Under the pieces are notes generated by a model, which did no database searches, was not told the DNA's origin, and saw only the letters and a list, made by a program, of their open reading frames with translations. Below, piece after piece: positions 1-64,000 of a stretch of 64,000 nucleotides of DNA (within the stretch, counting starts at the first letter, position 1; each line of letters starts with the position of its first letter). The translations under genes were made by a program, and so were the position numbers. Source of the DNA: Bdellovibrionales bacterium (lineage in GTDB: Bacteria; Bdellovibrionota; Bdellovibrionia; Bdellovibrionales; UBA1609); assembly GCA_020850475.1 (NCBI GenBank), contig JADZEO010000113.1, positions 631 to 64,630 of the forward strand. Direction: 5' to 3'.

Positions 1-246
1 TCCAGTGTGGCAAACGTCAATCCTTTGGAAAAGGCCACGCTCCTGACTCAAGGTATTGCCTTGGCGATGAACACGACGGCTTACGGTCTGATCATGGCGA
101 TTCCAGCCCTGATTATGTACGGAGTCCTGCAAAATCGCGCCAACCAACTAAGTGACGATCTTAATCAAGGCGCTTTGCGAGTATTTAACTGGTTGAGTTT
201 TACCTACGACGTCATGCCCAACCGCACTCGTCGCGTAAAAGGTTGA
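1..246 (+). CDS. MotA/TolQ/ExbB-family proton-channel subunit (AglR-like), 5'-truncated by the window edge
   Basis: The frame is open from base 1. The C-terminal TM helix GIALAMNTTAYGLIMAIPAL matches the ExbB/TolQ G(I)xxAL.tTa.GL.vAIPa signature. It is followed by two ExbD genes. Confidence 0.85.
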   Translation, partial: SSVANVNPLEKATLLTQGIALAMNTTAYGLIMAIPALIMYGVLQNRANQLSDDLNQGALRVFNWLSFTYDVMPNRTRRVKG

Positions 247-275
247 TTCTGTAGCTGACCTAAAACCAGACGGAG

Positions 276-731
276 ATGAGGAAGATGAGCCGAAACCGCG
301 AAGAAAATTTTGAAATCAATCTGTTGCCTGTGATTTCGATCCTCGCCGTGTGTATCAGCTTTCTGCTGCTGACGGCGGTATGGATTAAGATCGGGTCAAT
401 GGATGTTTCGCAAGCGGTGGGGCCGGTTACGGCGGAACAAAAGCCCAATCCACCGTCCTTACAAATTCGCATGGATCAAGGCGGGCGATTACTTTTGAGC
501 ATCAAAGACACGCCCAAAATGAACAACGCCACTCTCACCATCGACCGCACCACTGACGGCATTGACTGGGACGCCTTTGACCGCGCGGTGATCCGGGCAA
601 CGAGCAAAGTGCCTGAGTTAAAAACGGTCCTCATTTTCCCGTCCGCTGAGTTTCGCTACCGCGATCTCATCAAAATGATGGACGGCATGAAGAAAAAAGG
701 GCTCCCGGATATCGGCATTGCTCCTCTGTAA
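276..731 (+). CDS. ExbD/TolR-family protein (AglS-like)
   Basis: It has a single N-terminal TM (EINLLPVISILAVCISFLLLTAVW) and a periplasmic domain ending in the ExbD-like motif LIFPSAEFRYRDLIKMMD. The usual TM Asp (xPxxD) is Ser here. Confidence 0.8.
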   Translation: MRKMSRNREENFEINLLPVISILAVCISFLLLTAVWIKIGSMDVSQAVGPVTAEQKPNPPSLQIRMDQGGRLLLSIKDTPKMNNATLTIDRTTDGIDWDAFDRAVIRATSKVPELKTVLIFPSAEFRYRDLIKMMDGMKKKGLPDIGIAPL

Positions 732-758
732 AGTGAACTCCCGAGCGAGGTAAAGAAC

Positions 759-1256
759 ATGAAGTTTAGCGCACTAAAAACTGAAATGATGAACTCGCCG
801 ATCAGCAACCAGGCGACGGTACGTCCGCGCAAAAGTATCTTCCGCCGCCCCTTGGTGACCACTCTCATTTTGACTTCCCTCGTTGATGCCTTTTCGATTC
901 TCGTCATCTATCTTTTGGTTAACACCGGTGCCGCCACCGAGCCTCTGGACAGCAAGCAACTCCAACTCCCCTTCGCCTCACAGAGCGAAGTGCTCCAGGC
1001 CGGCCTGGTCATTCGAATTGAAAACAACCGCTATTACCTCAACGACCAAGAGGTGCGCAGCACCATCCTCGGAGATGCTCTGGAGAAAGCCAATTCGGCA
1101 CTCGTAGATAAAGGTGATGAGCGCTCGGGTAAAGCCATCATCGTGGCCGATCAAAATGTAAAATTCGAAGACCTTAATCCCGTAATCACGGCGTGTTCTC
1201 AGACTCAAATCAAGAAAATCAAGTTTGCGGTCTATCCGGAGGAACCCGGCACATGA
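759..1256 (+). CDS. ExbD/TolR-family protein
   Basis: The TM segment LILTSLVDAFSILVIYLL carries the conserved Asp, and the C-terminus has IIVADQNVKFEDL. RBS GAGG lies upstream. Confidence 0.85.
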   Translation: MKFSALKTEMMNSPISNQATVRPRKSIFRRPLVTTLILTSLVDAFSILVIYLLVNTGAATEPLDSKQLQLPFASQSEVLQAGLVIRIENNRYYLNDQEVRSTILGDALEKANSALVDKGDERSGKAIIVADQNVKFEDLNPVITACSQTQIKKIKFAVYPEEPGT

Positions 1257-4252
1257 TGAGACTCCTCCTCACCCTCAGCTTGTTGATTGGGCTCGCCGCC
1301 CAGGCCGCCAAGAAGATGGACTTGGAAACCCATGACTTGGTGATCAATAAGTTAGAAGGAGTGACGGGAAATCTCCAAAATACCGACGCCCAGCAATTGC
1401 CCGTACTGCTCCGACTGGCTGATCTCTACGCTGATCGTGCCCGTCTGCGCGCCATGGCCGAGGCCGAAAAAAGCTGCACCGATGGCTGCCTTGGCAGTCT
1501 TAGCGATCGTCAGCGGGCGTTACAAATCTATCAGCGGGCGTTTCAACAAAGTGACAAAACTCAGCAGGGCCGCCTGCTTTTGCAAATGTCTCACTTGTAT
1601 CAGTCCATCGGCCAAACCGACCAGGCCGCAAAACTGCTCCATCAAATCATCAACGCGGGCGCCGCTCGCTATGGCCGCCAAACCTTGGGTATGGCTTACA
1701 ACACCTTAGGTGAAATCGAATATCGCGACAGCCGATTTACTCAGGCGAAATACTACTTTGGACGGGCCTTTCAGGAACGCTCCATTCCGCGAAGGGGATT
1801 TGCCCTGTATCGCCTGGCTTGGAGTAACTTTAACTTGGGTAACCTTGAGGCCGCGATTGAACAAATGACGACACTGCTGAGCTCACGAGAGCTGCTCAAT
1901 CTCGGTGACGGCGCGACCCCTGAGGGGCACAATTCCTTCAACGAAGACGTGGCTCGCGATTTTGCCACCTTTCTGGCGCGTCGGCCGATGACTGCCGATC
2001 ACATTAACCTTCTGCTCAAGTTAACTCCAGAACCCATTCGCCGCTCCAACTTGTTTTATTTGGCAACCGAGGCCGAGCGTCTGGGACAGAAGTCTTCAGC
2101 GATTTTGATTTGGATGACTTACACCAAAACCGGCAACCTCCAGAATTTGGAGCCTTTGGAAATCCAAATTCGTTTGGCCCAACTCCATTTTGATCTGGGC
2201 CAAAAGAACCAAGCTGTGACTGAATACCAAAAGGCCACGCAAATCTGGAAGACACAGGGTTGCAGCCAAGAAGAAGAATGCAATGAGCTGCGCATTCGGT
2301 TGCGCAACTTTGTTACGACCTGGAATCGCCTGGAAAAGAAAAACCCTTCCCCCCAATTGCTCCAGGTTTATCAATCCTATGGCGACGTGTTTCCCAAGGA
2401 TGTTGAGATGCACTTTTGGGCGGGTCAAATCGGGCAAACCAAACAGCAATTTGAAGATGCGGTTCGTTCTTTCGCCAAGGCCGCCGATCTCGCGCAAGCT
2501 GAACTCAAGTCCGGCAAAAGCCACCTCGATCAACCCACTCTACAAAGACTGCTCGCCGGTTCCTTGCTTGGGGAAGTTGAGGCGGCTGAATCAACTAAAA
2601 AATTGCCGATTAAGATCGCCGCCTACAACCATTACCTCGCACTCCTCCCTCAAGGGGCGCGGGCTGCCGACATCCGCTATCAAATTGCGCACACCCTTTA
2701 CGAAGACGGCCAACACCGTGAGGCAGCCGAACAATTTCGGCGCCTGGCCGTCGATGCCCGGCTGTCCAACCCCAAATTGGGTGAGAAGTCGGCAGACCTT
2801 GCTCTCGACTCTTTGGTTATTCTCAAAGACGACCAAAACCTCGAACGCTGGTCCTTGGAATTTGCCGGATACTACAGCAATCGGCGACTTGAGTACCTGC
2901 GAATCGCCCGCAAATCTTCGATCAATCAGTCGGCCTTGGTCATTAACAATAGTAAATCTTCAAAAACCGACCAAGCCCGCGCGCTCGACCGTTTAAGCAG
3001 CGTCAATCTGGCCGGTGCGAGTGATGCCGAACGAGCTTCGTATTACCGCAATCAAATGATCCTGGCCGTGCGCACCCGCAATTTGGAGAAGGTGCGCGGT
3101 TCTGCCGAACAGCTTCTCAAGATCAAATCGGTGTCAGCCGGCGATCGTGACGAAGCCCTTAAAAATCTCATTTGGGTGGCGGAACTCAATTTGGACTTCG
3201 GCACCGCCTACCGGCTCACGCGCGACGAATTGGCTGCCGGCAAACAAGCACGAAATCATGCCCTTGATCTCCGTTTGGCAATGCTTGCCGAGCTGGCTGG
3301 GCGCGATCCGAACCCTCACTTCTTTCAATATCTAGAGAAGACCAATTCTTTGCAACAAGCCAATCTGGTCCGGATCCAACTGATCCGCCGCAGCCGCCAG
3401 CCCTGGCGGGAACTCGACAAGCACTTGAGCCAACTCAAACGAACTCCCGCCCTCTTAGCGCAAATTGCGCTCGAAGCCCAGGCGCGCCAAAAAAACCTAC
3501 GCCGCTTAGAGCAGATCGTGCGAGTTCCGGGAGTGGAAAACACTCCCTCAGGCCAAGTCATGGCCCGTCAGCTCGCTTATCGCACGTTGGATCAACGTGC
3601 CCAGAGTGTTTCGCGCCATCAACTCGATCGCCGTTCGGATTCGCGCTTACAAAAGAGCATTCGCCAACGGATGACGGCCTTGGCCCAGCTGGAAGCTCTC
3701 GCCGCCGACGCTATCCGCGCTCGTGACTGGACCATGCAGGCTTTGACCCTTAAAGTTCTCGCCACGGAAAATCGCCGGTTCTATCGGGACCTTCTGGCGT
3801 TGCCAGCTCCCAAGGGCCTCAACAAAAAACAGCGGGAAGAATACCAATCGATTTTGGCCCATCAGGCAGATCCCTACATTCGCATGGCTCGTGATTATGA
3901 TGGACGCGTTAATGACCTGTGGAACCAATCGGACGCGGCCGCACGACTGGAACGCGACTTCAAAGATGGTCGCCGCGAGCTCCGTCCCTTGGTACAGAGC
4001 GAGGCGGCCCGCTTGGCCTCGGCCGCACCGACATCAAACCTCGCTGTACGGCTCAAAAAACTCGCTCAGGCTTCGACCCCCAACCCGGATGCTCAGGAAA
4101 TTCGCGAACTCAAGGCCGACCTCCAGCGCGATCCGTTTAATCAAAGTCTGTTATTGGAGCTGAAGTCGCTCGAAGAAAAGCGCGGGTCCGACACCATGGT
4201 CGCCTTCCTTGACTCACGCCTCGAGCAACTCGCGAAGGAGAAGAAACAATGA
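1253..4252 (+). CDS. Large secreted TPR protein, GltD/AgmU-like gliding component (999 aa)
   Basis: The ATG at 1253 follows GGAGG and overlaps the exbD stop (ATGA). The protein has a signal peptide, multiple TPR-like repeats (e.g. ALYRLAWSNFNLGNLEAA, IRYQIAHTLYEDGQHREAA) and sits in an Agl-Glt-type operon. Confidence 0.7.
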   Translation: MMRLLLTLSLLIGLAAQAAKKMDLETHDLVINKLEGVTGNLQNTDAQQLPVLLRLADLYADRARLRAMAEAEKSCTDGCLGSLSDRQRALQIYQRAFQQSDKTQQGRLLLQMSHLYQSIGQTDQAAKLLHQIINAGAARYGRQTLGMAYNTLGEIEYRDSRFTQAKYYFGRAFQERSIPRRGFALYRLAWSNFNLGNLEAAIEQMTTLLSSRELLNLGDGATPEGHNSFNEDVARDFATFLARRPMTADHINLLLKLTPEPIRRSNLFYLATEAERLGQKSSAILIWMTYTKTGNLQNLEPLEIQIRLAQLHFDLGQKNQAVTEYQKATQIWKTQGCSQEEECNELRIRLRNFVTTWNRLEKKNPSPQLLQVYQSYGDVFPKDVEMHFWAGQIGQTKQQFEDAVRSFAKAADLAQAELKSGKSHLDQPTLQRLLAGSLLGEVEAAESTKKLPIKIAAYNHYLALLPQGARAADIRYQIAHTLYEDGQHREAAEQFRRLAVDARLSNPKLGEKSADLALDSLVILKDDQNLERWSLEFAGYYSNRRLEYLRIARKSSINQSALVINNSKSSKTDQARALDRLSSVNLAGASDAERASYYRNQMILAVRTRNLEKVRGSAEQLLKIKSVSAGDRDEALKNLIWVAELNLDFGTAYRLTRDELAAGKQARNHALDLRLAMLAELAGRDPNPHFFQYLEKTNSLQQANLVRIQLIRRSRQPWRELDKHLSQLKRTPALLAQIALEAQARQKNLRRLEQIVRVPGVENTPSGQVMARQLAYRTLDQRAQSVSRHQLDRRSDSRLQKSIRQRMTALAQLEALAADAIRARDWTMQALTLKVLATENRRFYRDLLALPAPKGLNKKQREEYQSILAHQADPYIRMARDYDGRVNDLWNQSDAAARLERDFKDGRRELRPLVQSEAARLASAAPTSNLAVRLKKLAQASTPNPDAQEIRELKADLQRDPFNQSLLLELKSLEEKRGSDTMVAFLDSRLEQLAKEKKQ

Positions 4253-4524
4253 AAACCTTCCTAGGAATTCTTCTGATTCTTTCGGCAGCGATCGCCAGTG
4301 CCAAAGGCAACCGGCCCGTCGCCAAGACCGCCCCCCAGCCGCAAGCTTCGGCCCAGGGGTCATTGAGTACGGATATTACTTTTGATGGTTCAACCGTTCA
4401 CGGCCGATACAACACTGCGGATGAAGCCACGGCCACGGTTGAAGATGAAAAAATGCTCAATCGTTTATTGGGTGTACGTTTAGATTTTAAAGATCGATTG
4501 CAAACCAACTCCGGTCAACGCTAA
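4249..4524 (+). CDS. Small secreted protein, GltF/CglF-like
   Basis: It has a signal peptide and the motif ITFDGSTVHG...RLLGVRLDFKDRL, which resembles the GltF/CglF core. It lies between the TPR gene and the AgmX/PglI gene. Confidence 0.55.
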   Translation: MKTFLGILLILSAAIASAKGNRPVAKTAPQPQASAQGSLSTDITFDGSTVHGRYNTADEATATVEDEKMLNRLLGVRLDFKDRLQTNSGQR

Positions 4525-4547
4525 GCGGACCGAGTGAAGGTGGAGTT

Positions 4548-5783
4548 ATGGGCGAACGACAATTAGTAATTGAAAATCGACTGGGTCAAGTCGTACGAAC
4601 ACTGAACTGGGACAAAGATCCCATTTTCCTGATTCATCGCCACGACACTGGCCGGGTCGAGGTGCTCGACAGCACTCAGGAGCTCGAATCACGCGGGATC
4701 AATTTCGCACTCCTCACTCAGACTTCAGTTGAAGAAATCAAGAAAAATCCTCTGCGCCTCAACAACGGCGCCACTCTGCGCTTTGCGACCAGTATCACCG
4801 AGACCAGTCCCACCTATGATTTGACCAAAGAAGATTCCGGCCAGTTCTACCGCATCATGAAACGAACCGCGATCGGCCAAGGGGCTCTTCTGGCTCTGAT
4901 TCTATTACTCGGTGGAATAGTTCTGCCCTTCTTCAAGACCGAGGAGTTGGTCGTCACGATCAAACCTCGCGAGAAAATTGAAGTGCCTAAGGCCCCTGTC
5001 GCCGTGGTCGAACCGGCTCGGGCAAAGATTCAACGCAAAGTTTTTCCTAAGAACCTCAAGGCCCGTGTGGTCAATCGTCCCGTTAAACGCGTGGTAAAAA
5101 CGGTGACCACCAAACACACCACACGAAAGCCGCTCAAACAAGTCAACACTGGCCGCGCCGTCAATGTCCGCCGCATGGGTGCGCTCGGGGCACTGGGCGG
5201 AACTCCGAGTGGTTTTAAAGGCTCACGTGGTCTCAATTTGAAATCTCCCGCTCCCGGAACCGGAGCCGGTTTCTCCGGGGTTGGTGGTTCCGGCGGTCTC
5301 TATCAACAAGTGGCGACCAGCGGCTTGATCTCAGCTCCCGTGGGCAGTGGCAAAGGTGAAGGCGCGGGTGGCTACGGCACTCGCGGTAAAGGCGGTGGTC
5401 GATCGGGCTACGGCAAAATGACCATGGCCGGCTCTTCGAATGGCTATTCGCAACCGCTTTCTGAGGAAGCACTCATCGAAGGTGGCTTGGACCGCGATCA
5501 AATCGCGGCGGTCATCAATCGCAACCTCGGTCAGGTGATCTACTGTTATGAAAAGGGCTTGCAATCAGAACCTAAGCTGAGCGGGCGCGTGGCCGTGCGT
5601 TTTACCATCGATGGCAATGGTCGGGTGAAAACTGCAGGACTCGCCAACAGCAGCTTGCGTGATGCCAAAGTTGAAGGATGTATTTTAACGAAATTGCGGG
5701 GCTGGGCATTTCCCCAACCCATTGGTCGCGTCAATGTCAAAGTGACATATCCCTTTGTGTTGAAGCGATTGAGTCAAGGATGA
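4548..5783 (+). CDS. AgmX/PglI C-terminal domain (TonB-like) membrane protein, GltG-like
   Basis: It has one TM, a Pro/Lys-rich then Gly-rich linker, and the C-terminal GGLDRDQIAAVI...YCYEKGL...LSGRVAVRFTIDGNGRV...CIL..LRGWAFPQP...YPF typical of AgmX/PglI TonB_C-like domains. Confidence 0.85.
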   Translation: MGERQLVIENRLGQVVRTLNWDKDPIFLIHRHDTGRVEVLDSTQELESRGINFALLTQTSVEEIKKNPLRLNNGATLRFATSITETSPTYDLTKEDSGQFYRIMKRTAIGQGALLALILLLGGIVLPFFKTEELVVTIKPREKIEVPKAPVAVVEPARAKIQRKVFPKNLKARVVNRPVKRVVKTVTTKHTTRKPLKQVNTGRAVNVRRMGALGALGGTPSGFKGSRGLNLKSPAPGTGAGFSGVGGSGGLYQQVATSGLISAPVGSGKGEGAGGYGTRGKGGGRSGYGKMTMAGSSNGYSQPLSEEALIEGGLDRDQIAAVINRNLGQVIYCYEKGLQSEPKLSGRVAVRFTIDGNGRVKTAGLANSSLRDAKVEGCILTKLRGWAFPQPIGRVNVKVTYPFVLKRLSQG

Positions 5784-5800
5784 GTCTAAAGGAGTGTTTT

Positions 5801-6775
5801 ATGGGTCGCCAATTTGGATTAGTGAACTCGATTTTACTGGTAGCTGCACTGGCTGGCTGTAATGGACATGATCCTGGCCGCCGCGACAGTGATCCACTTA
5901 AAGAGTACCCGGACCTCAAGACCTATATTCCGCCCTCACAAGCTCCGGCACCTGTGGCACCAACCGCGGCGCCGCCGCCCCCGCGCACCCAGGTTTTTAA
6001 ATCGCAGCTCTTTGATGTGCGCACCGAGCAAGAGTCTCAAGCCTCGCTGGTCCTTCAATTCGTAGCTGGCGAGCGTTCTCGGCATGTCTTGAAGATGCGC
6101 ACCTTCGTCGACCGAGTCGAAGCCACTCTGAAGGCTCATGATCTGCCCCCCGGCGCTCGATTGACGGAGGCTCCCGATCAAAAGGGCACCTGGATATTGG
6201 ATTGGGCACCGCCCTTTGACCTGGTAGGTCCCCGCCTTTCCGTCTGGGAAGGCCGCTTTCAAATTGAGTATGTTGTTACCAACAAAACTCCGGCCGCTGA
6301 AGCTGCGCTCTTTAAGGGCGAAGATCGCCTCGTACCGGTGATGCTCTTGGTCCGTCGTACTTCCCAGCAGCCGATTTTAACCGTCAACTTTCCCAAAGGC
6401 TCACTCAACGAGACGCAAGCCGTACCCTTTACCGTTGACGTTATGGATCCTGTCGGCGGCACCAAGCGTGCTCCCGATGTTTTCATTACCTGGGAACCCG
6501 AGACCTTGACCGCCGAAAAGAAACTCTTCCCCGGTCACCAAGCCGTGGTTCGAGATCCGCAAAATCTAAAGCCGAAGGTACAACCCAATGGGAGCTGGAG
6601 ATTTTCTTACATCTACAAGCCTTGGATTGTGGCCGAGGAAGCTCGTAAAGCTGGCCTGAAGGACGAAGTGCATGCTGAGTTTGTGGTCATCGCCAATAGC
6701 GCGATTTCGGATCACAGCTCGACCAGTCCAACTCAAGCGGTTCACATTAAGATGAATCAAGGAAGTGGCAAATGA
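5801..6775 (+). CDS. Hypothetical lipoprotein with Ig-like beta-rich domains
   Basis: The ATG at 5801 follows AAGGAG. It has a lipobox LAGC, a Pro-rich linker and beta-strand-rich repeats, and its stop overlaps the next start (ATGA). Confidence 0.65.
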   Translation: MGRQFGLVNSILLVAALAGCNGHDPGRRDSDPLKEYPDLKTYIPPSQAPAPVAPTAAPPPPRTQVFKSQLFDVRTEQESQASLVLQFVAGERSRHVLKMRTFVDRVEATLKAHDLPPGARLTEAPDQKGTWILDWAPPFDLVGPRLSVWEGRFQIEYVVTNKTPAAEAALFKGEDRLVPVMLLVRRTSQQPILTVNFPKGSLNETQAVPFTVDVMDPVGGTKRAPDVFITWEPETLTAEKKLFPGHQAVVRDPQNLKPKVQPNGSWRFSYIYKPWIVAEEARKAGLKDEVHAEFVVIANSAISDHSSTSPTQAVHIKMNQGSGK

Positions 6776-7467
6776 AACTCCTTAAACTTCTCATTTTAGC
6801 GGCCTTCGTGGTTCCCGCCTCACTCAGTCAAGCTGGCGATCTGCAAAACGATCTCGGAAGCCTAGGCGGCAACAAAGACATCTTAAAGCGGGCGCGCGCT
6901 TTGGACCCCAAAAACCGTTTGCAAGTCGTGCAAAATCGCTTGGTCGATCGCAATTTTCGACTCGAACTCGCGGCCCAATATGGCTCCATTGCCGGTGGCG
7001 ATCCCTATTTAAATACCGACAACCTCGGTGCCCAGCTGGAATTTCACATCAATCCTCGCTGGTCCGTGGGGGCTCGATATTATTCATACTCAAATAGCCT
7101 GAGTACCGAAGGTCAACGCCGCGCTGATTCCGCTCGGGCCGGTCGCGAACCGTTTTTTGACAGTGACTCGGCCATTCAATCTTACCTGGGTGTCATCACT
7201 TGGTATCCGATCTACGGTAAACTCAATTTTTTTGATTGGTCCGTCGCCCAATTTGACATCTACGCCCTCGCTGGTGGCGGTCAAATGGAACTGGAGTCGG
7301 GCAACACCGGCACCTACACTTTTGGAGCTGGTATTGGCATTTGGTTGAGCCAACACGTATCGACTCGCTTTGAAGTCCGTTATCAGGGCTACGAAGATCA
7401 AGTGTACAGCGACAAACGCAAACTCGACCTCACGGTGGTTTCGGCGGGCATTGGCTTTTTGTTGTAA
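6772..7467 (+). CDS. Outer-membrane beta-barrel protein, GltA/B/H-like (OmpA-type barrel)
   Basis: It has a signal peptide, alternating amphipathic strands (QFDIYALAGGG, FGAGIGIWL, RFEVRYQGY) and a terminal VSAGIGFLL. Confidence 0.75.
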   Translation: MKLLKLLILAAFVVPASLSQAGDLQNDLGSLGGNKDILKRARALDPKNRLQVVQNRLVDRNFRLELAAQYGSIAGGDPYLNTDNLGAQLEFHINPRWSVGARYYSYSNSLSTEGQRRADSARAGREPFFDSDSAIQSYLGVITWYPIYGKLNFFDWSVAQFDIYALAGGGQMELESGNTGTYTFGAGIGIWLSQHVSTRFEVRYQGYEDQVYSDKRKLDLTVVSAGIGFLL

Positions 7468-7476
7468 GGATGATTT

Positions 7477-8604
7477 ATGACTCTGTCGTGCGTAAAAACT
7501 CAACTTGCGATCAGTCTGATCGCCCTGCTTGGCGGACTCTCATTTACGGCAATGGGCGGAAGCCTGGATAAGGCTCAACAAGCGAGCCAGATGGCCCAAG
7601 AGGCCAAATGGCAAAATCGCCCGATCCTTCACTTCCGCTCTGCCAAAGAGTTTAACCGCTTCGTTACGACCACTCCCCTTCGCCGTGGCCCCATGTCTGA
7701 GTCTGACCTCTGGCTCCGCTGGCAAGCCGCACTTTGGGCGCCCACCTTCGATCAGACCACTCTGGCGTTGAAAATTCTCAATTGGCTCGACGAACAGGTT
7801 CAAACGGTCGTCGACCAGGACCAAATTGATTTGGCTAAGGCCCGCGTCTACTACCAAAAGTCAAATCTCAAACAAGCCGAGAGCCACTACCGAAAAATTC
7901 CCAGCAGCAGCGACTATTGGATCGAGGCCCAAGAAGAGTTGGCGTGGACTTCTTTACGTCTGAATCAGCATCACCAAACCATTGCCTCATTGGCCACGGT
8001 GCTCGCTCCGGTGTTCTCGCAAATCATTCAAGCGGAGCCGTATTTTTTAAAATCACTCACTCATCTGCAGATTTGCGATTACGGGAAGGTTTTTGAGACG
8101 ACTCAACTCTTTAAAGAGAATTTCAAAAGTCGTATCCCGGCCCTGCAGCAACTGGCACAGGCAGGGACCAGCCCGGCGGCGGAAAAGGCCATCGACCAGC
8201 TGATGGTTTCGCCGTTTCGTTTAACCAGCGTGGGACCAGGTGCTTCCCAACTTCCCGTTCAATTTTGGCGGGATCAGATTTTTCAACGCCACATCTTGCA
8301 CTGGCGAACCTCCAAGAGTCCGGGCTTTCGCGCTCAGGCCATAGCTCGTCTTAAGAACCTTGCCGAACGCGATTTACGCGAGATTTCCTCGATCGTGCAG
8401 AAGATGCATATCGTCGAAGCCGAGGTGATTCAGCGTTTGCATATGGATGTCCATTTAACCGACACTCGGGTGCAGCAAGGTCCGCAAAGCAATGACAAGA
8501 ACCAATTGAAATTTCCCTACACCAGCGAAGTGTGGCTCGACGAATTGGACAGTTACCAAGCCCGGGTGAAGGATTGCCCGAGTCTGCGAAAGGCTTCGTT
8601 ATGA
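7477..8604 (+). CDS. TPR protein, GltC-like
   Basis: It has a signal peptide and a TPR segment (ARVYYQKSNLKQAESHYRKIPSSSDYWIEAQEELAW). The C-terminal FPYTSEVWLDELDSY..C resembles the GltC W.DELG.Y tail. Confidence 0.65.
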   Translation: MTLSCVKTQLAISLIALLGGLSFTAMGGSLDKAQQASQMAQEAKWQNRPILHFRSAKEFNRFVTTTPLRRGPMSESDLWLRWQAALWAPTFDQTTLALKILNWLDEQVQTVVDQDQIDLAKARVYYQKSNLKQAESHYRKIPSSSDYWIEAQEELAWTSLRLNQHHQTIASLATVLAPVFSQIIQAEPYFLKSLTHLQICDYGKVFETTQLFKENFKSRIPALQQLAQAGTSPAAEKAIDQLMVSPFRLTSVGPGASQLPVQFWRDQIFQRHILHWRTSKSPGFRAQAIARLKNLAERDLREISSIVQKMHIVEAEVIQRLHMDVHLTDTRVQQGPQSNDKNQLKFPYTSEVWLDELDSYQARVKDCPSLRKASL

Positions 8605-9890
8605 AAACCAGTCAGAAACAAAATCAAACGATTGCTCATTGGGTGACGCGCACCCTCGCCAGTCTTTGTATTTGCACCCTATTGGCCTGCCAAACCGAAG
8701 CCCCGCCCCTGGTGGCGCCTCCGACTCCGCCGCCGCCGCCTCCGCCACCCGAAGTTTATGTGGCCAACCAGGCGGTGGCTGAACCCAGCCAGAACAGTTT
8801 CACCCCAAAACTTGATATCTTGTTTGTCATTGATGATTCCGGCTCCATGGCTCCTCACCAACAGCGCCTGGCGGCCAACATTGCTCGCTTCGTAGAATCG
8901 TTTTCAGTTGAGGACTTTATTGATTTCCACATTGGGGTGGTTTCGACCTGGGACTCAGTTCGATACGGCAGTCTCGTGCCCGAATTTAATTCCAGCGGTG
9001 CTCGCAACTTCGACCCGATTGGCGAACTCAAGGTTCTCAAGGCACCGGCCCAAAGCCCCAGCCTGCTCGAGGGTAAGTCCGAGCGTTTTTTAAGCCGTTC
9101 GTCCTTTGCTGACCGCCGCGACTTTTTGGCCGTCCTCAAAGAAACTCTCCTGATTGGCTACCGCCAATACTGTTGCAGCGAAGCCAAACTCCGTGAGCTT
9201 CGGGCCGAGGCCAAAAAGGCCGGTCGCGAACCCAAGATCGAATACATGGGACCCGAGTTTGAAGAACTTTTTAGCCCCGTGGTCGCGGCTCTCGGTGCAC
9301 CCGAACGCCTCAGCGGCCCTAACCGAGGATTTTTTCGTCCCGGCTCGCAATTGGTTTTGGTGTTCATGACCGATGCCGACGACGGCTCGCCCACCATCTC
9401 GGTCAATTGGTTTCACGAGTATTTACTTGATCTCACGCGCGATCGCTCCGGCGCCAACTTATCGACCTACGGGATCATTCACCCCAGCAAACAGGCCAGC
9501 AGTCCCGCCTGCCCCAAAGACCCCGCCGGCACCGCCGCCAAAGTGGAAGACTTTTTGGCCAAAACCAAGGGTAAGGTCTTTAACATTTGCTCCCAAGACT
9601 ATGGCAATGAACTGGCCAAAATGGGTCGCGAAATCCGCAAAAAAACTCTCGAAAAGTTCACCGTGTACCTCAACCGGATCCCCGAGGAGGGTTCTTTGGT
9701 GGTTCGCTACGGTAACTTGGAACTCAAAGAAGGCGAAGTCCCAGGTTGGATCAAGAACTCGGCGCAAAAAAAGGTCACGGTTCTGGGCCTTGATCAACTG
9801 CCTCACCAGCCGGGGGCTAAAGTGGATATCAAGTTCACCAATGTCGACCCCAATCGCCCCGATCGCAGCCACCGCATCGGCGGACAATGA
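8601..9890 (+). CDS. vWA-domain lipoprotein (CglB/CglD-like adhesin candidate)
   Basis: The ATG at 8601 overlaps the previous stop. It has a lipobox LLAC, a poly-Pro linker, the MIDAS motif DILFVIDDSGSM and a downstream LVFMTDADD. Confidence 0.75.
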   Translation: MKTSQKQNQTIAHWVTRTLASLCICTLLACQTEAPPLVAPPTPPPPPPPPEVYVANQAVAEPSQNSFTPKLDILFVIDDSGSMAPHQQRLAANIARFVESFSVEDFIDFHIGVVSTWDSVRYGSLVPEFNSSGARNFDPIGELKVLKAPAQSPSLLEGKSERFLSRSSFADRRDFLAVLKETLLIGYRQYCCSEAKLRELRAEAKKAGREPKIEYMGPEFEELFSPVVAALGAPERLSGPNRGFFRPGSQLVLVFMTDADDGSPTISVNWFHEYLLDLTRDRSGANLSTYGIIHPSKQASSPACPKDPAGTAAKVEDFLAKTKGKVFNICSQDYGNELAKMGREIRKKTLEKFTVYLNRIPEEGSLVVRYGNLELKEGEVPGWIKNSAQKKVTVLGLDQLPHQPGAKVDIKFTNVDPNRPDRSHRIGGQ

Positions 9891-10043
9891 CGTGAAATTC
9901 TTCCGCACCCGGGAAATCTTGTCTTTGTGGTGCGGACGAACTTTCTGCAATTAATAGAATCTCGTCCCTCAGACTCCTCCGATCATGGCAATAACTTTAC
10001 TGAAATAGGGGTATTTGACCATTTTCCTTTACGGAGGCTTTCC

Positions 10044-10442
10044 ATGACCAAACTCGCTATCGCCCTCATGGGCTTATTGTTTGCTGCCACTTCTCAGGCA
10101 ACCGTTGCTCGCACCGTTCTGACTTGTCACCAGAAAACTATGCGCCCAGGCGCTCCCGTGTACAGCCTGCAGGTAGCTCAAGGTGAAGTTGCCGACACTT
10201 GGCTCTTAAAAGAGCGCACCGCTAACCCGAACGCCCGCCCGGTGAGTATTGTGTTGGGTGGCCAGATTGCGTTTGTTGACCACGCCGACGGCACCTTCAT
10301 CTTTACCGCGAATGATGGTCGTTCCGGCTACACTCACTTTTACGTCAACAAGGCCAAGAAAAAGGCTCTCATCGACATTAACTTGTTCATGAAGCTGAAC
10401 ACCAGTGGTCCCATCACCGACTACGTTTGCGAATTGAACTAA
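10044..10442 (+). CDS. Small secreted hypothetical protein
   Basis: GGAGG RBS precedes the ATG at 10044. It has a signal peptide (MTKLAIALMGLLFAATSQA) and two Cys near the termini of the mature chain. Confidence 0.6.
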   Translation: MTKLAIALMGLLFAATSQATVARTVLTCHQKTMRPGAPVYSLQVAQGEVADTWLLKERTANPNARPVSIVLGGQIAFVDHADGTFIFTANDGRSGYTHFYVNKAKKKALIDINLFMKLNTSGPITDYVCELN

Positions 10443-10500
10443 GGCCTTTTGCTAGGTCTCGTAAGGACTCCCTTTGCGGCCGCCGCTCGAGTCTTCTTGC

Positions 10501-12438
10501 TTAGGCGGCCGGTCTTAGATTCTGCGTAATAAACGGGGTCACACGATTGCGGCCCCGGTTTTTGCTGGTGTACATCGCTTGGTCGGCCGCTTCGATCAAC
10601 TCATCGACCGTGGTCGCATGGTTGGGCAAACACGCATACCCGATACTAATCGTTACATGAAACTCCCGGCCATTATACAAAAACTGATGGCTGTCCACGC
10701 TCTTGCGTAAGCGCTCGGCAATCTCGGCCACCCGGTGGAGGGGTACGCCATTGAGGACCACGCCAAACTCTTCACCACCCACCCGGCATAAGACGTCTTC
10801 GTTTTTGCGCAAAATGCGTTTTAGAATGTAACCAATCTGCTTCAAGATGGCATCGCCGACCAAATGCCCGTGGTTGTCGTTGAACGACTTGAAGTGATCG
10901 ATATCAAACAAGATGAGCGACACGGGAAATTCCTGAGTCGGACCCGCCGCGATCCCTTCCGCCAACTGCTCTTGAAAGTACGCCCGATTGTTGAGCTGAG
11001 TGAGGTTGTCGCGGGTGGTTTCTTCATGCAGGTACTCATTTTCGAGGAGGACCGTTATATTGGAAGCAACCGTCGAGATAAACTGAATGTCTTCCTGGGT
11101 GAGTTTGTAGTCATTATTCATTGAAAACAGCCCGAGCGCCCCAATGACTTTGCTATTCTTTTTGAGCGGAAAGAGCGCGGTCGTGAGGAGGTCATCTTTG
11201 GTGATCATGCCGCCCGTCTCCGGAGTCAGAAAATCGCTAAAGACCACCGGCTGCTTCATTTGTTGGACCCGGGTCAGCAGCGGGTTGACGAGGTTCATCA
11301 CCACCTTGAGATTTTGACGGTCACCATTATCACCATCGACCGGAAAGACTCGGCCCACATGGTTTTTGATTTCGCACTCCACGCTCATATATTGGTATCC
11401 AAACAAGGCCACCATGTCGGCATTAAAGTATTCTTTGAGCTGGCTGAGGGCGATCTCAATAACCGATTGTCCTTGCAGGCGCATCGACATGGCCTGTGAA
11501 ATCTGTAGCAAGATCTTGGTTTCTTGGAGTTTGCGCTCCAGCTGCTCGTTCATGACCGCCATTTTGGCGTTGCGCTCAGCCAGGTCGTCGGTGACGCGTT
11601 GGTTGTCATTGAGCGATTGAACCAGGGATTCTTTCATGCGAGCCAGGGAGTTGCTGAGCTGACCGATCTCGTCCTTGCCGTCACTCGCAATTTTAACTCC
11701 GTACTCCCCTCCCGCCACGCGCAGAGCCAGCTGACTGAGTGACTGCAAGGGTTTAATCACGCGACGAACCACAAAGTAGGTCACGGTGGCAGCCAGACTC
11801 AGTCCCAAGAGAAAAATTAATTTCAACAACCAATCGACACTCTGGATGGACTGCAAGACCCCTTTGGTCTCCTGAAAAAACAAAACCTTAAAGCGATCGT
11901 TGCTTGGCAGTTGAAATACCAAGGTCTCGGCCATCCAAACCTGGTCGTTGGCTTTCACCAAGTGCCGACGTCGATCGTCGGATTTTTCCAGTACTAAGCT
12001 GTATAGGTCATCGCGAGTGTTGGAGGAAGTCGTCGGCCACCGGCCCCATACGAGCTTCCCCGTGTCTGCTTCAAAAACCAGGAGATTAAGTCCCATTTGA
12101 CTCTGCAAATCTCGCAAGTAGTCATTGTGACGAAGCGGGTCTTCATTGCTACTCAGGAATTCCTGAAAGCGCTCAACCGCCACGCCTAAGTCTTTCCCCA
12201 ATATCGATTTTGAATATTGATCGTGGGCCCGATTGACTCCCACGTAGACTGCGACCTGGACACAGATCAACACTTCGGCCAAAAGTAAAAAGATCTTTGA
12301 TTGTAAAGACACATCCCCTCCCACGAACCACTTTTTGGATGCGATCGCCACCCCAACCCACCACGAACCACTTGGTGATGGTTTCATTTTACCGCCATTT
12401 CTTATCGGCAAAAAAAAATTGCGCCACCTCGAATCCAT
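10501..12438 (-). CDS. Membrane-bound diguanylate cyclase (sensor-HAMP-GAF-GGDEF)
   Basis: It has two TMs, a HAMP domain (IKPLQSL...GKDEIGQLSNSLARM), a GAF domain and a GGDEF domain (DNLTQLNNR, LFDIDHFKSFNDNHGHLVGD, RVGGEEF). An alternative start is at 12387. Confidence 0.92.
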   Translation of the reverse strand: MDSRWRNFFLPIRNGGKMKPSPSGSWWVGVAIASKKWFVGGDVSLQSKIFLLLAEVLICVQVAVYVGVNRAHDQYSKSILGKDLGVAVERFQEFLSSNEDPLRHNDYLRDLQSQMGLNLLVFEADTGKLVWGRWPTTSSNTRDDLYSLVLEKSDDRRRHLVKANDQVWMAETLVFQLPSNDRFKVLFFQETKGVLQSIQSVDWLLKLIFLLGLSLAATVTYFVVRRVIKPLQSLSQLALRVAGGEYGVKIASDGKDEIGQLSNSLARMKESLVQSLNDNQRVTDDLAERNAKMAVMNEQLERKLQETKILLQISQAMSMRLQGQSVIEIALSQLKEYFNADMVALFGYQYMSVECEIKNHVGRVFPVDGDNGDRQNLKVVMNLVNPLLTRVQQMKQPVVFSDFLTPETGGMITKDDLLTTALFPLKKNSKVIGALGLFSMNNDYKLTQEDIQFISTVASNITVLLENEYLHEETTRDNLTQLNNRAYFQEQLAEGIAAGPTQEFPVSLILFDIDHFKSFNDNHGHLVGDAILKQIGYILKRILRKNEDVLCRVGGEEFGVVLNGVPLHRVAEIAERLRKSVDSHQFLYNGREFHVTISIGYACLPNHATTVDELIEAADQAMYTSKNRGRNRVTPFITQNLRPAA

Positions 12439-12625
12439 GAGATTTCACAAGTAATTTTGATACTCTGCACAGTTCCAGCGTTTACCAGTTGGGCATTACC
12501 GGAAAGATTCCGTCTCACTTTGAGGCTCATGGCACAGGACTTGTAATTCACGGGTCGCGACTCCAGGAGATGGTGTCACGTCGACTCCGTCAGAAGAACG
12601 ACAATTAATTAGAGGGGGAATTTAC

Positions 12626-13111
12626 ATGAACAAGTGGTTACTTTTTGTCTTATCCGCACTGGTGCTGGTGTCATCTGCACCCGTCAGTCACGCACTCAAC
12701 GGTCGGGACATCATTAGTATTATTGATCTCATCGGCAACAATGATCGCGAGCGCCCGCGCCCGCCACGTTACCCTGGTCCCGGTGATCGTCCTTATCCAC
12801 CTCGCTATGGCGTCACTTGCTCGGCTCAAGATAACGGTTGGGAAGAACATTGGCGTGGCCACGACAGTTGCTTTAGTTGTTTGCGCGAGCACGGAAATTG
12901 TACCGAGACCTGCAGTCAATCCTTTCACGTCTGCACCGCGGAAGGTGACGATGGACACGGTCGTCGTTACACCACTGATGGCTCGGGTGAAACCGAGTGG
13001 GAAGCGCGCGACAACGCCCAACGCAATTGCCAGTGGGATCGACTCTACGGTTGCCGCATCGTTCGCTGTGATCGCCAAGAAGAAGTCATCTCTCGTCGCA
13101 GTTGTCGGTAA
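12626..13111 (+). CDS. Secreted cysteine-rich protein (10 Cys)
   Basis: GAGGGGG RBS, signal peptide, an Arg/Pro-rich linker and two Cys-rich modules. An intrinsic terminator follows. Confidence 0.7.
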   Translation: MNKWLLFVLSALVLVSSAPVSHALNGRDIISIIDLIGNNDRERPRPPRYPGPGDRPYPPRYGVTCSAQDNGWEEHWRGHDSCFSCLREHGNCTETCSQSFHVCTAEGDDGHGRRYTTDGSGETEWEARDNAQRNCQWDRLYGCRIVRCDRQEEVISRRSCR

Positions 13112-13178
13112 GCGAGGAACTGACTCACTCGCCGCGAACATTTCGATATTGTGATCCAACAACACATCCTCAGGATCC

Positions 13179-13212
13179 GGTGGCCTTCGTCGTGAAGGCC
13201 ACCATTTTTTTT
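13179..13212 (+). terminator. Rho-independent terminator
   Basis: GGTGGCCTTC-gtcgt-GAAGGCCACC, a perfect 10-bp stem, followed by A and a T8 tract. Confidence 0.85.
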
Positions 13213-13454
13213 GAACGGCGATGGGACATATCCACCCAAGATCTTCAGAAACCCCCCACGCGTATGTCTCCAAAGCCAAAATCTCCCTCCCGGGAGTGAA
13301 ATCTGAAACAGCACATTCCAATCACTTAACGGCTTGCGTTTAATGCAGTCGCGCAAAGACGTGATGCCAACAAAAGTCTGGCTTCCACGCATCAAGCCTT
13401 TGTATATACTTGAGTTGTTCATTTATCGAAACATTAACATCTATGAGGAGTCCT

Positions 13455-13604
13455 ATGAGTACCAATCAAGAGGTTCCGTTGGGCCAGCGTCTATGTGACA
13501 GCCCATTTCTCCTGCTCATCGCAGGTATTGTCGTTATGTTCGCGTTTTACACAATTTGGGGATTGATCGAAGTGCTCAACCTCCCCCAAGCCACCTTGCC
13601 TTAA
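13455..13604 (+). CDS. Single-TM small subunit of the heme-copper enzyme (subunit IIa/CbaD-like position)
   Basis: GAGGAG RBS precedes the ATG at 13455. The 49-aa product has one TM (PFLLLIAGIVVMFAFYTIWGL) and is the first gene before subunits II and I. Confidence 0.65.
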   Translation: MSTNQEVPLGQRLCDSPFLLLIAGIVVMFAFYTIWGLIEVLNLPQATLP

Positions 13605-13632
13605 GGTGTGAGATACAGAAAGGATTGCAACT

Positions 13633-14181
13633 ATGTCTGACAATTCCATGCATTCTGGCATTGTCTCTCCAAAGGGAATCTGGTGGGTACCTGCCGCTCC
13701 TCAAGAGAGAAAATGGGTCATCGTCGCCTTCATTTGGTGTATGATTTTGTTTGCGATGATGCCTTTGTGGCACTTGCGCGGGGGACAAAACCCGTCAGGT
13801 ATTCGTGCGAAAGTATCAGCCGCCGATTACGAAGCGCGGGTGAATCGCTTTATTGAAGAACATAAAGTGGGCGAAGACAAAGGTGTGCCGATTGTAGCAC
13901 CGCCTCCCGGCAGCGATGTTTATCTGCTCGGCCGGATGTGGTCTTGGTCTCCCATTTTAAAACTTAAAAAAGATACCGAATACACTCTGCACTTGTCGTC
14001 TGTGGACCTCAATCACGGCTTTTCTCTCTATCCGGTGAACATCAACTTCCAAGTGGTTCCTGGCTATGATTACGGCCTGAAGGTCACGCCGAGCAAAGCG
14101 GGTGAATTTAGTATTATCTGCAACGAGTTTTGCGGCATTGGCCACCACTTGATGGTGGGCAAAGTCATCGTCGAAGAGTAA
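13633..14181 (+). CDS. Heme-copper oxidoreductase subunit II (CuA), eNOR-type
   Basis: One TM plus a cupredoxin domain with the CuA ligands NHG and CNEFCGIGHHLM. Confidence 0.9.
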   Translation: MSDNSMHSGIVSPKGIWWVPAAPQERKWVIVAFIWCMILFAMMPLWHLRGGQNPSGIRAKVSAADYEARVNRFIEEHKVGEDKGVPIVAPPPGSDVYLLGRMWSWSPILKLKKDTEYTLHLSSVDLNHGFSLYPVNINFQVVPGYDYGLKVTPSKAGEFSIICNEFCGIGHHLMVGKVIVEE

Positions 14182-14193
14182 GAGGGGTAAAAC

Positions 14194-15921
14194 ATGAATT
14201 CCATTTCAAATCTTGCAGCTAAGTTTCGCACTTGCCCCGTCACTGGTCTTAAGGTCGATCGCACTGCCGAAAACCTGATCAAGGTAAATGCGGTGGTCGC
14301 GGTGGTGTGCCTTCTGCTGGGCGCGGTGGCAGCGCTTCTGATTGTATTAACTCGATGGCAAGCAGTGCACCTGCTACCGGCTGAGTGGTACTATCGCTTG
14401 TTGACCAGTCACGGTCTCAATATGCTTATTTTCTTTATTATTTTCTTCGAGATGGCGGTCCTTTATTTTGCCGGCCCCGTCTTGCTCAACTGCCGATTAC
14501 CCGCCCCTAAGCTGGGATGGGTGAACTTCGGGTTGATGGTCATCGGTATGATCATGGTGAATACGATGGTGTACACCGGCAAAGCCGATGTGACCTTCAC
14601 CAGCTATCCGCCGTTGATGGCCGATCCCATGTACTATCTCGGCATTATCTTGTTTGCCGTGGGTGCCCTCTTGGTGACCTTTCAATTCATGGCAACGCTC
14701 GTCGTGGCCAAGAAAGAAAAAACCTATGAGGGGTCGATCCCGCTGGTGGTGTTTGGCGCTCTTACGGCCAACATCATTGCGATCATCACTCTTCTGCACG
14801 GTGCCCTCATCTTCATCCCCGCCTTCCTCTGGTCGTTGGGTTTGATGAACATGGATCCCCAAATTTACCGCTTGGTATTCTGGGGTCTGGGTCACTCGTC
14901 ACAGCAGATCAACGTCGCAGCCCACGTGGCCATTTGGTACCTCCTCGCTGGTCTGACCTGCGGTGGCGTGGTGCTAAGTGAAAAAGTCAGTCGCGCAGCT
15001 TATGTGCTCTACATTCTGTTTATTTCCATGGCCTCAGCCCACCACTTACTCGTGGATCCTGGGTTTGGTCCGGCTTGGAAAGTGTGGAACACCTCTTACG
15101 CCATGTATCTGGCGGTTCTCGCATCCATGATCCACGGTTTTACGGTTCCGGCCGGCGTGGAGATGGGCCTGCGTTTACGCGGTTACACCAACGGCTTGTT
15201 TGAGTGGCTGAGAAAAGCTCCCTGGGGTGACCCCGGCTTTTCTGGAATGGCCTTGTCGGTTGTGATCTTCGGATTCATGGGTGGAATTACCGGTGTCACC
15301 ATCGGTACCGAGCAGATTAACATCATCGCTCACAATACCCTGCGGATTCCTGGTCACTTCCATGTGACGGTGGTCGGCGGCACGGCACTCGCCTTCATGG
15401 CAGTGACTTATTACGTTCTGCCACTCATTTTCCAAAAGCGCGTGGCGTTTTGGGGCTTGGCGAAGCTTCAGCCTTATCTCTTCGGGATCGGAATTTCGAT
15501 CATGGGGATGGGGATGATCTTCCAAGGGATCTTCGGAGTTCCGCGCCGTCACTGGGATATTACCTTCTCAGGAGCATTGTTCCCCGTTGAGTTTCACCCA
15601 GCGGTGACGTTCTTCCAAGCCGTCATGGGCATCGGCGGGATTATTGCCTTCACCGGAGCCTTGGCGTTTATTTTGATCGCCGTGGTCACGGTATTTTTTG
15701 GCAAAACGGTCACCGAAGCCGATCTTAAGAGTGGCGCTTCTGGACTTCCGCAAGGTGTCTTAAAGCTTCCACCTCAGGTTCACACTGGTGCTCACGTGGT
15801 GAAAGCTCACGAAACGGGCGCACGTGGTACCGTGGTCCTGGTCGGAATCTTCTTTGTTTGCTTTGTGCTTTACTACTTCACCAACTGGAAGATTTTGAGC
15901 TTCCTATGGAAGGTCGGTTAA
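14194..15921 (+). CDS. Heme-copper oxidoreductase subunit I, probable eNOR-family nitric oxide reductase
   Basis: All six His ligands are present (SHG, GH234, AHH, GHFH). The cross-link Tyr position is Gln (H234-S-S-Q-Q238), and an extra Glu323 occurs in HGFTVPAGVE. Confidence 0.8.
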   Translation: MNSISNLAAKFRTCPVTGLKVDRTAENLIKVNAVVAVVCLLLGAVAALLIVLTRWQAVHLLPAEWYYRLLTSHGLNMLIFFIIFFEMAVLYFAGPVLLNCRLPAPKLGWVNFGLMVIGMIMVNTMVYTGKADVTFTSYPPLMADPMYYLGIILFAVGALLVTFQFMATLVVAKKEKTYEGSIPLVVFGALTANIIAIITLLHGALIFIPAFLWSLGLMNMDPQIYRLVFWGLGHSSQQINVAAHVAIWYLLAGLTCGGVVLSEKVSRAAYVLYILFISMASAHHLLVDPGFGPAWKVWNTSYAMYLAVLASMIHGFTVPAGVEMGLRLRGYTNGLFEWLRKAPWGDPGFSGMALSVVIFGFMGGITGVTIGTEQINIIAHNTLRIPGHFHVTVVGGTALAFMAVTYYVLPLIFQKRVAFWGLAKLQPYLFGIGISIMGMGMIFQGIFGVPRRHWDITFSGALFPVEFHPAVTFFQAVMGIGGIIAFTGALAFILIAVVTVFFGKTVTEADLKSGASGLPQGVLKLPPQVHTGAHVVKAHETGARGTVVLVGIFFVCFVLYYFTNWKILSFLWKVG

Positions 15922-15927
15922 GCAAGA

Positions 15928-16851
15928 ATGCGGAAGTCGGCGCTCATCGCCATTTTGGTTTGGTTGGGGGCCACACTGTTTTGGTGGGCCTTCGCCTTCG
16001 CGCCGACTTCAGCTGAGACCCCCGGATGGTTTGAGGCAGCTCGCGTGGCATGCTTTGGACGCATGCCCAATGGGCTGCCCGAACCCTACGGCTGGTTAAA
16101 TCTCGTGCTCAGTCCTATCACTCTCGCCATTACTATTCTCTTTATTTGGAGCCCCCAGGAACTCAAAGAAACTTTTAAGTCGCTAGCCAGTCGTCGCGCC
16201 GGTCAGGCCTTTTTGGTTTGCACGCTGGGCGTGGTTTCAGCTCTCAGTGTTTGGGTCGGACAAAGTGTTCACAAAGCCATTCAAATCGAAATGGTTGACT
16301 TTAGTGCTCCTGATCCCAAGGCTGAGTTACCCGAAGACTACCCACGGCTTAACCGGGTACTTCCGGCGTTTTCTCTTGTCGATCAAACTGGCAACACCAT
16401 CACCGAGAAGTCTTTTTTAGGCCGACCCGTGGTACTGACATTTGCCTTTGCTCACTGTGCGACCGTCTGCCCGGTCATCATCCATCAGGTCCTTCAAGGA
16501 ATTAAGGCCGAAGATGGTGCTGAATTTTTAATCATCACTCTCGATCCCTGGCGAGACACTCCCGGGTCTTTGCCTTCAATCGCCAAAGAGTGGGAGCTTC
16601 CCGAGTTTGCCCATGTGCTCTCTCATCAAAATCCCAAAATTGTGTCAGAGCTTTTTCCCTTATTCGACATGCCAGCCACTCGTGACGATAAAACGGGTGA
16701 CATCACTCACCCAGCCTTGGTATTCGTCATAGATCCGCAAGGACAATGGATCTATACGTTTAACAATCCTCATCCCAGTTGGTTGTCTGAGGCAATTCGT
16801 CGAGTGAGTCTAAAACATGCAGGAATACAAAAGCCTCTACGATATCAGTGA
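15928..16851 (+). CDS. SCO/SenC copper chaperone with N-terminal membrane domain
   Basis: The thioredoxin-fold C-terminus has FAHCATVCP (CxxxC), ITLDPWRD and a distal His (ITHP). The N-terminus has three TMs. Confidence 0.85.
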   Translation: MRKSALIAILVWLGATLFWWAFAFAPTSAETPGWFEAARVACFGRMPNGLPEPYGWLNLVLSPITLAITILFIWSPQELKETFKSLASRRAGQAFLVCTLGVVSALSVWVGQSVHKAIQIEMVDFSAPDPKAELPEDYPRLNRVLPAFSLVDQTGNTITEKSFLGRPVVLTFAFAHCATVCPVIIHQVLQGIKAEDGAEFLIITLDPWRDTPGSLPSIAKEWELPEFAHVLSHQNPKIVSELFPLFDMPATRDDKTGDITHPALVFVIDPQGQWIYTFNNPHPSWLSEAIRRVSLKHAGIQKPLRYQ

Positions 16852-18859
16852 ACTTCCTTTTATTACTCGCCCGCTAAAAAAACTGCTCACCATCATCGAT
16901 CGCTTCCTCGATCGGGTTTACACCTCTCGCTACAATCCGCTCTATCGCAGCGGCACTCTCGCAGTTTTTTGTTTGTTCGCCGCCATGGGGACTGGACTTT
17001 ACTTGATCTTTTTTTACCGCATCGGCACTCCCTACGAGTCGATCGTCGATATTCAAGCCCAAACCTGGGGAGCCAAATGGATGCGGGCCATGCATCGCTG
17101 GGTTTCAGACGCCGCCGTGGTCGCTCTCGTCTTTCATATTTTGCGGCTGCTCATCCAAGGTAAAACTTGGGGCCAGCGCACGCTGGCGTGGCTCACGGGA
17201 GTTTTCCTCACCATCTTGATGTTTATCTCCGCCTGGACAGGCTACGTGATGGTGTGGGACGAACACGGTCTCGCCGTCGCCAAGATGGGGGCCAAGATTT
17301 TGGACCTCATGATGATCTTTCCCGAAAGTTTTGAACGCTCTTTTACCGGCTTAAAGCCGGTGCCGCCCTCCTTCTTTTTTATGAATCTCTTTGCCCATGT
17401 GGCGGTTCCTCTTGGCATGATCATGGTTTTGTGGCTCCACACTTTTAAGCTCGCCCGCGCCAAGTGGCTCCCGGAAAAGCATCTCACCTATTGGCTCACC
17501 GCCACTTTTGTTTTGTTCTCGATTTTTGTGCCGGCTCCGCTCATGGATGGTGCGGACACGCTCGCCATTCCTGGAGGCTATCCCACCGATTTTTTCTATA
17601 ACGCCTGGATGCCCTTTTTGGAATGGTACTCCCCTCAGATGGTGCTGGGACTTTCCGCACTCATCACCATTTTCTTGTCGTCCTTTCCCTGGTGGTGGCG
17701 GCCGAAGGGGCATCGGCAGCGCTTGGCTGTCGCCGCTGGCGTTGATGTCAAGCGCTGCGAAGGATGCTCACAGTGCTACAGTGACTGCCCCTTTGACGCA
17801 ATCACCATGGAAGCACGCAACGTCCCGGGTGAGCCCGCTCTTTACTCCTCGGTAAATCCTGAGTTGTGTGTGAGTTGCGGAATTTGTATTGCGTCGTGCT
17901 CTTCATTGGCGATCGGGCCTTCAGAAAACACCGCTCGCGACATGATTCGCAAATTCAAAACTTTTAGTGACAGTCAGGATCGCTCGGCATTTAAGGGCGT
18001 GTTGTTTGTCTGTAAACACGGCGACCTTTCTTCGGTTGCCGCGCGCCAAGCCCATGCCCGCAAGTGGCTTCACTATGACGTCGACTGCACGGGCTCACTG
18101 CACTCCGCCTTGCTGACCTATGGAGCCAAAACCTATGGCCGCGTCGGCATTGCGGGTTGCCCCGAAAATAATTGCGTGTTCCGCGAAGGACCGGATTGGC
18201 TCAAAGAGCGCTGGCAACGTAAGCGCGGACCACCCCTACCCTTAAACATTCCTCAAGATGACGTTTTTCTGTTTAATGGCTCTCAGCCCGAAACCAAACC
18301 CCTGTGGGATTGGATGGACGGGAAACCCTTAAGCCCGCCCAGCCGTTTTCAGCAGGCCACACAATGGGCTTCAGGAATTGTCGCCACCGCGGCACTGCTC
18401 AGTTTTGTCGCTTGGGGCAGTCAGATTCGCTGGAACGAGGACCCCTCTCATGGAGCCCTCCGCCTTGGCTGGCGACTCCCAGGTCAAAAAATTGAAGAGT
18501 GCCGCGATCTCACCCAAGAAGAACTCAACCAACAATTGGCGCACATGCGCCGCCCTCGTGAATGCAAGGTCACCTACATCAACTACCGTTTGCGACTGCA
18601 AATCGGTGACGATGTCGTCGTCGACCAATTGGTCTTACCACCCGGGCTCAAACACGACCGTCCTCTGGACGTCAGTTTTGATCGCGAGCTCACTCCGGGA
18701 GAGTATCAGATCAAAGTCGCGTTCATTCCTGAAGATAATGACAACGCTCCGCGCTTCGAATTCGAAGGTCCAATTCAAGTGATCGAAGGTCGAGTGGTCC
18801 TCATTGCGCTGAGTGAAGCGGAACGTCGCCTTAAGGTTGTGACCTCTACACTCAAATAA
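16817..18859 (+). CDS. Cytochrome b / 2x[4Fe-4S] ferredoxin / MvhD(FlpD)-like fusion protein
   Basis: The cytochrome b6-like N-terminus has four heme His (MHRW, VFHILR, FAHV, WLHT). It continues with CEGCSQCYSDCP and CVSCGICIASC, then MvhD-like Cys spacing (VCKH, DCTGS, AGCPENNCVFREG), a TM and a C-terminal domain. Confidence 0.8.
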   Translation: MQEYKSLYDISELPFITRPLKKLLTIIDRFLDRVYTSRYNPLYRSGTLAVFCLFAAMGTGLYLIFFYRIGTPYESIVDIQAQTWGAKWMRAMHRWVSDAAVVALVFHILRLLIQGKTWGQRTLAWLTGVFLTILMFISAWTGYVMVWDEHGLAVAKMGAKILDLMMIFPESFERSFTGLKPVPPSFFFMNLFAHVAVPLGMIMVLWLHTFKLARAKWLPEKHLTYWLTATFVLFSIFVPAPLMDGADTLAIPGGYPTDFFYNAWMPFLEWYSPQMVLGLSALITIFLSSFPWWWRPKGHRQRLAVAAGVDVKRCEGCSQCYSDCPFDAITMEARNVPGEPALYSSVNPELCVSCGICIASCSSLAIGPSENTARDMIRKFKTFSDSQDRSAFKGVLFVCKHGDLSSVAARQAHARKWLHYDVDCTGSLHSALLTYGAKTYGRVGIAGCPENNCVFREGPDWLKERWQRKRGPPLPLNIPQDDVFLFNGSQPETKPLWDWMDGKPLSPPSRFQQATQWASGIVATAALLSFVAWGSQIRWNEDPSHGALRLGWRLPGQKIEECRDLTQEELNQQLAHMRRPRECKVTYINYRLRLQIGDDVVVDQLVLPPGLKHDRPLDVSFDRELTPGEYQIKVAFIPEDNDNAPRFEFEGPIQVIEGRVVLIALSEAERRLKVVTSTLK

Positions 18860-19097
18860 TTCCTCCTCGCTCTGGCATTTCGTCGGAGCGAGAATTCACT
18901 CTGCAGAATGTCGAATTTCCCTTGAGAAGGATTGTCCCGTGGTGCCAATTTGGGTTCGGGCGCAAACGTCCCATCCACCTGGATTCATTAGCTAAATCAA
19001 AATTCCTGCGCTTTCAATATCCTTGCATCTACCTGGGGATCACCCTACAATCTGAGGACTTAAATTAAATGCTTAATCATTGTTTTTCGAATCGTGA

Positions 19098-21089
<1,992 letters not shown>

Positions 21090-21153
21090 AATTGAATGGG
21101 GGGTACACCCACCAGACAGCGACCTCGTTGGGGGTCGCTGGTATTGACAGATT

Positions 21154-21187
21154 AATAAAACCCCCTCTAGTAGGGGGTTTTATTTTT
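21154..21187. terminator. Bidirectional intrinsic terminator between nirS and the FNT gene
   Basis: AATAAAACCCCCT-ctagt-AGGGGGTTTTATT, flanked by A and T tracts, between convergent genes. Confidence 0.85.
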
Positions 21188-21974
21188 TGGCCTCAGTGCT
21201 GGTAACTTCACCGCGCGAGATCCACCAATAAGCCGCACCCATAAAAAGAAAGCCGCTAAAGATATTTCCGAGCGTGACCGGAATCAGGTTGTGAGCAACT
21301 CCGGCCCACGAAACCGTTTCACTGGGAACCACCATGGCGGCGAGAGTGAGCAAAGTCATATTGGCAACACTGTGTTCGTAGCCTGAACCGATAAAGCCAA
21401 ACAAACACCAAAAGATCATGATGAGTTTTCCAGACTCTGTTTTGAGGCGATAGCAACTCCACACCGCGAGGACGACCAACCAGTTACACAAAATACCTCG
21501 CAAGAATAGTTTCCAAAAACTTAACCCCATTTTCTTAGTCGCCACCACCGAAAGAAAATGAAGACCCGCCTCGTTTGAAAAAATCCCGGCTTCCGACACC
21601 ATCCAAGCCAAGAGCAAGGATCCTAAAAAGTTCCCGAGGTAATTGACGGCAAACAACTTGCCAACGGTTTGCCAAGAAATTGCGCCCTTCAGTGCTCCCA
21701 CCGGTAAAACCATGGTGTTGCCGGTAAAGAGATCTGAGCCCGCGAGAATCACCAAACTCAGGGCGATACCAAAACTGGTACCCATCACCAGGGGCACTAA
21801 AGGGGAATTTGCTTCATAAAGAGGGGCGCCGAGTACAAAAATCAGAATAATACCCAAACCGACGTAAGCCCCAGCCATCGCCGCATGCAGGAGATATCCC
21901 GATAGGTTTTTTTTAAAAAGTCCCGCTTTGGATCGAGCTGACTCCGCAACGCTGTCTATGACGCCTTGATATAT
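21180..21974 (-). CDS. Formate/nitrite transporter (FNT family, nitrite-channel NirC type); start probably ATA at 21974
   Basis: Motifs are AMAGAYVG, GSDLFTGNTM, NYLGNFLG, RGILCNWLVVLA, GYEHSVANM and VTLGNIFSG. No in-frame ATG lies near the expected N-terminus; the alternative is TTG at 22049. Confidence 0.88.
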   Translation of the reverse strand: MYQGVIDSVAESARSKAGLFKKNLSGYLLHAAMAGAYVGLGIILIFVLGAPLYEANSPLVPLVMGTSFGIALSLVILAGSDLFTGNTMVLPVGALKGAISWQTVGKLFAVNYLGNFLGSLLLAWMVSEAGIFSNEAGLHFLSVVATKKMGLSFWKLFLRGILCNWLVVLAVWSCYRLKTESGKLIMIFWCLFGFIGSGYEHSVANMTLLTLAAMVVPSETVSWAGVAHNLIPVTLGNIFSGFLFMGAAYWWISRGEVTSTEAKK

Positions 21975-22074
21975 AGAATAGCCCCATGTGTTGTTCTGTT
22001 TGCCTGTGCATATCAAGTTTGAGACAAATAGTAAAAAGACAATGAGCAAAATGTCTCAATTAGAAAGGCGCACC

Positions 22075-23088
22075 ATGCGAAAGATGATGCTTATTTGGAC
22101 GGTGTTTAGTCAGTTGGTCTCAATCGCCGCTTTTGCAGATGTATCAGACGGACAAAAACTCTTTCAACAGCGTTGTATCTCCTGTCACACCGTCGGAAAA
22201 GGCAAGGGCGTTGGCCCTGACCTTCAAGGCGTTACCCAGCGACGGGAACAGGCTTGGTTACACCGTTGGATCCGCGAGCCCGATAAAATGCTCGCAGAAA
22301 ATGATCCGACGGCAACAGCACTCTTAAAAGAGTACAACCAAGTCCCAATGCCCAACATGGCAATCACCCCTGAGCAAGCCGATCAAATTCTGGCTTACCT
22401 GGCGAATCCAACCGCAGAAGCCGCTGCTTCTGGCGATGCCAATACCGCAGCCGGAACTACGAGTGAGGCTACCTCCCCGGGGGGAAGCAGTCAAGCGCAT
22501 GATCAAGCTCCAACTTTTGCGACGAGGGGTCGAACTCAAAACATCGCCTTCTTCTCGTTTTTGTTTATCGCGCTGGTCATTGTTCTGGTGTTCTTTTGGG
22601 TGGGTAGCACAACTTCGAATCCTCAAACCATCGATATGAAAGCCGCTTACAAGTTACGCAAAGTGTTTTTCATTTCGGGATCATTCGTTGCGATGGGGAT
22701 CTTGGCCATCACCATGTCCAAGACACCTTATGCTGATGCCCTCACCACTCCCGACAATGTGATCTATGCCACTGCCATGCAGTTTAGCTTCACTTTCTCG
22801 AATGAGCCAGTGAGCAGCGCGCAAGAGCTCTCAACGGTATCGCCCATCAGCTCGCTTGAAATTCCACGAGACACTTTGGTTGAATTTCGGGTCACCAGTC
22901 TCGACGCCACTCATGGCTTTGCCATTTACAATCAACAAGGCGTGGTCTTTGCCCAAACTCAAGCTATGCCGGGGTACACCAATCGACTGCGGGTGCGTTT
23001 TTCTGAACCTGGTGTCTACCCGGTGCTTTGTTTGGAATATTGCGGGGCCGCTCATCACATGATGCGTACCTCACTCGTCGTAAAATGA
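22075..23088 (+). CDS. Heme-copper oxidoreductase subunit II with an N-terminal fused cytochrome c (sNOR-type)
   Basis: GAAAGG RBS precedes the ATG at 22075. The order is signal peptide, CISCH...MPNM cytochrome c, Ala/Ser/Thr linker, two TMs, then CuA ligands THG and CLEYCGAAHHMM. Confidence 0.85.
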   Translation: MRKMMLIWTVFSQLVSIAAFADVSDGQKLFQQRCISCHTVGKGKGVGPDLQGVTQRREQAWLHRWIREPDKMLAENDPTATALLKEYNQVPMPNMAITPEQADQILAYLANPTAEAAASGDANTAAGTTSEATSPGGSSQAHDQAPTFATRGRTQNIAFFSFLFIALVIVLVFFWVGSTTSNPQTIDMKAAYKLRKVFFISGSFVAMGILAITMSKTPYADALTTPDNVIYATAMQFSFTFSNEPVSSAQELSTVSPISSLEIPRDTLVEFRVTSLDATHGFAIYNQQGVVFAQTQAMPGYTNRLRVRFSEPGVYPVLCLEYCGAAHHMMRTSLVVK

Positions 23089-23107
23089 ACGGAAAGGTTT
23101 AAGAAAA

Positions 23108-24523
23108 ATGGATTTAGCAAAAAAGAATACCCTCGCCTGGATTGCAATTACACTCATTCTGTTCCCCATCCTTTTGTTACTCGGAATTCTCATGCGGACC
23201 GTACAGGCCAATGGGCTTAGTGCGGCTCAGGAGTGGTTTTACCCCTTTATGACTCTTCACGGAGTCGGCATGGTTGGTGTTTGGTATGTGGGTGCGATGG
23301 CTTGTGCCGAACGCATTATCGCCAAGTACACCAAACCCAGTGCCGCGATTTCAACCTTTGCAATTGTGGGCACCACTATCGGCGTGGTGCTGCTGTTGGT
23401 TTGCGTGCTCATTGGCAAGTTTGCGGCAGGTTGGTACTTCCTTTACCCACTCCCCTTCAAGGGTAACTGGCCGGTTTGGGCAGCGACTACCTTTTTACTT
23501 TCAATCACGGTTCTCGGTGCCACTTGGCTCATTTGGAGCTTAGATCTTTTGCGCGCGATCGCACAAAAGTACTCCATCTCCAAAGCTCTGGGTTGGCACT
23601 ACATCGGAGGCGCCACCGAACCTGATGTACCTCCGGCAATTATCATTTCAACTGTCAGCCTTCTCGCCTGTGTCGCCTGTCTTTTGGCCGGCGTCACCGT
23701 GCTCGTGCTCTTTGACGCCGAACTCATCGCAGGAGTCCGCAATGACGCCTTGTTGGTGAAGAACTTGACCTTCTTTTTTGGTCACGTCCTGGTGAACTTG
23801 AGTCTCTATTTGGGTGTGGCAGTCATTTACGATGTTCTCCCTCAATATTGTGATCGTCCGTGGAAAGCGAATAAGATTGTCGCGATTTCTTGGAATAGCG
23901 TACTCGCGATTGTTTTTATGGCTTACTTCCATCACCTCTATATGGACTTTGTGCAGCCGACGACCTTTCAATATCTGGGACAAATCGCATCTTACATGAG
24001 TTCACTTCCCGCCGCTGTGGTCACGATCTTTGGCGCCTTGGCACTGGTGTTCCATGCTAAGATGCGCTGGACTCTTACCTCCGCCTTGTTTTACTTAGCT
24101 CTCATGGGCTGGGCGATCGGCGGCGTTGGTGCAGTCATCGACTCCACGATTGCCGTAAACTCAAAGTTTCACAACACCCTTTGGGTGCCAGCTCACTTTC
24201 ACACCTATATGTTAGAAGGCCTGGTACTGATGGTGCTTGGCTACTACTATCATTTCGTTCAAGAGAACGCGAAACTCCCCGAGAGCTGGGGCTTTCATAA
24301 AGTCATCTTGAGTATGATTGTCGTCGGCGGCTACGGCTTTCTGATGATGTTTTATATCTCAGGTGCGAATTCAGTCCCTCGACGTTTCGCGACCTACCCT
24401 GCAGAAGTAGCACACGGTGCCTCTTACTCGGGTTTCGCGGCGGTTTTTGCCACCGTGTTTTTCATGGGTTTACTTCTTTATGCCATCGAGACTGGAAAGC
24501 GCTGGCTGAATGTTCGCGGTTAA
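23108..24523 (+). CDS. Heme-copper oxidoreductase subunit I, probable sNOR-family nitric oxide reductase
   Basis: His ligands are TLHG, GH226, FHH and AHFH. The cross-link Tyr position is Asn (H226-V-L-V-N230). It also has HHLYMDF and HNTLWVPAHFH and is a compact 471 aa. Confidence 0.75.
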   Translation: MDLAKKNTLAWIAITLILFPILLLLGILMRTVQANGLSAAQEWFYPFMTLHGVGMVGVWYVGAMACAERIIAKYTKPSAAISTFAIVGTTIGVVLLLVCVLIGKFAAGWYFLYPLPFKGNWPVWAATTFLLSITVLGATWLIWSLDLLRAIAQKYSISKALGWHYIGGATEPDVPPAIIISTVSLLACVACLLAGVTVLVLFDAELIAGVRNDALLVKNLTFFFGHVLVNLSLYLGVAVIYDVLPQYCDRPWKANKIVAISWNSVLAIVFMAYFHHLYMDFVQPTTFQYLGQIASYMSSLPAAVVTIFGALALVFHAKMRWTLTSALFYLALMGWAIGGVGAVIDSTIAVNSKFHNTLWVPAHFHTYMLEGLVLMVLGYYYHFVQENAKLPESWGFHKVILSMIVVGGYGFLMMFYISGANSVPRRFATYPAEVAHGASYSGFAAVFATVFFMGLLLYAIETGKRWLNVRG

Positions 24524-25274
24524 ACGCCTCGTAGGTATCTTGCTGCCGTGGTTGTTGGCGATACCGACAACTGCGGCGATCGCCGATGAGATTATGCGGA
24601 CCGAGGCCAAAGGCCTTTACAAATCACTTCCTGACATTCCCGTACAAATCGCCAATGGACAAACCCAACCCCTCTCCTCTTTCTGGAAAGACAAGCCGGT
24701 TCTGCTTACACTTTTTTATCGCCGGTGCAGTGGCTCTTGTAGTCCATTCTTGATGAATCTTAAGTCAGCTGTGGAAGACTCCGGCGGACTCGGTGATTTT
24801 TATCAAGTTGTCGCTTTAAGTTTTGACCCGCGTGACACCCTTGAAGACCTCCAACAGTCCGCTGCCACTTTTAAGTTGGACCAATCGCCCGACTGGCACT
24901 TTGCTGTGGCCGATGCCGCAAGTATTGCCAAGATTGCCGACACCATTGGTTTTTGGTTTAAAAAGATCCCGACCGACCAAGAGCAGTTTGATCACCCCTC
25001 GATGATTGCCGCCATTCGCGATGGCAAGATTGTCCGAGTCCTAGTCGGTACTGAAATTCCTCATGCGCGGATGCGCGATCTCATCTACGAAGTCAAAGGG
25101 GTGTTCGTGCCCTTTTTGGCAGTGCCCGGCAAAGACACGATTTTTCGCTGTTTTAAAATTGATCCCAAGACTGGCACTCTTCGTCTTGACTGGGGAATCC
25201 TAATTCTTATGGCCCCCGCCCTACTCGCCGCCTTGATCGGCTATTTTATATTCCGACGCAAGCCCGCGCCGTAA
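24510..25274 (+). CDS. SCO/SenC copper chaperone (C-terminally anchored)
   Basis: RCSGSCSP (CxxxC), LSFDPRD and FDHP, with a C-terminal TM. It overlaps the subunit I stop. Confidence 0.85.
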   Translation: MFAVKRLVGILLPWLLAIPTTAAIADEIMRTEAKGLYKSLPDIPVQIANGQTQPLSSFWKDKPVLLTLFYRRCSGSCSPFLMNLKSAVEDSGGLGDFYQVVALSFDPRDTLEDLQQSAATFKLDQSPDWHFAVADAASIAKIADTIGFWFKKIPTDQEQFDHPSMIAAIRDGKIVRVLVGTEIPHARMRDLIYEVKGVFVPFLAVPGKDTIFRCFKIDPKTGTLRLDWGILILMAPALLAALIGYFIFRRKPAP

Positions 25275-25307
25275 AAAACCCCTTCGTTAATTGCGAAGGG
25301 GTTTTTT
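25273..25307. terminator. Bidirectional intrinsic terminator
   Basis: AAAAAACCCCTTCG-ttaattg-CGAAGGGGTTTTTT between convergent genes. Confidence 0.9.
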
Positions 25308-25310
25308 ATT

Positions 25311-26522
25311 TCAATCACCGACAACGGTCACGCGTAGCTGAGTCAAGGTTCCGTATTTCGCGCCAAAGATCATGGGTGTTTCGGGATTTGCCGACTCAAA
25401 CCAAAACTCTTCAACCCCTGAATGCCCGAGGAGGAGGAGGACAATCCCGGCAGCGAAGTTCGAATGCGAATCCGTATTGATTTCTTCAAATACGTAGCGA
25501 TGCATACCGGTAAAGGGCCAGATCGGGCGATTCGGATCCAAGCTTCCATGAGCTGGTCCCTTGAGTCGCAAGTGCACCGTATAACATTTACCGCTTTGAC
25601 GAAACACCAGGAAGTTGTTGTTAGGGAAGTACGCACTTCCGGCCGCCATTATCCCAACGAGCTTTTTTAGTCCCGCCAGACTCCGCTCTGAAACCAAGTA
25701 GCCCGCATCGCAGAGATAGCGAGTGGCGATTTTCTCAGTCATGCCCTCCGGCATATGACTGGTACGATTAAATAAAATGTGTACACAGTTGGCGATCTTG
25801 TCTGTCGAGGTGAGAGGCTCATTCTGGTAGTCTTCATTCCAGAGGCGAATGAGAGCTTCGTGCATAAAAAAAGCCACACGATCGCGTATGGGAAGCTGGG
25901 CATAAAAATGACGATCCACTACCACATTGCCACTTGCACGTTCTTGCAAGGCCAAACGAACCACCTTGCCTCGGAGATTCCAAGGTAACACCACTACCCC
26001 TCGGTCATTGACCTCTGGGATAGGGCCCGACACCAAGTAAAACGTCAGCCGTCCGAGGGCCCCGAGAATTGCTCTGGCGATTGTTGTCGGTCGGGCGTCT
26101 GGTCCAGCTGGAACAAACGATGAAACCGTAAGCCCAATATGTTTGCGCATTTCTTGATCCAACAGCTGGGTCAGTCCTTCGAGCTCGGGATCAAAAATCT
26201 CAGAGCGTGGTTCGCGCACTAAATCGAGAAAGCGCACCGCCCCGTTGGGGCCTACGACCACATCACCACCATTGCCGCGTTCATTGCCCAGTTGTTTGCC
26301 GTCTCCCGACTCGCTCCCGTCCCGGCGCTCGCCTTCTGAAAGAGGGGCTCCAACTTTGAGGATTTCGCCCGTCTGTCGCATGAGACGCATCGGTTTGGCC
26401 GGAGCTTTGGTGATGGGCGCCTGGGGGCGAGCTTCTTTTGCCAATGCCAATGAACTCATGCTCACCAGCGCCATCACCATCAAACTTTGGGGTAATGCAA
26501 ATTTAATTATGTTGTGTTTCAT
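25311..26522 (-). CDS. Secreted hypothetical protein with GNERGNGGD motif (paralog 2)
   Basis: AAGGAG RBS precedes the ATG at 26522. It has a signal peptide and long stretches near-identical to 26565-27803. Confidence 0.75.
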   Translation of the reverse strand: MKHNIIKFALPQSLMVMALVSMSSLALAKEARPQAPITKAPAKPMRLMRQTGEILKVGAPLSEGERRDGSESGDGKQLGNERGNGGDVVVGPNGAVRFLDLVREPRSEIFDPELEGLTQLLDQEMRKHIGLTVSSFVPAGPDARPTTIARAILGALGRLTFYLVSGPIPEVNDRGVVVLPWNLRGKVVRLALQERASGNVVVDRHFYAQLPIRDRVAFFMHEALIRLWNEDYQNEPLTSTDKIANCVHILFNRTSHMPEGMTEKIATRYLCDAGYLVSERSLAGLKKLVGIMAAGSAYFPNNNFLVFRQSGKCYTVHLRLKGPAHGSLDPNRPIWPFTGMHRYVFEEINTDSHSNFAAGIVLLLLGHSGVEEFWFESANPETPMIFGAKYGTLTQLRVTVVGD

Positions 26523-26564
26523 TTCAAACTCCTTCATTTCTCTTTCAATTTGGTGAACGGACAA

Positions 26565-27803
26565 TCAATAGCCAATTACTGTAAATCGGAATTGCGACAA
26601 TTCCTTCAGGTCAGCCATGATCAATGGTGTTTCGGGGTTGTCAGACTGAAAACTGAGCTCATCGATGCTGTAACCACTGCTTGCACCGCCGGTTTTCTCA
26701 AAGCGCAACATGACATAAGCATAGTATTCCACTCCGTCCTTACCGATCTCTCTAAACTCGTAATTGTAAAGTCTCACTGAATCGCGCCCTCTCCTCGAAA
26801 CCCAGCTGCCGGTAAGTGGTCCATCGATACGAAGAAGGGCGGAAAAACATCGACCGCTCTGTCTAAAGACAATGACGTTCTTGTTGGGAAAGTAGGCATG
26901 ACCAGGAGTCAAATATCCGCTTGACCTCTTCCATGGAGCTGCTTCTCTATCAATTCGGTCAGAAATCAAATAGCCCACGTCGCATAAATACCGGGCGACC
27001 GTTTTTGCCGACAGTCCTTCTGGCATATGATCGGTCCGATTGAACAGCACATTTACAAAACTTGCGATCTTCTCCGTGGATGCCAACTCGGAGTTGGTAG
27101 AATCTTCGTTGAACAATCGAATCAATGTCTCATGCATCATGAATGCGACGCGATCGCGAAGCGGCAGCTTTTCGTAGAGCCCGCGATCAACCACAACATT
27201 CCCCGTCTGGCGATCCTGCAAAGCGAGACGCACGATCACACCATTCAAATTCCAGGGCAGCAAAACAACTCCTCGATCAAGCACCTCTGGGATAGGGCCT
27301 GGAACCAGATAAAACGTCAGTCGATCGAGCGCACTCCTGATCGCATGCGCAACGGATGAACTGCTAATTGGTAAGTCGGGGGATGGCGAAAGAAACGTGG
27401 CCGCCCTGAGCCCAATATGCCGACTCATTTCCTGAGTCAAACCCACCGTCAGACCTTCCACATCAGGGTCCAGAATTTCCGCCCTCGGTTCACGCACGAG
27501 GTCCAAAAAACGCACGGAGCCAGTGGGTCCGACGAAGGCATCTCCACCATTACCTCGCTCGTTGCCCATGACCATTCTAGCATTACCTCTATGGGATTGA
27601 TCGCTGACTGATCTTGCCTGCCCAGACCCAATCGCCTGCGCCCCATCCTTTGGGAGTTCGATGGGTACGACTACCTTGTCTGGCTTTCCTTTCAGTCCTT
27701 TACTCGCAGCACCTGGCTCAGCCTGGATCGATATAGGCAAAATCAAAAAGGCCCAGAAGAACACGGATCGAATGGTGAATGGTGTTTTTGATAATGGCGT
27801 CAT
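26565..27803 (-). CDS. Secreted hypothetical protein with GNERGNGGD motif (paralog 1)
   Basis: AAGGAG RBS and a signal peptide ending IQA-E. The start overlaps the regulator stop, and it is a paralog of 25311-26522. Confidence 0.75.
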   Translation of the reverse strand: MTPLSKTPFTIRSVFFWAFLILPISIQAEPGAASKGLKGKPDKVVVPIELPKDGAQAIGSGQARSVSDQSHRGNARMVMGNERGNGGDAFVGPTGSVRFLDLVREPRAEILDPDVEGLTVGLTQEMSRHIGLRAATFLSPSPDLPISSSSVAHAIRSALDRLTFYLVPGPIPEVLDRGVVLLPWNLNGVIVRLALQDRQTGNVVVDRGLYEKLPLRDRVAFMMHETLIRLFNEDSTNSELASTEKIASFVNVLFNRTDHMPEGLSAKTVARYLCDVGYLISDRIDREAAPWKRSSGYLTPGHAYFPNKNVIVFRQSGRCFSALLRIDGPLTGSWVSRRGRDSVRLYNYEFREIGKDGVEYYAYVMLRFEKTGGASSGYSIDELSFQSDNPETPLIMADLKELSQFRFTVIGY

Positions 27804-28666
27804 GATTCTCTCCTTGTACGGACTTTCTTTATTGGCCGTGTGACGGGCACCAGTTGGATATTTAAATTGTAAACTTCGGTTCTATCGTCGGTTTCAAGCA
27901 AGGCCCCGAGGCGACGGCGAAACTCCCGGATCAGTTCTTTGGCCTGCGGAATTTTTTTAAGATCAATCGCCATGGTAATTGAAGTTATGTCCCGCAATTC
28001 CACCGGCACCTCGGCCAGAGAATTGATGGCTTGTTCTAAACTTTGTTGGTGCGAGCGGCGTAGTGCACTCGAGGAAATGTCCGACGGGGTCGCCAAATCA
28101 CGATGAGTGGGCGTCCAATTTTTATCGGAACGTTGAATGAGTCCCAGTCGATCGAGTCGCTCAATTGCGCTCGTGGCTTGAATAGTGGAAATCCCCAGGC
28201 GCTTGGCAATCCACGAGATGCGCGGCTGAAAGTCAGCCACTTCCATTAAACTTAAAATCGCAAAGTGATACCAATCAGCGACCACGCGGAACTGATCAAG
28301 AGAGAGTTGTTCAAAATCAAGGGGCGAGGAAGACTGCCCGTCGCCCGCTCCCGAAGGACGATCGACTCCTGGCACCAAATCCTTCTGTGCTGAAACTGTG
28401 TTTCGGCCTGGGCGCATGGCTTGTCTTTCAAGAGTGAGTCGCTCCAGGAGTTGGCGCCTTTGGCGAGGGTCAAGTGCCAAGCGCTCTGCCAGGCGGGAAA
28501 CGAGAGCGACCGTCATAGGGCGCTTTTGATTGAGGATCTCAGAGAGCCGCCCGGGCGGAATCTCCAGGAGCTGGGCAAAGGCCCGCAGCGAAAAGGCCGG
28601 ATTGCGCTCGCGCCGGCGATTGAATTCTTCCTGAAGCCAGAGTCTGGCAGTGGATGGGTTCTTCAT
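27800..28666 (-). CDS. TIGR02147/DUF4423-type HTH regulator-like protein
   Basis: The N-terminus is NPAFSLRAFAQLLEIPPGRLSEILNQKR, followed by WYHFAILSLM and a C-terminal RDITSITMAID...VYNLNIQLVP. This family is expanded in Bdellovibrionota and Fibrobacter. Confidence 0.88.
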   Translation of the reverse strand: MKNPSTARLWLQEEFNRRRERNPAFSLRAFAQLLEIPPGRLSEILNQKRPMTVALVSRLAERLALDPRQRRQLLERLTLERQAMRPGRNTVSAQKDLVPGVDRPSGAGDGQSSSPLDFEQLSLDQFRVVADWYHFAILSLMEVADFQPRISWIAKRLGISTIQATSAIERLDRLGLIQRSDKNWTPTHRDLATPSDISSSALRRSHQQSLEQAINSLAEVPVELRDITSITMAIDLKKIPQAKELIREFRRRLGALLETDDRTEVYNLNIQLVPVTRPIKKVRTRRES

Positions 28667-28887
28667 AGGCCTATGACTTAATGCATTATTCCCTCTGTCG
28701 CAAGTCTTTTGGGAACAAACTGATCCCAAACGGCCCGGGAACGGGTAAAAATTTCATCACCCCGAGCGAGCTCAAAACGAGTTTCTGATGATTTCATAAA
28801 TAATTGATTTTATTAGATAATTTATTTCAAAAAGGGGGCGCAACTAAAGTCCCCATGAAGGGTTATCTATAGAGATGGGGGTGTCAC

Positions 28888-30045
28888 ATGAGTTCAGCAA
28901 CGCGCTGGTTGATCGTACTGGGTCTGTTTGGACTTACGCTTGCCCAAAATGCCTGCGATAACGGCGCGTTTACCGCCCTCCCCTGGGAGACGGCTATCAG
29001 TGGTAACTCCCAATCGCTTCCGCCCGAGCCTCCACCGGAGCCAACCCCAGTGGCCTGCCCCGCCGACACGGAGGAGCTCGAAAGGCAAATGACGGCCACC
29101 CTCGACTCGGTCGCGGGTGGATATGAATTTACCTATCAAATGGAGCGCGCCGATGGCCGCGTCTACACCTATAATCACGGCGACTCATCGCCCGATAAGG
29201 TGTACGAGTCGGCTTCCACTTCCAAGATGATCACGGCGATGATTATTTTACGACTCGTCGATCAAGGAGTCCTTCACCTGAGCGACCAACCACAGGACTA
29301 CCTCGAAGACTGGCCCATTGCCGAATCCGATTCCCTCCGCTCGATGACTCTTGAGCACTTACTCAGTTTTCGCTCGGGCTTAACCAGAGAACCCTCATGT
29401 GTAAATTCACCGACGTCCACTCTTGAAGAGTGCGCTTACAAAATCGCCACCACCAACGCCGGCAATTTGAAAGTTCCCGGTAGCGAGTTTTACTACTCCG
29501 GCACTCATATGCAAATCGCCGGACTCATGGCCATCAAAGCCAGCCACCAAAATTCGTGGCAAGAGGTGTTTGCGGATTTTCAAACATCGACAGGTTTGTT
29601 CCCGACAGGTCGGTATGATCTGCCGTCCGCCCAAAATCCGCGCCTGGCCGGAGGAATGCACTGGACCGGTCGTGAGTATTTGGATTTTTTGCGCCAACTC
29701 AAAGCCCATCGTCTATTGTCGCCAGAGCTGATGAACGAGTACTTAAGGGACCACACCGCCTCGCCTGTTACGATCGGCAATTCGCCAGCTCTTAAAGGGA
29801 TCGGCGAAGACTGGCATTATGGACTCGGCTATTGGCATGAATGCCAAAGTGCCAGCTTTGATTGCGCCCCTGCCGAGCGCCTCTCGAGCCCCGGAGCCTT
29901 TGGTGCTTATCCGTTCTGGGATTTGAAATTTAATTATATTGGAATGCTCTCCATCCAAACCGCCCTCGGTGGTTTCCGCGCCGGGGTGGTCGATCTCGAG
30001 CGTTCCATCCGCGCACCTGCCACCCGTTGGGCCAGTTGCAACTAA
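28888..30045 (+). CDS. Serine hydrolase, beta-lactamase class C/PBP-like family (probable lipoprotein)
   Basis: SxxK (SASTSK), LLSFRSG, FYYSG and a C-terminal SPGAFG. The signal peptide ends in QNAC. Confidence 0.85.
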   Translation: MSSATRWLIVLGLFGLTLAQNACDNGAFTALPWETAISGNSQSLPPEPPPEPTPVACPADTEELERQMTATLDSVAGGYEFTYQMERADGRVYTYNHGDSSPDKVYESASTSKMITAMIILRLVDQGVLHLSDQPQDYLEDWPIAESDSLRSMTLEHLLSFRSGLTREPSCVNSPTSTLEECAYKIATTNAGNLKVPGSEFYYSGTHMQIAGLMAIKASHQNSWQEVFADFQTSTGLFPTGRYDLPSAQNPRLAGGMHWTGREYLDFLRQLKAHRLLSPELMNEYLRDHTASPVTIGNSPALKGIGEDWHYGLGYWHECQSASFDCAPAERLSSPGAFGAYPFWDLKFNYIGMLSIQTALGGFRAGVVDLERSIRAPATRWASCN

Positions 30046-30066
30046 TGCGTGGAATCTGCTCCTCGC

Positions 30067-30594
30067 TTAAGGCTTCTGCTCTCGACAGATCCGCTCAGTG
30101 AATTCGAAAATCGCGTCAAAATCCTCCGGATCGATTTCGAGATACTCACTGTATTCTGCCGCGGTCAGGATGTACATCCAGAGTTGCTGGATAAACGGAT
30201 CGGGAGTGCTCAGATTCATTGACTCACCAGGACCCGCATCCTTCCACTCTCGCTTTAGGAGCTGGGCCTGATTCGAGTTGCTTTCGTCACAAGTAAAGGT
30301 TCCAAAATCGAAATCCATCGCCTCCCAGGAACTGAGCTCTAAAACCACTCGTTCAGGCAGTTGAGTTCCTTTGTAGCCAAAGCAAATTCCCATTCTATTA
30401 CCCGAGGGCAAACGATTCGTGATGCGAAGCTCGCGCCGAACTTCCGAGGGCCCAAGATCGACTACTTCAGGGCCCGCAAAAAAACTCAAAACATACTCTG
30501 TGTCTTCAATAACAAGTTTTTGGCACACCATCACCGGCACCGCAGCATGAGCGAAATTGGGCACCAGCCAAAGTAATAAGAGTATAAATCGCAT
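30067..30594 (-). CDS. Secreted hypothetical protein
   Basis: GAGGTG RBS and signal peptide MRFILLLLWLVPNFAHA; four Cys. Confidence 0.6.
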   Translation of the reverse strand: MRFILLLLWLVPNFAHAAVPVMVCQKLVIEDTEYVLSFFAGPEVVDLGPSEVRRELRITNRLPSGNRMGICFGYKGTQLPERVVLELSSWEAMDFDFGTFTCDESNSNQAQLLKREWKDAGPGESMNLSTPDPFIQQLWMYILTAAEYSEYLEIDPEDFDAIFEFTERICREQKP

Positions 30595-30739
30595 GATTTT
30601 TCACCTCACGAAGTACTTGGTTTAAAATCAGCCTACCGTCGCACCATTTGAGGTTCAATAGGTTTTCTCATTGGCACTCGCCGACCTTGCTGGCGAGATC
30701 GCTCTTTAGAACCGATTCCTCAAGGTCAATTAACGATAT

Positions 30740-32038
30740 TCATCGAAATAAAATGGCGCGATACATGCTTACGGCCATCTTTACCCGGGCATCAAAATAA
30801 GCGTCGCCACTTGAGCCGGTGCGAGCATAACGTTCGACGAGAGCCACATTTTCGGCAAGCGCCGCATTGGTGTTGGAGGCAAGAGGAATATTGGTGGCGA
30901 GCGCGGGTTTGGGATCAGGCATCGACGGCAAACCAAAGTCGGCTGGCGCGAAGGTGGCTTCAATCAGACTTCCTTCTTTACTGTAGGAAATCTTGGTCGG
31001 TCGGGCCAGCGATGGGGCCAGCGAACCCTCGACCGTCTTAAAAGTCACCACCACATTTTTGAATCCGACTCGCTCGCCAATTTCGATCATCTTTTCATTA
31101 AAATTATGATGGAAGGCCGAGCCAATAAAAAAATCAGCCCGAAAGGGCGAGACATATTTTTCGAGGGTTGCAAGGCCTGGCCGCTTGACCATTTGGCGAC
31201 GCAACTCAACCCAACGATCAAGTGCAGGCGCCACCTCGGCTTGTCGCAAGTACCAACCGCTGGGCGACGGTTCTTCTGCGAGATCAAGATTGGAGCCCAA
31301 AAATCGTCCGCCCAAGGCTTCGGCAAGATCCAAAAGATTGTGTCCGCGCTTAGGACCAGGATTTCTTCCGCAGACCGCCACCACTCGAAAACCCATCGAG
31401 CCCAATTCTTTCATTATTAGCGGAGTAATGATGTGAGAGCGTTCCACCCCATCAAAGGGTTCGGCCAGCTGAATGATGGGCGCACCTGGTGGCGTCGGCT
31501 CACAAAATTCCGGCGGGAAATGCGCTTCAAGCGCTGACAAAATTCCTGCATACTCGTCGGGGTTGGCGTAGCGCACCCGCATAATAGTCGCCGTCAAGGT
31601 GCGCAGGCCGTCGCCCGCAGTCGGGACTGGATCAGTCCCCGGAGCAAACCAAAAGTCACCCAGCTCGCGCGCCTCGGCGTAAGACAAAATCTTTCCGCCC
31701 AAAAGTTGCCGAGCAAGCTCCACAATTCGAGGATTAACCCCCTCGGAAAAATACTTCAAGAGAGAGGACTCACTCGCCAGGGCGTCAGAGCCGGAGTCGG
31801 CGCCAGAGGCGACGTCGGCCGAGGGGCCGAGTAAGGCAGCAAAAGCGCGCTCTTCGGGGGCAACGCCCTTCATCCACAGCCCGCCAAAAAAAGCTCCTAA
31901 GGTGGGTTTCGGCGGAGGATTGATCCTCGCGTCGGACAAAATACGCTCAATCAACTCGACGGGACAGGTCTCACTGCCCTTTTTGCCTGTGCCAACGTAA
32001 TCCAGTCCCTCGACAATTGAGTGAGTCCTCAATTCCAC
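30740..32038 (-). CDS. Anthranilate phosphoribosyltransferase-like (glycosyltransferase family 3, YbiB/TrpD2-like) protein
   Basis: The N-terminal helical bundle has VGTGKKGS and GAFFGGLWMKG, followed by EPFDG, the RxxxxKRPxxATLEK segment and GSAFH. The start overlaps the nirJ stop by 10 nt. Confidence 0.7.
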   Translation of the reverse strand: MELRTHSIVEGLDYVGTGKKGSETCPVELIERILSDARINPPPKPTLGAFFGGLWMKGVAPEERAFAALLGPSADVASGADSGSDALASESSLLKYFSEGVNPRIVELARQLLGGKILSYAEARELGDFWFAPGTDPVPTAGDGLRTLTATIMRVRYANPDEYAGILSALEAHFPPEFCEPTPPGAPIIQLAEPFDGVERSHIITPLIMKELGSMGFRVVAVCGRNPGPKRGHNLLDLAEALGGRFLGSNLDLAEEPSPSGWYLRQAEVAPALDRWVELRRQMVKRPGLATLEKYVSPFRADFFIGSAFHHNFNEKMIEIGERVGFKNVVVTFKTVEGSLAPSLARPTKISYSKEGSLIEATFAPADFGLPSMPDPKPALATNIPLASNTNAALAENVALVERYARTGSSGDAYFDARVKMAVSMYRAILFR

Positions 32039-33219
32039 CCGAGATCTCCTTTGAGTTCCGCCTCCACACTCGCGGGTTTGAGTTTAATCTCCTGATCTGA
32101 GAGATAACAGCCGGGATCTTCTGCCCAAAAGTTACCAGTGGTCTGGTAGGCACGCACGCGGGCATTGCCGTTACAAATCTGAAATTCTCCACAACGCCCG
32201 CAACGCCCTTCCAGGGGGCGAACGGTGCCGCCTTTAAGACCCTTCATCAAGGGATCGCTCAAGTCCTGCCAAATTTCCGAAAATTTGCGCTCGCGCACAT
32301 TGCCCAAGTGATAATCCCACCAAAAGGAATCAGGATGGACGTTGCCCAAGTTATCAATGTTGGCAATGCCAACCCCGGTTGAGTTACCGCCCCACTCTTC
32401 AAGTTTGCCGCGAATGTGATCGGCCTTATCGGGAAAATGACGTTGCACCCAAGTTAAGAAAAAGACTCCATCGGCATCGTTGTTGCCGGTCACAAACTCC
32501 CGACCCGTATCCTCGACGACGTTGCGCCAAGCCTCGGCAAAAAGCTTCTCCATGGCTTCACGAGTGGCCCCATGCTGAGCGTCTTTTTCCCGGTTGACCC
32601 GCCCGCGGCCAGAGTAATTTAGGTGGGACATGTAAAACTTGTCGAGCTTCTCGGTGCGCATAAAATCAAGTAAAGCATCGAGATCCTGCTTATTCTGCTC
32701 AGTGAGAGTGAAACGCAAACCCACCTTGAGTCCGTGGTCGCGGCAGAGGCGAATTCCCTTGAGCGAGTCCGCGAAAGCACCCTTTTTGCCGCGGAAAAAA
32801 TCATGGACCTCGCCAATCCCATCCAGACTAATCCCAACATAGTCGTAGCCCGATTCCACAATGACTCCGATATTTTCCTCAGTAATCAGAGTGCCGTTGG
32901 TGGAGAGACCGACGTAAAAGCCCAGCTCCTTGGCACGCCGAGAAAGCGCAAAGATATCGGGACGCAAAAGTGGCTCACCGCCCGACAAGATCAAAACCGG
33001 CACGCGAAACTGCCGCAAATCTTCCATCACCGCCAGGGCCTCTTCAGTGGTGAGCTCACCCTTAAAATCACGGTCGGCGGAATTGGTGTAGCAGTGCTGG
33101 CAGAGTAAATTACAGCGACGGATCAAATTCCAAATCACCACCGGCCCCGGTGGCCGACGGCGGGGACGCACCGGCGTGGGATTTTGCAACTCGCGCAGCA
33201 AATGTGTCATGCGAAACAT
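32029..33219 (-). CDS. nirJ: Heme d1 biosynthesis radical SAM protein NirJ
   Basis: PPGPVVIWNLIRRCNLLCQHCY, LSGGEPLLRPD, WGGNSTGVGIANID and a C-terminal SPASM region (CGRC..F.IC.GN.RVRA....W.EDPGCY). Confidence 0.95.
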   Translation of the reverse strand: MFRMTHLLRELQNPTPVRPRRRPPGPVVIWNLIRRCNLLCQHCYTNSADRDFKGELTTEEALAVMEDLRQFRVPVLILSGGEPLLRPDIFALSRRAKELGFYVGLSTNGTLITEENIGVIVESGYDYVGISLDGIGEVHDFFRGKKGAFADSLKGIRLCRDHGLKVGLRFTLTEQNKQDLDALLDFMRTEKLDKFYMSHLNYSGRGRVNREKDAQHGATREAMEKLFAEAWRNVVEDTGREFVTGNNDADGVFFLTWVQRHFPDKADHIRGKLEEWGGNSTGVGIANIDNLGNVHPDSFWWDYHLGNVRERKFSEIWQDLSDPLMKGLKGGTVRPLEGRCGRCGEFQICNGNARVRAYQTTGNFWAEDPGCYLSDQEIKLKPASVEAELKGDLGWN

Positions 33220-33224
33220 ACTCG

Positions 33225-33728
33225 TTACCCTTCCCGTACCAAACGAAATCCTGTTTTCTTTAAAATCTTACGGCTAAACAAAACATCCGAAGACCGCACG
33301 TGACCTGCGAGCACCTGACGAATTTCTTCGACCTGCGCCAGCGCCTCGTCCCGGGTTTTGGCGTGAACCATCGCAAAAAGATTGTATGGCCATACCCCTG
33401 AGTGGCGCGGGCGCAAATAACAATGACTGACAAACGGTAAAGCTCCGACCCGAGTTCCCAGCTCTTCGGCGAGTTCATCGGGCACATCCCACACAGTCAT
33501 GCCATTGGCGCGATAGCCGAGCCGATAATGATTGGGGACCGCAGCGATTCGGCGAACTGCACCTGAGTCCAGCCAGCGTTGAAGGCGCACTTTGACTTCT
33601 TCGACCGGCAATCCTAATTGCTCGGCCACCGCATGATAGGGCTTGGCAACGAGTGGAAGGCCTTGCTGGGTGGCTTCAATCAAGCGCAAGTCGAGATCAT
33701 CGAGGAAAACCTCCGTCGGATCAGTCAC
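33225..33728 (-). CDS. nirH: Siroheme decarboxylase subunit NirH
   Basis: Lrp/AsnC-like fold with QGLPLVAKPY, PNHYRLGY..NGMTVW, VSHCYLRPR, WPYNLFAMVH and ILKKTG. The GTG start overlaps the upstream stop. Confidence 0.9.
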   Translation of the reverse strand: MTDPTEVFLDDLDLRLIEATQQGLPLVAKPYHAVAEQLGLPVEEVKVRLQRWLDSGAVRRIAAVPNHYRLGYRANGMTVWDVPDELAEELGTRVGALPFVSHCYLRPRHSGVWPYNLFAMVHAKTRDEALAQVEEIRQVLAGHVRSSDVLFSRKILKKTGFRLVREG

Positions 33729-35241
33729 CGCTGACCTCCAACTGCAAATTCAAGTAGAACTCTTTGAGCTTAGGCATCGAATAGGGTTTTAAACCCGTGG
33801 CTTGTTCGATTTTGTTCAAGACCTCGGCCAGCTGCGAAGCCGGTAACGCCGCGACGACCATCCACATATTCAAACGGTGTTCACGCTCGTAGTTGTGAGC
33901 CACTTCGGGAAAACGATTGACCAGGTCCACGACTTCTTCCCAGCGATCCCGGGGAACTTCCATTGCCAATAAGCTAAAAGTTCCGCCCAACTTTTCGATG
34001 TTGTACATGGGACCAAAGCGCGTGAGCAAACCTTCAGCGCGCAGCTCAGTCAATCGCTGGCAAACTGCCTCTTCCGTCATCCCCAGCCGAGTCGCCAAAT
34101 CAAAAAACGGCCGGTCAATCACCGCTAAACCTTTTTGCAATTCTTGAATGAGTACGGTGTCGACCGCCTTTGAGTCGGGTGAAGTTGTCGCTTGAGGCGC
34201 AGAGGCCGCGGACGCTGGCATCTCTGCCGATGGCGGTCGGGTTGCCAAATACCGCGAGCCCCGTTGCTTAAACGCCCGGGTCGAAAACAACACTCGCTGC
34301 GAAAGTCCGGTCAAATTGAACTCGCTTACCAGCGACTCGACTTGCAACAACACTTCCGATCGGGAGCGGCCGTGAATCATGCAATACAAATTGTAGGGCC
34401 ACTCTGGCGACGTCTGCCGCTCGTAACAAAGGGTCACAAATGGTTGACGTGCCAGGGCTCGACCCAATTCGCGGGTGCGTGCCAAGGGACACTGCCACAC
34501 AACCATCGCATTGGCTTGATAGCCCAACGGACGATGACGGACGATCACTCCCATCCGACGGATCACCCCGCGAGTCAAAAGGCCCTGCAAAATGACACTC
34601 ACTTCTTCAGCTGTGATCCCCAGCTCGTCAGCCCAGCGATCGAAGGGGCGCGAGTTCAAAGGTAAACCTGGCTCAAGGCGTTCGCACAAAGCTCGTTCAA
34701 CTGCTGACAACTCGGCCGGGCCTTGGGCCACACCTTCAACAAACGTCACTGACTCACCAGCGGGTCCCGAGAGATCAAAGCCTAAGTCGATGCGATACTC
34801 GTAAACCAAGCGGCAGTCGACGACTGGGTTCCCTGCCCGCTCGCCAATGGCGAGTAATATTTCCTGAAGGCGAGCTTCGCTGGGCGCGGTCACCACAAAC
34901 CAAAGATTGAGTTCGCCTTCACGTTCGTAGTTGTGATTGACTTCCTCGAAGGAATTAATAAAACCCGCGACTTTTTCCACCTGCGCGGGGGAGACCCGCA
35001 CCGCAGCCAGTGTGCTGGGGCCCAAGGCCTGAGGGCGAAACACAGCACCCAAGCGGGTGACAACGCCTTGCTCGGACCACTCTTTTAACTGACTGATGAT
35101 TTGGGCTTCCGGGAGATGGAGCTCGCGACCCAAATCAAAAAACGGAGTGACCGACAGTGGAAATTCCCGTTGAAAATCATTGAGCAAACGCCACTGGGGA
35201 GTTCCTCGTTGGGGCCAGCTGAATTCTCTTTGGATTTCCAT
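33721..35241 (-). CDS. nirDLG: Siroheme decarboxylase NirD-NirL-NirG triple fusion
   Basis: The ATG is at 35241. Three tandem AsnC-like units follow: LLNDFQREFPL..VNHNYERE (D), GLPLNSRPF..VTLCYER..WPYNLYCMIHG (L) and TRFGPMY..EVAHNYERE (G). Confidence 0.88.
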   Translation of the reverse strand: MEIQREFSWPQRGTPQWRLLNDFQREFPLSVTPFFDLGRELHLPEAQIISQLKEWSEQGVVTRLGAVFRPQALGPSTLAAVRVSPAQVEKVAGFINSFEEVNHNYEREGELNLWFVVTAPSEARLQEILLAIGERAGNPVVDCRLVYEYRIDLGFDLSGPAGESVTFVEGVAQGPAELSAVERALCERLEPGLPLNSRPFDRWADELGITAEEVSVILQGLLTRGVIRRMGVIVRHRPLGYQANAMVVWQCPLARTRELGRALARQPFVTLCYERQTSPEWPYNLYCMIHGRSRSEVLLQVESLVSEFNLTGLSQRVLFSTRAFKQRGSRYLATRPPSAEMPASAASAPQATTSPDSKAVDTVLIQELQKGLAVIDRPFFDLATRLGMTEEAVCQRLTELRAEGLLTRFGPMYNIEKLGGTFSLLAMEVPRDRWEEVVDLVNRFPEVAHNYEREHRLNMWMVVAALPASQLAEVLNKIEQATGLKPYSMPKLKEFYLNLQLEVSGD

Positions 35242-35278
35242 GACCTCATGTGTATAACGAATGCCTGGAGTTTGAAAT

Positions 35279-35929
35279 ATGTTTTTTCCCGTCTTTATCC
35301 CTGTGCAAAATCGCCCCGTTTTGTTGGTGGGTGCCGGCCCCGTGGCGCTCGGGAAGGCGCAAAAACTCCTGCCTTTTAAGCCGCAACTGCGAGTCATTGC
35401 TCGGCAGGCCCTGCCTCAATTTAGTGACTGGGCAGCTCAAGGCCACTTGACGCTCGAACTCAGGGAATTTCGCTTTGAGGATTTAAGTGGGATTGAGATG
35501 GTCATTATGGCCGTCGACGACCTGGAACTGCAACGCCAGGTTTTTGAGTATTGCCAAGCTCAGCGGATTTTATGCAATTGCGTGGATGTCCCGGAGTACT
35601 GTTCGTGGATTTTTCCCGCACTGGTTCAGCGAAAAAATCTGGTGATTGCGATTTCCACCGGCGGTAAGGCCCCCTTTTTGGCTTCGACCCTTCGCCAATG
35701 GATTGAGCAAACCCTCCCGGTCGAGTTCGACGAGATCATCCACCAGGTGGAAAGTTTTCGTCGGTCGGCCGAGGTCGCCCAACTCAAGACGGCCGCCGAA
35801 CGAGGTCAAAAAGTGATCGAATTCGCGAAAAAACTTTTGACTGGAATCAAGCTTCAGCCGAAGAGCTTTGGCCCGCAGGAAAACTCAAGTTCCGAGGTGT
35901 CTCCGCCGTCAGTTCCCGCACCGGAGTAA
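35279..35929 (+). CDS. Precorrin-2 dehydrogenase/sirohydrochlorin ferrochelatase (SirC/Met8/CysG N-terminal domain)
   Basis: FPVF, the Rossmann motif LLVGAGPVALGK, CNCVDVP and IAISTGGKAPFLA. Confidence 0.88.
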   Translation: MFFPVFIPVQNRPVLLVGAGPVALGKAQKLLPFKPQLRVIARQALPQFSDWAAQGHLTLELREFRFEDLSGIEMVIMAVDDLELQRQVFEYCQAQRILCNCVDVPEYCSWIFPALVQRKNLVIAISTGGKAPFLASTLRQWIEQTLPVEFDEIIHQVESFRRSAEVAQLKTAAERGQKVIEFAKKLLTGIKLQPKSFGPQENSSSEVSPPSVPAPE

Positions 35930-36689
35930 ATCCACTCGAGTGGTGCTCCTCAGAAACAAACCAATTAAACTGCTGATGAAAACGGGCCACTTCACCGATC
36001 ACCATCACGCTGGGTGAGGACACCGCCGGAGGGTTGGTCGCCAGCTCATTGAGGTTCGTCAAAACCACCTTTTGCTCGCCCAAAGTGGCCTCCTGAATAA
36101 AAGCCACCGGCATTTCTTCCGGCCGACCCAAACTCATGAGCTCGCGGGCAATTGATTGACGATTCTTAACTCCCATCAGGACCACCAAGGTATCAACTTT
36201 GGCAAAGGCGCTCCAATCGACATACTCGGATTTTTCAGTCGCTTCGTGGCCGGTGACGACGGCAAAGGAGGCCGCCAACTGCCGATGGGTGACGGGAATT
36301 CCGGCATAGGCAGGCGCCGCCAAGGCCGAACTCACACCCGGCACCACTTCAAAGGCAATGCCGGCATCGACCAAACTCTGCAGCTCTTCCCCTCCCCGAC
36401 CAAACACAAAGGGATCGCCACCTTTAAGGCGCACCACTCGGAGGGGCTGCAAACCATAGTGCACCAACAAATCGTTGATTTGCTCCTGCGGAACCGGGTG
36501 ACTTCCGCAGCGCTTACCAACGGGCACCAGTTGGCAATCAGGACGGACCATTTTCAAGAGTTCGGCATTGACCAAATGATCGTAAAGCAAAACGTCGGCC
36601 TCGCGAAGTAAGCGCGCTGCCTTGAGTGTCAACAATTCGGGGTCGCCCGGTCCGGCACCCACCAAATAAACCCGTCCCTGCCTCGTCAT
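35847..36689 (-). CDS. nirE: Uroporphyrinogen-III C-methyltransferase (NirE/CobA)
   Basis: VYLVGAGPGDPELLTLKA, LYDHLV, VRLKGGDPFVFGRGGEE, VPGVSSA and GIPVTHR; located within the nir cluster. Confidence 0.93.
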   Translation of the reverse strand: MTRQGRVYLVGAGPGDPELLTLKAARLLREADVLLYDHLVNAELLKMVRPDCQLVPVGKRCGSHPVPQEQINDLLVHYGLQPLRVVRLKGGDPFVFGRGGEELQSLVDAGIAFEVVPGVSSALAAPAYAGIPVTHRQLAASFAVVTGHEATEKSEYVDWSAFAKVDTLVVLMGVKNRQSIARELMSLGRPEEMPVAFIQEATLGEQKVVLTNLNELATNPPAVSSPSVMVIGEVARFHQQFNWFVSEEHHSSGFTPVRELTAETPRNLSFPAGQSSSAEA

Positions 36690-36862
36690 AGGAACCCAAT
36701 TTACTCACCAGCGCGGCCAAGGCAATTCCTAGATTTGCTGAGAGACATTTTGACTCATCGTATATAGTAAAACCCTAGCCCCAAGGCTCCGACCGGGTGA
36801 GGGCTTGATCTGGGCCTCATTCGCCATTAATCTCGCGGGCCTTATGAAAGTGAGCCTCGCTC

Positions 36863-37234
36863 ATGACAGTCGCTAAAATGACAATCCTTATTGCCCCGCT
36901 TTTCGCTTCGCTGGTCGCGGCCATCACGACCCTAAGCCCCTTGCCCTTCTCCGCCGTGGCCCTCGCTAAGGACGGGTCGCTTGAGCCCGCTCGTCAAAAG
37001 GAGATTCTTTATCTTTTGCGCCAAGACTGCGGCTCCTGTCATGGAATGACTCTTAAAGGGGGCCTTGGGTCGTCGCTGCTGCCGGAAGTTTTAAAAGACA
37101 AACCCTCGGCCTTTTTAGTTGAAACCATTCGCGAAGGGCGCCAGGGAACCGCCATGCCGCCTTGGAAGCAGTTCCTCACCCAACAAGAAACGGAATGGCT
37201 GGTTGAAACACTTAAGACTGGAGTGAAAGAATGA
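36863..37234 (+). CDS. nirC: Cytochrome c55X NirC
   Basis: Signal peptide, LLRQDCGSCHGMTLKGGLG and GTAMPPW; immediately upstream of nirF. Confidence 0.92.
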   Translation: MTVAKMTILIAPLFASLVAAITTLSPLPFSAVALAKDGSLEPARQKEILYLLRQDCGSCHGMTLKGGLGSSLLPEVLKDKPSAFLVETIREGRQGTAMPPWKQFLTQQETEWLVETLKTGVKE

Positions 37235-38397
37235 ACCCGCGCTTTTTTGGTTTGCCCCTGATGGGACTCTTTATTTTCTGTTCTTGCACGACTCTGCGGG
37301 GAACCGGTGATTTAGGGCTGATCATTGAGCGCGCCGATGGCCGGGTGGCGATTTTAGAAACCAGCAGGCCCCAACTGCTCGGCTCCATTCCTGGTCTCGG
37401 TGATCTCTCCCATGCCTCAGCCGTTTATTCGCGCGATGGTCGCTTTGCCTTTATCTTTGGTCGGGATGGGGGCCTCACCAAGGTGGATCTCCTCACTCGC
37501 AAAATCGTCAAGCGCGTGTTGCAAGCGGGTAACTCCATCGGCGGCGCAATTTCTCGAGATGGATCGATGGTTGCCGTATCAAATTATGAACCCGGCGGCA
37601 TTAAAGTTTTCGCGAGCGACGATTTGACCCAGATTGCCGACATCGCGGCCAAGGGACCTACGGGCACACCATCGAAAGTGGTGGGACTCATGGATGCCGG
37701 CGGCCAGCGTTTTATCTTCAGCCTCTTTGATGGCGGAGAAACCTGGATTGCCGATGTAGCCAACCCACAAGACATCAAAATCCAAAAGTTCAAGGCAGGT
37801 TTACAGCCCTACGATGCGCTGCTGACAAGTGATGGCCGCTATTACATTACCGGGCTGTTTGGTGAAGACGGTTTGGCTCTTCTTGACCTTTGGTATCCCG
37901 AAAAAGGCATGAACAAAATCTTGTCAGGCTACGGACAGGGCAAAGAAAAGCTTCCCGTTTACAAAATGCCCCACCTCCAAGGTTGGGCCGCCGCCGGCGA
38001 ATACTTCTTTCTACCGGCGATTGGCGCCAAAGAACTGTTGGTCATGAAGCGCGACCAATGGACCATCCACCAGCGCATCCCCCTCGTCGGGCAACCAATC
38101 ATGGCCATGGCGAGCCCCGATGGCCAACAAGTTTGGGTGAACTTTGCCTTTCCCGACAACCAAAATCTCCAGGTGATTGATGTCAAAAATCTCCAAGTCG
38201 CCAAAAACCTGCAACCCGGCAAGGGTGTGCTGCACATGGAGTTTACTCCACGCGGAGATCAACTGTGGCTCTCCGTTCGCGACGAAGACCGCGTCGAAGT
38301 GTGGGACCCACAACAGTTTAAAAAACTCACCGAGATGAAAGTTCTAAAACCGAGCGGGATCTTTATGTCCGCCCGCGCTCACCGCATTGGGTTGTAA
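37231..38397 (+). CDS. nirF: Heme d1 biosynthesis protein NirF (lipoprotein)
   Basis: Lipobox FCSC, RGTGDLGLIIER, GLGDLSHAS, GRDGGLTKVD, YKMPHLQGW, VLHMEFTPRG and PSGIF..RAHRIGL. Confidence 0.95.
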   Translation: MNPRFFGLPLMGLFIFCSCTTLRGTGDLGLIIERADGRVAILETSRPQLLGSIPGLGDLSHASAVYSRDGRFAFIFGRDGGLTKVDLLTRKIVKRVLQAGNSIGGAISRDGSMVAVSNYEPGGIKVFASDDLTQIADIAAKGPTGTPSKVVGLMDAGGQRFIFSLFDGGETWIADVANPQDIKIQKFKAGLQPYDALLTSDGRYYITGLFGEDGLALLDLWYPEKGMNKILSGYGQGKEKLPVYKMPHLQGWAAAGEYFFLPAIGAKELLVMKRDQWTIHQRIPLVGQPIMAMASPDGQQVWVNFAFPDNQNLQVIDVKNLQVAKNLQPGKGVLHMEFTPRGDQLWLSVRDEDRVEVWDPQQFKKLTEMKVLKPSGIFMSARAHRIGL

Positions 38398-38400
38398 CCA

Positions 38401-40071
38401 ATGATGATGGCCGATCGATCTCCCACCCCACTGATGCTGTTGCTTCTTCTACTCCTCCTACCCTTGAGCGGGTGCACCTCGCCCACGCTGCAATCTCAAT
38501 CTGGGAGCGACGAGAAGACACCGCCCTCGTCAGCCGCCACCGCGACGGGAGCCGCCGGTGCGGGTTCCTCTGCCATCCCCGCTGAACACCTCCAGCTTTA
38601 TGTTACCCACTGTGCCAGTTGCCACGGCGAAAATCGTCTGGGTGGGATCGGGCCCGCGCTTTTGCCTGTGAGCTTGGGGCGACTGGCCCCCGAAAAGGCG
38701 AACCAAATTATCACCAACGGCAGCCCCGCGACCCAAATGCCGGCCTTTAAGGACCAACTCACGGTCGAGCAAATGAGCGCCCTCACCAAACTGATTTTTC
38801 AGCCCCCGCCTGTTGAGCCGACTTGGAATGAGAGGGAAATCCAAGCGTCGCGCCAAGTGACGAGCGGTTGGAAGGAGTGGCCCGCGCGCCCGGTTTTTAA
38901 AGCCGATCCCTTGAATATCTTTATGGTGGTTGAGTCCGGCGATCATCACATCACGGTTCTGGATGGTGATCGTTTGAAACCCCTGCTGCGGTTTCCGACC
39001 CGCTTTGCTTTGCACGGTGGAGTGAAGTACTCACCCGACGGGCGCTACGCCTACTTTGCTTCTCGCGACGGGTGGATCTCGGCCTTTGACATTTACAATC
39101 TAAAAATGGTGGCGGAAGTCCGCGTGGGTTTGAATAATCGCAATATCGCCGTTTCCGCTGATGGTCGCTATGTCGCCGCGGGCAATTACTTGCCCCACAC
39201 TTTGGTCATTCTTAAAGCACCTGAGCTCGAACCCCTTAAGGTAATCAAAGCTGAGACCGTCAAACAAGAATCCTCACGAGTGAGCGCAGTTTACACCGCT
39301 CCTCCGCGGGAAAGTTTCATCGTGGCCCTAAAGGATGTTCCCGAGCTCTGGGAGATCAGCACTCGCGACGATGCCGTTGCGCCCTACACGGGACTCGTGC
39401 ACGACTTTCGCTCTGAATCCGGTGAAGAGCTCCCCCGTGAGCGTGTGCCCTTTCCCATTCGGCGCATTCGGCTCGAAAGCCCGGTTGATGATTTCTTTTT
39501 TGACCAAAAATATGACCACTTAATTGGTTCCTCCCGCGGTGGGCAAGCGTGGGTGGTTAATCTTATCGTCGGTCGCCCGATTAAGCAGATTCCCTTGTCG
39601 GGAATGCCCCACCTCGGCGCTGGCATCTCTTGGCTCTACAAGGGTCACCGAATCATGGCAGCCCCCAATCTGCAAGAGAACAAAATCACGATTCTCGACA
39701 CCAACTCTTGGGAAATGCTCCGCGATCTCCCCACGCAAGGTCCCGGTTTTTTTCTTCGCTCGCATGAAAAGTCACCCTACGCCTGGGCAGATGTGTTTAG
39801 TGGACCCAACAAAGACTTGATGCATTTGATCGACAAACGGACACTCAAGATCGCTAAGACCCTTAAGCCCGTACCAGGAAAAGTGTCAGGTCACGTTGAG
39901 TTCGATCGCTATGGCAAATATGCGCTGTTAAGTATTTGGGAAGACCCGGGCGAATTGCTAGTTTACGATGCTCACACTCTTAAGATCGTCAAACGCCTCC
40001 CCATGCGCAAACCCTCTGGAAAATACAACGTCTTCAACAAAACCCGTCTCTCCGAGGGCACTTCGCACTGA
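38401..40071 (+). CDS. nirN: Dihydro-heme d1 dehydrogenase NirN
   Basis: Lipobox-like LSGC, CASCHGENRLGGIGPALLP, RFALHGG, MPHLGAG, GPGFFLRSHE, HVEFDRYG and PSGKYNV. Confidence 0.93.
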   Translation: MMMADRSPTPLMLLLLLLLLPLSGCTSPTLQSQSGSDEKTPPSSAATATGAAGAGSSAIPAEHLQLYVTHCASCHGENRLGGIGPALLPVSLGRLAPEKANQIITNGSPATQMPAFKDQLTVEQMSALTKLIFQPPPVEPTWNEREIQASRQVTSGWKEWPARPVFKADPLNIFMVVESGDHHITVLDGDRLKPLLRFPTRFALHGGVKYSPDGRYAYFASRDGWISAFDIYNLKMVAEVRVGLNNRNIAVSADGRYVAAGNYLPHTLVILKAPELEPLKVIKAETVKQESSRVSAVYTAPPRESFIVALKDVPELWEISTRDDAVAPYTGLVHDFRSESGEELPRERVPFPIRRIRLESPVDDFFFDQKYDHLIGSSRGGQAWVVNLIVGRPIKQIPLSGMPHLGAGISWLYKGHRIMAAPNLQENKITILDTNSWEMLRDLPTQGPGFFLRSHEKSPYAWADVFSGPNKDLMHLIDKRTLKIAKTLKPVPGKVSGHVEFDRYGKYALLSIWEDPGELLVYDAHTLKIVKRLPMRKPSGKYNVFNKTRLSEGTSH

Positions 40072-40120
40072 GCGGTTGCCTTCGAAGGCACCATCAGCAG
40101 CTAGGTCGCTGCCGAGAATA

Positions 40121-40501
40121 TTAGGAATTCATTGCGCCCGCGTTTAGGTCCAGGATGAGCTGAGTGAGCACTTGGTTAATGCGAAAGGGTTTATAAAAAA
40201 CGCCGTTCACGGACCACTCCCAAGCCTCTTCGGGGCGAATGTCTGAGGTTGTTGTCAGGTACACCGGCAGTTGGGGATAGCGACTGCGAAACTGCAGTAA
40301 GGCCTGGAGAGTTGGACCGTCCACAATGGCTGCATGGTCGATCACCACCGCGTCGGGAAGCACTTCTTCCAAGGCGGCCAGAAGTGCTGCAAGGGTTGCA
40401 AAACCCTGCACCTGGACCCCATAGGATTCAAAGGCGGCACGATAGGCTTCGTTGAGTTCGGCGATGGGCTCGACAATAAATAAATTCTTAAATTGACCCA
40501 T
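40121..40501 (-). CDS. Single-domain response regulator (receiver only)
   Basis: GGAGG RBS precedes the ATG at 40501. It has LFIVEP, the phospho-Asp in PDAVVID, a conserved Thr (YLTT) and YKP. Confidence 0.78.
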   Translation of the reverse strand: MGQFKNLFIVEPIAELNEAYRAAFESYGVQVQGFATLAALLAALEEVLPDAVVIDHAAIVDGPTLQALLQFRSRYPQLPVYLTTTSDIRPEEAWEWSVNGVFYKPFRINQVLTQLILDLNAGAMNS

Positions 40502-40609
40502 AATCGGCCTCCAATCCACACTACCATTTCAGCTCAAAATGGGGATTTCGGCGTCCAGGCCAATTTTGCCAGCCCTCATGAGAGTTCGAATTGCTTAAGG
40601 ACTCAGTAA

Positions 40610-41569
40610 ATGGAATTTGAGAAGCAATATGAAGCGTCACAGCTTTGCATTTTCAAGTGGATGATTCCTCTCATCTCGGCACTCGCCTCACTCCAGATAG
40701 GGGTGATGTGGATCTCAGAAAACTACATTTGGCCGGTTTTTTGGGCGAATCTTTACCTCCTTACGGCCCATCTCATCGCCCTGTTTTTTTGCTCTAGGGG
40801 GCAAATCCAAGTGGTGAGTTTTCTTTTTAAGTTTTCGCTCGGCTCGGCCTTTCTCACCGTTGCCACTTTCTTTCCCAATCCGCTGCTCTTGCGCTGGGTT
40901 CCTGTGGTGTTCATGGTTTTTTCGCTCTTTGCTTCTCGCCAGTCTTTTTTTGCCTACGGGCTGGTCGGCTCTTTGGCGGTCAATCTCGGATTGATTTTAA
41001 CTCGACTCCTGCATGGCACGCCGTGGACAGACCTTGGCCTGCAACGGGAAGTTGAAGTCGCCGCCGCGTTTCTTGGCCCCTGGGTGGCGTTTGCCTTTGG
41101 CTCGATCATTGTTTGGCAGCGAGAGGCTCTGATTCAGGCTCTCGCCAACAAAATGATTACAGCTAAATATGAGTACTCGACTTTGTCAGCCGAGCAGATC
41201 ACGCAAATTGCGACGAATGCCATCAGTTTTTTTGAAAGCTCCAAGGATTATCTGGACCCCAATTTTAAATTGAGCCGCCTCGCCCAAGCCCTGGCGATTC
41301 CGAAACATCACTTAAGCCAAGTGCTGAGTCTCGGACTGCAACGCAGTTTTTATGATTTGCTCAATCAGTATCGTATTAAGGAAGTCGTCAAACGCCTTAA
41401 TGATCAAAGCTTCGACCACCAAACAATAATTGAGATTGCTTACGGCGTGGGTTTTAATTCCAAATCAACCTTTAATGCCGCTTTTAAGAAGCACATGGGG
41501 ACGACCCCTTCGGCCTATCGCGAGGGACTCCCCCGAAGTGCGGGATCCCAGGCTTATCCATCGATGTAA
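40610..41569 (+). CDS. Membrane-anchored AraC-family transcriptional regulator
   Basis: About six N-terminal TMs, then YLDPNFKLSRLAQALAIPKHHLSQ...FYDLLNQYRI...IAYGVGFNSKSTFNAAFKKHMGTTPSAYR. Confidence 0.9.
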   Translation: MEFEKQYEASQLCIFKWMIPLISALASLQIGVMWISENYIWPVFWANLYLLTAHLIALFFCSRGQIQVVSFLFKFSLGSAFLTVATFFPNPLLLRWVPVVFMVFSLFASRQSFFAYGLVGSLAVNLGLILTRLLHGTPWTDLGLQREVEVAAAFLGPWVAFAFGSIIVWQREALIQALANKMITAKYEYSTLSAEQITQIATNAISFFESSKDYLDPNFKLSRLAQALAIPKHHLSQVLSLGLQRSFYDLLNQYRIKEVVKRLNDQSFDHQTIIEIAYGVGFNSKSTFNAAFKKHMGTTPSAYREGLPRSAGSQAYPSM

Positions 41570-41578
41570 GGCGAACAA

Positions 41579-42523
41579 CTACTTTCTGTTCTCTAGCGAC
41601 TTTCTGAGAATCTGAAACTTCCCATCCCCATCTTCGCAATACATCGAGTGAATCTTGCCTTTGAATTGTCGAATCTGGTCGACTTCGCGTTTCACTTCTT
41701 CGGCACTTCCATTGTTCGGATTCAGACAACTCGCCGATAGAGCATACACCAAATGATTCTTGCGCCCTGGTACCACCATCGTCGTCGAAGTCCGGCTGGA
41801 ATATGCGTTGTCCGCATAGCCACAAGAGGCTTTCCCTTGCACCTCAGTTAGCAAAATCGTGCCGTCGTCCATTCGACTCGAAGAATTGTATGCCATGCTT
41901 ACTCTCTCACCGGTCAACGGCGAGGTCATAATCTGTACGGTCCAAAAGGGATTTCCATTGGCCGGATCACTCGCGCCCGTCACCGCCCAGTTGGCCAAAT
42001 ATTCGAGCCGTTCTTGCTCTTGTCGTGTCGTCGGCACTGGACTTTGAACACAATTACTAGGATTCACAAGGCGCGCGGCAAAGTCGGCGAACATGGTGTT
42101 ATCGTGAGGCAACATATCAGAGATTGTACTGCGCCGAGCGGCCTCCTCGGCACTGATGCCGTCGGTGAGAATCATCCAGCGGCGCAATATGCAAAACTCG
42201 GCTTGCCCGTTACCCTTTGGCACATCTTTAAACTCGTGGATGCAAAGTGGACCAATTTCAGTGGGCACCCGCGCTGATTTCATTTGCCGAGTGGAATTCC
42301 AATAGGCCAGTCGAACACCAGCTAACTCTTCGGCAAAAAAATCTGGGGCTAAGGCCGGACGTAGGTTTTTTGCCCCCAAAGACTTTTCAATTGATTTCAT
42401 GAAAGGCTCAAGGTGAGTTCCGCCTTCTGCCGCATGGCCGGTCGGGCCCGTTACCAACAGCGCCGTGACCAGCGCCAATCCGCAGGAAATCCCCCAAGAA
42501 CTCGATTTAGATAAATAATTCAT
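41579..42523 (-). CDS. Secreted hypothetical protein (6 Cys in mature chain)
   Basis: GGAG RBS and a signal peptide ending GHA-A; no motif recognised. Confidence 0.6.
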   Translation of the reverse strand: MNYLSKSSSWGISCGLALVTALLVTGPTGHAAEGGTHLEPFMKSIEKSLGAKNLRPALAPDFFAEELAGVRLAYWNSTRQMKSARVPTEIGPLCIHEFKDVPKGNGQAEFCILRRWMILTDGISAEEAARRSTISDMLPHDNTMFADFAARLVNPSNCVQSPVPTTRQEQERLEYLANWAVTGASDPANGNPFWTVQIMTSPLTGERVSMAYNSSSRMDDGTILLTEVQGKASCGYADNAYSSRTSTTMVVPGRKNHLVYALSASCLNPNNGSAEEVKREVDQIRQFKGKIHSMYCEDGDGKFQILRKSLENRK

Positions 42524-42699
42524 ACCACGCTCCTCCAGTGCCCCTTACAACGAACGAACAATTCTACCCAAAAGCGTAGAGTTGCAGCGCCCATGCCGAG
42601 GCCCATTCACACTACTAACGACCTCCTCCCTTATCGTGTGAAGTATTGTGAAGCTCAGTGCCACTCTAAGGCACAATTCGGTACTCGCAAAGGGGACTT

Positions 42700-42734
42700 A
42701 AAAATTATTCCTGTTCATAGGGGTGACAGGAAAT
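42700..42734 (-). terminator. Possible intrinsic terminator of the four-gene envelope operon
   Basis: On the minus strand, TTCCTGT-N11-ACAGGAA is followed by TAATTTTT, about 30 nt after the stop at 42766. Confidence 0.4.
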
Positions 42735-42765
42735 CTTTCCACAGAGTCATCGCCCGCGGGCTCGC

Positions 42766-45700
42766 CTACTGGGCGGGGGTGGGGGCGAAGGCGGGGCAGG
42801 AAGAATTCTGCAGGTAGCAGGACTCCGTGCGCCGGTGAAATCGTTTTAGCGACACTTCAAAGTCGGCCAAAATGTTAGGCGTGAGCCAAGGATCGGAGAT
42901 CGATTCCCGCACACTGATGTCGATGCGTGGCTGGTCTTCGGCGGGTAACTTTCGATACTCGTCAAAACGACGCTGCAAAGCCGCTTTAAACACGCCCAGG
43001 GACTGTTGCTCCCACTGAATCCAAGCCGTAATGTTGCGATCCAAACCGCGATCCAAGTCTGCATTAAATGGGATCAAGAGCTTTCCGCGGATGGCGTTGG
43101 ATCTCGAGGTGTAATACTCCTCGCCTAAATTAATAAAGCCATCGCGCTTGGGCATTACCGCCCTGGCCATGCCCACGGCGGCAGGATCAATGAGCTCAGG
43201 ATCGCGCAGGTGTTTCATGAGGTCGTAGGTGTAGCCTAACAGCGGTTCAGTCATGAGTCGCGCGGGCAAATCAAACAATCCCCATGTATCGCGAATCCGA
43301 TGGCGGATGAGACTGTAAGACACAAAGCGATTCATAAAATAAAGTGGCTCAAACTTTTCCTTCATCCGCACCTGTCCAAAGAGCATGCGTTCGACCGGGC
43401 TAATTCGCATTATTTTCATTAAGTCGAATTGTTCGTCGATCAGCTCTTCGGCCTTAATGGCAAATCGTTGATCGATAATGCCAGGCTCAAGGCGAAACAA
43501 ACTGGTCAAGCTCACCTGTCGAGCTTCCCAACGAATCACGCGTCCCGTGGGATAAGAAAACCAAACCAAGTAAGGGTCTTTGCCTGCAAACAGCAGCTTC
43601 ATTGCCTCAGCGACAAACTCATCTTCGGTCTTGGTATAGGGTATTGAATGACCCCGCGACTCTTTAATGACCCCAACGTCCAGATCCAGCGAATCGCCCA
43701 TTTCGACCCGAACATGCGGCGCAATGGGCGCAACTTGACCCGCTTCAGTCGTTAGGCCTACACCGAGGTAGCGGGCCATGCGAATCCACAAGTCAATTTG
43801 GTTATATCGATAACCGTCGCCATCGATTTGGTCATGCCCCGCAAAGTTGTCAGGCAAGCCCTTTAAGACATACTTCTCCTTGATCGCCGCTACTTCTTCG
43901 GGCTTGAGATTCCCCTGGCGAAGTTTCGTCATATCACGGTAGACCTGCCGGAGATAAGCTTGCTCCGTCTCCACCATCTTTTGCTGAACTTCGTAGTCCC
44001 GGAGCATCGATTTGGCAAAACAACGACCGATTTCTTGATGGCGAGTCAAGGCCTCTTCGACATAAGACTTACGCAACTGGCGGATTTCCTGAAGAAGGTC
44101 GTCGGTCTTAGTCGTCTTCTTCGCGATGTCAGCGTCGTTCAGTTGGTGAGCGCGCTTCAGGTAACTCACGTAGGAGGTCTTCATCGCCTCGGCCATTCGC
44201 ACAAACTGAGCCATGTCCACACGAACTTTTTCCACCGACTCAGCAAACTCACCATCAATGTAATTCAAACCCTGAGTCATTTCGGTGAGCCCGCCCGGAC
44301 TGGAGGCCGAGCGGCTACTCAGGTCTGAAATGTTCGTAAAAGCCGTTTCAATCGTCGCCCCATAATAGGGTGACTGCCGGACTTCACGCAGGTAGTAGCT
44401 CCACACTTCGGGTCGGTGGCCGTTGAATTCAGAGCACATCCGTTTCCATGTCTGGTAAATGGGGCTTTGGTTAAAACGCAAGGTCCGCTGGTGCATGTTA
44501 TCGCGAATGAATTTAACTTGATTTTCGCTCATCCGGCGAACGGCGTCGGCAATAAAAAAGTCCGGGTCGATGCCCATCACTCCGAAAAGGTTGGTGCGCA
44601 CGGCAAAGTCAAAGGCATAAAAGAGTTCGATCACATTCAAGGGAACTTCGTCGTCCGAGTACTGAAACAATGGCGGAATTTCTCCCCGGTACAGGAGAGT
44701 CATCAAGAGGGCCGAATCAAAGGCTCGGCTCGAAAAAGGAAAACGCATTTCAAACTTTTTTTGCGACAGAATATGAAACAAAATCATCATGTGAGGATAA
44801 ACGGCCGAGTACTTCACCGTCTTTTCCAAGTTATTGAAGGCTGAACGGACTTCTTTCGTCATTTCGTCATCGCCCACGGGAGTGCGCAGGGCCAGAACCG
44901 CAAACTTCTGCAATGGTTCAAAGCGGGAGCGCAACTCACCCCACACTTGCTTAACCACCGCACTTTTGCGCAAGGCATGCCACAACAATCCATCAGTTGC
45001 GACATTGGACTCAAACAGCTCGTCCTTGGCCAATTGGGTCGAGCGAAACAGAGCGAAGATAAACTGAATTCGTGCGTAGTCCATAATCATCGCCTTCAGT
45101 CGCTCTCGCTCCCGTCGGGTGCCAAAAAAGATCTGAGCCCCTTGATCCGCGGTTAGCTCACCATAAAAAACCCGATCAACTAAAAAGAAATACTCATCAC
45201 GGCCATCGACGTACTTCACTCCGACGGCTTGCGGATAAAAAAGTTTTTGTTCGCGCAGCCGTCGCTGGCGATCAGAAAAACTCCCGGCCACCGTCTGAGA
45301 ATCGGTGATCATCCGGGCCACCTGAGGATTGATGGCTCCCTGGGGATCGTAGATCAAGTGGGTCTTGGCCATCATCGCAAACAGCGCGTTACGGGAACTC
45401 TCACTCAGTTTGTCGCCTTCCCCAAAAATAAAGGTCCACGCTTTCAGCTGCTCGAGGAACTTTCGCTCTTCTGCGGCTGGCAGGTCTGCCTTCTTCAAAC
45501 TCAAAATGACGGTTTCCACCACTGACGACAAGAGCGCCTTGGCCTCGGGAGTTTGGGCCTGTTTTTTTCCTTCTTCGAATCGCAGAACGAACATTTCAAG
45601 TAATTCACGATCAAAGGCTTCATTTTTTAAGTGCAAAACAAAATAGAGGCGTCGATAGAATTCGGCCGCGGCAGGCGCATTCTTGGCCGCCAATTTCATA

Positions 45701-46167
45701 ATCTGCGCCGAACTCGGAACCAGTCCAAAATAGGCCAGCCCCGGACAGCTGTCCGCTATCTTCTCGCAGTCCAGACTCACGGCGCGGACATACCTTTCAA
45801 GGTAGGGCAAAGTTGCTTTGGCGCGCTCGCCACCCTGCTGCCACTCACGCTGCAAAGCTTGGTTAAAAACGGTCAATTCCTCGCGCACGGTCCGCACGGT
45901 CAAAGATTCCTGGGCCCGCACTCGGGCGGGACTTAAAACAATTTCTGATAGGGGACGCAAAATCTCGCGCTCCGGTTGAGTCGACTGGGAGGCTTGTTGC
46001 TGAAGGGCGCGAACCTCAGGTGTCACCACCTCGGTGAGGTCGGGACGAGTCGCGGAGTCCTGGACCGTCGGCCGCTGGTCGGCGGCATGCTGGTGAATGG
46101 GCTTACCCTTTTCCGTGCAGGAGAAGAGTGAGGCCGCAATCATAAAAATTCCCGCTATCCGTCGCAT
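42766..46167 (-). CDS. Very large alpha-helical lipoprotein (1133 aa), paralog of 47077-50682
   Basis: Lipobox SLFSC; shares motifs with the 1201-aa protein; no known domain recognised. Confidence 0.75.
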   Translation of the reverse strand: MRRIAGIFMIAASLFSCTEKGKPIHQHAADQRPTVQDSATRPDLTEVVTPEVRALQQQASQSTQPEREILRPLSEIVLSPARVRAQESLTVRTVREELTVFNQALQREWQQGGERAKATLPYLERYVRAVSLDCEKIADSCPGLAYFGLVPSSAQIMKLAAKNAPAAAEFYRRLYFVLHLKNEAFDRELLEMFVLRFEEGKKQAQTPEAKALLSSVVETVILSLKKADLPAAEERKFLEQLKAWTFIFGEGDKLSESSRNALFAMMAKTHLIYDPQGAINPQVARMITDSQTVAGSFSDRQRRLREQKLFYPQAVGVKYVDGRDEYFFLVDRVFYGELTADQGAQIFFGTRRERERLKAMIMDYARIQFIFALFRSTQLAKDELFESNVATDGLLWHALRKSAVVKQVWGELRSRFEPLQKFAVLALRTPVGDDEMTKEVRSAFNNLEKTVKYSAVYPHMMILFHILSQKKFEMRFPFSSRAFDSALLMTLLYRGEIPPLFQYSDDEVPLNVIELFYAFDFAVRTNLFGVMGIDPDFFIADAVRRMSENQVKFIRDNMHQRTLRFNQSPIYQTWKRMCSEFNGHRPEVWSYYLREVRQSPYYGATIETAFTNISDLSSRSASSPGGLTEMTQGLNYIDGEFAESVEKVRVDMAQFVRMAEAMKTSYVSYLKRAHQLNDADIAKKTTKTDDLLQEIRQLRKSYVEEALTRHQEIGRCFAKSMLRDYEVQQKMVETEQAYLRQVYRDMTKLRQGNLKPEEVAAIKEKYVLKGLPDNFAGHDQIDGDGYRYNQIDLWIRMARYLGVGLTTEAGQVAPIAPHVRVEMGDSLDLDVGVIKESRGHSIPYTKTEDEFVAEAMKLLFAGKDPYLVWFSYPTGRVIRWEARQVSLTSLFRLEPGIIDQRFAIKAEELIDEQFDLMKIMRISPVERMLFGQVRMKEKFEPLYFMNRFVSYSLIRHRIRDTWGLFDLPARLMTEPLLGYTYDLMKHLRDPELIDPAAVGMARAVMPKRDGFINLGEEYYTSRSNAIRGKLLIPFNADLDRGLDRNITAWIQWEQQSLGVFKAALQRRFDEYRKLPAEDQPRIDISVRESISDPWLTPNILADFEVSLKRFHRRTESCYLQNSSCPAFAPTPAQ

Positions 46168-46176
46168 TTCACTTCC

Positions 46177-47055
46177 TCAAAAAGTATAAGATGCTGTTAA
46201 GCGCACCAATCGCCGATACTGATCAAGATACCAGAAGTCGACGATGCCTTCGTCTGTAAAGCCGCCATTTTCATAGGTCAATGCCGCTGACCAATCACCC
46301 CAGCTGTAGGAAACTCCGTACTTGTTAAGATGAGAGTATCCGACATAGTCATCCAAATAGCGGGTGGCCTTAATCACAAAGGTGTAGGCCAAGCGCAGCT
46401 CTTTGTAGAACTTAAAGGTGTTACTAAACGCATAGGTGTAAAAGTAATTCGGGTTCGCCGTTTTGTCGGCACTGTACTCAAAGGTATTTAACATCCCGGA
46501 AACCGAAATCATGTGACCCATCATGTAACCGATGTTCGAAAAAGCCAATCCCACCCCGGTTCCTGCACTCAAAATTCCTTTGTAGCCCTCGCGCCGACTG
46601 GCTTCGTCCAGCAGCGCCTCACCGCCGGCAAAGGCTTTCCACGAACTCATTCCCCAAAACATCTGTTTGTAAGTCACCGTGGCCCCAAGGCTGGGGCTCA
46701 GGGTCTCATCATAGGATTGTTTTTGATCCTTATAGATTTGGCCACCGACGGTATTGGCCCCAACCGAAAGACTTCCTGAGACATTCCATTCGGGAGTCAA
46801 TTCGTAAGACAATCCTCCGCTCACCGCGTGAGTGTAGGCGCGGGGCGTGCGGTTGTCTGCATAGTCGGTGGACACTCCATAGCTCACAGTGGCCGAGAGA
46901 GGATTTTCCTCCTCGCCCTTCTTCACGCGAGTGGAATGAGGGGGCTTAAGCTCCGGAGGTCGGGCCAAAGCCCCGACCGGCACCAAAAGCGCCGCCAGCA
47001 AAAGGGCAGCACCCCTTCGCGGTGAGATCAGCTTGTTAAATCCACGTCTCTTCAC
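46177..47055 (-). CDS. Outer-membrane beta-barrel protein
   Basis: Signal peptide, Tyr/Ser/Gly-rich alternating strands and a C-terminal BAM-type signature VRLTASYTF. Confidence 0.7.
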   Translation of the reverse strand: MKRRGFNKLISPRRGAALLLAALLVPVGALARPPELKPPHSTRVKKGEEENPLSATVSYGVSTDYADNRTPRAYTHAVSGGLSYELTPEWNVSGSLSVGANTVGGQIYKDQKQSYDETLSPSLGATVTYKQMFWGMSSWKAFAGGEALLDEASRREGYKGILSAGTGVGLAFSNIGYMMGHMISVSGMLNTFEYSADKTANPNYFYTYAFSNTFKFYKELRLAYTFVIKATRYLDDYVGYSHLNKYGVSYSWGDWSAALTYENGGFTDEGIVDFWYLDQYRRLVRLTASYTF

Positions 47056-47076
47056 AATTGCGCCTTATTCACTTTC

Positions 47077-50000
47077 TCATCGTCCACTTGGAGGGCGAGT
47101 GCCGTAGAAGTTGCCTGTGCGTTGAACAAAATTATCCCAGCGGATGCGCAAATCTTCGATGGTTTGCCGGTCGACCATAGGAGGAACACCCGATTCCAGC
47201 CAGTACACCGGTTGTCCATCTTGTAGATAAAATGGCAATTTCAATCGAGGGCTCAAATCTTCAACGCGCTTGGTGCCGTCTTCGGCTTCTTTCATCGTCA
47301 CAAACAACTGGTTGATGCGGTTCAAAACGCGGTGAGCACGACTCCCATAACGCTGCCGAATTGCTTCTTTCACTTCAGGCCAAGGTTCAAACAGGAACAC
47401 ACCAAGATTGTTAATAGTCTGGGCGAACTCCAAGGCTTCCTGCATCGGGCCGGCCTGATCCAGTTTGATCTTAGCATCGGACACCGTGCTCTTCATCAAA
47501 CTGAAGAACAAGGGCTGCCGGGTGTAGGAGTCCTTCTCAAACAGAAGTTCTTCGAAGTAGGCCTTGCCCTTTTTACCATCGACTCCAAACTCGCGGGCGT
47601 TCTGGACGTCAAATTCATCTAAGGACAAGCTCGCCACGGCCCGAATGTAGGCGTCAATTAAGTCTCGAGCCGAAACTTCTAAAACCTCTGATTCACAAGG
47701 TTGAGTCCGGCAGTCCTCTTTGGGAACGCGCACCGGGCCCATCAAAAAGTACTCGCGCAAGGTGGCCAGATAGGCGGATAGGTCGGTTTCGGAGGTCACT
47801 TGCCCGTGCCACTGGACAAAGGAGTTGGTCTTGCCATTGAGCAAGGTCATGCCTTGTTTGATGAACTCCTCTTTGCTGTCACGGAGGTAGACTTCGGCAT
47901 CCTGCGCGGTTTCCACGATGGGATCGCGCTCCAATCCCGGAGGCGAAAACACACTGACGCGACGTTGCCGTTGCAAGCGCGCGAGATCTTGCCCATACAC
48001 GGTCTTTTCGCGGTCTGTCGGCTGCATAAAGATGTCCGCCTCAACCCGTGCCTTCATCCGCATCAAGAGGTCAAACTTCGACATTCGATAAGTGCGTCCA
48101 TCTAAACGGTCAAAGCGATAGCCACTGCCCTCTTTGCGAAAGTAGCCCGTATTGATCTCGTTGACCTTCTGGCCTAAGGCCGCCTCATCTTGAATCTTAC
48201 TGAGGGGCTCCATCAAATCATAGATCTTGCCAAGATGTGCGCGTTCTTCTTCGTAGAGGCGATTCATGCGTCGCTGCTCAATTTCCTTAAGATCCATCAA
48301 GCAATCGAAGTACCGCTTGTGGTGGCGAATGTAGAGCTTGGCCAGCGACCGTTTGAGATCCTCAAGAGTGCCCAAGTGAGCCCGGACCGTTTTGAGGTCG
48401 GGGTGAGCATCGCCTTTGGCCTTAATCTGGCCGGTGCGCAAGAGGTCCGCCTCGATGATATCGACCATCGCATGCACATAAGTGATGCGATCGTCGATCT
48501 CATTGCGAATCATCTCTGCCGCGGTTGAGGATTGCCCCAACAAATTACCCAACTCTAAGTTGACGCTATTGGCGCCCGCACCACTATAGGTGTAGCGATC
48601 AAGCTCTAAGAGACTAATTTGCACCTTTGGCGGCAAACCGGCGCCGGGACGGAAGGTTTCATAAGCGCACAAGGTATCCACGTTGGCAAATCCCGGATGG
48701 CCAATGGTCGCACGTTCATACTCCAGGATCTTGTCTCCCAATTGACGAATGTTTTCGTCCAAATACTTGGTGAAGATCAGGTCAAAGAATTTACTTCGGT
48801 TGGTTCCTTCGCCCTTGTCATCTTTGGCGACGAAGGTTTGTAGCGTATTGGTGCTCAACATGTAGTGGAGAGCATAAAGGATCATTTCTCGACTCAGTAA
48901 GACCGGATCATTACCAAAGCGAAACCATACGCTCTGAATTCCACCGTCAAAAAAGACATCTAAAATAGTATCCGCGGGAATTTCAAAGGCCGCTCCCCAC
49001 CAAGTGCGGACGGTAATCTTGCCCTTCATTTTGGCCAAATAGTACGTCATCACCATCATGTTTGGGTAAACCGAGAGATAGTGGACGTTACGATTGACTG
49101 ACTTTAAGAGCCGCGTGGTCTCGTTGTACTCTTCTGACAAGAGGTTGCGCCCCTTAAAGTAACTACCTAAGAACTTATCGAGCATCTCGATGCGGTTTTG
49201 AATCTTGAGCCAACGCCCAGAGATATCGCGCGACTTGAGGATGGCCTCTTGAAAGATCTCGTCACTGCCAATCGAATCGGAGTGATAGATCGAACTCATA
49301 AAGCGATTGGTCTCAACAATCATGTAGGCCAAATACACCTTGACGTAGGTCTGGATAATCGCCGGCAACTGTTTGAGAGCGCGCTCTTGGTTGGTGTTGT
49401 CGAGAACCATTTTAACTTCAGAAGATTCCAGATGCTCGCGGAACAATCGATCAATAATAAAGAAGTACTCGTTAAAAAACTCAGGATTGCCGCCGTTTTT
49501 GCGACGGCCCTCGTCTTGCTCGAGCTTCTTAAGAACGTCTTCAATTCGCAGATTCTTAAACACCTGCTCATTGCCGTCCTTTTTGATGTCGCGGATAATT
49601 TGACTAAACGAGAGACCAAAATCATCACCCTTTTCCTGAGCCTCAGCGATGGCAACTTTAACCGAGTCGTTGAGCTTGGTGCGTGCCGCGTCTTCATAGA
49701 GGCAACACTGAGCTGCCATCTCGAACATAATCCGTGTTCCATAGCGAAAGAGATCCGCCTGTTTGTTGGAGTAAACCCAAGGATTAAAATTTTCGACAAA
49801 GGCCCTAAACTCAGGATCCGAAAAACTCTTGGGCTTGTACTGCGCAATCAGGGTCTCAAAAATACCCCCATGCACCTCGCTCAGGTAACCCGTCATCAGG
49901 CTGGTGGGCTCCGCCCGTCCCCGTCCGCCCGCTTGGGGCTGACGTCGCCAATAATCCATCAAAAACGCATAGAGCCGAGAATATTTTAAATACGCAAAGG

Positions 50001-50682
50001 CATAGTCGTCGTCCTTGGTTCGATTGGCCTTGCTGGCTCGATGAGCCATGGCCAATAAGCGATAACGATCCTCGACGAGAGTACGGCAGGTTTCACTCGT
50101 CTCAACACAGCTTCGTGGCGACTGAGACTTTTTGAGTTCTGCCTCAATTGCGCTGTCACTGTCACCGGCGATTAAAACCAGAATCGGCGCAGTCCGATTG
50201 TCCTGAAAGACTTCTTCGGCCATGCAATCGCGTCGCAAATCTCGGCTACAGCCAGAAAACAAAGTGTTCACATAGTCACGCTTGAGCTTGGCCAAATCTT
50301 GAGCACTCACATAAGCTGGCTTCTCTCGTAAAATCGTCAGCAAAGCATGGTTGAAGACTGTGACCATTTGACTGAGGCGCGTGGTCCGATAAGCCGGGTT
50401 TTCAGTGTAATTGGCGTTCAAAACAATTCGCGAAAGGGGCTTCACGATCTCAGTCCACATTCCGGCCTTTGACTTCTCCGGATGACGCAGGATTTGGTAG
50501 GCCCGATCAATATCAAAGCTATTAAACTCCTGCGAAGACGCCGCCACCTCCGCCGGGGCCGCCGTGGGCGTCCACTCCCGTTTGGGCTCATGCTCATAGC
50601 GCGGCTTCGCTTTTGGCGAACAGCTCTGAAGAGCCAAGAAGGAGATCAGGGTCGCAATAACGAGTAAAGTGTATTTCTTCAT
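47077..50682 (-). CDS. Very large alpha-helical lipoprotein (1201 aa), paralog of 42766-46167
   Basis: Lipobox LQSC and GGAG RBS; 10 nt downstream of the metalloprotease stop. Confidence 0.75.
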   Translation of the reverse strand: MKKYTLLVIATLISFLALQSCSPKAKPRYEHEPKREWTPTAAPAEVAASSQEFNSFDIDRAYQILRHPEKSKAGMWTEIVKPLSRIVLNANYTENPAYRTTRLSQMVTVFNHALLTILREKPAYVSAQDLAKLKRDYVNTLFSGCSRDLRRDCMAEEVFQDNRTAPILVLIAGDSDSAIEAELKKSQSPRSCVETSETCRTLVEDRYRLLAMAHRASKANRTKDDDYAFAYLKYSRLYAFLMDYWRRQPQAGGRGRAEPTSLMTGYLSEVHGGIFETLIAQYKPKSFSDPEFRAFVENFNPWVYSNKQADLFRYGTRIMFEMAAQCCLYEDAARTKLNDSVKVAIAEAQEKGDDFGLSFSQIIRDIKKDGNEQVFKNLRIEDVLKKLEQDEGRRKNGGNPEFFNEYFFIIDRLFREHLESSEVKMVLDNTNQERALKQLPAIIQTYVKVYLAYMIVETNRFMSSIYHSDSIGSDEIFQEAILKSRDISGRWLKIQNRIEMLDKFLGSYFKGRNLLSEEYNETTRLLKSVNRNVHYLSVYPNMMVMTYYLAKMKGKITVRTWWGAAFEIPADTILDVFFDGGIQSVWFRFGNDPVLLSREMILYALHYMLSTNTLQTFVAKDDKGEGTNRSKFFDLIFTKYLDENIRQLGDKILEYERATIGHPGFANVDTLCAYETFRPGAGLPPKVQISLLELDRYTYSGAGANSVNLELGNLLGQSSTAAEMIRNEIDDRITYVHAMVDIIEADLLRTGQIKAKGDAHPDLKTVRAHLGTLEDLKRSLAKLYIRHHKRYFDCLMDLKEIEQRRMNRLYEEERAHLGKIYDLMEPLSKIQDEAALGQKVNEINTGYFRKEGSGYRFDRLDGRTYRMSKFDLLMRMKARVEADIFMQPTDREKTVYGQDLARLQRQRRVSVFSPPGLERDPIVETAQDAEVYLRDSKEEFIKQGMTLLNGKTNSFVQWHGQVTSETDLSAYLATLREYFLMGPVRVPKEDCRTQPCESEVLEVSARDLIDAYIRAVASLSLDEFDVQNAREFGVDGKKGKAYFEELLFEKDSYTRQPLFFSLMKSTVSDAKIKLDQAGPMQEALEFAQTINNLGVFLFEPWPEVKEAIRQRYGSRAHRVLNRINQLFVTMKEAEDGTKRVEDLSPRLKLPFYLQDGQPVYWLESGVPPMVDRQTIEDLRIRWDNFVQRTGNFYGTRPPSGR

Positions 50683-50692
50683 TGAGCGCTCC

Positions 50693-53600
50693 CTATTTTA
50701 CCAAGAACTCTTCAGCAATTCGCAGCCAGTATCCATTGACGACAGCTGCCGCCGATAGAATCTGACCCGTTCCTCGTGTTGATTCATCACAAATCGCCTG
50801 CATCGTCCGGCCCGAGAAGTTGGGCGGAATCTTGCCGGAGACTTTGGTCTCGTACTTGCCAAACTCGGTACGGATCGAATCGTAGAACTGGCCAAGTTTC
50901 TCTTTGTTGGTTTCTTCCGCAAGTCCAGGCGGAATGTAAAAGCCTTTAAAGTCTGGGTTGCCGTTGTCAAAGTAGCTCGCAAGCCCGCTGCCGTTAAAAC
51001 CATCGACACAAGTATCGGTGATCGAGTCATGTAGCTCCCGAAGTGAAAACTTAACACTGTCTTCAAGCAATAGGTCGCCCACTTCAAAGTCATAATCCAC
51101 TTTATAGGCAATGACATAGGAACTCGTCCCGCTCCAAAACTTCATTTTGGTGATCGGATAGAGGAACATCCCGTTGGCGCGTACAAAAATGTTACCTTGA
51201 GGCAAAATAAAGACGTCGCGCGCCGTTGAACTCTTGTCGGTAAAAAAGTCGTAGACCGTGGCCGTGAACTTTTTGTAGTGGTCGGCCGCTGTGCCCGAGT
51301 TGGCATCGGGCTGGGTGGCGGAAATAATCACTGCCACCAGACTTAAGTTGAATTCGTTCTGCTGATTGAGCGTCTCATTGTAAGCTCGAGGGAGCTTGGC
51401 CGAGTCGTTACTGTAGTAACGTTGCCAGGGCACCATCCAACCTGTCGCCAGCACCGAGCGTCCCATTGAGGTCATGTTGTCGCGTCCGGTTGCCGCAAAA
51501 CGCAAGTTGTATTTAACCGCATCGGCTACCAGCTTGGTGTACTCGCGTGGATAAAGCGTACGGTAAAGGAACTTGTTCTCGTGGTAATCATAAAAAGGAT
51601 TCCAAGCAAACCCACCCCAGAACAGCAGGTAAGGATTGGCCGTGGTCAAGGTAAAGAGCGAAGACATCTTGAGAGGCAAGTTACTTAACTGATACCAGGA
51701 ACCAAAAATGTGGCCCCAGTTGCGACTTGAGTCACCGACCAAATAGCCTCCGCTGATATAGCGAGCGCTGTGATCGATTTTGGAAAAGTCTCCTTCTGGG
51801 AGATTGACAAAGAATTTAAATTCACGAAGCGCCAGGTTATTGGCGCGACACAAATCCACCATCTCTGGATCCTTAAAAATCTCTCGCAGAGTGCTGCTCG
51901 TCACTTGGCTGCCGTCGGTGGGATTGTCCTTTTGGCAAGCTTGGGCAAATTCAAACAGCGCATCTTGATCCATGCGCAGTTGGTCCCATAAAGCCTTGAG
52001 CTGCTCATCGCTTCGCAACTTTCGGCGCATTTCATCGTAAAACAGTCTCACCCGCGAGAAAGTACTAAGAGAAACCCACCACAAGCGGTTTTCCGCTGAC
52101 CACTCATCCGCCCCTCCACCTACAAGAGAGTAGAGACTGGCCACTAAGTTGTCGGAGATTCCCTCAAAATACGAAGCGACGATATCCTCGGCCTTACTGC
52201 CGCGGTCCCAGCGATTGCAGAATGGATCTGCGGCAAGGGAAGCTTCATAGTCGTTACACGCCGGGAAATAGGCCACCGGCAAACGGCTTTCGACCGTGCC
52301 ATCGGCTTTTTTGACCTCGGTGAAGCTGCGGATTTTGCCGTTCGCCGGAAGTGCGGCAAAGCGGAACTCGTCCTTAGCCTGATGATAGAGCGGGTATTCA
52401 CCTTTATATAGATATCGCAAAACCAACTCGTCGTGGATCATGGGGTGGAGGTCTTGCGCCGGCAAAATCATTTCGGTGCGGCCGTTGCGATATCCCATCA
52501 CCGACGACATATTAGTAAAGCCGGCTTTGCGAGTGGCCCTTTCACTGAGGGCTTTGACGTATCGAGACGGCACGGTCCCCTCTTTGGGCACAATGTTCTC
52601 TTTAAACTGGTGGCCCATTCCTAACATGTGACCCACTTCGTGCAGAGCCAAGTCTTTTACTACTGACTCGAGCATCTCCGGATAGCTCCGAACCGAACGG
52701 GCTTCGCTTTGGTTCCACGCGCCCACCATGTTTTCGATCGTACGTCCTTCTTCGACAAAGAAGGCTGATGCCGTGGGAGTGAAGTGAGCAAGTAAGTCTG
52801 CGCGCTTGGCGCGATTACTTTCACCAATGATGCCCTTGATTTTCTTACGGTCATCCGTTCGGAAGAAGTTCTCGATCGACTGAGCCTGGCTCTGGCGCTG
52901 ATACCCGAACTGGTTCAAAATACTCTTCTGCGAAAAGTACTGGGCATTGCCCTCAATTTCTGCCTGGGCTGTTTTAACCGCATCGGCAGCAATCCGACCC
53001 AAGTCGCTTCGGTTTTCCTGCATTTTTGCTAAATGAAATTTCAGCCCTTCAATTTCGCGCTGCAAGTTGATCTTTTCTTCATTCGAGCGTGGGGCCAGGC
53101 GACTCAAGCGCGTGATCTCTTGATTAATTTGCTCCAAGTGATTTTGCGAGAGTCCGCTCACCATGGTGGGTTTGACCGCCAAATTAACCGCCTGCAATCC
53201 CGGAATGTCCGGCAGGCGTTGCGGAATCGGCGGAGTGCCCATCCCTAGAGGAAACTGTTTGGTCAAATTCTCCACTTCCATCGACGACGATGAAGAAGTG
53301 GGCGCATAAGCATTAATGTACTTTTCGAGCATTCCACCGTAGAGAGTGACTCCACCCCAAATGATTTTACCGTTTCGGACGTCGGCATGAGCCATGCCGA
53401 TTCCAAGCGGAGAATACATTGAAATGGCCTTGTCACTGATCCAAGTGATCGAGGGATAGCGAAGGTCAAAGGGGTGTTTAAAGTTGGCCACCACTGGTTC
53501 AAAGACCTTGAAGCCCTTAGCCACGGCACCCACATCCTGAAAAGTCTTGTTCCACTCTTCAACGACGCCGATGATCGTCTTCTCGTGCTCCTTGGGAACA

Positions 53601-54442
53601 CCATTGAGATAGAGCTTCTGCGTTTTGCGCACATCCCAGTGAGCCACATACAAATCGGGCTCGACACCTTCGATTCGTTTACCCATGACGTGCAGAATGT
53701 TGAGGTACTTGGCATTTTCTTGATGGTACGGAACTCGTTTAAAGGAGGGGTCGTGATCAAACTTAAGGAAATTAACTCGGATCTTGGCCTGCATCTCGCC
53801 GCCCCACCAACCCGCACTCACGGTGTTGATGGAAAAACCTAAGAAATTATTCTTGTGATCCCATTCGATGTCTTCAGTCGAGGTCACCCGGTGAGGGCCA
53901 TCCCACAAAAAGTCGTGGATCTCAATTCCCGAGAGATTCAAGCTGATCATCGGGCGTGCAGTCCAGTGCGAGCGACTGGTGTTTTCGATCCACTCGTTGG
54001 TTTCGCGGCCGTAAGAGTCTTTGTTTTTCTCAAAGTAAAAGTGTTTGGTGATGGGGATTTTCAGCGCCTCTTGCCAGCGCGAACGATCATCAGGAAAACT
54101 GGGATGAATCACTTTTCCGACCAAGTAGTTCTCGGTGACCTCGAACTCAATGTTACAGTGCATGGCTTCGTTCACCATGAGGGTGATGTACTTGCCCACC
54201 CAACCGCGACCCATCTCTGGAGCCCATGCACAGAGGAAGGTTTTGGGCTTACCACTGGCATCAACGAAAAAGCTTTTCTCGATGCGCTCTTCGGAAGGGG
54301 GCGGAGTTTCTGCCGCACGCTCTTTAAACATTTTGCCGTTAAGTAATCCGCGACCGGAGCAACTACTGACCACCAGAAGCAGCACCAGGTTCACCCACAA
54401 TTTGAGAATTCCAACTGGTCTTTGAGAAGTGCGGTATGACAC
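50693..54442 (-). CDS. Zinc-dependent metalloprotease lipoprotein (metzincin, EcxA/DUF4953-like)
   Basis: AAGGAG RBS precedes the GTG at 54442. It has a lipobox VSSC, HEVGHMLGMGH (52610-52642) and a Met-turn SSVMGY. Confidence 0.85.
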   Translation of the reverse strand: MSYRTSQRPVGILKLWVNLVLLLVVSSCSGRGLLNGKMFKERAAETPPPSEERIEKSFFVDASGKPKTFLCAWAPEMGRGWVGKYITLMVNEAMHCNIEFEVTENYLVGKVIHPSFPDDRSRWQEALKIPITKHFYFEKNKDSYGRETNEWIENTSRSHWTARPMISLNLSGIEIHDFLWDGPHRVTSTEDIEWDHKNNFLGFSINTVSAGWWGGEMQAKIRVNFLKFDHDPSFKRVPYHQENAKYLNILHVMGKRIEGVEPDLYVAHWDVRKTQKLYLNGVPKEHEKTIIGVVEEWNKTFQDVGAVAKGFKVFEPVVANFKHPFDLRYPSITWISDKAISMYSPLGIGMAHADVRNGKIIWGGVTLYGGMLEKYINAYAPTSSSSSMEVENLTKQFPLGMGTPPIPQRLPDIPGLQAVNLAVKPTMVSGLSQNHLEQINQEITRLSRLAPRSNEEKINLQREIEGLKFHLAKMQENRSDLGRIAADAVKTAQAEIEGNAQYFSQKSILNQFGYQRQSQAQSIENFFRTDDRKKIKGIIGESNRAKRADLLAHFTPTASAFFVEEGRTIENMVGAWNQSEARSVRSYPEMLESVVKDLALHEVGHMLGMGHQFKENIVPKEGTVPSRYVKALSERATRKAGFTNMSSVMGYRNGRTEMILPAQDLHPMIHDELVLRYLYKGEYPLYHQAKDEFRFAALPANGKIRSFTEVKKADGTVESRLPVAYFPACNDYEASLAADPFCNRWDRGSKAEDIVASYFEGISDNLVASLYSLVGGGADEWSAENRLWWVSLSTFSRVRLFYDEMRRKLRSDEQLKALWDQLRMDQDALFEFAQACQKDNPTDGSQVTSSTLREIFKDPEMVDLCRANNLALREFKFFVNLPEGDFSKIDHSARYISGGYLVGDSSRNWGHIFGSWYQLSNLPLKMSSLFTLTTANPYLLFWGGFAWNPFYDYHENKFLYRTLYPREYTKLVADAVKYNLRFAATGRDNMTSMGRSVLATGWMVPWQRYYSNDSAKLPRAYNETLNQQNEFNLSLVAVIISATQPDANSGTAADHYKKFTATVYDFFTDKSSTARDVFILPQGNIFVRANGMFLYPITKMKFWSGTSSYVIAYKVDYDFEVGDLLLEDSVKFSLRELHDSITDTCVDGFNGSGLASYFDNGNPDFKGFYIPPGLAEETNKEKLGQFYDSIRTEFGKYETKVSGKIPPNFSGRTMQAICDESTRGTGQILSAAAVVNGYWLRIAEEFLVK

Positions 54443-54788
54443 GTGAACTCCTTCCCCGAGGGGAGACAATCCAATTAATGAGCGGTAACTAGGCCACTTA
54501 ATGCACAGAATAAGCCACGCTACCCACCACTTGATGGCTAGTTAACTATTTGAATTTAAAGCGTTTTGAATTATTTATAGGTAGTATAAGAGAAATTGAT
54601 GGATTCGGCCTGATCAGGCCCTTTTCATTATGACCAAAAATGCGGGCCCAATTTTGTCGCTCGTCATCACAGAGTCGGCACAATCGATGCAATTTCAAGC
54701 CTGCAGTTGATGAACAACAAGCCAGGCCTGCGGTTAATTGCAGACCACCAAAGACTGGCGGAAATTATGTCCCACCATGGAGGTTAAA

Positions 54789-55277
54789 ATGTCCATTCTC
54801 ACTCGAAAAACACCGACACCATCACCAACAACTTCCGACCCTTTTTCCCAATTCCAAGAGGAGATGAATCGCCTGATGGAAAACTTCTGGGGCCGTAACC
54901 ATTGGCTGACTCTCCCCGAGTCTTCTTCGACTTTGGCGACCTGGGCTCCCAAGGTGGACGTGAGTGAAACCGAAAAGGAATACAAAGTTCGCGCTGAAAT
55001 TCCCGGCGTGGATCAAGATCATGTCGAAGTGAATTTTCAAGACAACACTTTATATTTAAAGGGCGAGAGAAAATTTCAGGAGGAAGAGAAGCAAGAAAAC
55101 TTCCACCGCATCGAGCGTAGCTATGGGCGCTTTCAGCGCACCATCCCCTTCGCGACTCGCATCAACGAGGAAAAAATCTCCGCTCATTTTGACCGCGGAA
55201 TCTTGACCGTGTCTTTGGCGAAGGCCGATGAGGTCGTCAAAGGATCACGCAAGATTAACGTCAGCACAAAGCAATAG
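54789..55277 (+). CDS. Small heat-shock protein (Hsp20/alpha-crystallin)
   Basis: GGAGG RBS, then WAPKVDVSETEKEY.VRAEIPGV, HRIERSYGRFQRTIPF and FDRGILTV. Confidence 0.95.
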   Translation: MSILTRKTPTPSPTTSDPFSQFQEEMNRLMENFWGRNHWLTLPESSSTLATWAPKVDVSETEKEYKVRAEIPGVDQDHVEVNFQDNTLYLKGERKFQEEEKQENFHRIERSYGRFQRTIPFATRINEEKISAHFDRGILTVSLAKADEVVKGSRKINVSTKQ

Positions 55278-55285
55278 TCCTGTCC

Positions 55286-55324
55286 GCCCTGCCCTCTTAA
55301 GACCTCAAGGGGGTGGGGCTTTTT
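55286..55324 (+). terminator. Intrinsic terminator after hsp20
   Basis: GCCCTGCCCTCT-loop-AGGGGGTGGGGC (with G-U pairs) followed by T5. Confidence 0.6.
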
Positions 55325-55362
55325 ACTGCCAGCGCAAATACCAAAGTGCCCCGACGGCCGCT

Positions 55363-56817
55363 TTAGGGGTGAAACTCCGGCAAGAAACGTCGAATTCTCT
55401 GTTGCGGGCGGGGCCCGCGGGGGTACCAGATGACATCGTCCCAACTGTCAAGCAAAGCGCGCAAACGGAGCAAACGATCGCGTCTTACCAGGGCATTATT
55501 AGCACCGCCCATTGACTCCCATTCCCCGTTCACGCCATAGACAATCTCTCCCCGCTCATTGGTGGTAATCCCAAAGCGCGCAGGATCGCTCCACATTGGG
55601 GTGTTTTCGGGAATGGCGCAGGTTTCGCCCGTGTTGATGATAGAGATAAAGGCTCGACATTCGGTGAGGAAATCCAAGGTCTCCTGAAATTCCTTTTCTC
55701 CTTCATTGGGAAAACCCACGACGATGTTGAGATGGACTTCGATCCCCGCAAAATAGGTGTCACGAATCACCTGCTTTGCGACATCCACTTGCGTGTGCTT
55801 TTCCATTAAATCCATCACGGCCTGTGACCCCGTCTCAAGTCCGAAGGACAAATAAGAACAGCCCGACTGCCGCATGGACTTGAGCAGTTCAGGAGTCATC
55901 CGCCGGTCAATGCGGGCGTATCCGCCCCAGGTGAGCCGAAGACCCTCATCAACGATTTTTTTCGCCAACTCGCCTAGCACGCGAAAGTTTCCGTTTACCA
56001 GCGAATCCGCAACCAGGTAGTGGCTGGGCCGTCCCTGCGCCATGTTTTGAGCCATTTCGCGAACAATATGATCGGCTTCGCGAAAGCGAAACTTATTCCA
56101 ATAGCGAGTTTCAGAACAAAAAGTACATTTGGCCACGCAACCGCGGCTCATCATGATCGGCAAGGACTGTTCTCGATACTGTGCAAAATCAAAATCGTTA
56201 AAGTAGGGAAGCGGCAGTTCATTAAGATGAATATTGTCTCGCGCCCGCTCTTGCTTGACCTGGCCGTCAGTGCCGCGATGGAGAGTGCCGAGACAACCTT
56301 CTAGATCACTCTGCCGACTCAACCGCTCCACGGCCTCAAGACCTGAGAGCTCGCCCTCACCCACGACGACGGCATCGACTGCGCCTCGTTCAAAATCGCG
56401 CCCGCGACGGACATTCCAAGGACTCGCTCCCGGTCCACCGTAGATGACCGGCAACTCAGGTCGTTGGGCCTTGAGTTGCAACGCCATCACCCGACCGCAG
56501 TGAATCGAAGTGTCATACAAAGAAAAGCCCACAAGCTCTGGGCCCCAGGCCAAGACCTCTTGCACCAGAGAAGGAATTTTAGGGGCCAGGTGTGGGAGAG
56601 TTAGGCGCTCAAATTCTTCTTCGTTCGCCCAAGCTCTAAAGTTGGAATAGGACCACATATCATCAGGGAGATGACGAAACATATTCCACAAGCGAATATT
56701 GAAATCGAAAACCTTCACCTCATGCCCGGCGGCCTTATAGGCGCCCGCCATACTGGCCACACCTAAGGGTGCGGTGAGCGTCGACCAGGCTGGGGCAACA
56801 ATCAGTGCAATTCTCAT
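55363..56817 (-). CDS. B12-binding domain radical SAM protein
   Basis: The N-terminal B12-binding region has PLGVASMAG, VGFS and YGGPG, followed by SRGCVAKCTFC, LSFGLETGSQ and IVGFPNE. Confidence 0.9.
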   Translation of the reverse strand: MRIALIVAPAWSTLTAPLGVASMAGAYKAAGHEVKVFDFNIRLWNMFRHLPDDMWSYSNFRAWANEEEFERLTLPHLAPKIPSLVQEVLAWGPELVGFSLYDTSIHCGRVMALQLKAQRPELPVIYGGPGASPWNVRRGRDFERGAVDAVVVGEGELSGLEAVERLSRQSDLEGCLGTLHRGTDGQVKQERARDNIHLNELPLPYFNDFDFAQYREQSLPIMMSRGCVAKCTFCSETRYWNKFRFREADHIVREMAQNMAQGRPSHYLVADSLVNGNFRVLGELAKKIVDEGLRLTWGGYARIDRRMTPELLKSMRQSGCSYLSFGLETGSQAVMDLMEKHTQVDVAKQVIRDTYFAGIEVHLNIVVGFPNEGEKEFQETLDFLTECRAFISIINTGETCAIPENTPMWSDPARFGITTNERGEIVYGVNGEWESMGGANNALVRRDRLLRLRALLDSWDDVIWYPRGPRPQQRIRRFLPEFHP

Positions 56818-56891
56818 AAAATAAGCACACACTAAGCAAGCCCACGGGTCAACAAACTTCCCCTCAAAGGGAGTTGCAAAGGATTCGGGAG

Positions 56892-57191
56892 TTAGGATTT
56901 TTTCTTAAACAGCGCTTCCGCCGCATTTTTTAACTGGTCGCGAGTGGGACCGGTGCCACCGTCGCCGGTGGAAGGCTGATAGTAGTCACAAAAATTCGAG
57001 CGGTCCTTTTCGCGCACCACATCGGCCGAGGTTTCCTTACATTCATTGTAGACTTTAGGATCATAAAAGCGGCAGTTGCGACAGCAATGGGAATCTTCCC
57101 CGCAATTCTGGCACTCATCCCGAATCCCAACGGAGTCAGAAAATTCCGTTTCAACTCCGCACTTAAAACACTTGAGCTTAAACACTGCCAT
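56892..57191 (-). CDS. Small Cys-rich (zinc-ribbon-like) protein
   Basis: CFKC, CQNC, HCCRNC..YD, EC and NFCDYY give 9 Cys in 99 aa; last gene of the glpX run. Confidence 0.7.
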   Translation of the reverse strand: MAVFKLKCFKCGVETEFSDSVGIRDECQNCGEDSHCCRNCRFYDPKVYNECKETSADVVREKDRSNFCDYYQPSTGDGGTGPTRDQLKNAAEALFKKKS

Positions 57192-57208
57192 ATATGACGA
57201 GCCGCCGG

Positions 57209-58171
57209 TTACCAGAGTGGCTTAATACTAAAATCGTGGCGCGCTTCAATGATGCGCGTGGTTCCCGTGGCTGATCTCATAACGATCGACTGAGTCGAGG
57301 CTCGCTTCTCCGGCAAAAACCGCACACCTTGCAGTAAGGGCCCGTCCGTAACTCCCGTCGCACAAAACATCACATCGCCTTGTGCCAGTTCGTCGCGAGA
57401 GTAGGCCTTGTGGAGGTCTTTGACTCCCATCTTTGACGCTCGCTCCTTCTCTTTCTCATTGCGAAAGGCCAAACGACCCTGAAAATCCCCGCCCATGCAC
57501 TTGAGCGCGGCAGCGGTGATGACCCCTTCCGGCGCCCCTCCAATTCCGAGCAACAAATCCATTCCCGAGTCGGGCCAACATGGGGCAATTCCGGCCGAGA
57601 CGTCGCCGTCGCCGATCAAACGAATGCGTGCGCCGGTCTTGCGCACTTCGGTAATCAGGGCCTCATGGCGAGGGCGATCCAGAATCACAACGGTCATATC
57701 TTCGAGTGATTTTTTAAGTGCTTCAGCCACCCGGTGAACGTTTTCCGTGGCGCTCAGTTTGATGTCGATCACTCCAAATGCCGCCGGTCCGCAGGCGATT
57801 TTGTCCATGTAGGTATCCGGCGCATGCAAAAACTTCCCCTGTTGGGCAATGGCAATCACCGAGATCGCCCCCACTCCCCCTTTAGCGCAGATCGTGGTGC
57901 CCTCTAGAGGATCTAAGGCAATATCGACTTTGGGTGCATCGGGTCCCTTGCGGCCCACTTTTTCACCGATGTAAAGCATCGGGGCTTCGTCTCGTTCGCC
58001 TTCACCAATGACGACCGTACCGTCGATGTTCACCGAATCAAAAGCCCGGCGCATCGAATCCACCGCCGCCTGGTCGGCTGCCTTTTCATTGCCGCGGCCC
58101 ATGTGGCGCGCACTCGCCAAAGCTGCAAATTCCGTGATCCTTACAAACTCGAGGGCCAGGTTTCGATCCAT
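57209..58171 (-). CDS. glpX: Class II fructose-1,6-bisphosphatase
   Basis: MDRNLALEFVRITE, VIGEGERDEAPMLYIGE, DPLEGT, GDGDVS, GGAPEGV and FCATGVTDG. Confidence 0.96.
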   Translation of the reverse strand: MDRNLALEFVRITEFAALASARHMGRGNEKAADQAAVDSMRRAFDSVNIDGTVVIGEGERDEAPMLYIGEKVGRKGPDAPKVDIALDPLEGTTICAKGGVGAISVIAIAQQGKFLHAPDTYMDKIACGPAAFGVIDIKLSATENVHRVAEALKKSLEDMTVVILDRPRHEALITEVRKTGARIRLIGDGDVSAGIAPCWPDSGMDLLLGIGGAPEGVITAAALKCMGGDFQGRLAFRNEKEKERASKMGVKDLHKAYSRDELAQGDVMFCATGVTDGPLLQGVRFLPEKRASTQSIVMRSATGTTRIIEARHDFSIKPLW

Positions 58172-58572
58172 GGTTCTCTCTCCAACTGTTGAGTAATTTC
58201 CGCCTTCATTCGCACCGGTTTAATTTGCGGGTCCACCGGCACCAGCAGCGTTTCACCGGTCGCCAGCAGGCTTGTTTGTGCGGCATTATAAATGGCATAC
58301 CGAAAGCGGATTTTCAATCTTTCCCGCCGCGCGACCACCGCAATCTTCATCTCGTCATCAAAACGCGGACCCCGATGATGCTCCACTCGCGACTCCAACA
58401 CCGCAAAACAAAGAGGGGCGTAGGGGTAATGCTCGCCAATCAGTCCCCGGTCTCGCAACCATGCGACCCGAGCCTCTTCGAAGTAATGCAAGTAATTGGC
58501 GTGATGAACCACACCCATGGCATCAGTATCGACAAAATTCACCCGCCGCGAGTAGATGTAAACCCCATCCAT
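58141..58572 (-). CDS. Acyl-CoA thioesterase (YbgC/4HBT hot-dog family)
   Basis: RVNFVDTDAMGVVHHANYLHYFEEAR; its 3' end overlaps the glpX start by 31 nt. Confidence 0.9.
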   Translation of the reverse strand: MDGVYIYSRRVNFVDTDAMGVVHHANYLHYFEEARVAWLRDRGLIGEHYPYAPLCFAVLESRVEHHRGPRFDDEMKIAVVARRERLKIRFRYAIYNAAQTSLLATGETLLVPVDPQIKPVRMKAEITQQLEREPWIETWPSSL

Positions 58573-59342
58573 CAGCGCTCTGCTCCTTGACTGCTGAGCT
58601 CTTCGACCAGGGCCTGAAGAGGGGCTTTGACCTCGCCCACATGACTTAACAAATTCATGGTTCGAAGCACCAAGGGCGAGCCTCGGCTCACCGAAGCCCA
58701 GTCGGCACCGAGCTCATCGACTCCGCCATAGTCCCGTTGCAAATCCCACTCGGGGGAGCGTTTGCCACAACTCAATGATCCATACTCGTAAACGAGGGTT
58801 TGGTCGTCAATCTCCACCACCGCTCGTTCCACCCGTTGCGTGGCCTGGCCTCGCTCATCCCGTTCCATCCACAAGTACAAATTGGTATCCTTGGGGCCAT
58901 GAAACCAATAATCAAAGGTCATCGCCTCGCTGAAAAACTGCGGATGAATGGGGGTCAATGAGGCGCCCACGAGTTTGTCGACGAGAAACCGGCCAAAGGC
59001 GGAGCGAGTTTCGGGCGTCACCTTGGTCCACCGAACGCCCGTCATTTGTTCGCGCACCCAAATGATTTCGGCATCCACCGGAACCGCCGGTTGGTCACCC
59101 AACTGAATATGGAGATGGTGAATTTCACCCGCCTTTAAAGCCGCTTTTTTGGGCACTCGTAGCGCGGCTCCGGAATAGCTCATATCAAAGACTTCGGTGG
59201 TCGATTCATTGGGCCACAAAATCCGAGCCCCCAAAATCTCCCGCAGACTTCCTTGTTGAAAATCAAAATAAAGGCGCGGGCACTGACGTCGCTCCTGGGG
59301 GGAGAGTTGACTGTCATCGAAACTGGTTTTGGTTTTGGCCAT
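58572..59342 (-). CDS. PilZ-domain protein
   Basis: QERRQCPR (RxxxR) and DMSYSG (DxSxxG), followed by a C-terminal extension. Confidence 0.8.
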   Translation of the reverse strand: MAKTKTSFDDSQLSPQERRQCPRLYFDFQQGSLREILGARILWPNESTTEVFDMSYSGAALRVPKKAALKAGEIHHLHIQLGDQPAVPVDAEIIWVREQMTGVRWTKVTPETRSAFGRFLVDKLVGASLTPIHPQFFSEAMTFDYWFHGPKDTNLYLWMERDERGQATQRVERAVVEIDDQTLVYEYGSLSCGKRSPEWDLQRDYGGVDELGADWASVSRGSPLVLRTMNLLSHVGEVKAPLQALVEELSSQGAER

Positions 59343-59354
59343 GGCCCCTCTGCC

Positions 59355-60203
59355 CTATTGCCCCCCGGGGGCTCCCGGCCCCGGCACCAGCCGTGGCGGA
59401 TTTTGATTCTTTTCCCATAGCGTTTCGATATTGTCGCGCAAAGCTTCGGCAATTTTTTGTAGTACGATCTCCAGCCCAAACTCGACAAAAAACTGCGGAA
59501 TCGGAAGTTTCTCGTAATCGTAAAAGGCTGTCATGGAGATTTCCGCCCCCCGACGCTCAATGTCTTCAAGTCGCACCACTCCCCTCATTCCCTTCATGGT
59601 CCCGCCAATAACATGAAAAAGAATTTGGTGTTGAGTCTGGCCATTAGTGAACGCGATCTGCATCAGCATTCGGGCGTGATACTTAAAGGCTGCGACGTGC
59701 AGAAACAACTGGCTCTTACTCTCTGTGAAAGTGGCTTCTTTGACGTATTCACTTAAATCTTTCAGTCGATGAAACTCGCGCACCCGATCAAAGGCAAACC
59801 GGGCCGAGGCTTTGAGGTTGCCAGCTCCGCTCATCCGCAACCGATTAAGGGGATGGGTGGCGTTTTTTTCCTCCGCCACTACCGAAACCAACACCGCCCG
59901 CCCTTGGGTGAGGCGGTCGACCGCCTTAGGTTTAGTTCTCCACCAAGGAGTTTTTTCGACCCAAACGTTAGGAAATCCTAAGGGTGCAATATCAATCCAT
60001 TCCGGCCCCGGAGGTGGCATGGTCACGACAGAATGCTTTGCGTTAGAGGCCGCTGGGAGGGAACCCGTCGCGGTTTTTGCTGCATCCGCCTGGCTCACAG
60101 AGGAAGGCCCGATCAAAAGGGCGCACCCGGTAGCAAAAATAAATTCCCTGATATGACTCCTCACTTGTCCCTCTTTGGCGGAAACTCTATAAGACTTTAG
60201 CAA
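59355..60203 (-). CDS. Exported START/SRPBCC-like hypothetical protein
   Basis: Signal-like N-terminus and a helix-grip-like C-terminal half (FHVIGGTMKGMRG, LEIVLQKIAEALR). An alternative GTG start is at 60164. Confidence 0.5.
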   Translation of the reverse strand: MLKSYRVSAKEGQVRSHIREFIFATGCALLIGPSSVSQADAAKTATGSLPAASNAKHSVVTMPPPGPEWIDIAPLGFPNVWVEKTPWWRTKPKAVDRLTQGRAVLVSVVAEEKNATHPLNRLRMSGAGNLKASARFAFDRVREFHRLKDLSEYVKEATFTESKSQLFLHVAAFKYHARMLMQIAFTNGQTQHQILFHVIGGTMKGMRGVVRLEDIERRGAEISMTAFYDYEKLPIPQFFVEFGLEIVLQKIAEALRDNIETLWEKNQNPPRLVPGPGAPGGQ

Positions 60204-60224
60204 AACGAGTAAAGGGGCGCATCA

Positions 60225-60788
60225 ATGAATTCCTCGGCGGAATGGAAAAAACAACTGCCCATGGCGGCAACCTATACCCGTATTGGACTCACGCCTTTTA
60301 TCGTTGCCACTTTCTACTTTAAAGCCACCTGGATGGGTTGGGTCGCCGCGGCCTTGTTTATTGTTGCCTCGATTACCGATTGGTTGGATGGATATTGGGC
60401 CCGCAAGTTCGGCGCCGAATCGGTCATGGGTAAGTTTATGGACCCCATAGCCGACAAATTGTTGGTCCTCGGTGCGCTCATTATGCTGCTCGATGTGGGC
60501 CGGGTCGACCCGCTCATGGTGCTGATTTTTCTTTCTCGCGACATTTACATTGGCGGACTGCGCTCGGTGGCGGCCGCCAATAACGTCATCATTGCCGCCA
60601 AACCTTTTGGTAAAGTAAAGACGGCTCTGCAAATGGTGGCAATCCCACTGCTGCTCATCAACACTTCTCCATTCGGCCTTCCCGCCTTAGAAATTGGCTA
60701 CTGGGCCCTCTGGGTCAGCGTCTTCCTAAGTTTGGGATCAGCTGTTCAGTACAGCCTCGGATACTTCAAAGGACGCTCCGCAACTTAG
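60225..60788 (+). CDS. pgsA: CDP-diacylglycerol--glycerol-3-phosphate 3-phosphatidyltransferase
   Basis: ASITDWLDGYWARK...GKFMDPIADKLLV is the CDP-alcohol phosphotransferase motif; also GKVKTALQM. Confidence 0.95.
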   Translation: MNSSAEWKKQLPMAATYTRIGLTPFIVATFYFKATWMGWVAAALFIVASITDWLDGYWARKFGAESVMGKFMDPIADKLLVLGALIMLLDVGRVDPLMVLIFLSRDIYIGGLRSVAAANNVIIAAKPFGKVKTALQMVAIPLLLINTSPFGLPALEIGYWALWVSVFLSLGSAVQYSLGYFKGRSAT

Positions 60789-60813
60789 GACGAAAAAGTC
60801 GTTCAGCAAAATC

Positions 60814-62079
60814 GTGACAAGAGGCCCAATCCCACATAGGATTTTGCCACACATGGATTGGCTCAAAGCAACCTTTTGGGAAATAAAACAATCAAGCGCA
60901 CTCAAGTGGTTCGGGTTTTTGCTCGGGCTTTCGCATTTGCTCACTTTTTTTACTTGGGCCAGTACCGGACACCCACCGCTCGGATATTATGCTGACTCCG
61001 CTCCTCTTTGTTGGAGCTTTTTTGAAGACTGCGCGAGCCTGAGGGTCCTTTCTTTGGGCCAGATGACCCTTGTTTACTATACCTACCCGGTGCTTGCCGC
61101 CATCGCGACCATTATGTTCGTGTCCAACCGACTTTATGGCGTCGGCTGGTTCTTTTTGACCCTGGCATTCTTTTTTAAGTCGCTGCTTTATTTTAACGAC
61201 GCTCGTCTCAGTCACAACGCCCATTACCTCCTCTTTTTGGCTCATGCGGTTTTTTTGTTCGCGCCACAGAAGAAGTCGATCCTCAAGTATTTGCTGGTTT
61301 CGTTTTTTGTCGCTTCCGGAATTCTCAAGCTCAACACCGAATGGATGTCGGGCGTTTGGCTCACTCAGCACACGGGTTTTCATCCCAAGTTTGCTGAATG
61401 GGTGGCGGCCTTAACCGCCCTTGCAGAGTTGATCTTGCCGTGGATGCTGGTCTCGCGAAAATCCCAAAATATCGTCGTGGGCTTTCTCGGACTTCTGGGG
61501 TTATCGATTGGCTATTGGTTTATTTCGGATTCCATTGGTCCGGCCGTTCAAGTGCTCTTTGTGCTATTTTATCCGTTTTATTATTTTGAGCAGCGGCGAA
61601 ATGAAATGGAGTACCTGTACCAGAGCTACATTCGACCCGCAGCCAGCCAGGCCTGGCTTCCGATCGTCATTCTCGCCTTCTGGACTCTGCAGGCCCTACC
61701 GTTTGCCAAACATGTCAACCCGGCCATGGCGAGCGTGAGTCAAAACCTGGCCCTGGAAGGCCATCCCACCCATCAAGATTGTCAGCAAACCACGTTCGCC
61801 ATTTTTGCCAATGAAGTCCGTGAAGTGGATTTGGGCGATCCTAAAGGTCGACCCGAGCGTTTGCAGTGTGATCCGTTTATGCGGTTTTTGGATGTCAAAA
61901 ATTTGTGCCGCAAGCTCGCTGAAGAGTCTGGCTTCCAAAACGTCGCCAGCTCCTTTTCACTTCGCACCCTGAATGACAAGGACTATCGGCGCATTTTTGA
62001 GTCGGACGACTTATGTAACAAGAAAGTGAACTATCGCAATTTGGAGCAAGTGGGATGGAATCGGACAAAAGCCGATTGA
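60814..62079 (+). CDS. HTTM-like / vitamin K-dependent carboxylase-like membrane protein
   Basis: About eight TMs with P.CWSFF.DC, SHNAHY, FFVASGILKLNTEWMSG, and a C-terminal periplasmic CDP..C region. An alternative start is at 60853. Confidence 0.55.
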   Translation: MTRGPIPHRILPHMDWLKATFWEIKQSSALKWFGFLLGLSHLLTFFTWASTGHPPLGYYADSAPLCWSFFEDCASLRVLSLGQMTLVYYTYPVLAAIATIMFVSNRLYGVGWFFLTLAFFFKSLLYFNDARLSHNAHYLLFLAHAVFLFAPQKKSILKYLLVSFFVASGILKLNTEWMSGVWLTQHTGFHPKFAEWVAALTALAELILPWMLVSRKSQNIVVGFLGLLGLSIGYWFISDSIGPAVQVLFVLFYPFYYFEQRRNEMEYLYQSYIRPAASQAWLPIVILAFWTLQALPFAKHVNPAMASVSQNLALEGHPTHQDCQQTTFAIFANEVREVDLGDPKGRPERLQCDPFMRFLDVKNLCRKLAEESGFQNVASSFSLRTLNDKDYRRIFESDDLCNKKVNYRNLEQVGWNRTKAD

Positions 62080-63506
62080 GTTGGCTGAGTAAGCCGCTCT
62101 TCTTTATTTATTTGATGGGTTGTTTGTTCTTTGTATTTAAGAACAATCCCTATCTCTATTCCACCGAAACACTCAAAAGCATGTTTCACAAAAAGCAAAG
62201 CGATGAGATTCATCCGGTCCCTCAAGTCAAAGTTGGTGATCTTAAAGCCGGTGACCTGACGAGCGCTTTTGTTTGGCGGATGAACCAAAATCGCTCGGCG
62301 TTTTACAATCCCGCTACCACTTTTAATTATAAGTACGAAAAAATTTGGTCCCGTCACCTGTTGCTCGACGGAGACGCGATTTTCAAGTCCAGCCTCTGGG
62401 TTTTTGACGAGAGCGGTTACTATTTGTATGGGTCCGGAGCCGCGTTGGCCGCCACGGATACCTCGGGACTGCTCCGCTGGAAACTAAAGTTGAGTGATCC
62501 CAATTCTACCTTTGCGGCGCAGCCGCTGATCACGAAAACCCGAGTCTTTGCCTTAACGACGGATGGCCGGCTGTTCGCGATCGACAAAGACCATGGCCGG
62601 GTCCTCTGGACCGTACGAGCTGGAGTCGGATCACGTGGTTCCCCAGTTCTGGTTGGCCAACGCGTCCTCTTTTTTGCCACTGAGGAAACCGCGGACCTCA
62701 ATAAGGTCAACAAACTCTTTGCTGCGTATGCCGAGACGGGAAACATCGAACGACTCGGAACTGATGATGTCGGCCCGATCACCAATTATCCGCCTACAAT
62801 TAACGAGGAACTCAAAAGCCTTTATGTCGCCAGCGAAGCGGGCAACTTATTCGCTTTTAATTACGAAACCGGAAAACTCCTGTTTAAGACCTCGACTTCG
62901 GATAAAATTCTTTCAGCCGTCGTCCTTGCCGACAAAAAGGCGATCTTCTCCACCATGGACGGGAAGCTCGTTGCCGTCGATGCCAAAACCGGGACGCTCG
63001 CGTGGGAAACTGATCTCGAGTCGCCTTCCGACAGCACTCCCACCTTTATTCCTGATTATAATTACTTGGCCGTCATGACCAACAACGGCTACTTACAGAC
63101 CATCGATATTAAAACGGGGGAACGAAAGTGGAAGTTTCTCACTCACAACTCGTCCTCTCACCACAACACCGTCGCCATTCGCTTGAAGGGTCGCTGGATC
63201 GAAGAACACTCGATGAAGTGGCAGTACAAGGGCTGGGTGATTGTGGCACCTTGTGGTGACAATCGCCTGTGTATTTACAACCCCGAGAGAGGACAAATTG
63301 TCGACCGGATGAGTTTGGAAGGGCGTTTGGCCTCGGAGATCATGATTTCCGGTACTGACTTTGTGGTTTCCATCACGACTAAAGACAAAGACTCGGGCGA
63401 GGAAGTCATGCAGTTGATTTTACTCGGCGAAAAAAGACCGGGGTCGGACAAAACAACCCCGCCACCCAGCAGTGGGGTCCCTCCTGGTACCCCGGGCTCC
63501 TCATAA
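62055..63506 (+). CDS. PQQ-binding-like beta-propeller protein (BamB-like)
   Basis: An N-terminal TM followed by repeated AxDxxTGxxxW units (AIDKDHGRVLW, AVDAKTGTLAW, TIDIKTGERKW). Confidence 0.82.
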   Translation: MESDKSRLSWLSKPLFFIYLMGCLFFVFKNNPYLYSTETLKSMFHKKQSDEIHPVPQVKVGDLKAGDLTSAFVWRMNQNRSAFYNPATTFNYKYEKIWSRHLLLDGDAIFKSSLWVFDESGYYLYGSGAALAATDTSGLLRWKLKLSDPNSTFAAQPLITKTRVFALTTDGRLFAIDKDHGRVLWTVRAGVGSRGSPVLVGQRVLFFATEETADLNKVNKLFAAYAETGNIERLGTDDVGPITNYPPTINEELKSLYVASEAGNLFAFNYETGKLLFKTSTSDKILSAVVLADKKAIFSTMDGKLVAVDAKTGTLAWETDLESPSDSTPTFIPDYNYLAVMTNNGYLQTIDIKTGERKWKFLTHNSSSHHNTVAIRLKGRWIEEHSMKWQYKGWVIVAPCGDNRLCIYNPERGQIVDRMSLEGRLASEIMISGTDFVVSITTKDKDSGEEVMQLILLGEKRPGSDKTTPPPSSGVPPGTPGSS

Positions 63507-63555
63507 AAACGCAGAAAACTCTGCAATCTCGAGCAGTTAATTTTGTTTTAGGTGA

Positions 63556-63586
63556 TTGACAAGCCTCTGGTTGTCCGAGTAAAAAT
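63556..63586 (+). promoter_or_regulatory. Possible sigma70 promoter of tRNA-Gly
   Basis: A perfect -35 TTGACA at 63556-63561 and an imperfect -10 (TAAAAAT, 63580-63586), 20 nt before the tRNA. Confidence 0.45.
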
Positions 63587-63605
63587 GAGCTTCTCTTGTC
63601 TAAAC

Positions 63606-63681
63606 GCGGGAATAGCTCAGTTGATAGAGCGTCGCCTTGCCAAGGCGAAGGTCGCGGGTTTGAGTCCCGTTTCCCGCTCCA
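63606..63681 (+). tRNA. tRNA-Gly (anticodon GCC)
   Basis: 76-nt cloverleaf: acceptor GCGGGAA/TTCCCGC, anticodon stem TCGCC/GGCGA, GCC at positions 34-36, U73 discriminator and encoded CCA. Confidence 0.97.
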
Positions 63682-63841
63682 ATTCACAAGTCGATGAAGT
63701 AGCGAAAACGTAAAAAACCAAGAAGTCTTAAATACCTAAAAACACTGAAGGTCCATTTTAGATTCTTGAACCCATGCCCCCCTGAGCCCCCTTGGGAATC
63801 CCTGGTTCCCTGCCATTACCCTGCCACCGCAGTTTTCTTCC

Positions 63842-63890
63842 GGAAAAATTTCCCAAAGTTCAAATTTTTTGAATCTCGGGAAAAATTTCC
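63842..63890. promoter_or_regulatory. Palindromic operator-like array
   Basis: GGAAAAATTTCC at 63842-63853 and 63879-63890 flank the inverted repeat TTCAAA-ttt-TTTGAA, about 50 nt upstream of an HTH gene. Confidence 0.5.
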
Positions 63891-63937
63891 TCCGCTTCAA
63901 ATTTCAAAGCCTAAACGCAGAGAAAGAGAGGCGAATT

Positions 63938-64000
63938 ATGGAGAGGCTGAAACACCCGGGACTTGTCCTTCGGCACTTGCGAAAGACACAAGGACTATCC
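63938..64000 (+). CDS. XRE/HigA-like HTH protein, 3'-truncated by the window edge
   Basis: GAGG RBS, then MERLKHPGLVLRHLRKTQGLS. HPG..L..LR...GLS is the usual start of XRE/HigA HTH domains. Only 21 codons are visible. Confidence 0.55.
   Translation, partial: MERLKHPGLVLRHLRKTQGLS

Follow-up and report, generated by a model that had tools for sequence, protein, structure and literature searches.

A probable truncated denitrification locus with eNOR- and sNOR-type heme-copper enzymes in an uncultured Bdellovibrionota bacterium

The stretch of DNA analysed here (64,000 nucleotides, referred to as the window) carries genes for a cd1 nitrite reductase, heme d1 synthesis, an FNT-family channel and two CuA heme-copper enzymes, which raises the question of what these enzymes reduce and whether they belong to one respiratory pathway. 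All elements that an earlier note on this DNA had listed were recovered by Pfam or NCBIfam matches, each at the position it had been assigned (Table 1). With a probability of about 0.7, we read the window as the central part of a truncated denitrification pathway that leads from nitrate to N2O in an uncultured Bdellovibrionota bacterium. The eNOR and sNOR families have already been described, and the locus presents a rare combination rather than a new system. Its two putative NO reductases are of kinds that are routinely mislabelled (homologues carry the NCBI label "cbb3-type cytochrome c oxidase subunit I", as the earlier note had anticipated), and the predicted end product, N2O, is a greenhouse gas.

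Table 1. Genes of the respiratory region, with positions in the window and supporting matches.
Feature	Position	Strand	Evidence
Small subunit of eNOR-type enzyme, 49 aa, single helix	13455..13604	+	
eNOR-type subunit II, CuA cupredoxin, no heme c	13633..14181	+	Pfam COX2, NCBIfam CoxB
eNOR-type subunit I (P0001), 575 aa, Gln238	14194..15921	+	Pfam COX1 216 bits
SCO1/SenC copper chaperone, eNOR operon	15928..16851	+	Pfam SCO1-SenC 71 bits
Cytochrome b (b6-like)/2x[4Fe-4S] ferredoxin fusion, 680 aa	16817..18859	+	Pfam Cytochrome_B, Fer4
NirS, cd1 nitrite reductase with extra N-terminal cytochrome c domain	19128..21089	+	Pfam Cytochrom_D1 481 bits
FNT-family channel, NirC-like	21180..22010 (long ORF to 22049)	-	Pfam Form_Nir_trans 223 bits
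sNOR-type subunit II, N-terminal cytochrome c, two TM helices, CuA	22075..23088	+	Pfam Cytochrom_C, COX2
sNOR-type subunit I (P0002), 471 aa, Asn230	23108..24523	+	Pfam COX1 152 bits
SCO1/SenC-like gene, sNOR operon	24510..25274	+	Pfam SCO1-SenC 30 bits
TrpD2/YbiB-like (glycosyltransferase family 3)	30740..32038	-	weak NCBIfam PRK07394, YbiB
nirJ, heme d1 radical SAM enzyme	32029..33219	-	TIGR04051 588 bits (cut-off 515)
nirH, siroheme decarboxylase subunit	33225..33728	-	Pfam AsnC_trans_reg2, NirdL-like_HTH
nirD-nirL-nirG fusion, siroheme decarboxylase	33721..35397	-	three AsnC_trans_reg2 + HTH repeats
SirC/CysG-N-type precorrin-2 dehydrogenase/sirohydrochlorin ferrochelatase	35279..35929	+	Pfam NAD_binding_7 92 bits, Sirohm_synth_M 26 bits
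nirE, uroporphyrinogen-III C-methyltransferase	35847..36689	-	TIGR01469 315 bits (cut-off 185)
nirC-type monoheme cytochrome c	36863..37234	+	Pfam Cytochrome_CBB3 41 bits
nirF, d1-type beta-propeller without heme c domain	37231..38397	+	Pfam Cytochrom_D1 344 bits
nirN, cytochrome c and d1-type propeller	38401..40071	+	Pfam Cytochrom_D1 351 bits, Cytochrome_CBB3

The active sites of the two subunits I were compared with those of solved ba3-type oxidases and within a 99-sequence alignment. Gln238 of the eNOR-type and Asn230 of the sNOR-type protein occupy the position of ba3 Tyr237, exactly the residue numbers that the earlier note had given for the replaced cross-link Tyr. The segment GHSSQQ of the eNOR-type subunit I aligns with GHPIVY (ba3 and 7deg alignment), and GHVLVN of the sNOR-type subunit I aligns with GHPEVY. 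The six His metal ligands (H72, H233, H282, H283, H384, and H386 in ba3) are kept in both proteins, giving the ligand signatures H-HQ-HH-HH and H-HN-HH-HH, respectively, and both subunits II contain the CuA motif CxExCx3Hx2M. The eNOR-type subunit I keeps the K-channel-like residues Y249, S311, and T317, and the sNOR-type subunit I has no equivalent of ba3 S309, with A302 in its place. The substitutions are highly conserved, Gln being present at the cross-link site in 118 of the 119 closest eNOR-type homologues and Asn in 117 of the 120 closest sNOR-type homologues; among full-length 50%-identity representatives, Asn persists to approximately E = 1e-50, and Tyr-bearing proteins first appear at E = 1e-36.

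Phylogenetic analysis placed neither subunit I with the Tyr-bearing B-family oxidases. The eNOR-type protein falls in a clade with Gln in all 35 members (SH-aLRT 96-100), for which the B-family oxidases (ba3, 7deg, Natrialba, and Deinococcus) form the sister group, and the sNOR-type protein in a clade with Asn in 44 of 44 members (SH-aLRT 99). The tree was built without the Rhodothermus marinus eNOR and ammonia-oxidiser sNOR, and membership was assigned from the diagnostic residue, named relatives and the structure of the clades. Gln at the cross-link site has been used as the criterion for eNOR (PMC8756737), and the enzyme of R. marinus has been shown to reduce NO but not O2 (PMC11214002). 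The Gln clade includes plasmid copies from Thermus, Thermomicrobium roseum, and Defluviimonas; the Thermus copies have the His/Lys heme ligand described for some eNORs (PMC11214002). The Asn clade includes a cluster with proteins of Ca. Methylomirabilis oxyfera/NC10, and Ca. M. oxyfera is described as possessing an sNOR (PMC11214002). The conserved Glu reported for sNOR (PMC11214002) was not evident at a conservation of at least 90% in our broader sample of the Asn clade. The view that sNOR is known mainly from ammonia oxidisers has to be given up, as the family is widely distributed (PMC11214002).

Two genes of the eNOR-type operon add to the earlier inventory. The 49-residue small subunit, called at the same position in six independent assemblies, has one hydrophobic helix in its sequence and probably corresponds to ba3 subunit IIa; of 80 related loci, 71 have a homologue immediately upstream of subunit II. 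The other is the cytochrome b/ferredoxin fusion, which adjoins the eNOR-SCO1 genes in 67 of the 80 loci, across many phyla, and is a candidate for a dedicated electron-input partner of eNOR. The eNOR operon of Ferrigenium has been described as containing a similar gene (10.64898/2026.01.22.701106). Subunit II, whose matches to COX2 and CoxB are weak and under the curated cut-offs, carries the CuA motif CNEFCGIGHHLM from residue 163 and is kept in 80/80 loci, and the SCO1 gene is kept in 72/80.

The sNOR-type operon has the order norS-norY-senC. The start of subunit II was taken from the gene calls of independent assemblies; in the longer ORF, which begins at 21988, CISCH at residue 63 is the heme c motif and CLEYCGAAHHMM at 348 the CuA motif. 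An SCO1/SenC-like homologue (48% identical) follows sNOR subunit I in a related genome, and Ruegeria likewise has an SCO gene after this subunit.

NirS contains two cytochrome c stretches with the heme c motifs CAACH at residue 36 and CAGCH at residue 161. Among NCBIfam models, the FNT channel is closest to NirC (216 bits, cut-off 293), followed by fnt (213 bits, cut-off 232). The heme d1 gene set of the window is full and extends to nirN, whose step is the last of the synthesis. The nirDLG fusion matches the AhbA (258 bits) and AhbB (288 bits) models, and since this ORF and the SirC-like gene overlap, its real start probably lies downstream of 35397. This siroheme gene was absent from the earlier list. 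The TrpD2/YbiB-like gene has the same orientation as nirJ and overlaps its end. No FNR/Dnr-type boxes or common promoter motifs joining the operons were found.

The remainder of the genome (a MAG of 3.9 Mb in 175 contigs, 100% complete, 1.5% contamination) would supply the start of the pathway. The genes for a predicted chain from nitrite through NO to N2O are indeed present in the window, but the chain starts one step earlier, with nitrate, since narGHJI lies on another contig. The matches of narG (1,445 bits), narH (649 bits), and narI (129 bits) are all above the NCBIfam cut-offs; that of the NarK-like transporter falls under its model cut-off. Neither cNOR nor qNOR, nor NosZ of any of three clades, was found in the window, as had been noted, or in the whole 3.9-Mb genome. 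The genome has only four COX1 matches and includes an A-family (aa3-type) oxidase. It also encodes an ACIII-like operon (contig C40) and a ctaB above cut-off, adjacent to a weak ctaA-like match (61 bits, cut-off 550).

Taken as a pathway, NarGHI would convert nitrate to nitrite in the cytoplasm, and nitrite would cross the membrane via NarK and/or the FNT channel. The periplasmic NirS, which has an additional cytochrome c domain and would receive heme d1 made by nirE, the SirC-like gene, nirDLG-H, nirJ, nirF, and nirN of the island, would reduce nitrite to NO. The eNOR-type enzyme, composed of the small subunit, the CuA subunit II and the Gln238 subunit I, is predicted to reduce NO to N2O, at which the pathway would end because the genome has no NosZ. 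Electrons would pass from quinol through the ACIII-like complex and c-type cytochromes to the periplasmic enzymes, with the cytochrome b/ferredoxin fusion beside eNOR as a possible second route. The pathway probably runs micro-oxically, as aerobic denitrification likened to that of R. marinus, because eNOR requires O2-dependent heme A synthesis and an aa3-type oxidase is also present in the cell. The sNOR-type enzyme is most likely a second NO reductase for other conditions.

Near-identical DNA occurs in metagenomes of 14 studies, mostly from wastewater, sludge, bioreactors, and sediment. Four wastewater metatranscriptomes yielded contigs with at least 97% identity to the window, Logan contig depth serving as a rough guide to expression only. 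By this guide, nirS has the highest transcript abundance in the region, with full-length contigs (19084-21153) at a word depth of 13-19 in three of the four runs and approximately 7-8 in the fourth. RNA contigs of the eNOR operon (depth approximately 2-8) span subunit I and, over 17973-18859, the cytochrome b/ferredoxin fusion, and coverage of the heme d1 genes is patchy. The sNOR operon is represented by a single RNA contig (22046-22454), and none was found for its subunit I in the four metatranscriptomes. DNA carry-over is unlikely, because neighbouring genes are at zero depth.

It is possible, though we would not favour it, that we are dealing with a free-living Bdellovibrionota heterotroph capable of facultative denitrification, "predator-type" being a taxonomic guess and the pathway unrelated to predation. 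HMG-CoA reductase, a proposed predator marker, was not found by a simple motif search, which is a weak test, and the genome, at 3.9 Mb, is large for its family (sampled genomes 1.9 to 4.2 Mb). On the other hand, RpoB is 82-84% identical to that of MAGs named as Pseudobdellovibrionaceae or Bdellovibrionaceae, and 52-58% to that of other phyla. To our knowledge, the cultured Bdellovibrionales and Pseudobdellovibrionaceae are predators, which also counts against such a lifestyle. The window's triple combination was found in no other genome in a search that covered approximately 325 Bdellovibrionota genomes. Nevertheless, the rarity was overstated at first: this eNOR is present in approximately 25 genomes with a Bdellovibrionota label among the 80 best-matching species genomes, and a preprint has reported nitrite and NO reductases from Bdellovibrio-like predators as well as anoxic, nitrate-dependent predation by B. 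bacteriovorus HD100 (bioRxiv 10.64898/2026.07.03.736386). The HD100 report likewise speaks against the free-living reading.

A different division of labour, which we regard as unlikely, would leave the eNOR-type enzyme as the sole respiratory NO reductase, with the sNOR-type enzyme serving chiefly NO-tolerant, high-affinity O2 scavenging or the reduction of another small molecule. sNOR is without biochemical characterisation and its NO reduction is only predicted (PMC11214002), and the N. europaea enzyme has been argued to be a high-affinity O2 reductase from its strong induction at O2 limitation and its heme-copper centre (PMC6967387). Moreover, transcripts of nirS and eNOR were present in the same samples that gave none for sNOR subunit I, and the two enzymes are therefore regulated differently. 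However, every clade member has Asn in place of the Tyr from which O2 reduction draws its fourth electron, these families are not reported to have a Tyr that has migrated, and bNOR, whose active site is the same as that of sNOR, is described as experimentally NO-reducing (PMC11214002). The sNOR operon also adjoins nirS and the NirC-like channel, and the linkage of sNOR-type genes with an FNT gene recurs in Ruegeria pomeroyi and T. roseum, consistent with nitrite/NO metabolism.

Still less likely, in our judgement, the island would chiefly detoxify nitrite and NO from denitrifying prey or sludge neighbours, without energy conservation. The earlier note had raised detoxification as an option, the habitat is rich in denitrifiers, and a detoxifying role of eNOR was thought possible in the Ferrigenium preprint. 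Against it, NirS produces NO and does not remove it, and nirS is the most strongly represented transcript. Furthermore, the cell devotes about ten genes to a complete heme d1 pathway and also carries narGHJI and a NarK-like transporter, a large outlay typical of respiration, in keeping with a truncated denitrification pathway that may conserve energy.

The assignment of the contig to a Bdellovibrionota genome, which the earlier note had assumed, was borne out by RpoB, GlpX, and the tetranucleotide profile. With GlpX, a housekeeping protein encoded on the same contig as the window (57209-58171), the named genomes rank exactly as with RpoB, at 74-76% identity to the same three closest MAGs. Among 120 contigs, this one has the tetranucleotide profile fourth nearest to the genome mean, and the sub-regions of the island are no outliers. 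It is very improbable that the contig is mis-binned or chimeric and its respiratory genes another organism's, even though the window nearly fills a 64.9-kb contig of a fragmented MAG and the eNOR tree is little informative on the host because eNOR-type proteins are approximately 75% identical across many phyla: the identical gene order, with non-respiratory flanks, was assembled in six independent runs, one of them giving a 91-kb contig, and the nearest named eNOR in the tree belongs to a MAG that is among the three closest by RpoB.

The window does not hold a new kind of system; it is a rare, compact combination of NirS, an eNOR and an sNOR, with Nar encoded elsewhere in the genome and no NosZ. 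ORF listing and profile searches recovered, at its coordinates, every gene that the earlier note had named from the sequence alone. The eNOR genes form a single tight operon, separated from nirS by a gap of 268 bp. In the heme d1 region, nirJ, nirH, a nirDLG fusion and nirE lie on the minus strand and nirC, nirF and nirN on the plus strand. The nirJ match (an equivalog), the nirE match and those of the AhbA/B-type decarboxylase repeats all scored above their cut-offs, and nirF and nirN reached 344 and 351 bits in Pfam profile searches. A SirC-like gene missing from the earlier list was also found; it shares 83 bases with the 3' end of nirE and also overlaps the long-ORF start of nirDLG. Because of the latter overlap, the true start of nirDLG is probably downstream of 35397.

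Features of the window and their coordinates
Feature	Position	Strand	Remarks
eNOR operon, five genes	13455-18859	+
Small single-helix protein, 49 aa	13455-13604	+	eNOR operon
Cupredoxin subunit II, CuA motif	13633-14181	+	eNOR operon
Heme-copper subunit I P0001 (eNOR-type)	14194-15921	+	eNOR operon; Pfam COX1 216 bits
SCO1 copper chaperone	15928-16851	+	eNOR operon
Cytochrome b / 2x[4Fe-4S] fusion, 680 aa	16817-18859	+	eNOR operon
nirS	19128-21089	+	Cytochrom_D1 481 bits; two CxxCH motifs
FNT channel, closest to nitrite channel NirC	21180-22010	-	divergent from sNOR operon
Subunit II, N-terminal cytochrome c and CuA domain	22075-23088	+	sNOR operon
Heme-copper subunit I P0002 (sNOR-type)	23108-24523	+	sNOR operon
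SCO1/SenC-like gene	24510-25274	+	sNOR operon; SCO1-SenC 30 bits
Two ORFs, 417 and 412 aa	25311-27803 and 27800-28729	- and -	no Pfam or NCBIfam match
Heme d1 region	30740-40071	both
TrpD2/YbiB-like glycosyltransferase-family-3 gene	30740-32038	-	overlaps nirJ stop
SirC-like precorrin-2 dehydrogenase/ferrochelatase (SirC/CysG-N-like)	35279-35929	+	between nirE and nirDLG
glpX	57209-58171

The two ORFs of 417 and 412 aa, flanked by the sNOR operon on one side and by a gene for a DUF4423/TIGR02147 helix-turn-helix protein on the other, keep the NOR genes and the heme d1 genes apart. The TrpD2/YbiB-like gene is placed like a terminal gene of the heme d1 operon; to our knowledge, the described heme d1 pathway includes no such protein. 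The window was scanned for FNR/Dnr-type boxes (TTGAT-N4-ATCAA, one mismatch allowed), which gave 10 matches, all of them outside the promoter regions of nirS, nirE/nirC and the eNOR and sNOR operons. When the upstream region of nar was added to these four, no 9-mer was common to three or more of them.

The c domain, the d1 propeller, nirE, nirD/L/G/H, nirJ, nirF and nirN, by which a cd1 NirS and heme d1 synthesis are recognized, were all found. NirS contains the heme c motifs CAACH at residue 36 and CAGCH at residue 161. The second belongs to the usual c domain and, as there are two CxxCH motifs, the protein has an extra N-terminal domain, a class I cytochrome c. This extension is apparently shared by the NirS of a genome of the same family (G259), which aligns from residue 14; in the other NirS proteins of Bdellovibrionota, the alignment starts no earlier than about residue 94-138. 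In Pseudomonas aeruginosa, the canonical cd1 nitrite reductase and heme d1 biosynthesis cluster is nirSMCFDLGHJEN. The window has nirS, nirC, nirF, nirD/L/G/H, nirJ, nirE and nirN in common with it and differs in several respects: the heme d1 genes stand in divergent units about 10 kb from nirS; nirD, nirL and nirG are fused; the SirC-like and TrpD2-like genes lie within the cluster; and no nirM is present alongside NirS, which bears the extra N-terminal cytochrome c instead. The partner NO reductases also differ, being eNOR and sNOR in the window and norCB in P. aeruginosa.

The active-site residues of both subunit I proteins were read from HMMER alignments to solved B-family and A-family oxidases and from a 99-sequence MAFFT alignment. 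The results agreed, and the Gln238 and Asn230 numbering of the earlier note proved exact. In P0001, Gln238 aligns to Tyr237, the cross-link Tyr of the B-family ba3 oxidase (GHSSQQ versus GHPIVY), and the His ligands H73, H234, H283, H284, H388 and H390 correspond to H72, H233, H282, H283, H384 and H386 of ba3. Gln occupies the cross-link site in 118 of the 119 closest homologues and in all 35 members of the tree clade described below. In P0002, Asn230 aligns to the same position (GHVLVN versus GHPEVY), and all His ligands are kept (H51, H226, H275, H276, H363, H365). Asn is found there in 117 of the 120 closest homologues and in 44/44 members of its clade. When 1.8 billion 50%-identity representatives were searched exhaustively, Asn persisted in full-length P0002 relatives with a readable site to about E = 1e-50, with Tyr appearing only from E = 1e-36. 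The Gln and Asn substitutions are family properties and not accidents. Gln at the cross-link site is an in-group criterion for eNOR (Schwartz et al., PMC8756737, citing Hemp & Gennis 2008), one of the families defined, together with sNOR, gNOR and nNOR, by Murali et al. 2024 (PMC11214002).

A maximum likelihood tree of 93 sequences (LG+C20+F+G4, SH-aLRT support) yielded two separate Tyr-free clades, one with Gln and one with Asn. Its references were the Tyr-bearing B-family oxidases ba3 and 7deg and plasmid-borne copies from Thermus, T. roseum, Defluviimonas, Ruegeria, Natrialba and Deinococcus; the R. marinus eNOR and ammonia-oxidiser sNOR were not included. P0001 falls in the Gln clade (35 members, SH-aLRT 96), together with homologues from at least 12 phyla and with the plasmid-borne proteins of Thermus thermophilus, Thermomicrobium roseum and Defluviimonas; the sister group of this clade is formed by the Tyr-bearing B-family oxidases (ba3, 7deg, Natrialba, Deinococcus). 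The Asn clade (44 members, SH-aLRT 99) contains P0002, the megaplasmid copies of Ruegeria pomeroyi and T. roseum, and the representative P0254, whose 90% cluster includes proteins of Ca. Methylomirabilis oxyfera/NC10. Both window proteins are thus placed in Tyr-free clades, apart from the O2-reducing B-family, as the earlier note's reading of them as NO reductases had supposed.

Several further features of P0001 match those described for eNORs. Its K-channel-like residues Y249, S311 and T317 are kept in 33-35 of the 35 Gln-clade members, and K-channel-like polar residues are conserved in eNOR (PMC11214002). The position of ba3 T312 is His (His314 in P0001) in 35/35 members. The CuA motif CNEFCGIGHHLM is present in subunit II, whose gene adjoins that of subunit I in all of the best-matching 80 eNOR loci. 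For an eNOR, a modified heme a (As) would be expected in both heme sites, along with a heme A synthase, and the R. marinus enzyme carries modified heme a (PMC11214002). No heme A genes occur in the eNOR operon; on another contig of the same genome (C24), ctaB scored 213 bits against a cut-off of 210, and a ctaA-like ORF beside it gave a weak match (61 bits against 550). A plasmid of Thermus thermophilus, pTthSNM6-6b, encodes at 7983-9668 an eNOR-type subunit I with GHGAQQ and a Lys for the second helix-X His, a replacement that has been described for some eNORs (Murali et al., PMC11214002). The plasmid gene is annotated as a cbb3-type or ba3-type oxidase, and its neighbours encode a multicopper oxidase (possibly nirK), cytochrome P460, a radical SAM protein and an Rrf2 regulator.

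The gene neighbourhood of eNOR was compared across the best-matching 80 loci, all from MAGs of many phyla and with the window's own record excluded. Subunits I and II were present in every locus, SCO1 in 72, the small subunit in 71, and the cytochrome b-FeS fusion, following eNOR and SCO1, in 67. As the five genes are co-conserved across loci, they behave like one transferable cassette. The C-terminal ~300 aa of the fusion protein gave no family match. The Ferrigenium eNOR operon includes such a cytochrome b/[Fe-S] gene, which has been termed unusual (bioRxiv 10.64898/2026.01.22.701106), and the sco1 and cytochrome b/[Fe-S] genes of the window stand in the operon as they do in Ferrigenium straubiae. 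As described for the eNORs of R. marinus DSM 4252 and F. straubiae, the window enzyme is a heme-copper enzyme related to the B-family that has a CuA subunit II, keeps all His ligands and the K-channel-like polar residues, and bears Gln where the cross-link Tyr would be; its host likewise has NirS and was for long considered an aerobe. The window differs from both in that ctaB and the ctaA-like ORF lie outside the operon, on another contig, and in that nirS comes directly after the operon, with a second, sNOR-type enzyme beyond it. Reduction of NO to N2O, with O2 not reduced, has been shown only for the R. marinus eNOR, which works micro-oxically in a bacterium formerly counted among the strict aerobes (Murali et al. 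2024, PMC11214002).

The second enzyme resembles the sNOR encoded by norSY-senC in ammonia oxidisers, Nitrococcus mobilis and Ca. M. oxyfera: the order is subunit II, subunit I and SenC/SCO, Asn replaces the cross-link Tyr, and the equivalent of ba3 S309 is absent. The S309 position is Ala302 in P0002 and is not conserved across the Asn clade; in sNOR this K-channel Ser is missing and a conserved Glu occurs at a different location (PMC11214002). Within our broader Asn-clade sample no Glu was conserved at 90% or more, only Asp280 and Asp345. P0002 shares its clade with the NC10/Ca. M. oxyfera cluster, in a tree that holds no ammonia-oxidiser sequences. For Ca. M. oxyfera, an sNOR, a qNOR and a gNOR have been listed (PMC11214002), and we infer that its protein in the clade is probably its sNOR, since only sNOR fits the full set of His ligands with Asn at the site. 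The window differs from norSY-senC systems in the tethered cytochrome c at the N-terminus of subunit II, in having no 'orf1' after senC, and in its host, a heterotroph with NirS as opposed to a nitrifier with NirK. The subunit II (CuA), subunit I, SCO order also occurs in a Pseudobdellovibrionaceae genome (G010) and in Ruegeria. The G010 subunit II matches over the cytochrome c region too, a domain absent from the Ruegeria and T. roseum copies.

sNOR function is predicted only: NO reductase activity has never been shown biochemically, with indirect evidence for Nitrococcus mobilis only, and a case has been made that sNOR may be a high-affinity O2 reductase (Sedlacek et al., PMC6967387). The linkage of sNOR to an FNT gene fits a role in nitrite/NO metabolism. 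An FNT channel gene adjoins sNOR-type operons in three unrelated organisms, namely the window (21180-24523), T. roseum and Ruegeria pomeroyi DSS-3; the Ruegeria order is subunit II, subunit I, SCO, a hypothetical gene, FNT and cytochrome c.

The host and the contig both belong to Bdellovibrionota, as the earlier note had assumed. RpoB of the genome, encoded on contig C146, is 78-84% identical to that of five named MAGs, while identity drops to 61-66% for other Bdellovibrionota and to 52-58% for other phyla; the four MAGs at 82-84% are labelled Bdellovibrionaceae, Pseudobdellovibrionaceae, Oligoflexia and Bdellovibrionales. GlpX, a housekeeping protein encoded in the window itself, ranks genomes in the same order as RpoB, and the tetranucleotide profile of the contig is the fourth closest to the genome mean among 120 contigs. 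The same gene order, flanks included, recurs in six independent assembly runs, once on a 91-kb contig. As RpoB, GlpX and composition agree and the order recurs in independent assemblies, mis-binning is very unlikely. The parts of the island are not compositional outliers either, and recent transfer was likewise rejected. Near-identical DNA is present in metagenomes of 14 studies, mostly from activated sludge, wastewater, bioreactors and sediment. From its taxonomy the organism may be a predator; a simple motif search for HMG-CoA reductase, a proposed predator marker, found none and was too weak to interpret.

P0001 has more than 8000 relatives, the best 120 being 74-87% identical and spread over many phyla. 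About 25 of the best 80 species genomes carry the label Bdellovibrionota, Bdellovibrionales, Bacteriovoracaceae, Pseudobdellovibrionaceae or Oligoflexia. Neither enzyme family is rare as such; inside the phylum, these genes are scarce. An even sample of 300 other Bdellovibrionota species contained eNOR in 5, NirS in 3 and sNOR in none. Among 14 genomes known to carry eNOR (14 of 14 by selection), 4 had NirS and 1 had sNOR, and sNOR was absent from two searched genomes that have NirS without eNOR. No other searched Bdellovibrionota genome combines eNOR, sNOR and NirS. At the best-matching 80 eNOR loci, nirS lies within 10 kb of eNOR in 8 and sNOR in none. Several organisms hold NORs of more than one family (PMC11214002). 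Ca. M. oxyfera (qNOR, sNOR, gNOR) and Bacillus azotoformans (qNOR, sNOR, bNOR) are similar to our host in having NORs from different heme-copper families in one genome; here the pair is eNOR and sNOR, without cNOR or qNOR, and their operons flank nirS within 10 kb.

The window makes up almost the whole of contig C113. The remainder of the MAG (3.9 Mb, 175 contigs, estimated 100% complete and 1.5% contaminated) was searched for the other steps of denitrification. narG, narH, narJ and narI lie together on another contig (C157), with narG, narH and narI at 1445, 649 and 129 bits, all above cut-offs. Their neighbours include a NarK-like transporter that scores below its cut-off, along with a hemerythrin-like protein and, by sequence motifs only, putative molybdenum-cofactor genes. 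The genome contains only four COX1 matches, namely an A-family oxidase (C118), P0001, P0002 and a divergent homologue on C63; none is of the cNOR or qNOR type, so the genome has neither. The C63 homologue (C63:1007-2404, 452 aa) is very divergent: it scores 32 bits for COX1, below cut-off, and matches nothing in NCBIfam. The His residues of helices II and X and the first CuB His are retained; the Tyr position is occupied by His, and Ala-Pro stands where the HH ligand pair would be. No subunit II gene adjoins this homologue, and it forms a very long branch beside the eNOR clade in the tree. For NosZ of three clades (I, II, III), the whole genome gave only CuA-domain/propeller fragments of at most 39 bits against cut-offs of 625-700; with respect to NosZ, this is not a complete denitrifier, in contrast to R. 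marinus, which denitrifies completely to N2. An ACIII-like actABCDEF operon at C40:16551-23896 encodes a pentaheme protein, a 1051-aa FeS protein, a 503-aa NrfD-family protein, two small proteins (one monoheme) and a 438-aa membrane protein. It was found instead of a bc1 complex, which was rejected because searches of the genome turned up no Rieske motif and no second cytochrome b.

Since Nar is present and NosZ absent in the genome, the predicted chain starts at nitrate and ends at N2O. Nitrate would be reduced to nitrite, nitrite to NO and NO to N2O, the last being the end product. The nitrite to NO to N2O chain proposed in the earlier note is supported by tree and taxonomy and is extended upstream to nitrate by narGHJI. 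From its gene content, a widespread wastewater Bdellovibrionota population is predicted to be a nitrate-to-N2O denitrifier without N2O reductase. A more comprehensive reading, to which we give a probability of roughly one in four, is that a Bdellovibrio-like predator in activated sludge respires nitrate and nitrite to N2O while it preys at low O2. Energy would be conserved at the NO step by an electrogenic eNOR with a dedicated cytochrome b/ferredoxin module as its electron source, and the cell would switch to sNOR in other O2/NO regimes; the five-gene cassette would be a self-contained quinol-to-NO unit that has spread horizontally over more than 15 phyla.

The usual view of Bdellovibrio-like bacteria is that they are obligately aerobic predators. 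Genes for nitrite and NO reductases have been reported from genomes of Bdellovibrio-like predators in a 2026 preprint, which also cites nitrate-dependent anoxic predation by B. bacteriovorus HD100 (bioRxiv 10.64898/2026.07.03.736386); it screened nitrite reductases (EC 1.7.2.1) without mention of nirS, eNOR or sNOR. Our host resembles HD100 and these predators in belonging to the same phylum and in showing partial-denitrification potential in a group seen as obligately aerobic. If our comprehensive reading holds, wastewater treatment would have in predatory bacteria a direct source of N2O that lacks NosZ. The predicted denitrifier adds a possible N2O source to treatment-plant models, and the island provides a genetic basis for low-oxygen activity of Bdellovibrio-like bacteria. 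The value lies in ecology, in correct annotation and in a good experimental target. Standard annotation labels both enzymes as oxygen reductases, as the earlier note had anticipated: NCBI names the homologues 'cbb3-type cytochrome c oxidase subunit I', and the R. marinus and Ferrigenium eNORs are likewise mis-annotated by pipelines as cytochrome c oxidase. One genome would also allow a side-by-side comparison of eNOR and sNOR, which could help decide whether sNOR is truly an NO reductase.

Transcription in the field was assessed in four wastewater metatranscriptomes of one study, using contigs at least 97% identical to the window and taking contig depth as a rough measure of expression. nirS was recovered as a full-length, discrete contig (19084-21153) with a word depth of 13-19 in three runs and about 7-8 in the fourth. 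The eNOR operon was covered at 13439-16156 and 17973-18859 (word depth ~2-8), and the heme d1 genes were covered patchily at low depth. Coverage of the sNOR operon was confined to 22046-22454, the 5' part of subunit II (word depth ~3-6), with no contig and a depth of 0 for subunit I and the SCO gene. Coverage that is sharply gene-bounded beside zero-depth neighbours speaks for RNA as the source of the signal and against DNA carry-over. Field transcription of nirS and eNOR supports use of the pathway. An apparent RNA join between positions 33036 and 40444 had only 21 matching letters on one side and was taken as a chimera or as the product of another organism.

What the first reader, a model, noticed from the sequence alone, without database searches (positions are those of the whole stretch)
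16817..18859. Rieske-less cytochrome b fused to 2x[4Fe-4S] ferredoxin and an MvhD/FlpD-like domain
Seen: one 680-aa polypeptide combining a di-heme cytochrome b6-like domain (four His), a subunit-IV-like part where the Qo PEWY motif is replaced by PTDFFY, two CxxCxxCxxxC motifs, MvhD-like [2Fe-2S] Cys spacing and a Cys-pair extracytoplasmic tail. No Rieske or cytochrome c1 gene is nearby, and it overlaps the SCO gene in the eNOR operon. Established: MvhD/FlpD are electron-input modules of heterodisulfide-reductase complexes in anaerobes. Inference: an uncharacterised transmembrane redox module linking cytoplasmic Fe-S carriers and the quinone pool to eNOR function or maturation, for example reductant supply for FeB/CuA insertion.
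Basis: partly seen in the sequence, partly recalled or inferred. Interest (0 to 1): 0.8.

Follow-up and report, generated by a model that had tools for sequence, protein, structure and literature searches.

The report
Rieske-less cytochrome b–FeS partner of eNOR
The gene is real and encodes a membrane cytochrome b wired to three cytoplasmic iron-sulfur clusters; it travels with one type of nitric-oxide reductase (eNOR) in hundreds of bacterial species, so it is probably that enzyme's private electron link, but the fusion was already noted in 2014 and its function is still untested.

Summary
Observation confirmed in every detail. ORF 16817-18859 (+) encodes 680 aa:
- a two-haem cytochrome b with four invariant His;
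- helices E-F with a Qo motif of the PDWF type (TDFF here);
- 2x[4Fe-4S];
- an MvhD/FlpD-like four-Cys domain;
- a seventh TM helix;
- a periplasmic beta-sandwich with no solved relative.

The start overlaps the SCO gene by 35 nt. The upstream haem-copper enzyme carries the eNOR signature (GHSSQQ, with CuA in subunit II).

The genome has no Rieske protein and no other cytochrome b. It does have a complete alternative complex III.

The coupling to eNOR is near-absolute:
- about 75 informative loci from more than 10 phyla show it;
- 6 of 6 eNOR genomes against 0 of 295 others in the window's phylum;
- 58 of 58 against 0 of 192 in Gemmatimonadota;
- it survives gene inversion, gene splitting and 25% sequence identity.

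It is not universal. One distant eNOR clade lacks both SCO and this gene. One homolog sits by a ba3-type oxidase and carries an extra cytochrome c domain.

The architecture is the "PDWF-FeS clade" of Kao & Hunte (2014), so this is a new member of a known but uncharacterised family. Best reading (about 0.4): eNOR's dedicated quinol- and cytoplasm-linked electron partner. Main rival: a SCO-coupled maturation reductase.

The parts
13410..13604 (+). Small one-helix membrane protein just upstream of eNOR subunit II. The start codon is uncertain. The conserved part is the last ~44 residues, PLGQRLxDxPFLLL..FYTxWGLxExxSLPxAxLP.
   Evidence: Found in the same place in essentially all related loci, 51-84% identical.
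13633..14181 (+). eNOR subunit II, a cupredoxin with a full CuA motif.
   Evidence: COX2/CoxB matches. H128, C163xExC167xxxH171xxM174 are read in the sequence.
14194..15921 (+). eNOR subunit I (575 aa). GHSSQQ places Gln at the Tyr position. The HH and GHFH ligands are present.
   Evidence: PF00115 E 8.5e-64. Sequence. The signature is defined in PMC8756737.
15928..16851 (+). SCO copper chaperone (CxxxC C177/C181, H261) with an unusual ~145-aa N-terminal part. That part has three predicted TM helices and a conserved periplasmic loop (W34, C42-F43, G49, P51, G55-W56).
   Evidence: PF02630 E 1e-19. Conservation over 74 sequences and TM scan.
16817..18859 (+). The finding: a 680-aa cytochrome b / 2x[4Fe-4S] / MvhD-like / TM / beta-sandwich protein (P0001).
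16922..17452 (+). Four-helix, two-haem cytochrome b core (residues 36-212). Haem ligands are H93, H107, H194, H208. W147-D148 corresponds to the b6 'PWDQ' at the p-side pocket.
   Evidence: Pfam. PDB profile hit to b6, E 3e-20. Conserved at 95% or more across 135 representatives.
17477..17695 (+). Helices E and F (the part like subunit IV) with the Qo motif T257-D258-F259-F260. The family consensus is x-D-W-F.
   Evidence: Foldseek and profile matches to bc1 cytochrome b run to about residue 298. D258 is conserved at 80% or more. The motif class is named in PMC4122944.
17741..17911 (+). Cytoplasmic 2x[4Fe-4S] ferredoxin domain (residues 309-365).
   Evidence: Fer4 family hits. Match to the HdrA C-terminal ferredoxin domain, E 6e-15. 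Eight invariant Cys.
17996..18220 (+). MvhD/FlpD-like domain (residues 394-468) with C399, C424, C448, C453 as presumed [2Fe-2S] ligands.
   Evidence: Foldseek hit 8rvu_F, TM 0.53. NCBIfam match to HdrA2 positions 563-728, E 2.6e-11.
18344..18424 (+). Seventh transmembrane helix (residues 510-536). It carries the C-terminal domain to the periplasm.
   Evidence: AF2 helix 510-536. Topology follows from positive-inside loops read in the sequence and from the cytoplasmic Fe-S domains.
18452..18841 (+). Periplasmic beta-sandwich (residues 546-675). It carries the conserved loop C562-RDLTxEELxxxxxHMRxPRE-C583. This module is a separate gene in Gemmatimonadota.
   Evidence: AF2 model pLDDT 94.8. No PDB match at E<1e-3. 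Split gene in L056. H576-M577 invariant.
19128..21089 (+). Context: cd1 nitrite reductase NirS with two N-terminal cytochrome c domains. It makes eNOR's substrate.
   Evidence: PF02239 E 2e-144 plus two cytochrome c domains. It has the highest RNA contig depth in wastewater metatranscriptomes.

Best explanation
P0001 is a member of the Rieske-less 'PDWF-FeS' clade of cytochromes b. It acts as the private electron-transfer partner of the eNOR-type nitric oxide reductase encoded just upstream.

Anatomy (shown by sequence, profiles and models):
- Seven TM helices, N-terminus inside, C-terminus outside.
- Two bis-His b haems stacked across the membrane.
- A retained p-side quinol pocket: helices E-F, the x-D-W-F motif and W147-D148.
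- On the cytoplasmic side, a chain of two [4Fe-4S] clusters and one MvhD-type [2Fe-2S] cluster.
- On the periplasmic side, a beta-sandwich held by the seventh helix.

Mechanism (inferred):
1. Quinol is oxidised at the p-side pocket.
2. One electron leaves on the periplasmic side towards the CuA subunit of eNOR. The beta-sandwich acts as the docking or relay element. In a ba3-linked homolog a fused cytochrome c takes that place.
3. The other electron crosses on haems bL and bH to the Fe-S arm, which exchanges electrons with a cytoplasmic partner. In paralogs from other organisms that partner is a fused FAD/NAD(P)H domain.

The direction of flow through the Fe-S arm (out of or into the cytoplasm) is not settled. 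The protein is not needed for eNOR catalysis in vitro, and it is not the cell's general quinol:cytochrome c route.
For: 1. Obligate genomic coupling.
- At least 576 species genomes carry a relative.
- Every locus with enough flank (about 75) has the small ORF, subunit II, subunit I and SCO next to it. The one exception is L055, and its genome has the cassette on another contig.
- The coupling survives inversion to a divergent arrangement and gene splitting in Gemmatimonadota.

2. Phyletic profile.
- Window's phylum: 6/6 eNOR genomes against 0/295 others.
- Gemmatimonadota: 58/58 against 0/192, with 57 of 58 pairs on the same contig.

3. Depth. The coupling holds at 25-31% identity: L094, L095, L099 and L101 all carry eNOR with the Gln signature.

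4. The Qo-type pocket is kept.
- Helices E-F are kept, although a four-helix core would suffice for a plain wire.
- W147-D148 is conserved at 95% or more and D258 at 80% or more across 135 representatives.

5. The L097 homolog lies next to a ba3-type oxidase (GHPLVY) and has an added C-terminal cytochrome c (CHICH). Cytochrome c is the classical donor to CuA.

6. Ferrigenium homologs were detected in the proteome together with eNOR under denitrifying growth (bioRxiv 10.64898/2026.01.22.701106).

7. The gene is transcribed in wastewater metatranscriptomes, with contigs about 99% identical over 17973-18859.
Against: - No high-potential cofactor is evident on the periplasmic side. There is no Rieske protein and no haem c motif, and the beta-sandwich has only H576-M577 invariant. 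The first electron of quinol therefore has no obvious acceptor within range of CuA.
- Quinol oxidation at a Qo site without a Rieske protein has no characterised precedent.
- Purified R. marinus eNOR is a two-subunit enzyme, active with TMPD/ascorbate.
- The organism already has alternative complex III and c-type cytochromes to feed CuA.
- The protein diverges as fast as the assembly factor SCO: mean identity 40% and 39%, against 72% for subunit I, with r = 0.79 to SCO.
- It usually sits among biogenesis genes, in the order SCO - fusion - haem O synthase.
- The cytochrome c variant is a single example.
Confidence: 0.4

Rival explanations
1. Maturation factor working with SCO. The protein is a transmembrane reductase that carries electrons from the cytoplasmic Fe-S arm, or from quinol, over the two haems to the periplasmic face. 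There it keeps SCO thiols or Cu (Cu(II) to Cu(I)), or Fe for FeB, reduced while eNOR's metal centres are assembled.
For: - The start overlaps or abuts the SCO stop in co-directional loci: 35 nt in the window, 14-17 nt in L001, L004, L005 and L100, and 0 nt in L101.
- Divergence rate equals that of SCO and correlates with it, r = 0.79.
- Gene order puts it between SCO and haem O synthase.
- The one eNOR clade without it (L089) also lacks SCO in the cluster.
- Purified eNOR works without it.
- The cassette's SCO has a special three-TM N-terminal part that could dock to it.
Against: - L097 has the protein directly after subunit I with no SCO, and adds a cytochrome c.
- In Gemmatimonadota it lies at the opposite end of the cluster from SCO, on the other strand.
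- In G301 it is on another contig than SCO.
- The periplasmic Cys pair is dispensable.
- A five-cofactor chain plus a conserved Qo pocket is much more than known Cu or thiol reductants use. By established knowledge those are TlpA and DsbD/CcdA.
- The sNOR cluster in the same window has its own SCO-like gene and a CuA subunit but no such partner.
Confidence: 0.27
2. One-way wire from the cytoplasm. Reducing equivalents from a cytoplasmic donor (ferredoxin, or NAD(P)H via a flavoprotein docking on the MvhD-like domain) flow [2Fe-2S] -> 2x[4Fe-4S] -> bH -> bL -> periplasmic domain -> CuA. This gives a quinone-independent, non-conserving NAD(P)H/Fd:NO reductase for fast NO removal.
For: - It is a linear chain that uses every cofactor.
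- The arrangement of ferredoxin domain plus MvhD matches the C-terminus of HdrA2.
- Paralogs in Alicycliphilus and Ferrigenium carry fused FAD/NAD(P)H domains.
- The family lives mostly in heterotrophs such as Bdellovibrionota, Gemmatimonadota and Verrucomicrobiota, which do not need reverse electron flow.
Against: - It does not explain why helices E-F and the Qo-type residues are kept.
- No conserved flavoprotein or ferredoxin gene lies nearby.
- There is still no bridging cofactor between bL and CuA.
Confidence: 0.15
3. Reverse or bifurcating use, as proposed for Ferrigenium. The energy of NO reduction pulls one quinol electron, and the second is pushed to low potential to reduce NAD+ or ferredoxin in the cytoplasm.
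For: Same structural features as the best explanation. Proposed in bioRxiv 10.64898/2026.01.22.701106. It fits the very high potential of the NO/N2O couple (established knowledge).
Against: - Most carriers are heterotrophs with no need for it.
- P0001 has no flavin or NAD domain.
- The electron would have to move against the membrane potential and reach -320 mV or lower.
- No precedent exists without a Rieske centre.
Confidence: 0.1
4. A generic donor:quinone oxidoreductase module, analogous to SdhBC of di-haem succinate:quinone reductases. Its link to eNOR would be only regulatory or a matter of co-transfer.
For: The cofactor set ([2Fe-2S], two [4Fe-4S], two b haems, p-side quinone site) parallels di-haem SQR/QFR (established knowledge).
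Against: The near-perfect two-way co-occurrence and adjacency hold across more than 10 phyla, an inversion, a gene split and 25% identity. That is hard to explain without a direct functional tie.
Confidence: 0.05

Closest known systems
'PDWF-FeS clade' of cytochrome b (Kao & Hunte 2014, Genome Biol Evol, PMC4122944; read)
   Same: - A full cytochrome b including the Qo motif, fused to a 4Fe-4S domain and an MvhD (methyl-viologen-reducing hydrogenase delta) domain.
- No Rieske protein in the cluster.
[quoted passage not shown]
   Different: - The clade was defined from three sequences in a survey of Qo motifs. No link to eNOR, no periplasmic domain and no function were described.
- Here the motif is T-D-F-F, so the otherwise 96%-conserved Trp is Phe.
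Cytochrome b of bc1 complexes; cytochrome b6 plus subunit IV of b6f
   Same: - Fold: Foldseek TM 0.46-0.6, profile E 3e-20.
- Four His haem ligands.
- Helices A-F.
- p-side 'WD' and an acidic Qo-motif residue.
   Different: - No Rieske protein anywhere in the genome and no cytochrome c1/f partner.
- Helices G-H are replaced by cytoplasmic Fe-S domains.
- An extra TM helix and a periplasmic beta-sandwich are added.
C-terminal ferredoxin domain plus MvhD of heterodisulfide reductase HdrA2 / the MvhD subunit of Mvh-Hdr complexes
   Same: - Same order of a 2x[4Fe-4S] domain followed by a four-Cys MvhD-like domain: NCBIfam HdrA2 positions 563-728, E 2.6e-11.
- PDB MvhD hits.
   Different: - No HdrA flavin domain.
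- No HdrBC or hydrogenase genes nearby.
- The host is a (micro)aerobic denitrifier, not a methanogen or sulfate reducer.
QmoC, DsrMK, HdrDE (membrane cytochrome b joined to cytoplasmic Fe-S proteins), from established knowledge
   Same: They work alike: a two-haem membrane anchor with a quinone site, wired to cytoplasmic Fe-S clusters.
   Different: Those anchors are of the NarI/HdrE type, not the bc1 type. They serve sulfur or methane metabolism, not a haem-copper enzyme.
Cytochrome b-Fe-S proteins in the Ferrigenium straubiae eNOR operon (bioRxiv 10.64898/2026.01.22.701106)
   Same: - A cytochrome b plus [Fe-S] protein encoded in an eNOR operon with sco1.
- Detected in the proteome.
   Different: - That preprint treats the genes as 'rather unusual' markers of Ferrigenium and proposes quinol:NAD+ reduction.
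- The data here show the gene is the rule in a large eNOR clade across many, mostly heterotrophic, phyla.
- Orthology to P0001 was not tested here.

Membership tests
Cytochrome b of Rieske/cytochrome b complexes (bc1, b6f) | Four-helix bundle with two His pairs binding haems bL and bH | tested here: met
   H93/H107 and H194/H208 are invariant. PF00033 scores 50.4 bits against a cut-off of 27.2.
Cytochrome b of Rieske/cytochrome b complexes (bc1, b6f) | C-terminal part (helices E-F) with a Qo motif (PEWY and its variants) | tested here: met
   Matches to bc1 cytochrome b extend to about residue 298. The motif is T-D-F-F, with family consensus x-D-W-F.
Cytochrome b of Rieske/cytochrome b complexes (bc1, b6f) | Works with a Rieske [2Fe-2S] protein | tested here: not met
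   PF00355 finds nothing in the whole genome, while 10 of 14 control genomes are positive.
Cytochrome b of Rieske/cytochrome b complexes (bc1, b6f) | Works with a cytochrome c1, f or di-haem c subunit encoded alongside | tested here: not met
   No such gene lies in the cassette here or in about 75 related loci.
PDWF-FeS clade (Kao & Hunte 2014) | Cytochrome b with Qo motif fused to a 4Fe-4S domain and an MvhD domain, with no Rieske in the cluster | tested here: met
   Placement in their tree was not computed.
MvhD/FlpD (PF02662) | HMM score above the curated cut-off | tested here: inconclusive
   P0001 alone scores 13.4-17.7 bits against 22.3. 16 of 17 homolog domains match at E<=0.01, and L095 and L097 score 31 and 42 bits.
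MvhD/FlpD (PF02662) | Four Cys that bind the [2Fe-2S] cluster | tested here: met
   C399, C424, C448 and C453 are invariant and align with the Cys of MvhD chain 9sw2_D. Cluster binding itself cannot be tested here.
MvhD/FlpD (PF02662) | Partner of a heterodisulfide reductase or hydrogenase | tested here: not met
   No Hdr or hydrogenase genes lie in the window neighbourhood or in related loci.
2x[4Fe-4S] bacterial-type ferredoxin domain | Two CxxCxxCxxxC(P) motifs | tested here: met
   Residues 314-324 and 351-361 are invariant. PF12838 scores 33.5 bits against 27.
eNOR (the neighbouring enzyme) | Gln in place of the cross-linked Tyr, three His for FeB, and a CuA subunit II | tested here: met
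   GHSSQQ, the HH motif and the CuA motif are present. The definition is in PMC8756737. NO reductase activity cannot be tested here.
ExtP (NF040969) selenite/tellurite operon cytochrome b | Score above the equivalog cut-off | tested here: not met
   79.6 bits against a cut-off of 290.

The most novel reading that the evidence does not exclude
The protein, its periplasmic beta-sandwich and eNOR form a supercomplex with no Rieske protein and no cytochrome c. In it the CuA domain, or an unrecognised cofactor held by the invariant His-Met loop, plays the part of the Rieske head at a Qo-type site. The very high potential of NO reduction pulls one quinol electron. The second electron is driven across the two haems into the Fe-S arm and yields a low-potential cytoplasmic reductant. 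That would be a new kind of quinol-based electron bifurcation coupled to denitrification.
Probability: 0.12. Interest if true: 0.9.

Novelty: new member of a known kind. Interest (0 to 1): 0.62.

Why it matters
eNOR is a recently validated and environmentally widespread N2O-producing enzyme. Its physiological electron supply and its assembly are unknown.

This protein is as faithful a companion of the main eNOR clade as the enzyme's own SCO chaperone. It is therefore the obvious handle on either question.

- If it is an electron partner, it would show how a bc1-type cytochrome b can work without a Rieske protein. It would also change the energy yield assumed for aerobic denitrifiers in soils and wastewater.
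- If it is a maturation factor, it would be a new type of transmembrane reductase for metallo-enzyme assembly.

For annotation, the pair (eNOR subunit I with Gln, plus this gene) is a sharper marker of this NO reductase clade than 'cytochrome oxidase subunit I'.

Tried and rejected
1. General quinol:cytochrome c oxidoreductase replacing bc1. Rejected: the genome has a complete alternative complex III, ActA-F.

2. Replacement of haem A synthase. Rejected: CtaA is present elsewhere in the genome.

3. Periplasmic domain as a degenerate Rieske head, cupredoxin or known Cu chaperone. Foldseek against the PDB gives nothing below E 1e-3 for a model with pLDDT 94.8; the best hit is TssJ1 at TM 0.4.

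4. The C562/C583 pair as essential redox or Cu ligands. Both Cys are lost together in L043, L050, L069 and L095, while the His(-Met) is kept.

5. A conserved cytoplasmic flavoprotein or ferredoxin partner encoded nearby. Clustering all ORFs from 87 loci shows nothing conserved beyond the cassette.

6. A brand-new fusion. Rejected: Kao & Hunte 2014 described it.

7. Universal eNOR subunit. Rejected: a distant eNOR (L089, GHGTQQ) lacks it genome-wide.

8. NO-specific role. Weakened: L097 pairs a homolog with a Tyr-containing ba3-type oxidase.

10. The supplements of PMC11214002 are not held, so the R. marinus eNOR neighbourhood could not be read.


Full report
THE OBSERVATION

The ORF 16817-18859 (+) is open and encodes 680 aa. 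Pfam finds Cytochrome_B (residues 36-212, E 3e-13), a 4Fe-4S dicluster domain (309-365) and a weak FlpD match (420-468, E 0.08). NCBIfam adds a match of residues 298-467 to the C-terminal ferredoxin-plus-MvhD part of HdrA2 (E 2.6e-11).

An alignment of 32 full-length homologs at 37-65% identity shows these residues invariant:
- the four haem ligands H93, H107, H194, H208;
- both CxxCxxCxxxC motifs;
- C399, C424, C448, C453;
- in the C-terminal part, C562, H576, M577, C583.

Across 135 representatives of 50%-identity clusters, the haem and cluster ligands stay at 95% or more. So does W147-D148, the counterpart of the b6 'PWDQ' at the p-side pocket. D258 stays at 80% or more.

The MvhD-like call is weak for this protein alone but firm for the family:
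- 16 of 17 excised domains match PF02662;
- distant members score 31-42 bits against a cut-off of 22.3;
- a profile of the domain finds only MvhD chains at the top of the PDB list, with the four Cys aligned.

An AlphaFold2 model (pLDDT 80.7, pTM 0.72) has six helices matching bc1 and b6 cytochrome b. It then has the Fe-S domains, a seventh helix (510-536) and a beta-sandwich (546-675). Positive-inside loops and the need to assemble Fe-S domains in the cytoplasm give N-in, C-out. So the sandwich is periplasmic (inference).

- The Qo motif is present in its PDWF-type form (T-D-F-F here, x-D-W-F in the family).
- The 13-residue spacing of the helix D histidines is the bc1 pattern rather than the b6 pattern (established knowledge).

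SURROUNDINGS

Upstream on the same strand lie:
- a conserved 1-TM mini-protein (13410-13604);
- a CuA subunit II;
- a 575-aa haem-copper subunit I with GHSSQQ, the Gln-for-Tyr signature that defines eNOR (PMC8756737);
- a SCO protein whose stop lies 35 nt inside our gene.

Downstream lie:
- a NirS with two cytochrome c domains;
- an FNT channel;
- a second haem-copper enzyme with an Asn signature (sNOR type), with its own SCO-like gene but no cytochrome b;
- haem d1 synthesis genes.

The genome is estimated 100% complete. It has no Rieske protein and no other cytochrome b. It does have a full alternative complex III and a CtaA.

Wastewater metatranscriptomes hold about 99% identical contigs over the eNOR genes, over SCO, over the 3' half of this gene, and at higher depth over nirS.

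COUPLING TO eNOR

A scan of one genome per species found at least 576 genomes with a relative. Among the 80 best loci plus six from metagenomes, every locus with enough flank has the small ORF, subunit II, subunit I and SCO adjacent.

The arrangement differs by lineage:
- In Bdellovibrionota, Methylomirabilota, Verrucomicrobiota, Latescibacterota, Spirochaetota and others the order is co-directional.
- In Gemmatimonadota the gene is divergent from the cassette. It is also split into a 527-aa cytochrome b/Fe-S gene and an overlapping 183-aa TM-plus-sandwich gene.
- The only locus without a neighbouring enzyme (L055) comes from a genome whose eNOR-SCO cassette lies on another contig.

Presence/absence profiles:
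- Window's phylum, 301 genomes: eNOR in six, and strong matches to P0001 in exactly those six.
- Gemmatimonadota, 251 genomes: 58 and the same 58, with 57 pairs on one contig.
- These genomes are related, so the Fisher values (1e-12, 1e-56) overstate independence. The patchy spread over many phyla argues for repeated co-transfer.

The family has 325 clusters at E<=1e-30. Members only 25-31% identical still sit in eNOR clusters (L094, L095/96, L099, L101). These often have haem O synthase after them and a degenerate subunit I paralog before the enzyme.

LIMITS OF THE COUPLING

- One Gemmatimonadota genome (G498) has a distant eNOR, 43-46% identical with GHGTQQ and CuA. It has neither SCO nor this gene.
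- One homolog (L097, 792 aa) follows a ba3-type oxygen reductase with the Tyr intact (GHPLVY), has no SCO between, and carries an additional C-terminal cytochrome c domain (CHICH).
- Purified R. marinus eNOR shows two subunits and is active with artificial donors.

WHAT IT MOST LIKELY DOES

Shown: the cofactor-binding residues, the topology, the retained Qo-type pocket and the genomic coupling.

Inferred: everything about electron flow.

I favour a dedicated electron-transfer partner of eNOR (0.40), for three reasons:
- The family keeps helices E-F and the Qo residues, which a mere wire would not need.
- The coupling follows the enzyme rather than SCO in L097, in Gemmatimonadota and in G301.
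- The ba3-linked variant carries the classical CuA donor, a cytochrome c, at the very place where the eNOR-linked proteins carry the beta-sandwich.

In this model quinol is oxidised at the p-side. One electron goes out to CuA. The other passes through bL and bH to the Fe-S arm.

The weak point is the lack of any recognisable high-potential cofactor outside the membrane.

The main rival (0.27) is a SCO-coupled maturation reductase. Supporting it:
- translational coupling to SCO;
- a divergence rate equal to and correlated with SCO: 40% and 39% mean identity against 72% for subunit I, r = 0.79;
- its place among biogenesis genes.

Further rivals:
- a cytoplasm-to-periplasm wire for quinone-independent NO removal (0.15);
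- the reverse or bifurcating quinol:NAD+/ferredoxin model of the Ferrigenium preprint (0.10);
- a generic donor:quinone module (0.05).

COMPARISON WITH WHAT IS KNOWN

The architecture was described by Kao & Hunte (2014) as the 'PDWF-FeS clade'. They used three sequences and made no link to eNOR or to a function. A neighbour with the same three domains appears in a supplementary table on Chloroflexi eNOR. A 2026 preprint calls two such genes in the Ferrigenium eNOR operon 'rather unusual'. The main eNOR paper does not mention it.

The protein fails the membership test for a Rieske/cytochrome b complex, because it has no Rieske protein and no c1/f. It works like QmoC, DsrMK or HdrDE, or like SdhBC, in joining a two-haem quinone-site anchor to cytoplasmic Fe-S clusters. 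Unlike them it uses a bc1-type fold.

Earlier agents of this scan reached similar readings on other genomes. I consulted them after forming mine and do not count them as evidence. One of them supplied the Kao & Hunte reference, which I checked.

VERDICT

This is a real, expressed, conserved gene. It is a new member of a known but uncharacterised family. The finding is interesting because it is the best lead to the physiological electron supply or the assembly of eNOR.

Noticed in passing
window 21988-25274: A second haem-copper enzyme of sNOR type. Subunit I has GHVLVN, with Asn at the Tyr position. Subunit II carries an N-terminal cytochrome c plus CuA. It is followed by its own SCO-like gene (254 aa). 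There is no cytochrome b partner. So eNOR and sNOR sit side by side, flanking nirS.
   Followed up: partly
window 19128-21089: NirS has two N-terminal cytochrome c domains (C1-C2-d1). PMC8756737 reported this architecture as unique to Chloroflexi. Here it is in a Bdellovibrionota-like genome, and also in L001, L030 and L095.
   Followed up: partly
window 13410-13604: Unannotated small one-helix protein upstream of eNOR subunit II, conserved in essentially all related loci (PLGQRLxDxPFLLL..FYTxWGLxExxSLPxAxLP). It is probably a small eNOR subunit, like subunit IIa of ba3 oxidases. The start codon is unclear.
   Followed up: partly
window 15928-16365 (SCO residues 1-146): The cassette's SCO has an extra N-terminal part with three TM helices and a conserved periplasmic loop (W34, C42-F43, G49, P51, G55-W56). 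Ordinary SCO proteins lack it. No Pfam match.
   Followed up: partly
window 12626-13111: Cys-rich secreted 161-aa protein with no Pfam match. It is conserved (64%) only in the closest relative (L001), at the same place upstream of the eNOR cassette.
   Followed up: no
L094 526-1926; L095 4113-5555; L101 2821-4308: Degenerate subunit I paralogs (466-495 aa; GH[VI]LQ, no HH metal ligands) precede the eNOR genes in the distant-tier clusters. They are possibly the 'eNOR scaffold protein' of the Ferrigenium preprint.
   Followed up: partly
L097 273-4903: A ba3-type oxygen reductase (GHPLVY) is followed directly by a 792-aa homolog of the finding. That homolog has an added C-terminal cytochrome c domain (CHICH at residue 711). 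There is no SCO gene between.
   Followed up: partly
L056 9965-12054 (and other Gemmatimonadota loci L052-L086): The gene is split into a cytochrome b/Fe-S/MvhD gene (527 aa) and an overlapping TM-plus-beta-sandwich gene (183 aa). The pair is transcribed divergently from the eNOR-SCO genes.
   Followed up: yes
L089 7280-9665 (genome G498): A distant eNOR clade: 43-46% identical, GHGTQQ, CuA subunit II and the small ORF. It has neither SCO nor the cytochrome b partner in the cluster or in the genome.
   Followed up: partly
window 17585-17596 (residues 257-260): In this protein and its closest relative the Qo-motif Trp is Phe or Leu (TDFF, TDLF). That Trp is 96% conserved in all cytochromes b according to PMC4122944. 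The rest of the family keeps Trp.
   Followed up: no
window 10501-12438 (-): A HAMP-GAF-GGDEF diguanylate cyclase is divergent from the eNOR cluster and is conserved at the same place in L001. It is a possible NO- or redox-responsive c-di-GMP regulator of the cluster.
   Followed up: no
genomes G400, G416, G441, G529, G513: The eNOR subunit I matches in these Gemmatimonadota genomes are reported with one in-frame TGA or TAA inside the open frame. It was not checked whether these lie within the gene or in the extended frame.
   Followed up: no

What the first reader, a model, noticed from the sequence alone, without database searches (positions are those of the whole stretch)
22075..24523. sNOR-type enzyme whose subunit II has an N-terminal tethered cytochrome c
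Seen: signal peptide, cytochrome c (CISCH, MPNM), a flexible A/S/T linker, two TMs and CuA. This topology puts both redox domains in the periplasm. Established: caa3 oxidases fuse cytochrome c C-terminal to CuA, and sNOR remains biochemically poorly characterised. Inference: the same tethered-donor design as the fused NirS next door, suggesting short hard-wired electron paths. The closest alternative family is bNOR, which also has Asn.
Basis: partly seen in the sequence, partly recalled or inferred. Interest (0 to 1): 0.65.

Follow-up and report, generated by a model that had tools for sequence, protein, structure and literature searches.

The report
sNOR-type reductase with tethered cytochrome c
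This operon encodes a copper-haem enzyme of the little-studied sNOR family, probably a nitric oxide reductase, whose small subunit carries its own cytochrome c on a flexible tether. The design is not unique to this genome: it marks a whole, apparently undescribed branch of the family that occurs almost only in bacteria that also make NO from nitrite.

Summary
Window 22075-23088 is one uninterrupted ORF: signal peptide, class-I cytochrome c (C34-x-x-C37-H38, Met92), a disordered 44-residue Ala/Ser/Thr linker, two TM helices and a CuA cupredoxin. Subunit I follows (23108-24523, GH226VLVN230, Asn replacing the cross-link Tyr), then a SenC/Sco-like gene.

Subunit I is 38% identical to Nitrosomonas NorY, the type sNOR. 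It forms a supported clade with it (SH-aLRT 99), apart from A-family, B-family and eNOR sequences. It is not bNOR-like.

The fusion is a clade trait. It occurs in 38 of the 41 sampled GTDB species of one subclade (SH-aLRT 97) and in more than 100 protein clusters. All haem c and CuA ligands are invariant in 64 homologues.

AOB-type sNOR and the nearest sister clade have a short subunit II without cytochrome c. Genomes of the fused clade carry NirS or NirK in 36 of 41 cases, against 1 of 39 for the sister clade.

Best reading: an sNOR-type NO reductase with a built-in electron donor, working like caa3 with the domain order reversed. Activity is untested, and no paper found describes the fusion. 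It is a new variant of a known kind, of moderate interest.

The parts
22075..23088 (+). Subunit II (norS-like), 337 aa: signal peptide, cytochrome c, linker, two TM helices, CuA cupredoxin, all in one ORF
22075..22137 (+). Sec signal peptide (residues 1-21, AFA|DV)
   Evidence: sequence; hydropathy; AF2 helix 2-19
22138..22410 (+). Class-I cytochrome c domain (residues 22-112). Haem motif C34ISC37H38 lies at 22174-22188 and the axial Met92 codon at 22348-22350
   Evidence: Pfam PF00034/PF13442. C34, C37, H38 and M92 are invariant in 64 homologues. Best PDB sequence match is 2L4D, the cytochrome c domain of a Sco fusion protein, E 1.6e-24. pLDDT 88-98
22411..22530 (+). Flexible Ala/Ser/Thr/Gly/Pro linker (about residues 113-152)
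   Evidence: pLDDT below 50 at residues 123-144. Measured between alignment anchors 110 and 155, linker length is 23-44 residues across homologues, and this one is the longest. Column identity is 0.23, against 0.64-0.69 in the domains
22531..22716 (+). Two transmembrane helices (residues 153-179 and 188-214) joined by a Lys/Arg-rich cytoplasmic loop
   Evidence: AF2 helices; hydropathy
22756..23085 (+). CuA cupredoxin domain (residues 228-337). Ligands are H280 and C319-x-E321-x-C323-x3-H327-x2-M330 (motif at 23029-23064)
   Evidence: Pfam PF00116; invariant ligands; Foldseek top hit 2YEV_B, then ba3 and aa3 subunit II
23108..24523 (+). Subunit I (norY-like), 471 aa. Haem ligands are H51, H363 and H365. 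CuB/FeB ligands are H226, H275 and H276. Asn230 replaces the cross-link Tyr (GHVLVN at 23780-23797)
   Evidence: 38% identity to Nitrosomonas NorY; trees
24510..25274 (+). SenC/Sco1-like protein (254 aa, CSGSC motif, C-terminal TM helix), probably the CuA assembly factor. Its start overlaps the subunit I stop by 14 nt
   Evidence: Pfam PF02630, E 5e-7; a homologous ORF was detected downstream of subunit I in 77 of the 80 related loci, the other three ending at or near a contig end
21180..22049 (-). NirC/FNT nitrite channel, transcribed divergently (context)
   Evidence: Pfam PF01226, NCBIfam NirC; FNT genes also lie beside sNOR operons in L006, L007, L011, L013, L017, L034, L035, L037, L085 and L087
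19128..21089 (+). cd1 nitrite reductase NirS with an extra N-terminal cytochrome c (context: the NO source)

Best explanation
The three genes (subunit II, subunit I, SenC-like) encode a two-subunit haem-copper oxidoreductase of the sNOR family. It most likely reduces NO made by the neighbouring NirS to N2O.

Proposed path, all steps inferred except where noted:
1. Subunit II is exported, its signal peptide is cleaved, and haem is attached to C34/C37.
2. The cytochrome c domain hangs in the periplasm on a disordered tether of about 40 residues, attached to the periplasmic end of TM1.
3. It collects electrons from the cell's quinol:cytochrome c oxidoreductase. This genome has Alternative Complex III and no bc1. 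A soluble or anchored cytochrome c could also be the source.
4. It docks on the CuA domain of the same polypeptide and passes electrons on: haem c to CuA, to the low-spin haem (H51/H365), to the high-spin haem (H363) and CuB site (H226, H275, H276, with Asn230 where O2 reductases have the cross-linked Tyr).
5. There 2 NO + 2 e- + 2 H+ give N2O + H2O.
6. The SenC-like protein loads CuA.

Shown here: the gene and domain anatomy, conservation of every cofactor ligand, family placement, and the tight co-occurrence of this clade with nitrite reductases. Inferred: substrate, direction of electron flow, the donor to the tether, and any proton uptake from the cytoplasm.
For: - Anatomy and conserved ligands.
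- The Asn active-site signature is the published sNOR/bNOR hallmark (PMC8756737 Table A4; PMC11214002).
- A Nitrosomonas genome, identified by three... one amoA copy in G129 and by 86% identity of its subunit I to the Nitrosomonas sp. Nm132 protein, carries norS-norY-senC-orf1. Its NorY matches P0002 at 38% identity, E 3.6e-82.
- IQ-TREE places all 98 sNOR-like sequences in one clade (SH-aLRT 99), apart from A-family, B-family (7DEG_A) and this genome's own eNOR.
- The subunit II - subunit I - senC module was detected in 77 of 80 related loci.
- NirS and NirC are adjacent here and in 9 other fused-clade loci.
- Genomes of the fused clade carry NirS (29/41) or NirK (7/41). The unfused sister clade has 0/39 and 1/39. 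Fisher p is 3e-16, and within Acidobacteriota alone the split is 6/6 against 1/23, p 1.5e-5.
- This genome has nar, nirS and eNOR but no nosZ and no bc1, and it has ACIII.
- The closest solved fold for subunit II is the caa3 IIc subunit 2YEV_B, a proven tethered-donor design.
Against: - No sNOR of any clade has been purified, so NO reduction is a prediction for the whole family (PMC11214002).
- N. europaea transcript data led others to propose that sNOR is a high-affinity O2 reductase (bioRxiv 10.1101/765727).
- This genome already has an eNOR 6 kb upstream, so a second NOR is not strictly needed.
- bNOR, gNOR and nNOR reference sequences could not be fetched, so exclusion of those families rests on indirect evidence.
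- The outgroup branches of the tree are very long.
- The Glu reported as conserved in sNOR is Asp242 here.
- L018 and L050 lie inside the fused clade, lack the cytochrome c and still co-occur with NirS. The Nir link therefore belongs to the clade, not strictly to the fusion.
Confidence: 0.7

Rival explanations
1. The enzyme is mainly a cytochrome c : O2 oxidoreductase, a high-affinity micro-oxic terminal oxidase with a built-in cytochrome c. NO reduction would be a side reaction at most.
For: - It is a haem-copper enzyme with a three-His CuB site and CuA, like the O2 reductases.
- N. europaea sNOR transcripts rise 2.7- to 10.8-fold under O2 limitation, and those authors favour an oxidase role (bioRxiv 10.1101/765727).
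- The unfused sister clade lives in genomes without Nir and often next to a Bcp peroxiredoxin.
- An eNOR is already present in this window.
Against: - The cross-link Tyr, which the cited authors regard as required for four-electron O2 reduction, is replaced by Asn in all 98 sequences (PMC11214002).
- 36 of 41 fused-clade genomes have NirS or NirK, and several operons are adjacent to nirS or nirC.
Confidence: 0.17
2. The tethered cytochrome c is not the donor to its own CuA. It would serve another partner instead, for example as an electron relay to NirS or other periplasmic reductases, as a docking element for a Nir-NOR supercomplex, or as a redox sensor.
For: - The same cytochrome c module occurs as one to three tandem copies on flexible linkers in membrane-anchored cytochromes that have no CuA (P0362, P0363, and the 296-aa protein on C157 ahead of narGHJI).
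- It therefore looks like a general-purpose mobile carrier.
- The linker is long enough to reach neighbouring complexes.
Against: - The module is fused to the CuA subunit in 38 of 41 species of the clade, and both redox sites are invariant.
- In caa3, the one solved case of a cytochrome c fused to subunit II, the domain feeds CuA (2YEV).
- Some canonical sNOR operons instead encode a separate small cytochrome c directly upstream of subunit II (L085). This fits a dedicated donor role.
Confidence: 0.08
3. The enzyme is a bNOR (qCuANOR-type) relative and not an sNOR.
For: bNOR shares the Asn active-site signature and a CuA subunit (PMC8756737 Table A4; PMC11214002).
Against: [quoted passage not shown]
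- This subunit I scores only 33 bits (E 2.5e-7) against ba3, whereas the genome's own B-derived eNOR scores 150 bits.
- It scores 276 bits against Nitrosomonas NorY.
- In the tree it is separated from B-family plus eNOR.
- The hosts are Gram-negative phyla.
Confidence: 0.02
4. The fusion is an artefact: a frameshift or misassembly that joined a cytochrome c gene to subunit II.
For: None found. A separate cytochrome c gene does precede subunit II in one canonical operon (L085).
Against: - The ORF is continuous here.
- The same fusion is found in independent assemblies of 38 other species and in more than 100 protein clusters.
- Linker lengths vary but the reading frame is conserved.
- The L085 cytochrome c is a different type.
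Confidence: 0.01

Closest known systems
sNOR of ammonia oxidisers (norS-norY-senC-orf1; Nitrosomonas, Nitrosococcus)
   Same: - Subunit I has the same ligand set and the GHxxxN (Asn) active site.
- 38% identity, and one clade in the trees.
- The CuA subunit II has two TM helices and a near-identical AQTQAMPGYTN...CLEYCGxxHH motif.
- The gene order subunit II - subunit I - senC is shared.
- FNT (NirC-like) genes are frequent neighbours.
   Different: - AOB-type subunit II is 172-182 aa with no signal peptide and no cytochrome c.
- An orf1 membrane-protein gene follows senC there and is absent here.
- The SenC-like proteins are barely alignable between the two types.
- A long branch separates the two clades (stems 1.5 and 0.8 substitutions per site).
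caa3-type cytochrome c oxidase (Thermus thermophilus, PDB 2YEV), subunit IIc
   Same: A class-I cytochrome c is covalently joined to the two-TM CuA subunit, so the enzyme carries its own donor. It is the best structural match to the model (Foldseek E 1e-9).
   Different: - In caa3 the cytochrome c follows the CuA domain at the C-terminus. Here it precedes TM1 at the N-terminus, behind a signal peptide and on a long disordered linker.
- caa3 is an A-family O2 reductase with the His-Tyr cross-link.
Unfused sister clade of this enzyme (Acidobacteriota, Kryptonia, Calditrichota, Planctomycetota and other MAGs)
   Same: Subunit I is 49-60% identical, with the same active site and the same three-gene module with the long SenC-like protein.
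   Different: - Subunit II is 181-279 aa, mostly 185-230 aa, and starts directly with TM1.
- 1 of 39 genomes has NirS or NirK, against 36 of 41 for the fused clade.
- The frequent neighbour is a Bcp peroxiredoxin.
Membrane-anchored cytochromes c (cytochrome cy / c552 type) and the anchored multi-module cytochromes found here (P0362, P0363, C157 296-aa protein)
   Same: The same cytochrome c module, 37-50% identical, sits on Ala/Pro/Ser-rich flexible linkers attached to a membrane anchor.
   Different: Those proteins are free-standing carriers with a C-terminal anchor and no CuA. Here the anchor is the reductase's own subunit II.
bNOR (qCuANOR) of Bacillus azotoformans
   Same: Asn replaces the Tyr, the small subunit holds CuA, and NO reductase activity has been demonstrated (PMC11214002).
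   Different: It is B-family-derived and confined to Bacillales, with a small subunit II and no fused cytochrome c. This enzyme shows only remote similarity to B-family sequences.

Membership tests
sNOR (haem-copper NO reductase family of Hemp & Gennis / Murali et al.) | Haem-copper subunit I with the six canonical His ligands | tested here: met
   H51, H226, H275, H276, H363 and H365 are conserved in all three subgroups (98 sequences). PF00115, E 3e-44
sNOR (haem-copper NO reductase family of Hemp & Gennis / Murali et al.) | Asn in place of the cross-linked active-site Tyr (GHxxxN in helix VI) | tested here: met
   FFGH226VLVN230. N230 is conserved at 90% or more in each of the three subgroups of the 98 sequences, Nitrosomonas NorY included. 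The criterion is taken from PMC8756737 Table A4
sNOR (haem-copper NO reductase family of Hemp & Gennis / Murali et al.) | Secondary subunit with a CuA-binding cupredoxin domain | tested here: met
   H280, C319, E321, C323, H327 and M330 are invariant in 64 homologues. PF00116. Fold match to CuA subunits
sNOR (haem-copper NO reductase family of Hemp & Gennis / Murali et al.) | Groups phylogenetically with the type sNOR (nitrifier NorY), apart from other haem-copper families | tested here: met
   38% identity, E 3.6e-82 to Nitrosomonas NorY. One clade with SH-aLRT 99 against A-family, B-family (7DEG_A) and eNOR. Caveat: bNOR, gNOR and nNOR references were not obtainable, and the outgroup branches are long
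sNOR (haem-copper NO reductase family of Hemp & Gennis / Murali et al.) | K-channel variant with a family-specific conserved Glu (PMC11214002) | tested here: inconclusive
   The only Glu invariant in the canonical clade (E253, Nitrosomonas numbering) aligns with D242 here. The position is acidic (E or D) in 98 of 98 sequences. The paper's residue table was not available for confirmation
sNOR (haem-copper NO reductase family of Hemp & Gennis / Murali et al.) | Nitrifier-type operon norS-norY-senC-orf1 | tested here: not met
   The order subunit II - subunit I - senC is kept, but no orf1 homologue follows here or in any of the 80 related loci. This describes the nitrifier operon and is not a stated family criterion
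sNOR (haem-copper NO reductase family of Hemp & Gennis / Murali et al.) | NO reductase activity | not testable with these tools
   Only indirect support: nirS and nirC are adjacent, and 36 of 41 fused-clade genomes carry NirS or NirK
bNOR (qCuANOR) | [quoted passage not shown] | tested here: not met
   33 bits against ba3 1EHK, versus 150 bits for this genome's eNOR. Separated from B-family plus eNOR in the tree. Hosts are Bdellovibrionota, Pseudomonadota, Acidobacteriota, Myxococcota and others
caa3-type (A2) cytochrome c oxidase | Cytochrome c domain at the C-terminus of subunit II, and the His-Tyr cross-link in subunit I | tested here: not met
   The cytochrome c is N-terminal (residues 22-112), ahead of TM1. 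Tyr is replaced by Asn230
cNOR (NorCB) | Separate haem c subunit NorC, no CuA, FeB site with a Glu ligand | tested here: not met
   CuA is present and invariant. Subunit I has the GHVLVN motif. The published sNOR signature at the active-site position is N, against E for cNOR (PMC8756737 Table A4)

The most novel reading that the evidence does not exclude
The cytochrome-c-fused enzymes form a distinct, so far undescribed lineage of the sNOR family that is dedicated to denitrification. On this reading, gaining a tethered donor, or the events on that same branch, coincided with recruitment into nitrite-reducing bacteria across at least six phyla by horizontal transfer. The unfused sister lineage would do something else in non-denitrifiers.

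In the cell the tether would hard-wire the reductase to Alternative Complex III, or to the cytochrome c arm of NirS, in a Nir-NOR electron-sharing assembly that keeps free NO low.
Probability: 0.3. Interest if true: 0.6.

Novelty: new variant of a known kind. Interest (0 to 1): 0.45.

Why it matters
- sNOR is one of the haem-copper families proposed to produce N2O, yet no member has been purified, and its substrate (NO or O2) is disputed.
- This analysis splits off a subclade that carries its own cytochrome c and sits almost only in genomes with NirS or NirK. The closest unfused relatives almost never do. That is the clearest genomic argument found here that at least this branch works in denitrification.
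- It also points to good material for the first biochemical test of the family. The built-in haem c gives a spectroscopic handle and lets artificial reductants feed the enzyme. A cultured denitrifier, Steroidobacter denitrificans, has a homologue.
- For gene surveys: NCBI names these subunit II proteins simply 'c-type cytochrome' and names subunit I 'cbb3-type oxidase subunit I'. N2O-producing potential in wastewater and soil MAGs is therefore easy to miss.
- This organism has nar, nirS, eNOR and this enzyme but no nosZ, so it is predicted to release N2O.

Tried and rejected
- FNR/DNR box: a search for TTGAT-N4-ATCAA with up to 2 mismatches found no site in the short region between nirC and subunit II. 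The sigma-70 scan also found no promoter there.
- Supplementary tables of PMC11214002 (residue lists, family members) are not held. It could not be confirmed directly that the authors' sNOR set includes this clade.
- Shared module with NirS: rejected. The NirS N-terminal cytochrome c and this one match only at BLASTP E 0.05.
- Split form of the fusion: the separate cytochrome c gene upstream of subunit II in a Neptuniibacter sNOR operon is not the unfused counterpart. Only the haem motif aligns.
A B-family sequence (7DEG_A) was rebuilt from the printed alignment as a substitute.
- The representatives search showed that the fused architecture collapses to roughly 6-8 clusters at 50% identity. 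Most other strong hits match only the cytochrome c module or only the CuA half, so the total hit count does not measure the size of the fused family.
- Vertical inheritance: rejected. Only 1 of 60 relatives of this genome has a full-length homologue.
Full report
**What is in the window**

Three co-oriented, tightly packed genes lie at 22075-23088, 23108-24523 and 24510-25274 on the + strand. There is a 19-nt gap between the first two genes and a 14-nt overlap between the last two.

The first gene translates without a stop to 337 residues. It begins with a typical Sec signal (MRKMMLIWTVFSQLVSIAAFA|DV), and a GAAAGG Shine-Dalgarno-like element precedes the ATG at 22075.

Pfam finds a class-I cytochrome c at residues 24-111 and the COX2 periplasmic domain at 259-331. 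The haem motif is C34-I-S-C37-H38 and the axial ligand sits in M92-P-N-M. The CuA site is complete: H280 and C319-x-E321-x-C323-x3-H327-x2-M330.

An AlphaFold2 model built on 64 homologues has mean pLDDT 85. It shows:
- a confident cytochrome c domain;
- a segment at 123-144 with pLDDT below 50;
- two long helices at 153-179 and 188-214;
- a beta-sandwich at 228-336.

The loop between the two helices is Lys/Arg-rich. The expected topology is therefore cytochrome c outside, TM1 running inwards, TM2 running outwards, and CuA outside.

The second gene is a 471-residue COX1-family subunit I (PF00115, E 3e-44). It has FFGH226VLVN230, H275H276 and H363FH365, so Asn stands where O2 reductases carry the cross-linked Tyr. 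The third gene is a SCO1/SenC-like protein with a CSGSC motif and a C-terminal TM helix.

**Which family**

Published tables give Asn as the active-site signature of sNOR and of CuANOR/bNOR. eNOR has Gln and gNOR has Asp (PMC8756737 Table A4). PMC11214002 states that sNOR and bNOR share an active site but are not closely related.

To obtain an authentic sNOR, I sampled 400 Burkholderiales genomes for amoA and searched the ammonia oxidisers found there with subunit I. One of them (G129) has a locus, L081, that encodes:
- a 174-aa CuA subunit II;
- a 496-aa subunit I with YFFGHVVIN;
- SenC;
- a 189-aa membrane protein.

This is exactly the norS-norY-senC-orf1 operon described for nitrifiers. Its subunit I is 86% identical to the Nitrosomonas sp. 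Nm132 protein and 75% identical to that of Nitrosococcus halophilus. It matches the window's subunit I at 38% identity, E 3.6e-82.

By contrast, the window's subunit I scores only 55 bits against Paracoccus aa3 and 33 bits against Thermus ba3. The eNOR subunit I encoded 6 kb upstream scores about 150 bits against B-family structures.

Two IQ-TREE runs gave the same picture (LG+C20, SH-aLRT):
- All 98 sNOR-like sequences form one clade (support 99). It is separate from the A family and from B family plus eNOR.
- Inside it, the nitrifier-type clade (98) is sister to a second clade (92).
- The second clade splits into an unfused group and the clade containing the window (97).

The enzyme is therefore an sNOR in the broad sense, in a deep sister lineage of the nitrifier type. 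It is not a bNOR, which is described as nested in the B family and confined to Bacillales. Authentic bNOR, gNOR and nNOR sequences could not be fetched, so that exclusion is indirect.

Across the three subgroups the six His ligands and N230 are conserved, together with K218, D280, R425 and R426. The one Glu invariant in the nitrifier-type clade aligns with Asp242 here, and that position is acidic in 98 of 98 sequences.

**How common is the fusion**

A search of the 5.8-billion-protein collection with subunit II returned 442 hits. Nearly all of the best 120 are 290-360 aa and carry both PF00034 and PF00116. NCBI names them 'c-type cytochrome'. Among them is the cultured denitrifier Steroidobacter denitrificans.

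In GTDB species genomes, 553 encode a relative of subunit I, and 80 loci were retrieved. Every locus that is not truncated has subunit II directly upstream, and a SenC-like ORF was detected downstream in 77 of the 80.

Subunit II architecture splits cleanly by clade:
- Loci with 59-60% or more subunit I identity have CxxCH about 270 residues before the CuA motif.
- Loci with 60% identity or less have a short subunit II (181-279 aa, mostly 185-230) that starts directly with TM1.
- On the tree the fused proteins fall in one clade of 41. L018 and L050, a sister pair inside it, lack the cytochrome c. L024 is cut by a contig end.

In 64 aligned fused homologues, C34, C37, H38, M92 and all CuA ligands are invariant. 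The linker is different: 23-44 residues long (this one is the longest), rich in Ala, Pro, Ser and Gly, with column identity 0.23 against 0.64-0.69 in the domains.

At 50% clustering the fused architecture collapses to roughly 6-8 clusters. Only 1 of 60 relatives of this genome has it. The nearest sequences come from Myxococcota and Acidobacteriota MAGs, which points to horizontal transfer.

The cytochrome c module is itself a widespread mobile unit:
- Its best solved relative is the cytochrome c domain of a Sco fusion protein (2L4D, E 1.6e-24).
- It occurs in one to three tandem copies on similar linkers in membrane-anchored cytochromes without CuA.
- One such protein is a 296-aa protein ahead of narGHJI on contig C157 of this genome.

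It is unrelated to the extra cytochrome c of the neighbouring NirS (E 0.05). It is also unrelated to the separate small cytochrome c gene upstream of subunit II in a Neptuniibacter sNOR operon.

**What it probably does**

The gene neighbourhood is denitrification. NirS lies at 19128-21089, a NirC-type nitrite channel at 21180-22049, haem d1 genes lie downstream and an eNOR upstream.

The genome has four COX1-type genes (A-type, eNOR, this one, and an odd one on C63). It has nar genes, no NosZ, no bc1-type cytochrome b other than the cytochrome b/Fe-S fusion in the window, and an ACIII marker, ActD.

The strongest functional evidence is comparative:

| Clade | NirS | NirK | Either |
|---|---|---|---|
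| Fused clade (41 genomes) | 29 | 7 (different genomes) | 36 of 41 |
| Unfused sister clade (39 genomes) | 0 | 1 | 1 of 39 |

Fisher's exact p is 3e-16. The contrast holds within Acidobacteriota alone, 6 of 6 against 1 of 23, p 1.5e-5. It is therefore not simply an effect of host phylogeny.

Nine fused-clade loci also have nirS and/or nirC within 4 kb. L018 and L050 lack the cytochrome c and still have NirS, so the association belongs to the clade, not strictly to the domain.

The best-supported reading is an NO reductase with a built-in donor. Electrons would pass from ACIII, or from another cytochrome c, to the tethered haem c, then to CuA, the low-spin haem and the binuclear site. The tether is long enough to let the domain move between a reductase and its own CuA domain. 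In function this is the caa3 solution with the domain order reversed, and 2YEV_B is the top structural match.

None of this has been measured. The alternative, a micro-oxic O2 reductase, has been proposed for nitrifier sNOR and cannot be excluded without enzymology.

**Novelty**

Full-text searches combining sNOR, subunit II, fused or tethered cytochrome c, CuA and caa3 found no description of an N-terminal cytochrome c on a CuA subunit or on sNOR. PMC11214002 and PMC8756737 describe the sNOR secondary subunit only as CuA/cupredoxin.

The library is incomplete and the key supplementary tables are not held. 'Undescribed' therefore means 'not found here'. The gene is one ordinary member of a moderately large clade. 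What is new is the variant and its tie to nitrite reducers, not this particular copy.

**Limits**

- The trees were quick searches with long outgroup branches.
- MAG incompleteness affects the absence calls for Nir.
- Only the top 80 of 553 loci were examined.

Noticed in passing
own genome contig C157:2017-12526 (outside the window): This contig carries a GAF-wHTH-BTAD (SARP-like) regulator, then a 296-aa membrane-anchored dihaem cytochrome c, then narGHJI. The first module of the cytochrome is 37% identical to the subunit II cytochrome c domain. The same regulator type lies next to the sNOR operon in 17 of 41 fused-clade loci, for example L007:5087-6730(-). It may be a denitrification regulator with an unknown signal.
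   Followed up: partly
own genome contig C63:1064-2293 (outside the window): This is a 452-466-aa COX1-like membrane protein that scores below the Pfam cut-off (32.6 bits). It has GGGHLLQH and VPGHYH motifs but no HH pair, so it looks like a CuB-less, haem-only paralogue. No CuA subunit gene was seen in the search hits.
   Followed up: partly
loci L038-L080 (unfused sister clade): The sister clade has a short subunit II and is almost never found with NirS or NirK (1 of 39 genomes). In 12 loci it has a Bcp/AhpC-TSA peroxiredoxin gene just downstream, for example L039:6279-6761(-). Its substrate may differ from that of the fused clade.
   Followed up: partly
L018:3160-3996 and L050:70-846: These two gammaproteobacterial members sit inside the fused clade. 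Their subunit II has a signal-peptide-like N-terminus that runs straight into TM1, with no cytochrome c. This is either a secondary loss or the state just before the fusion. Both genomes have NirS.
   Followed up: partly
L085:3156-3458 (Neptuniibacter-like sNOR operon): A nitrifier-type sNOR operon with a separate 100-aa cytochrome c gene 13 nt upstream of subunit II, and an FNT channel downstream. The cytochrome is not homologous to the fused module. It looks like an independent way of giving sNOR a dedicated donor. L086 and L087 instead have an Rrf2 (NsrR-like) regulator gene downstream.
   Followed up: partly
proteins P0362, P0363, P0369, P0370: These are 'beads on a string' cytochromes. 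Each has two or three tandem copies of the same cytochrome c module separated by Ala/Ser/Thr/Pro linkers, then a further CxxCH domain and a C-terminal membrane anchor.
   Followed up: no
whole genome G000: The genome has nar, nirS, eNOR and this sNOR-type enzyme, but no NosZ and no bc1 complex. An ACIII marker lies on C40. The organism is predicted to be a truncated denitrifier that ends at N2O, with two different haem-copper NO reductases.
   Followed up: partly
window 16003-16851 (+): An ORF between the eNOR genes and the cytochrome b/Fe-S gene shows weak similarity (23%) to the Nitrosomonas SenC. It may be a second Sco-type copper chaperone serving the eNOR.
   Followed up: no
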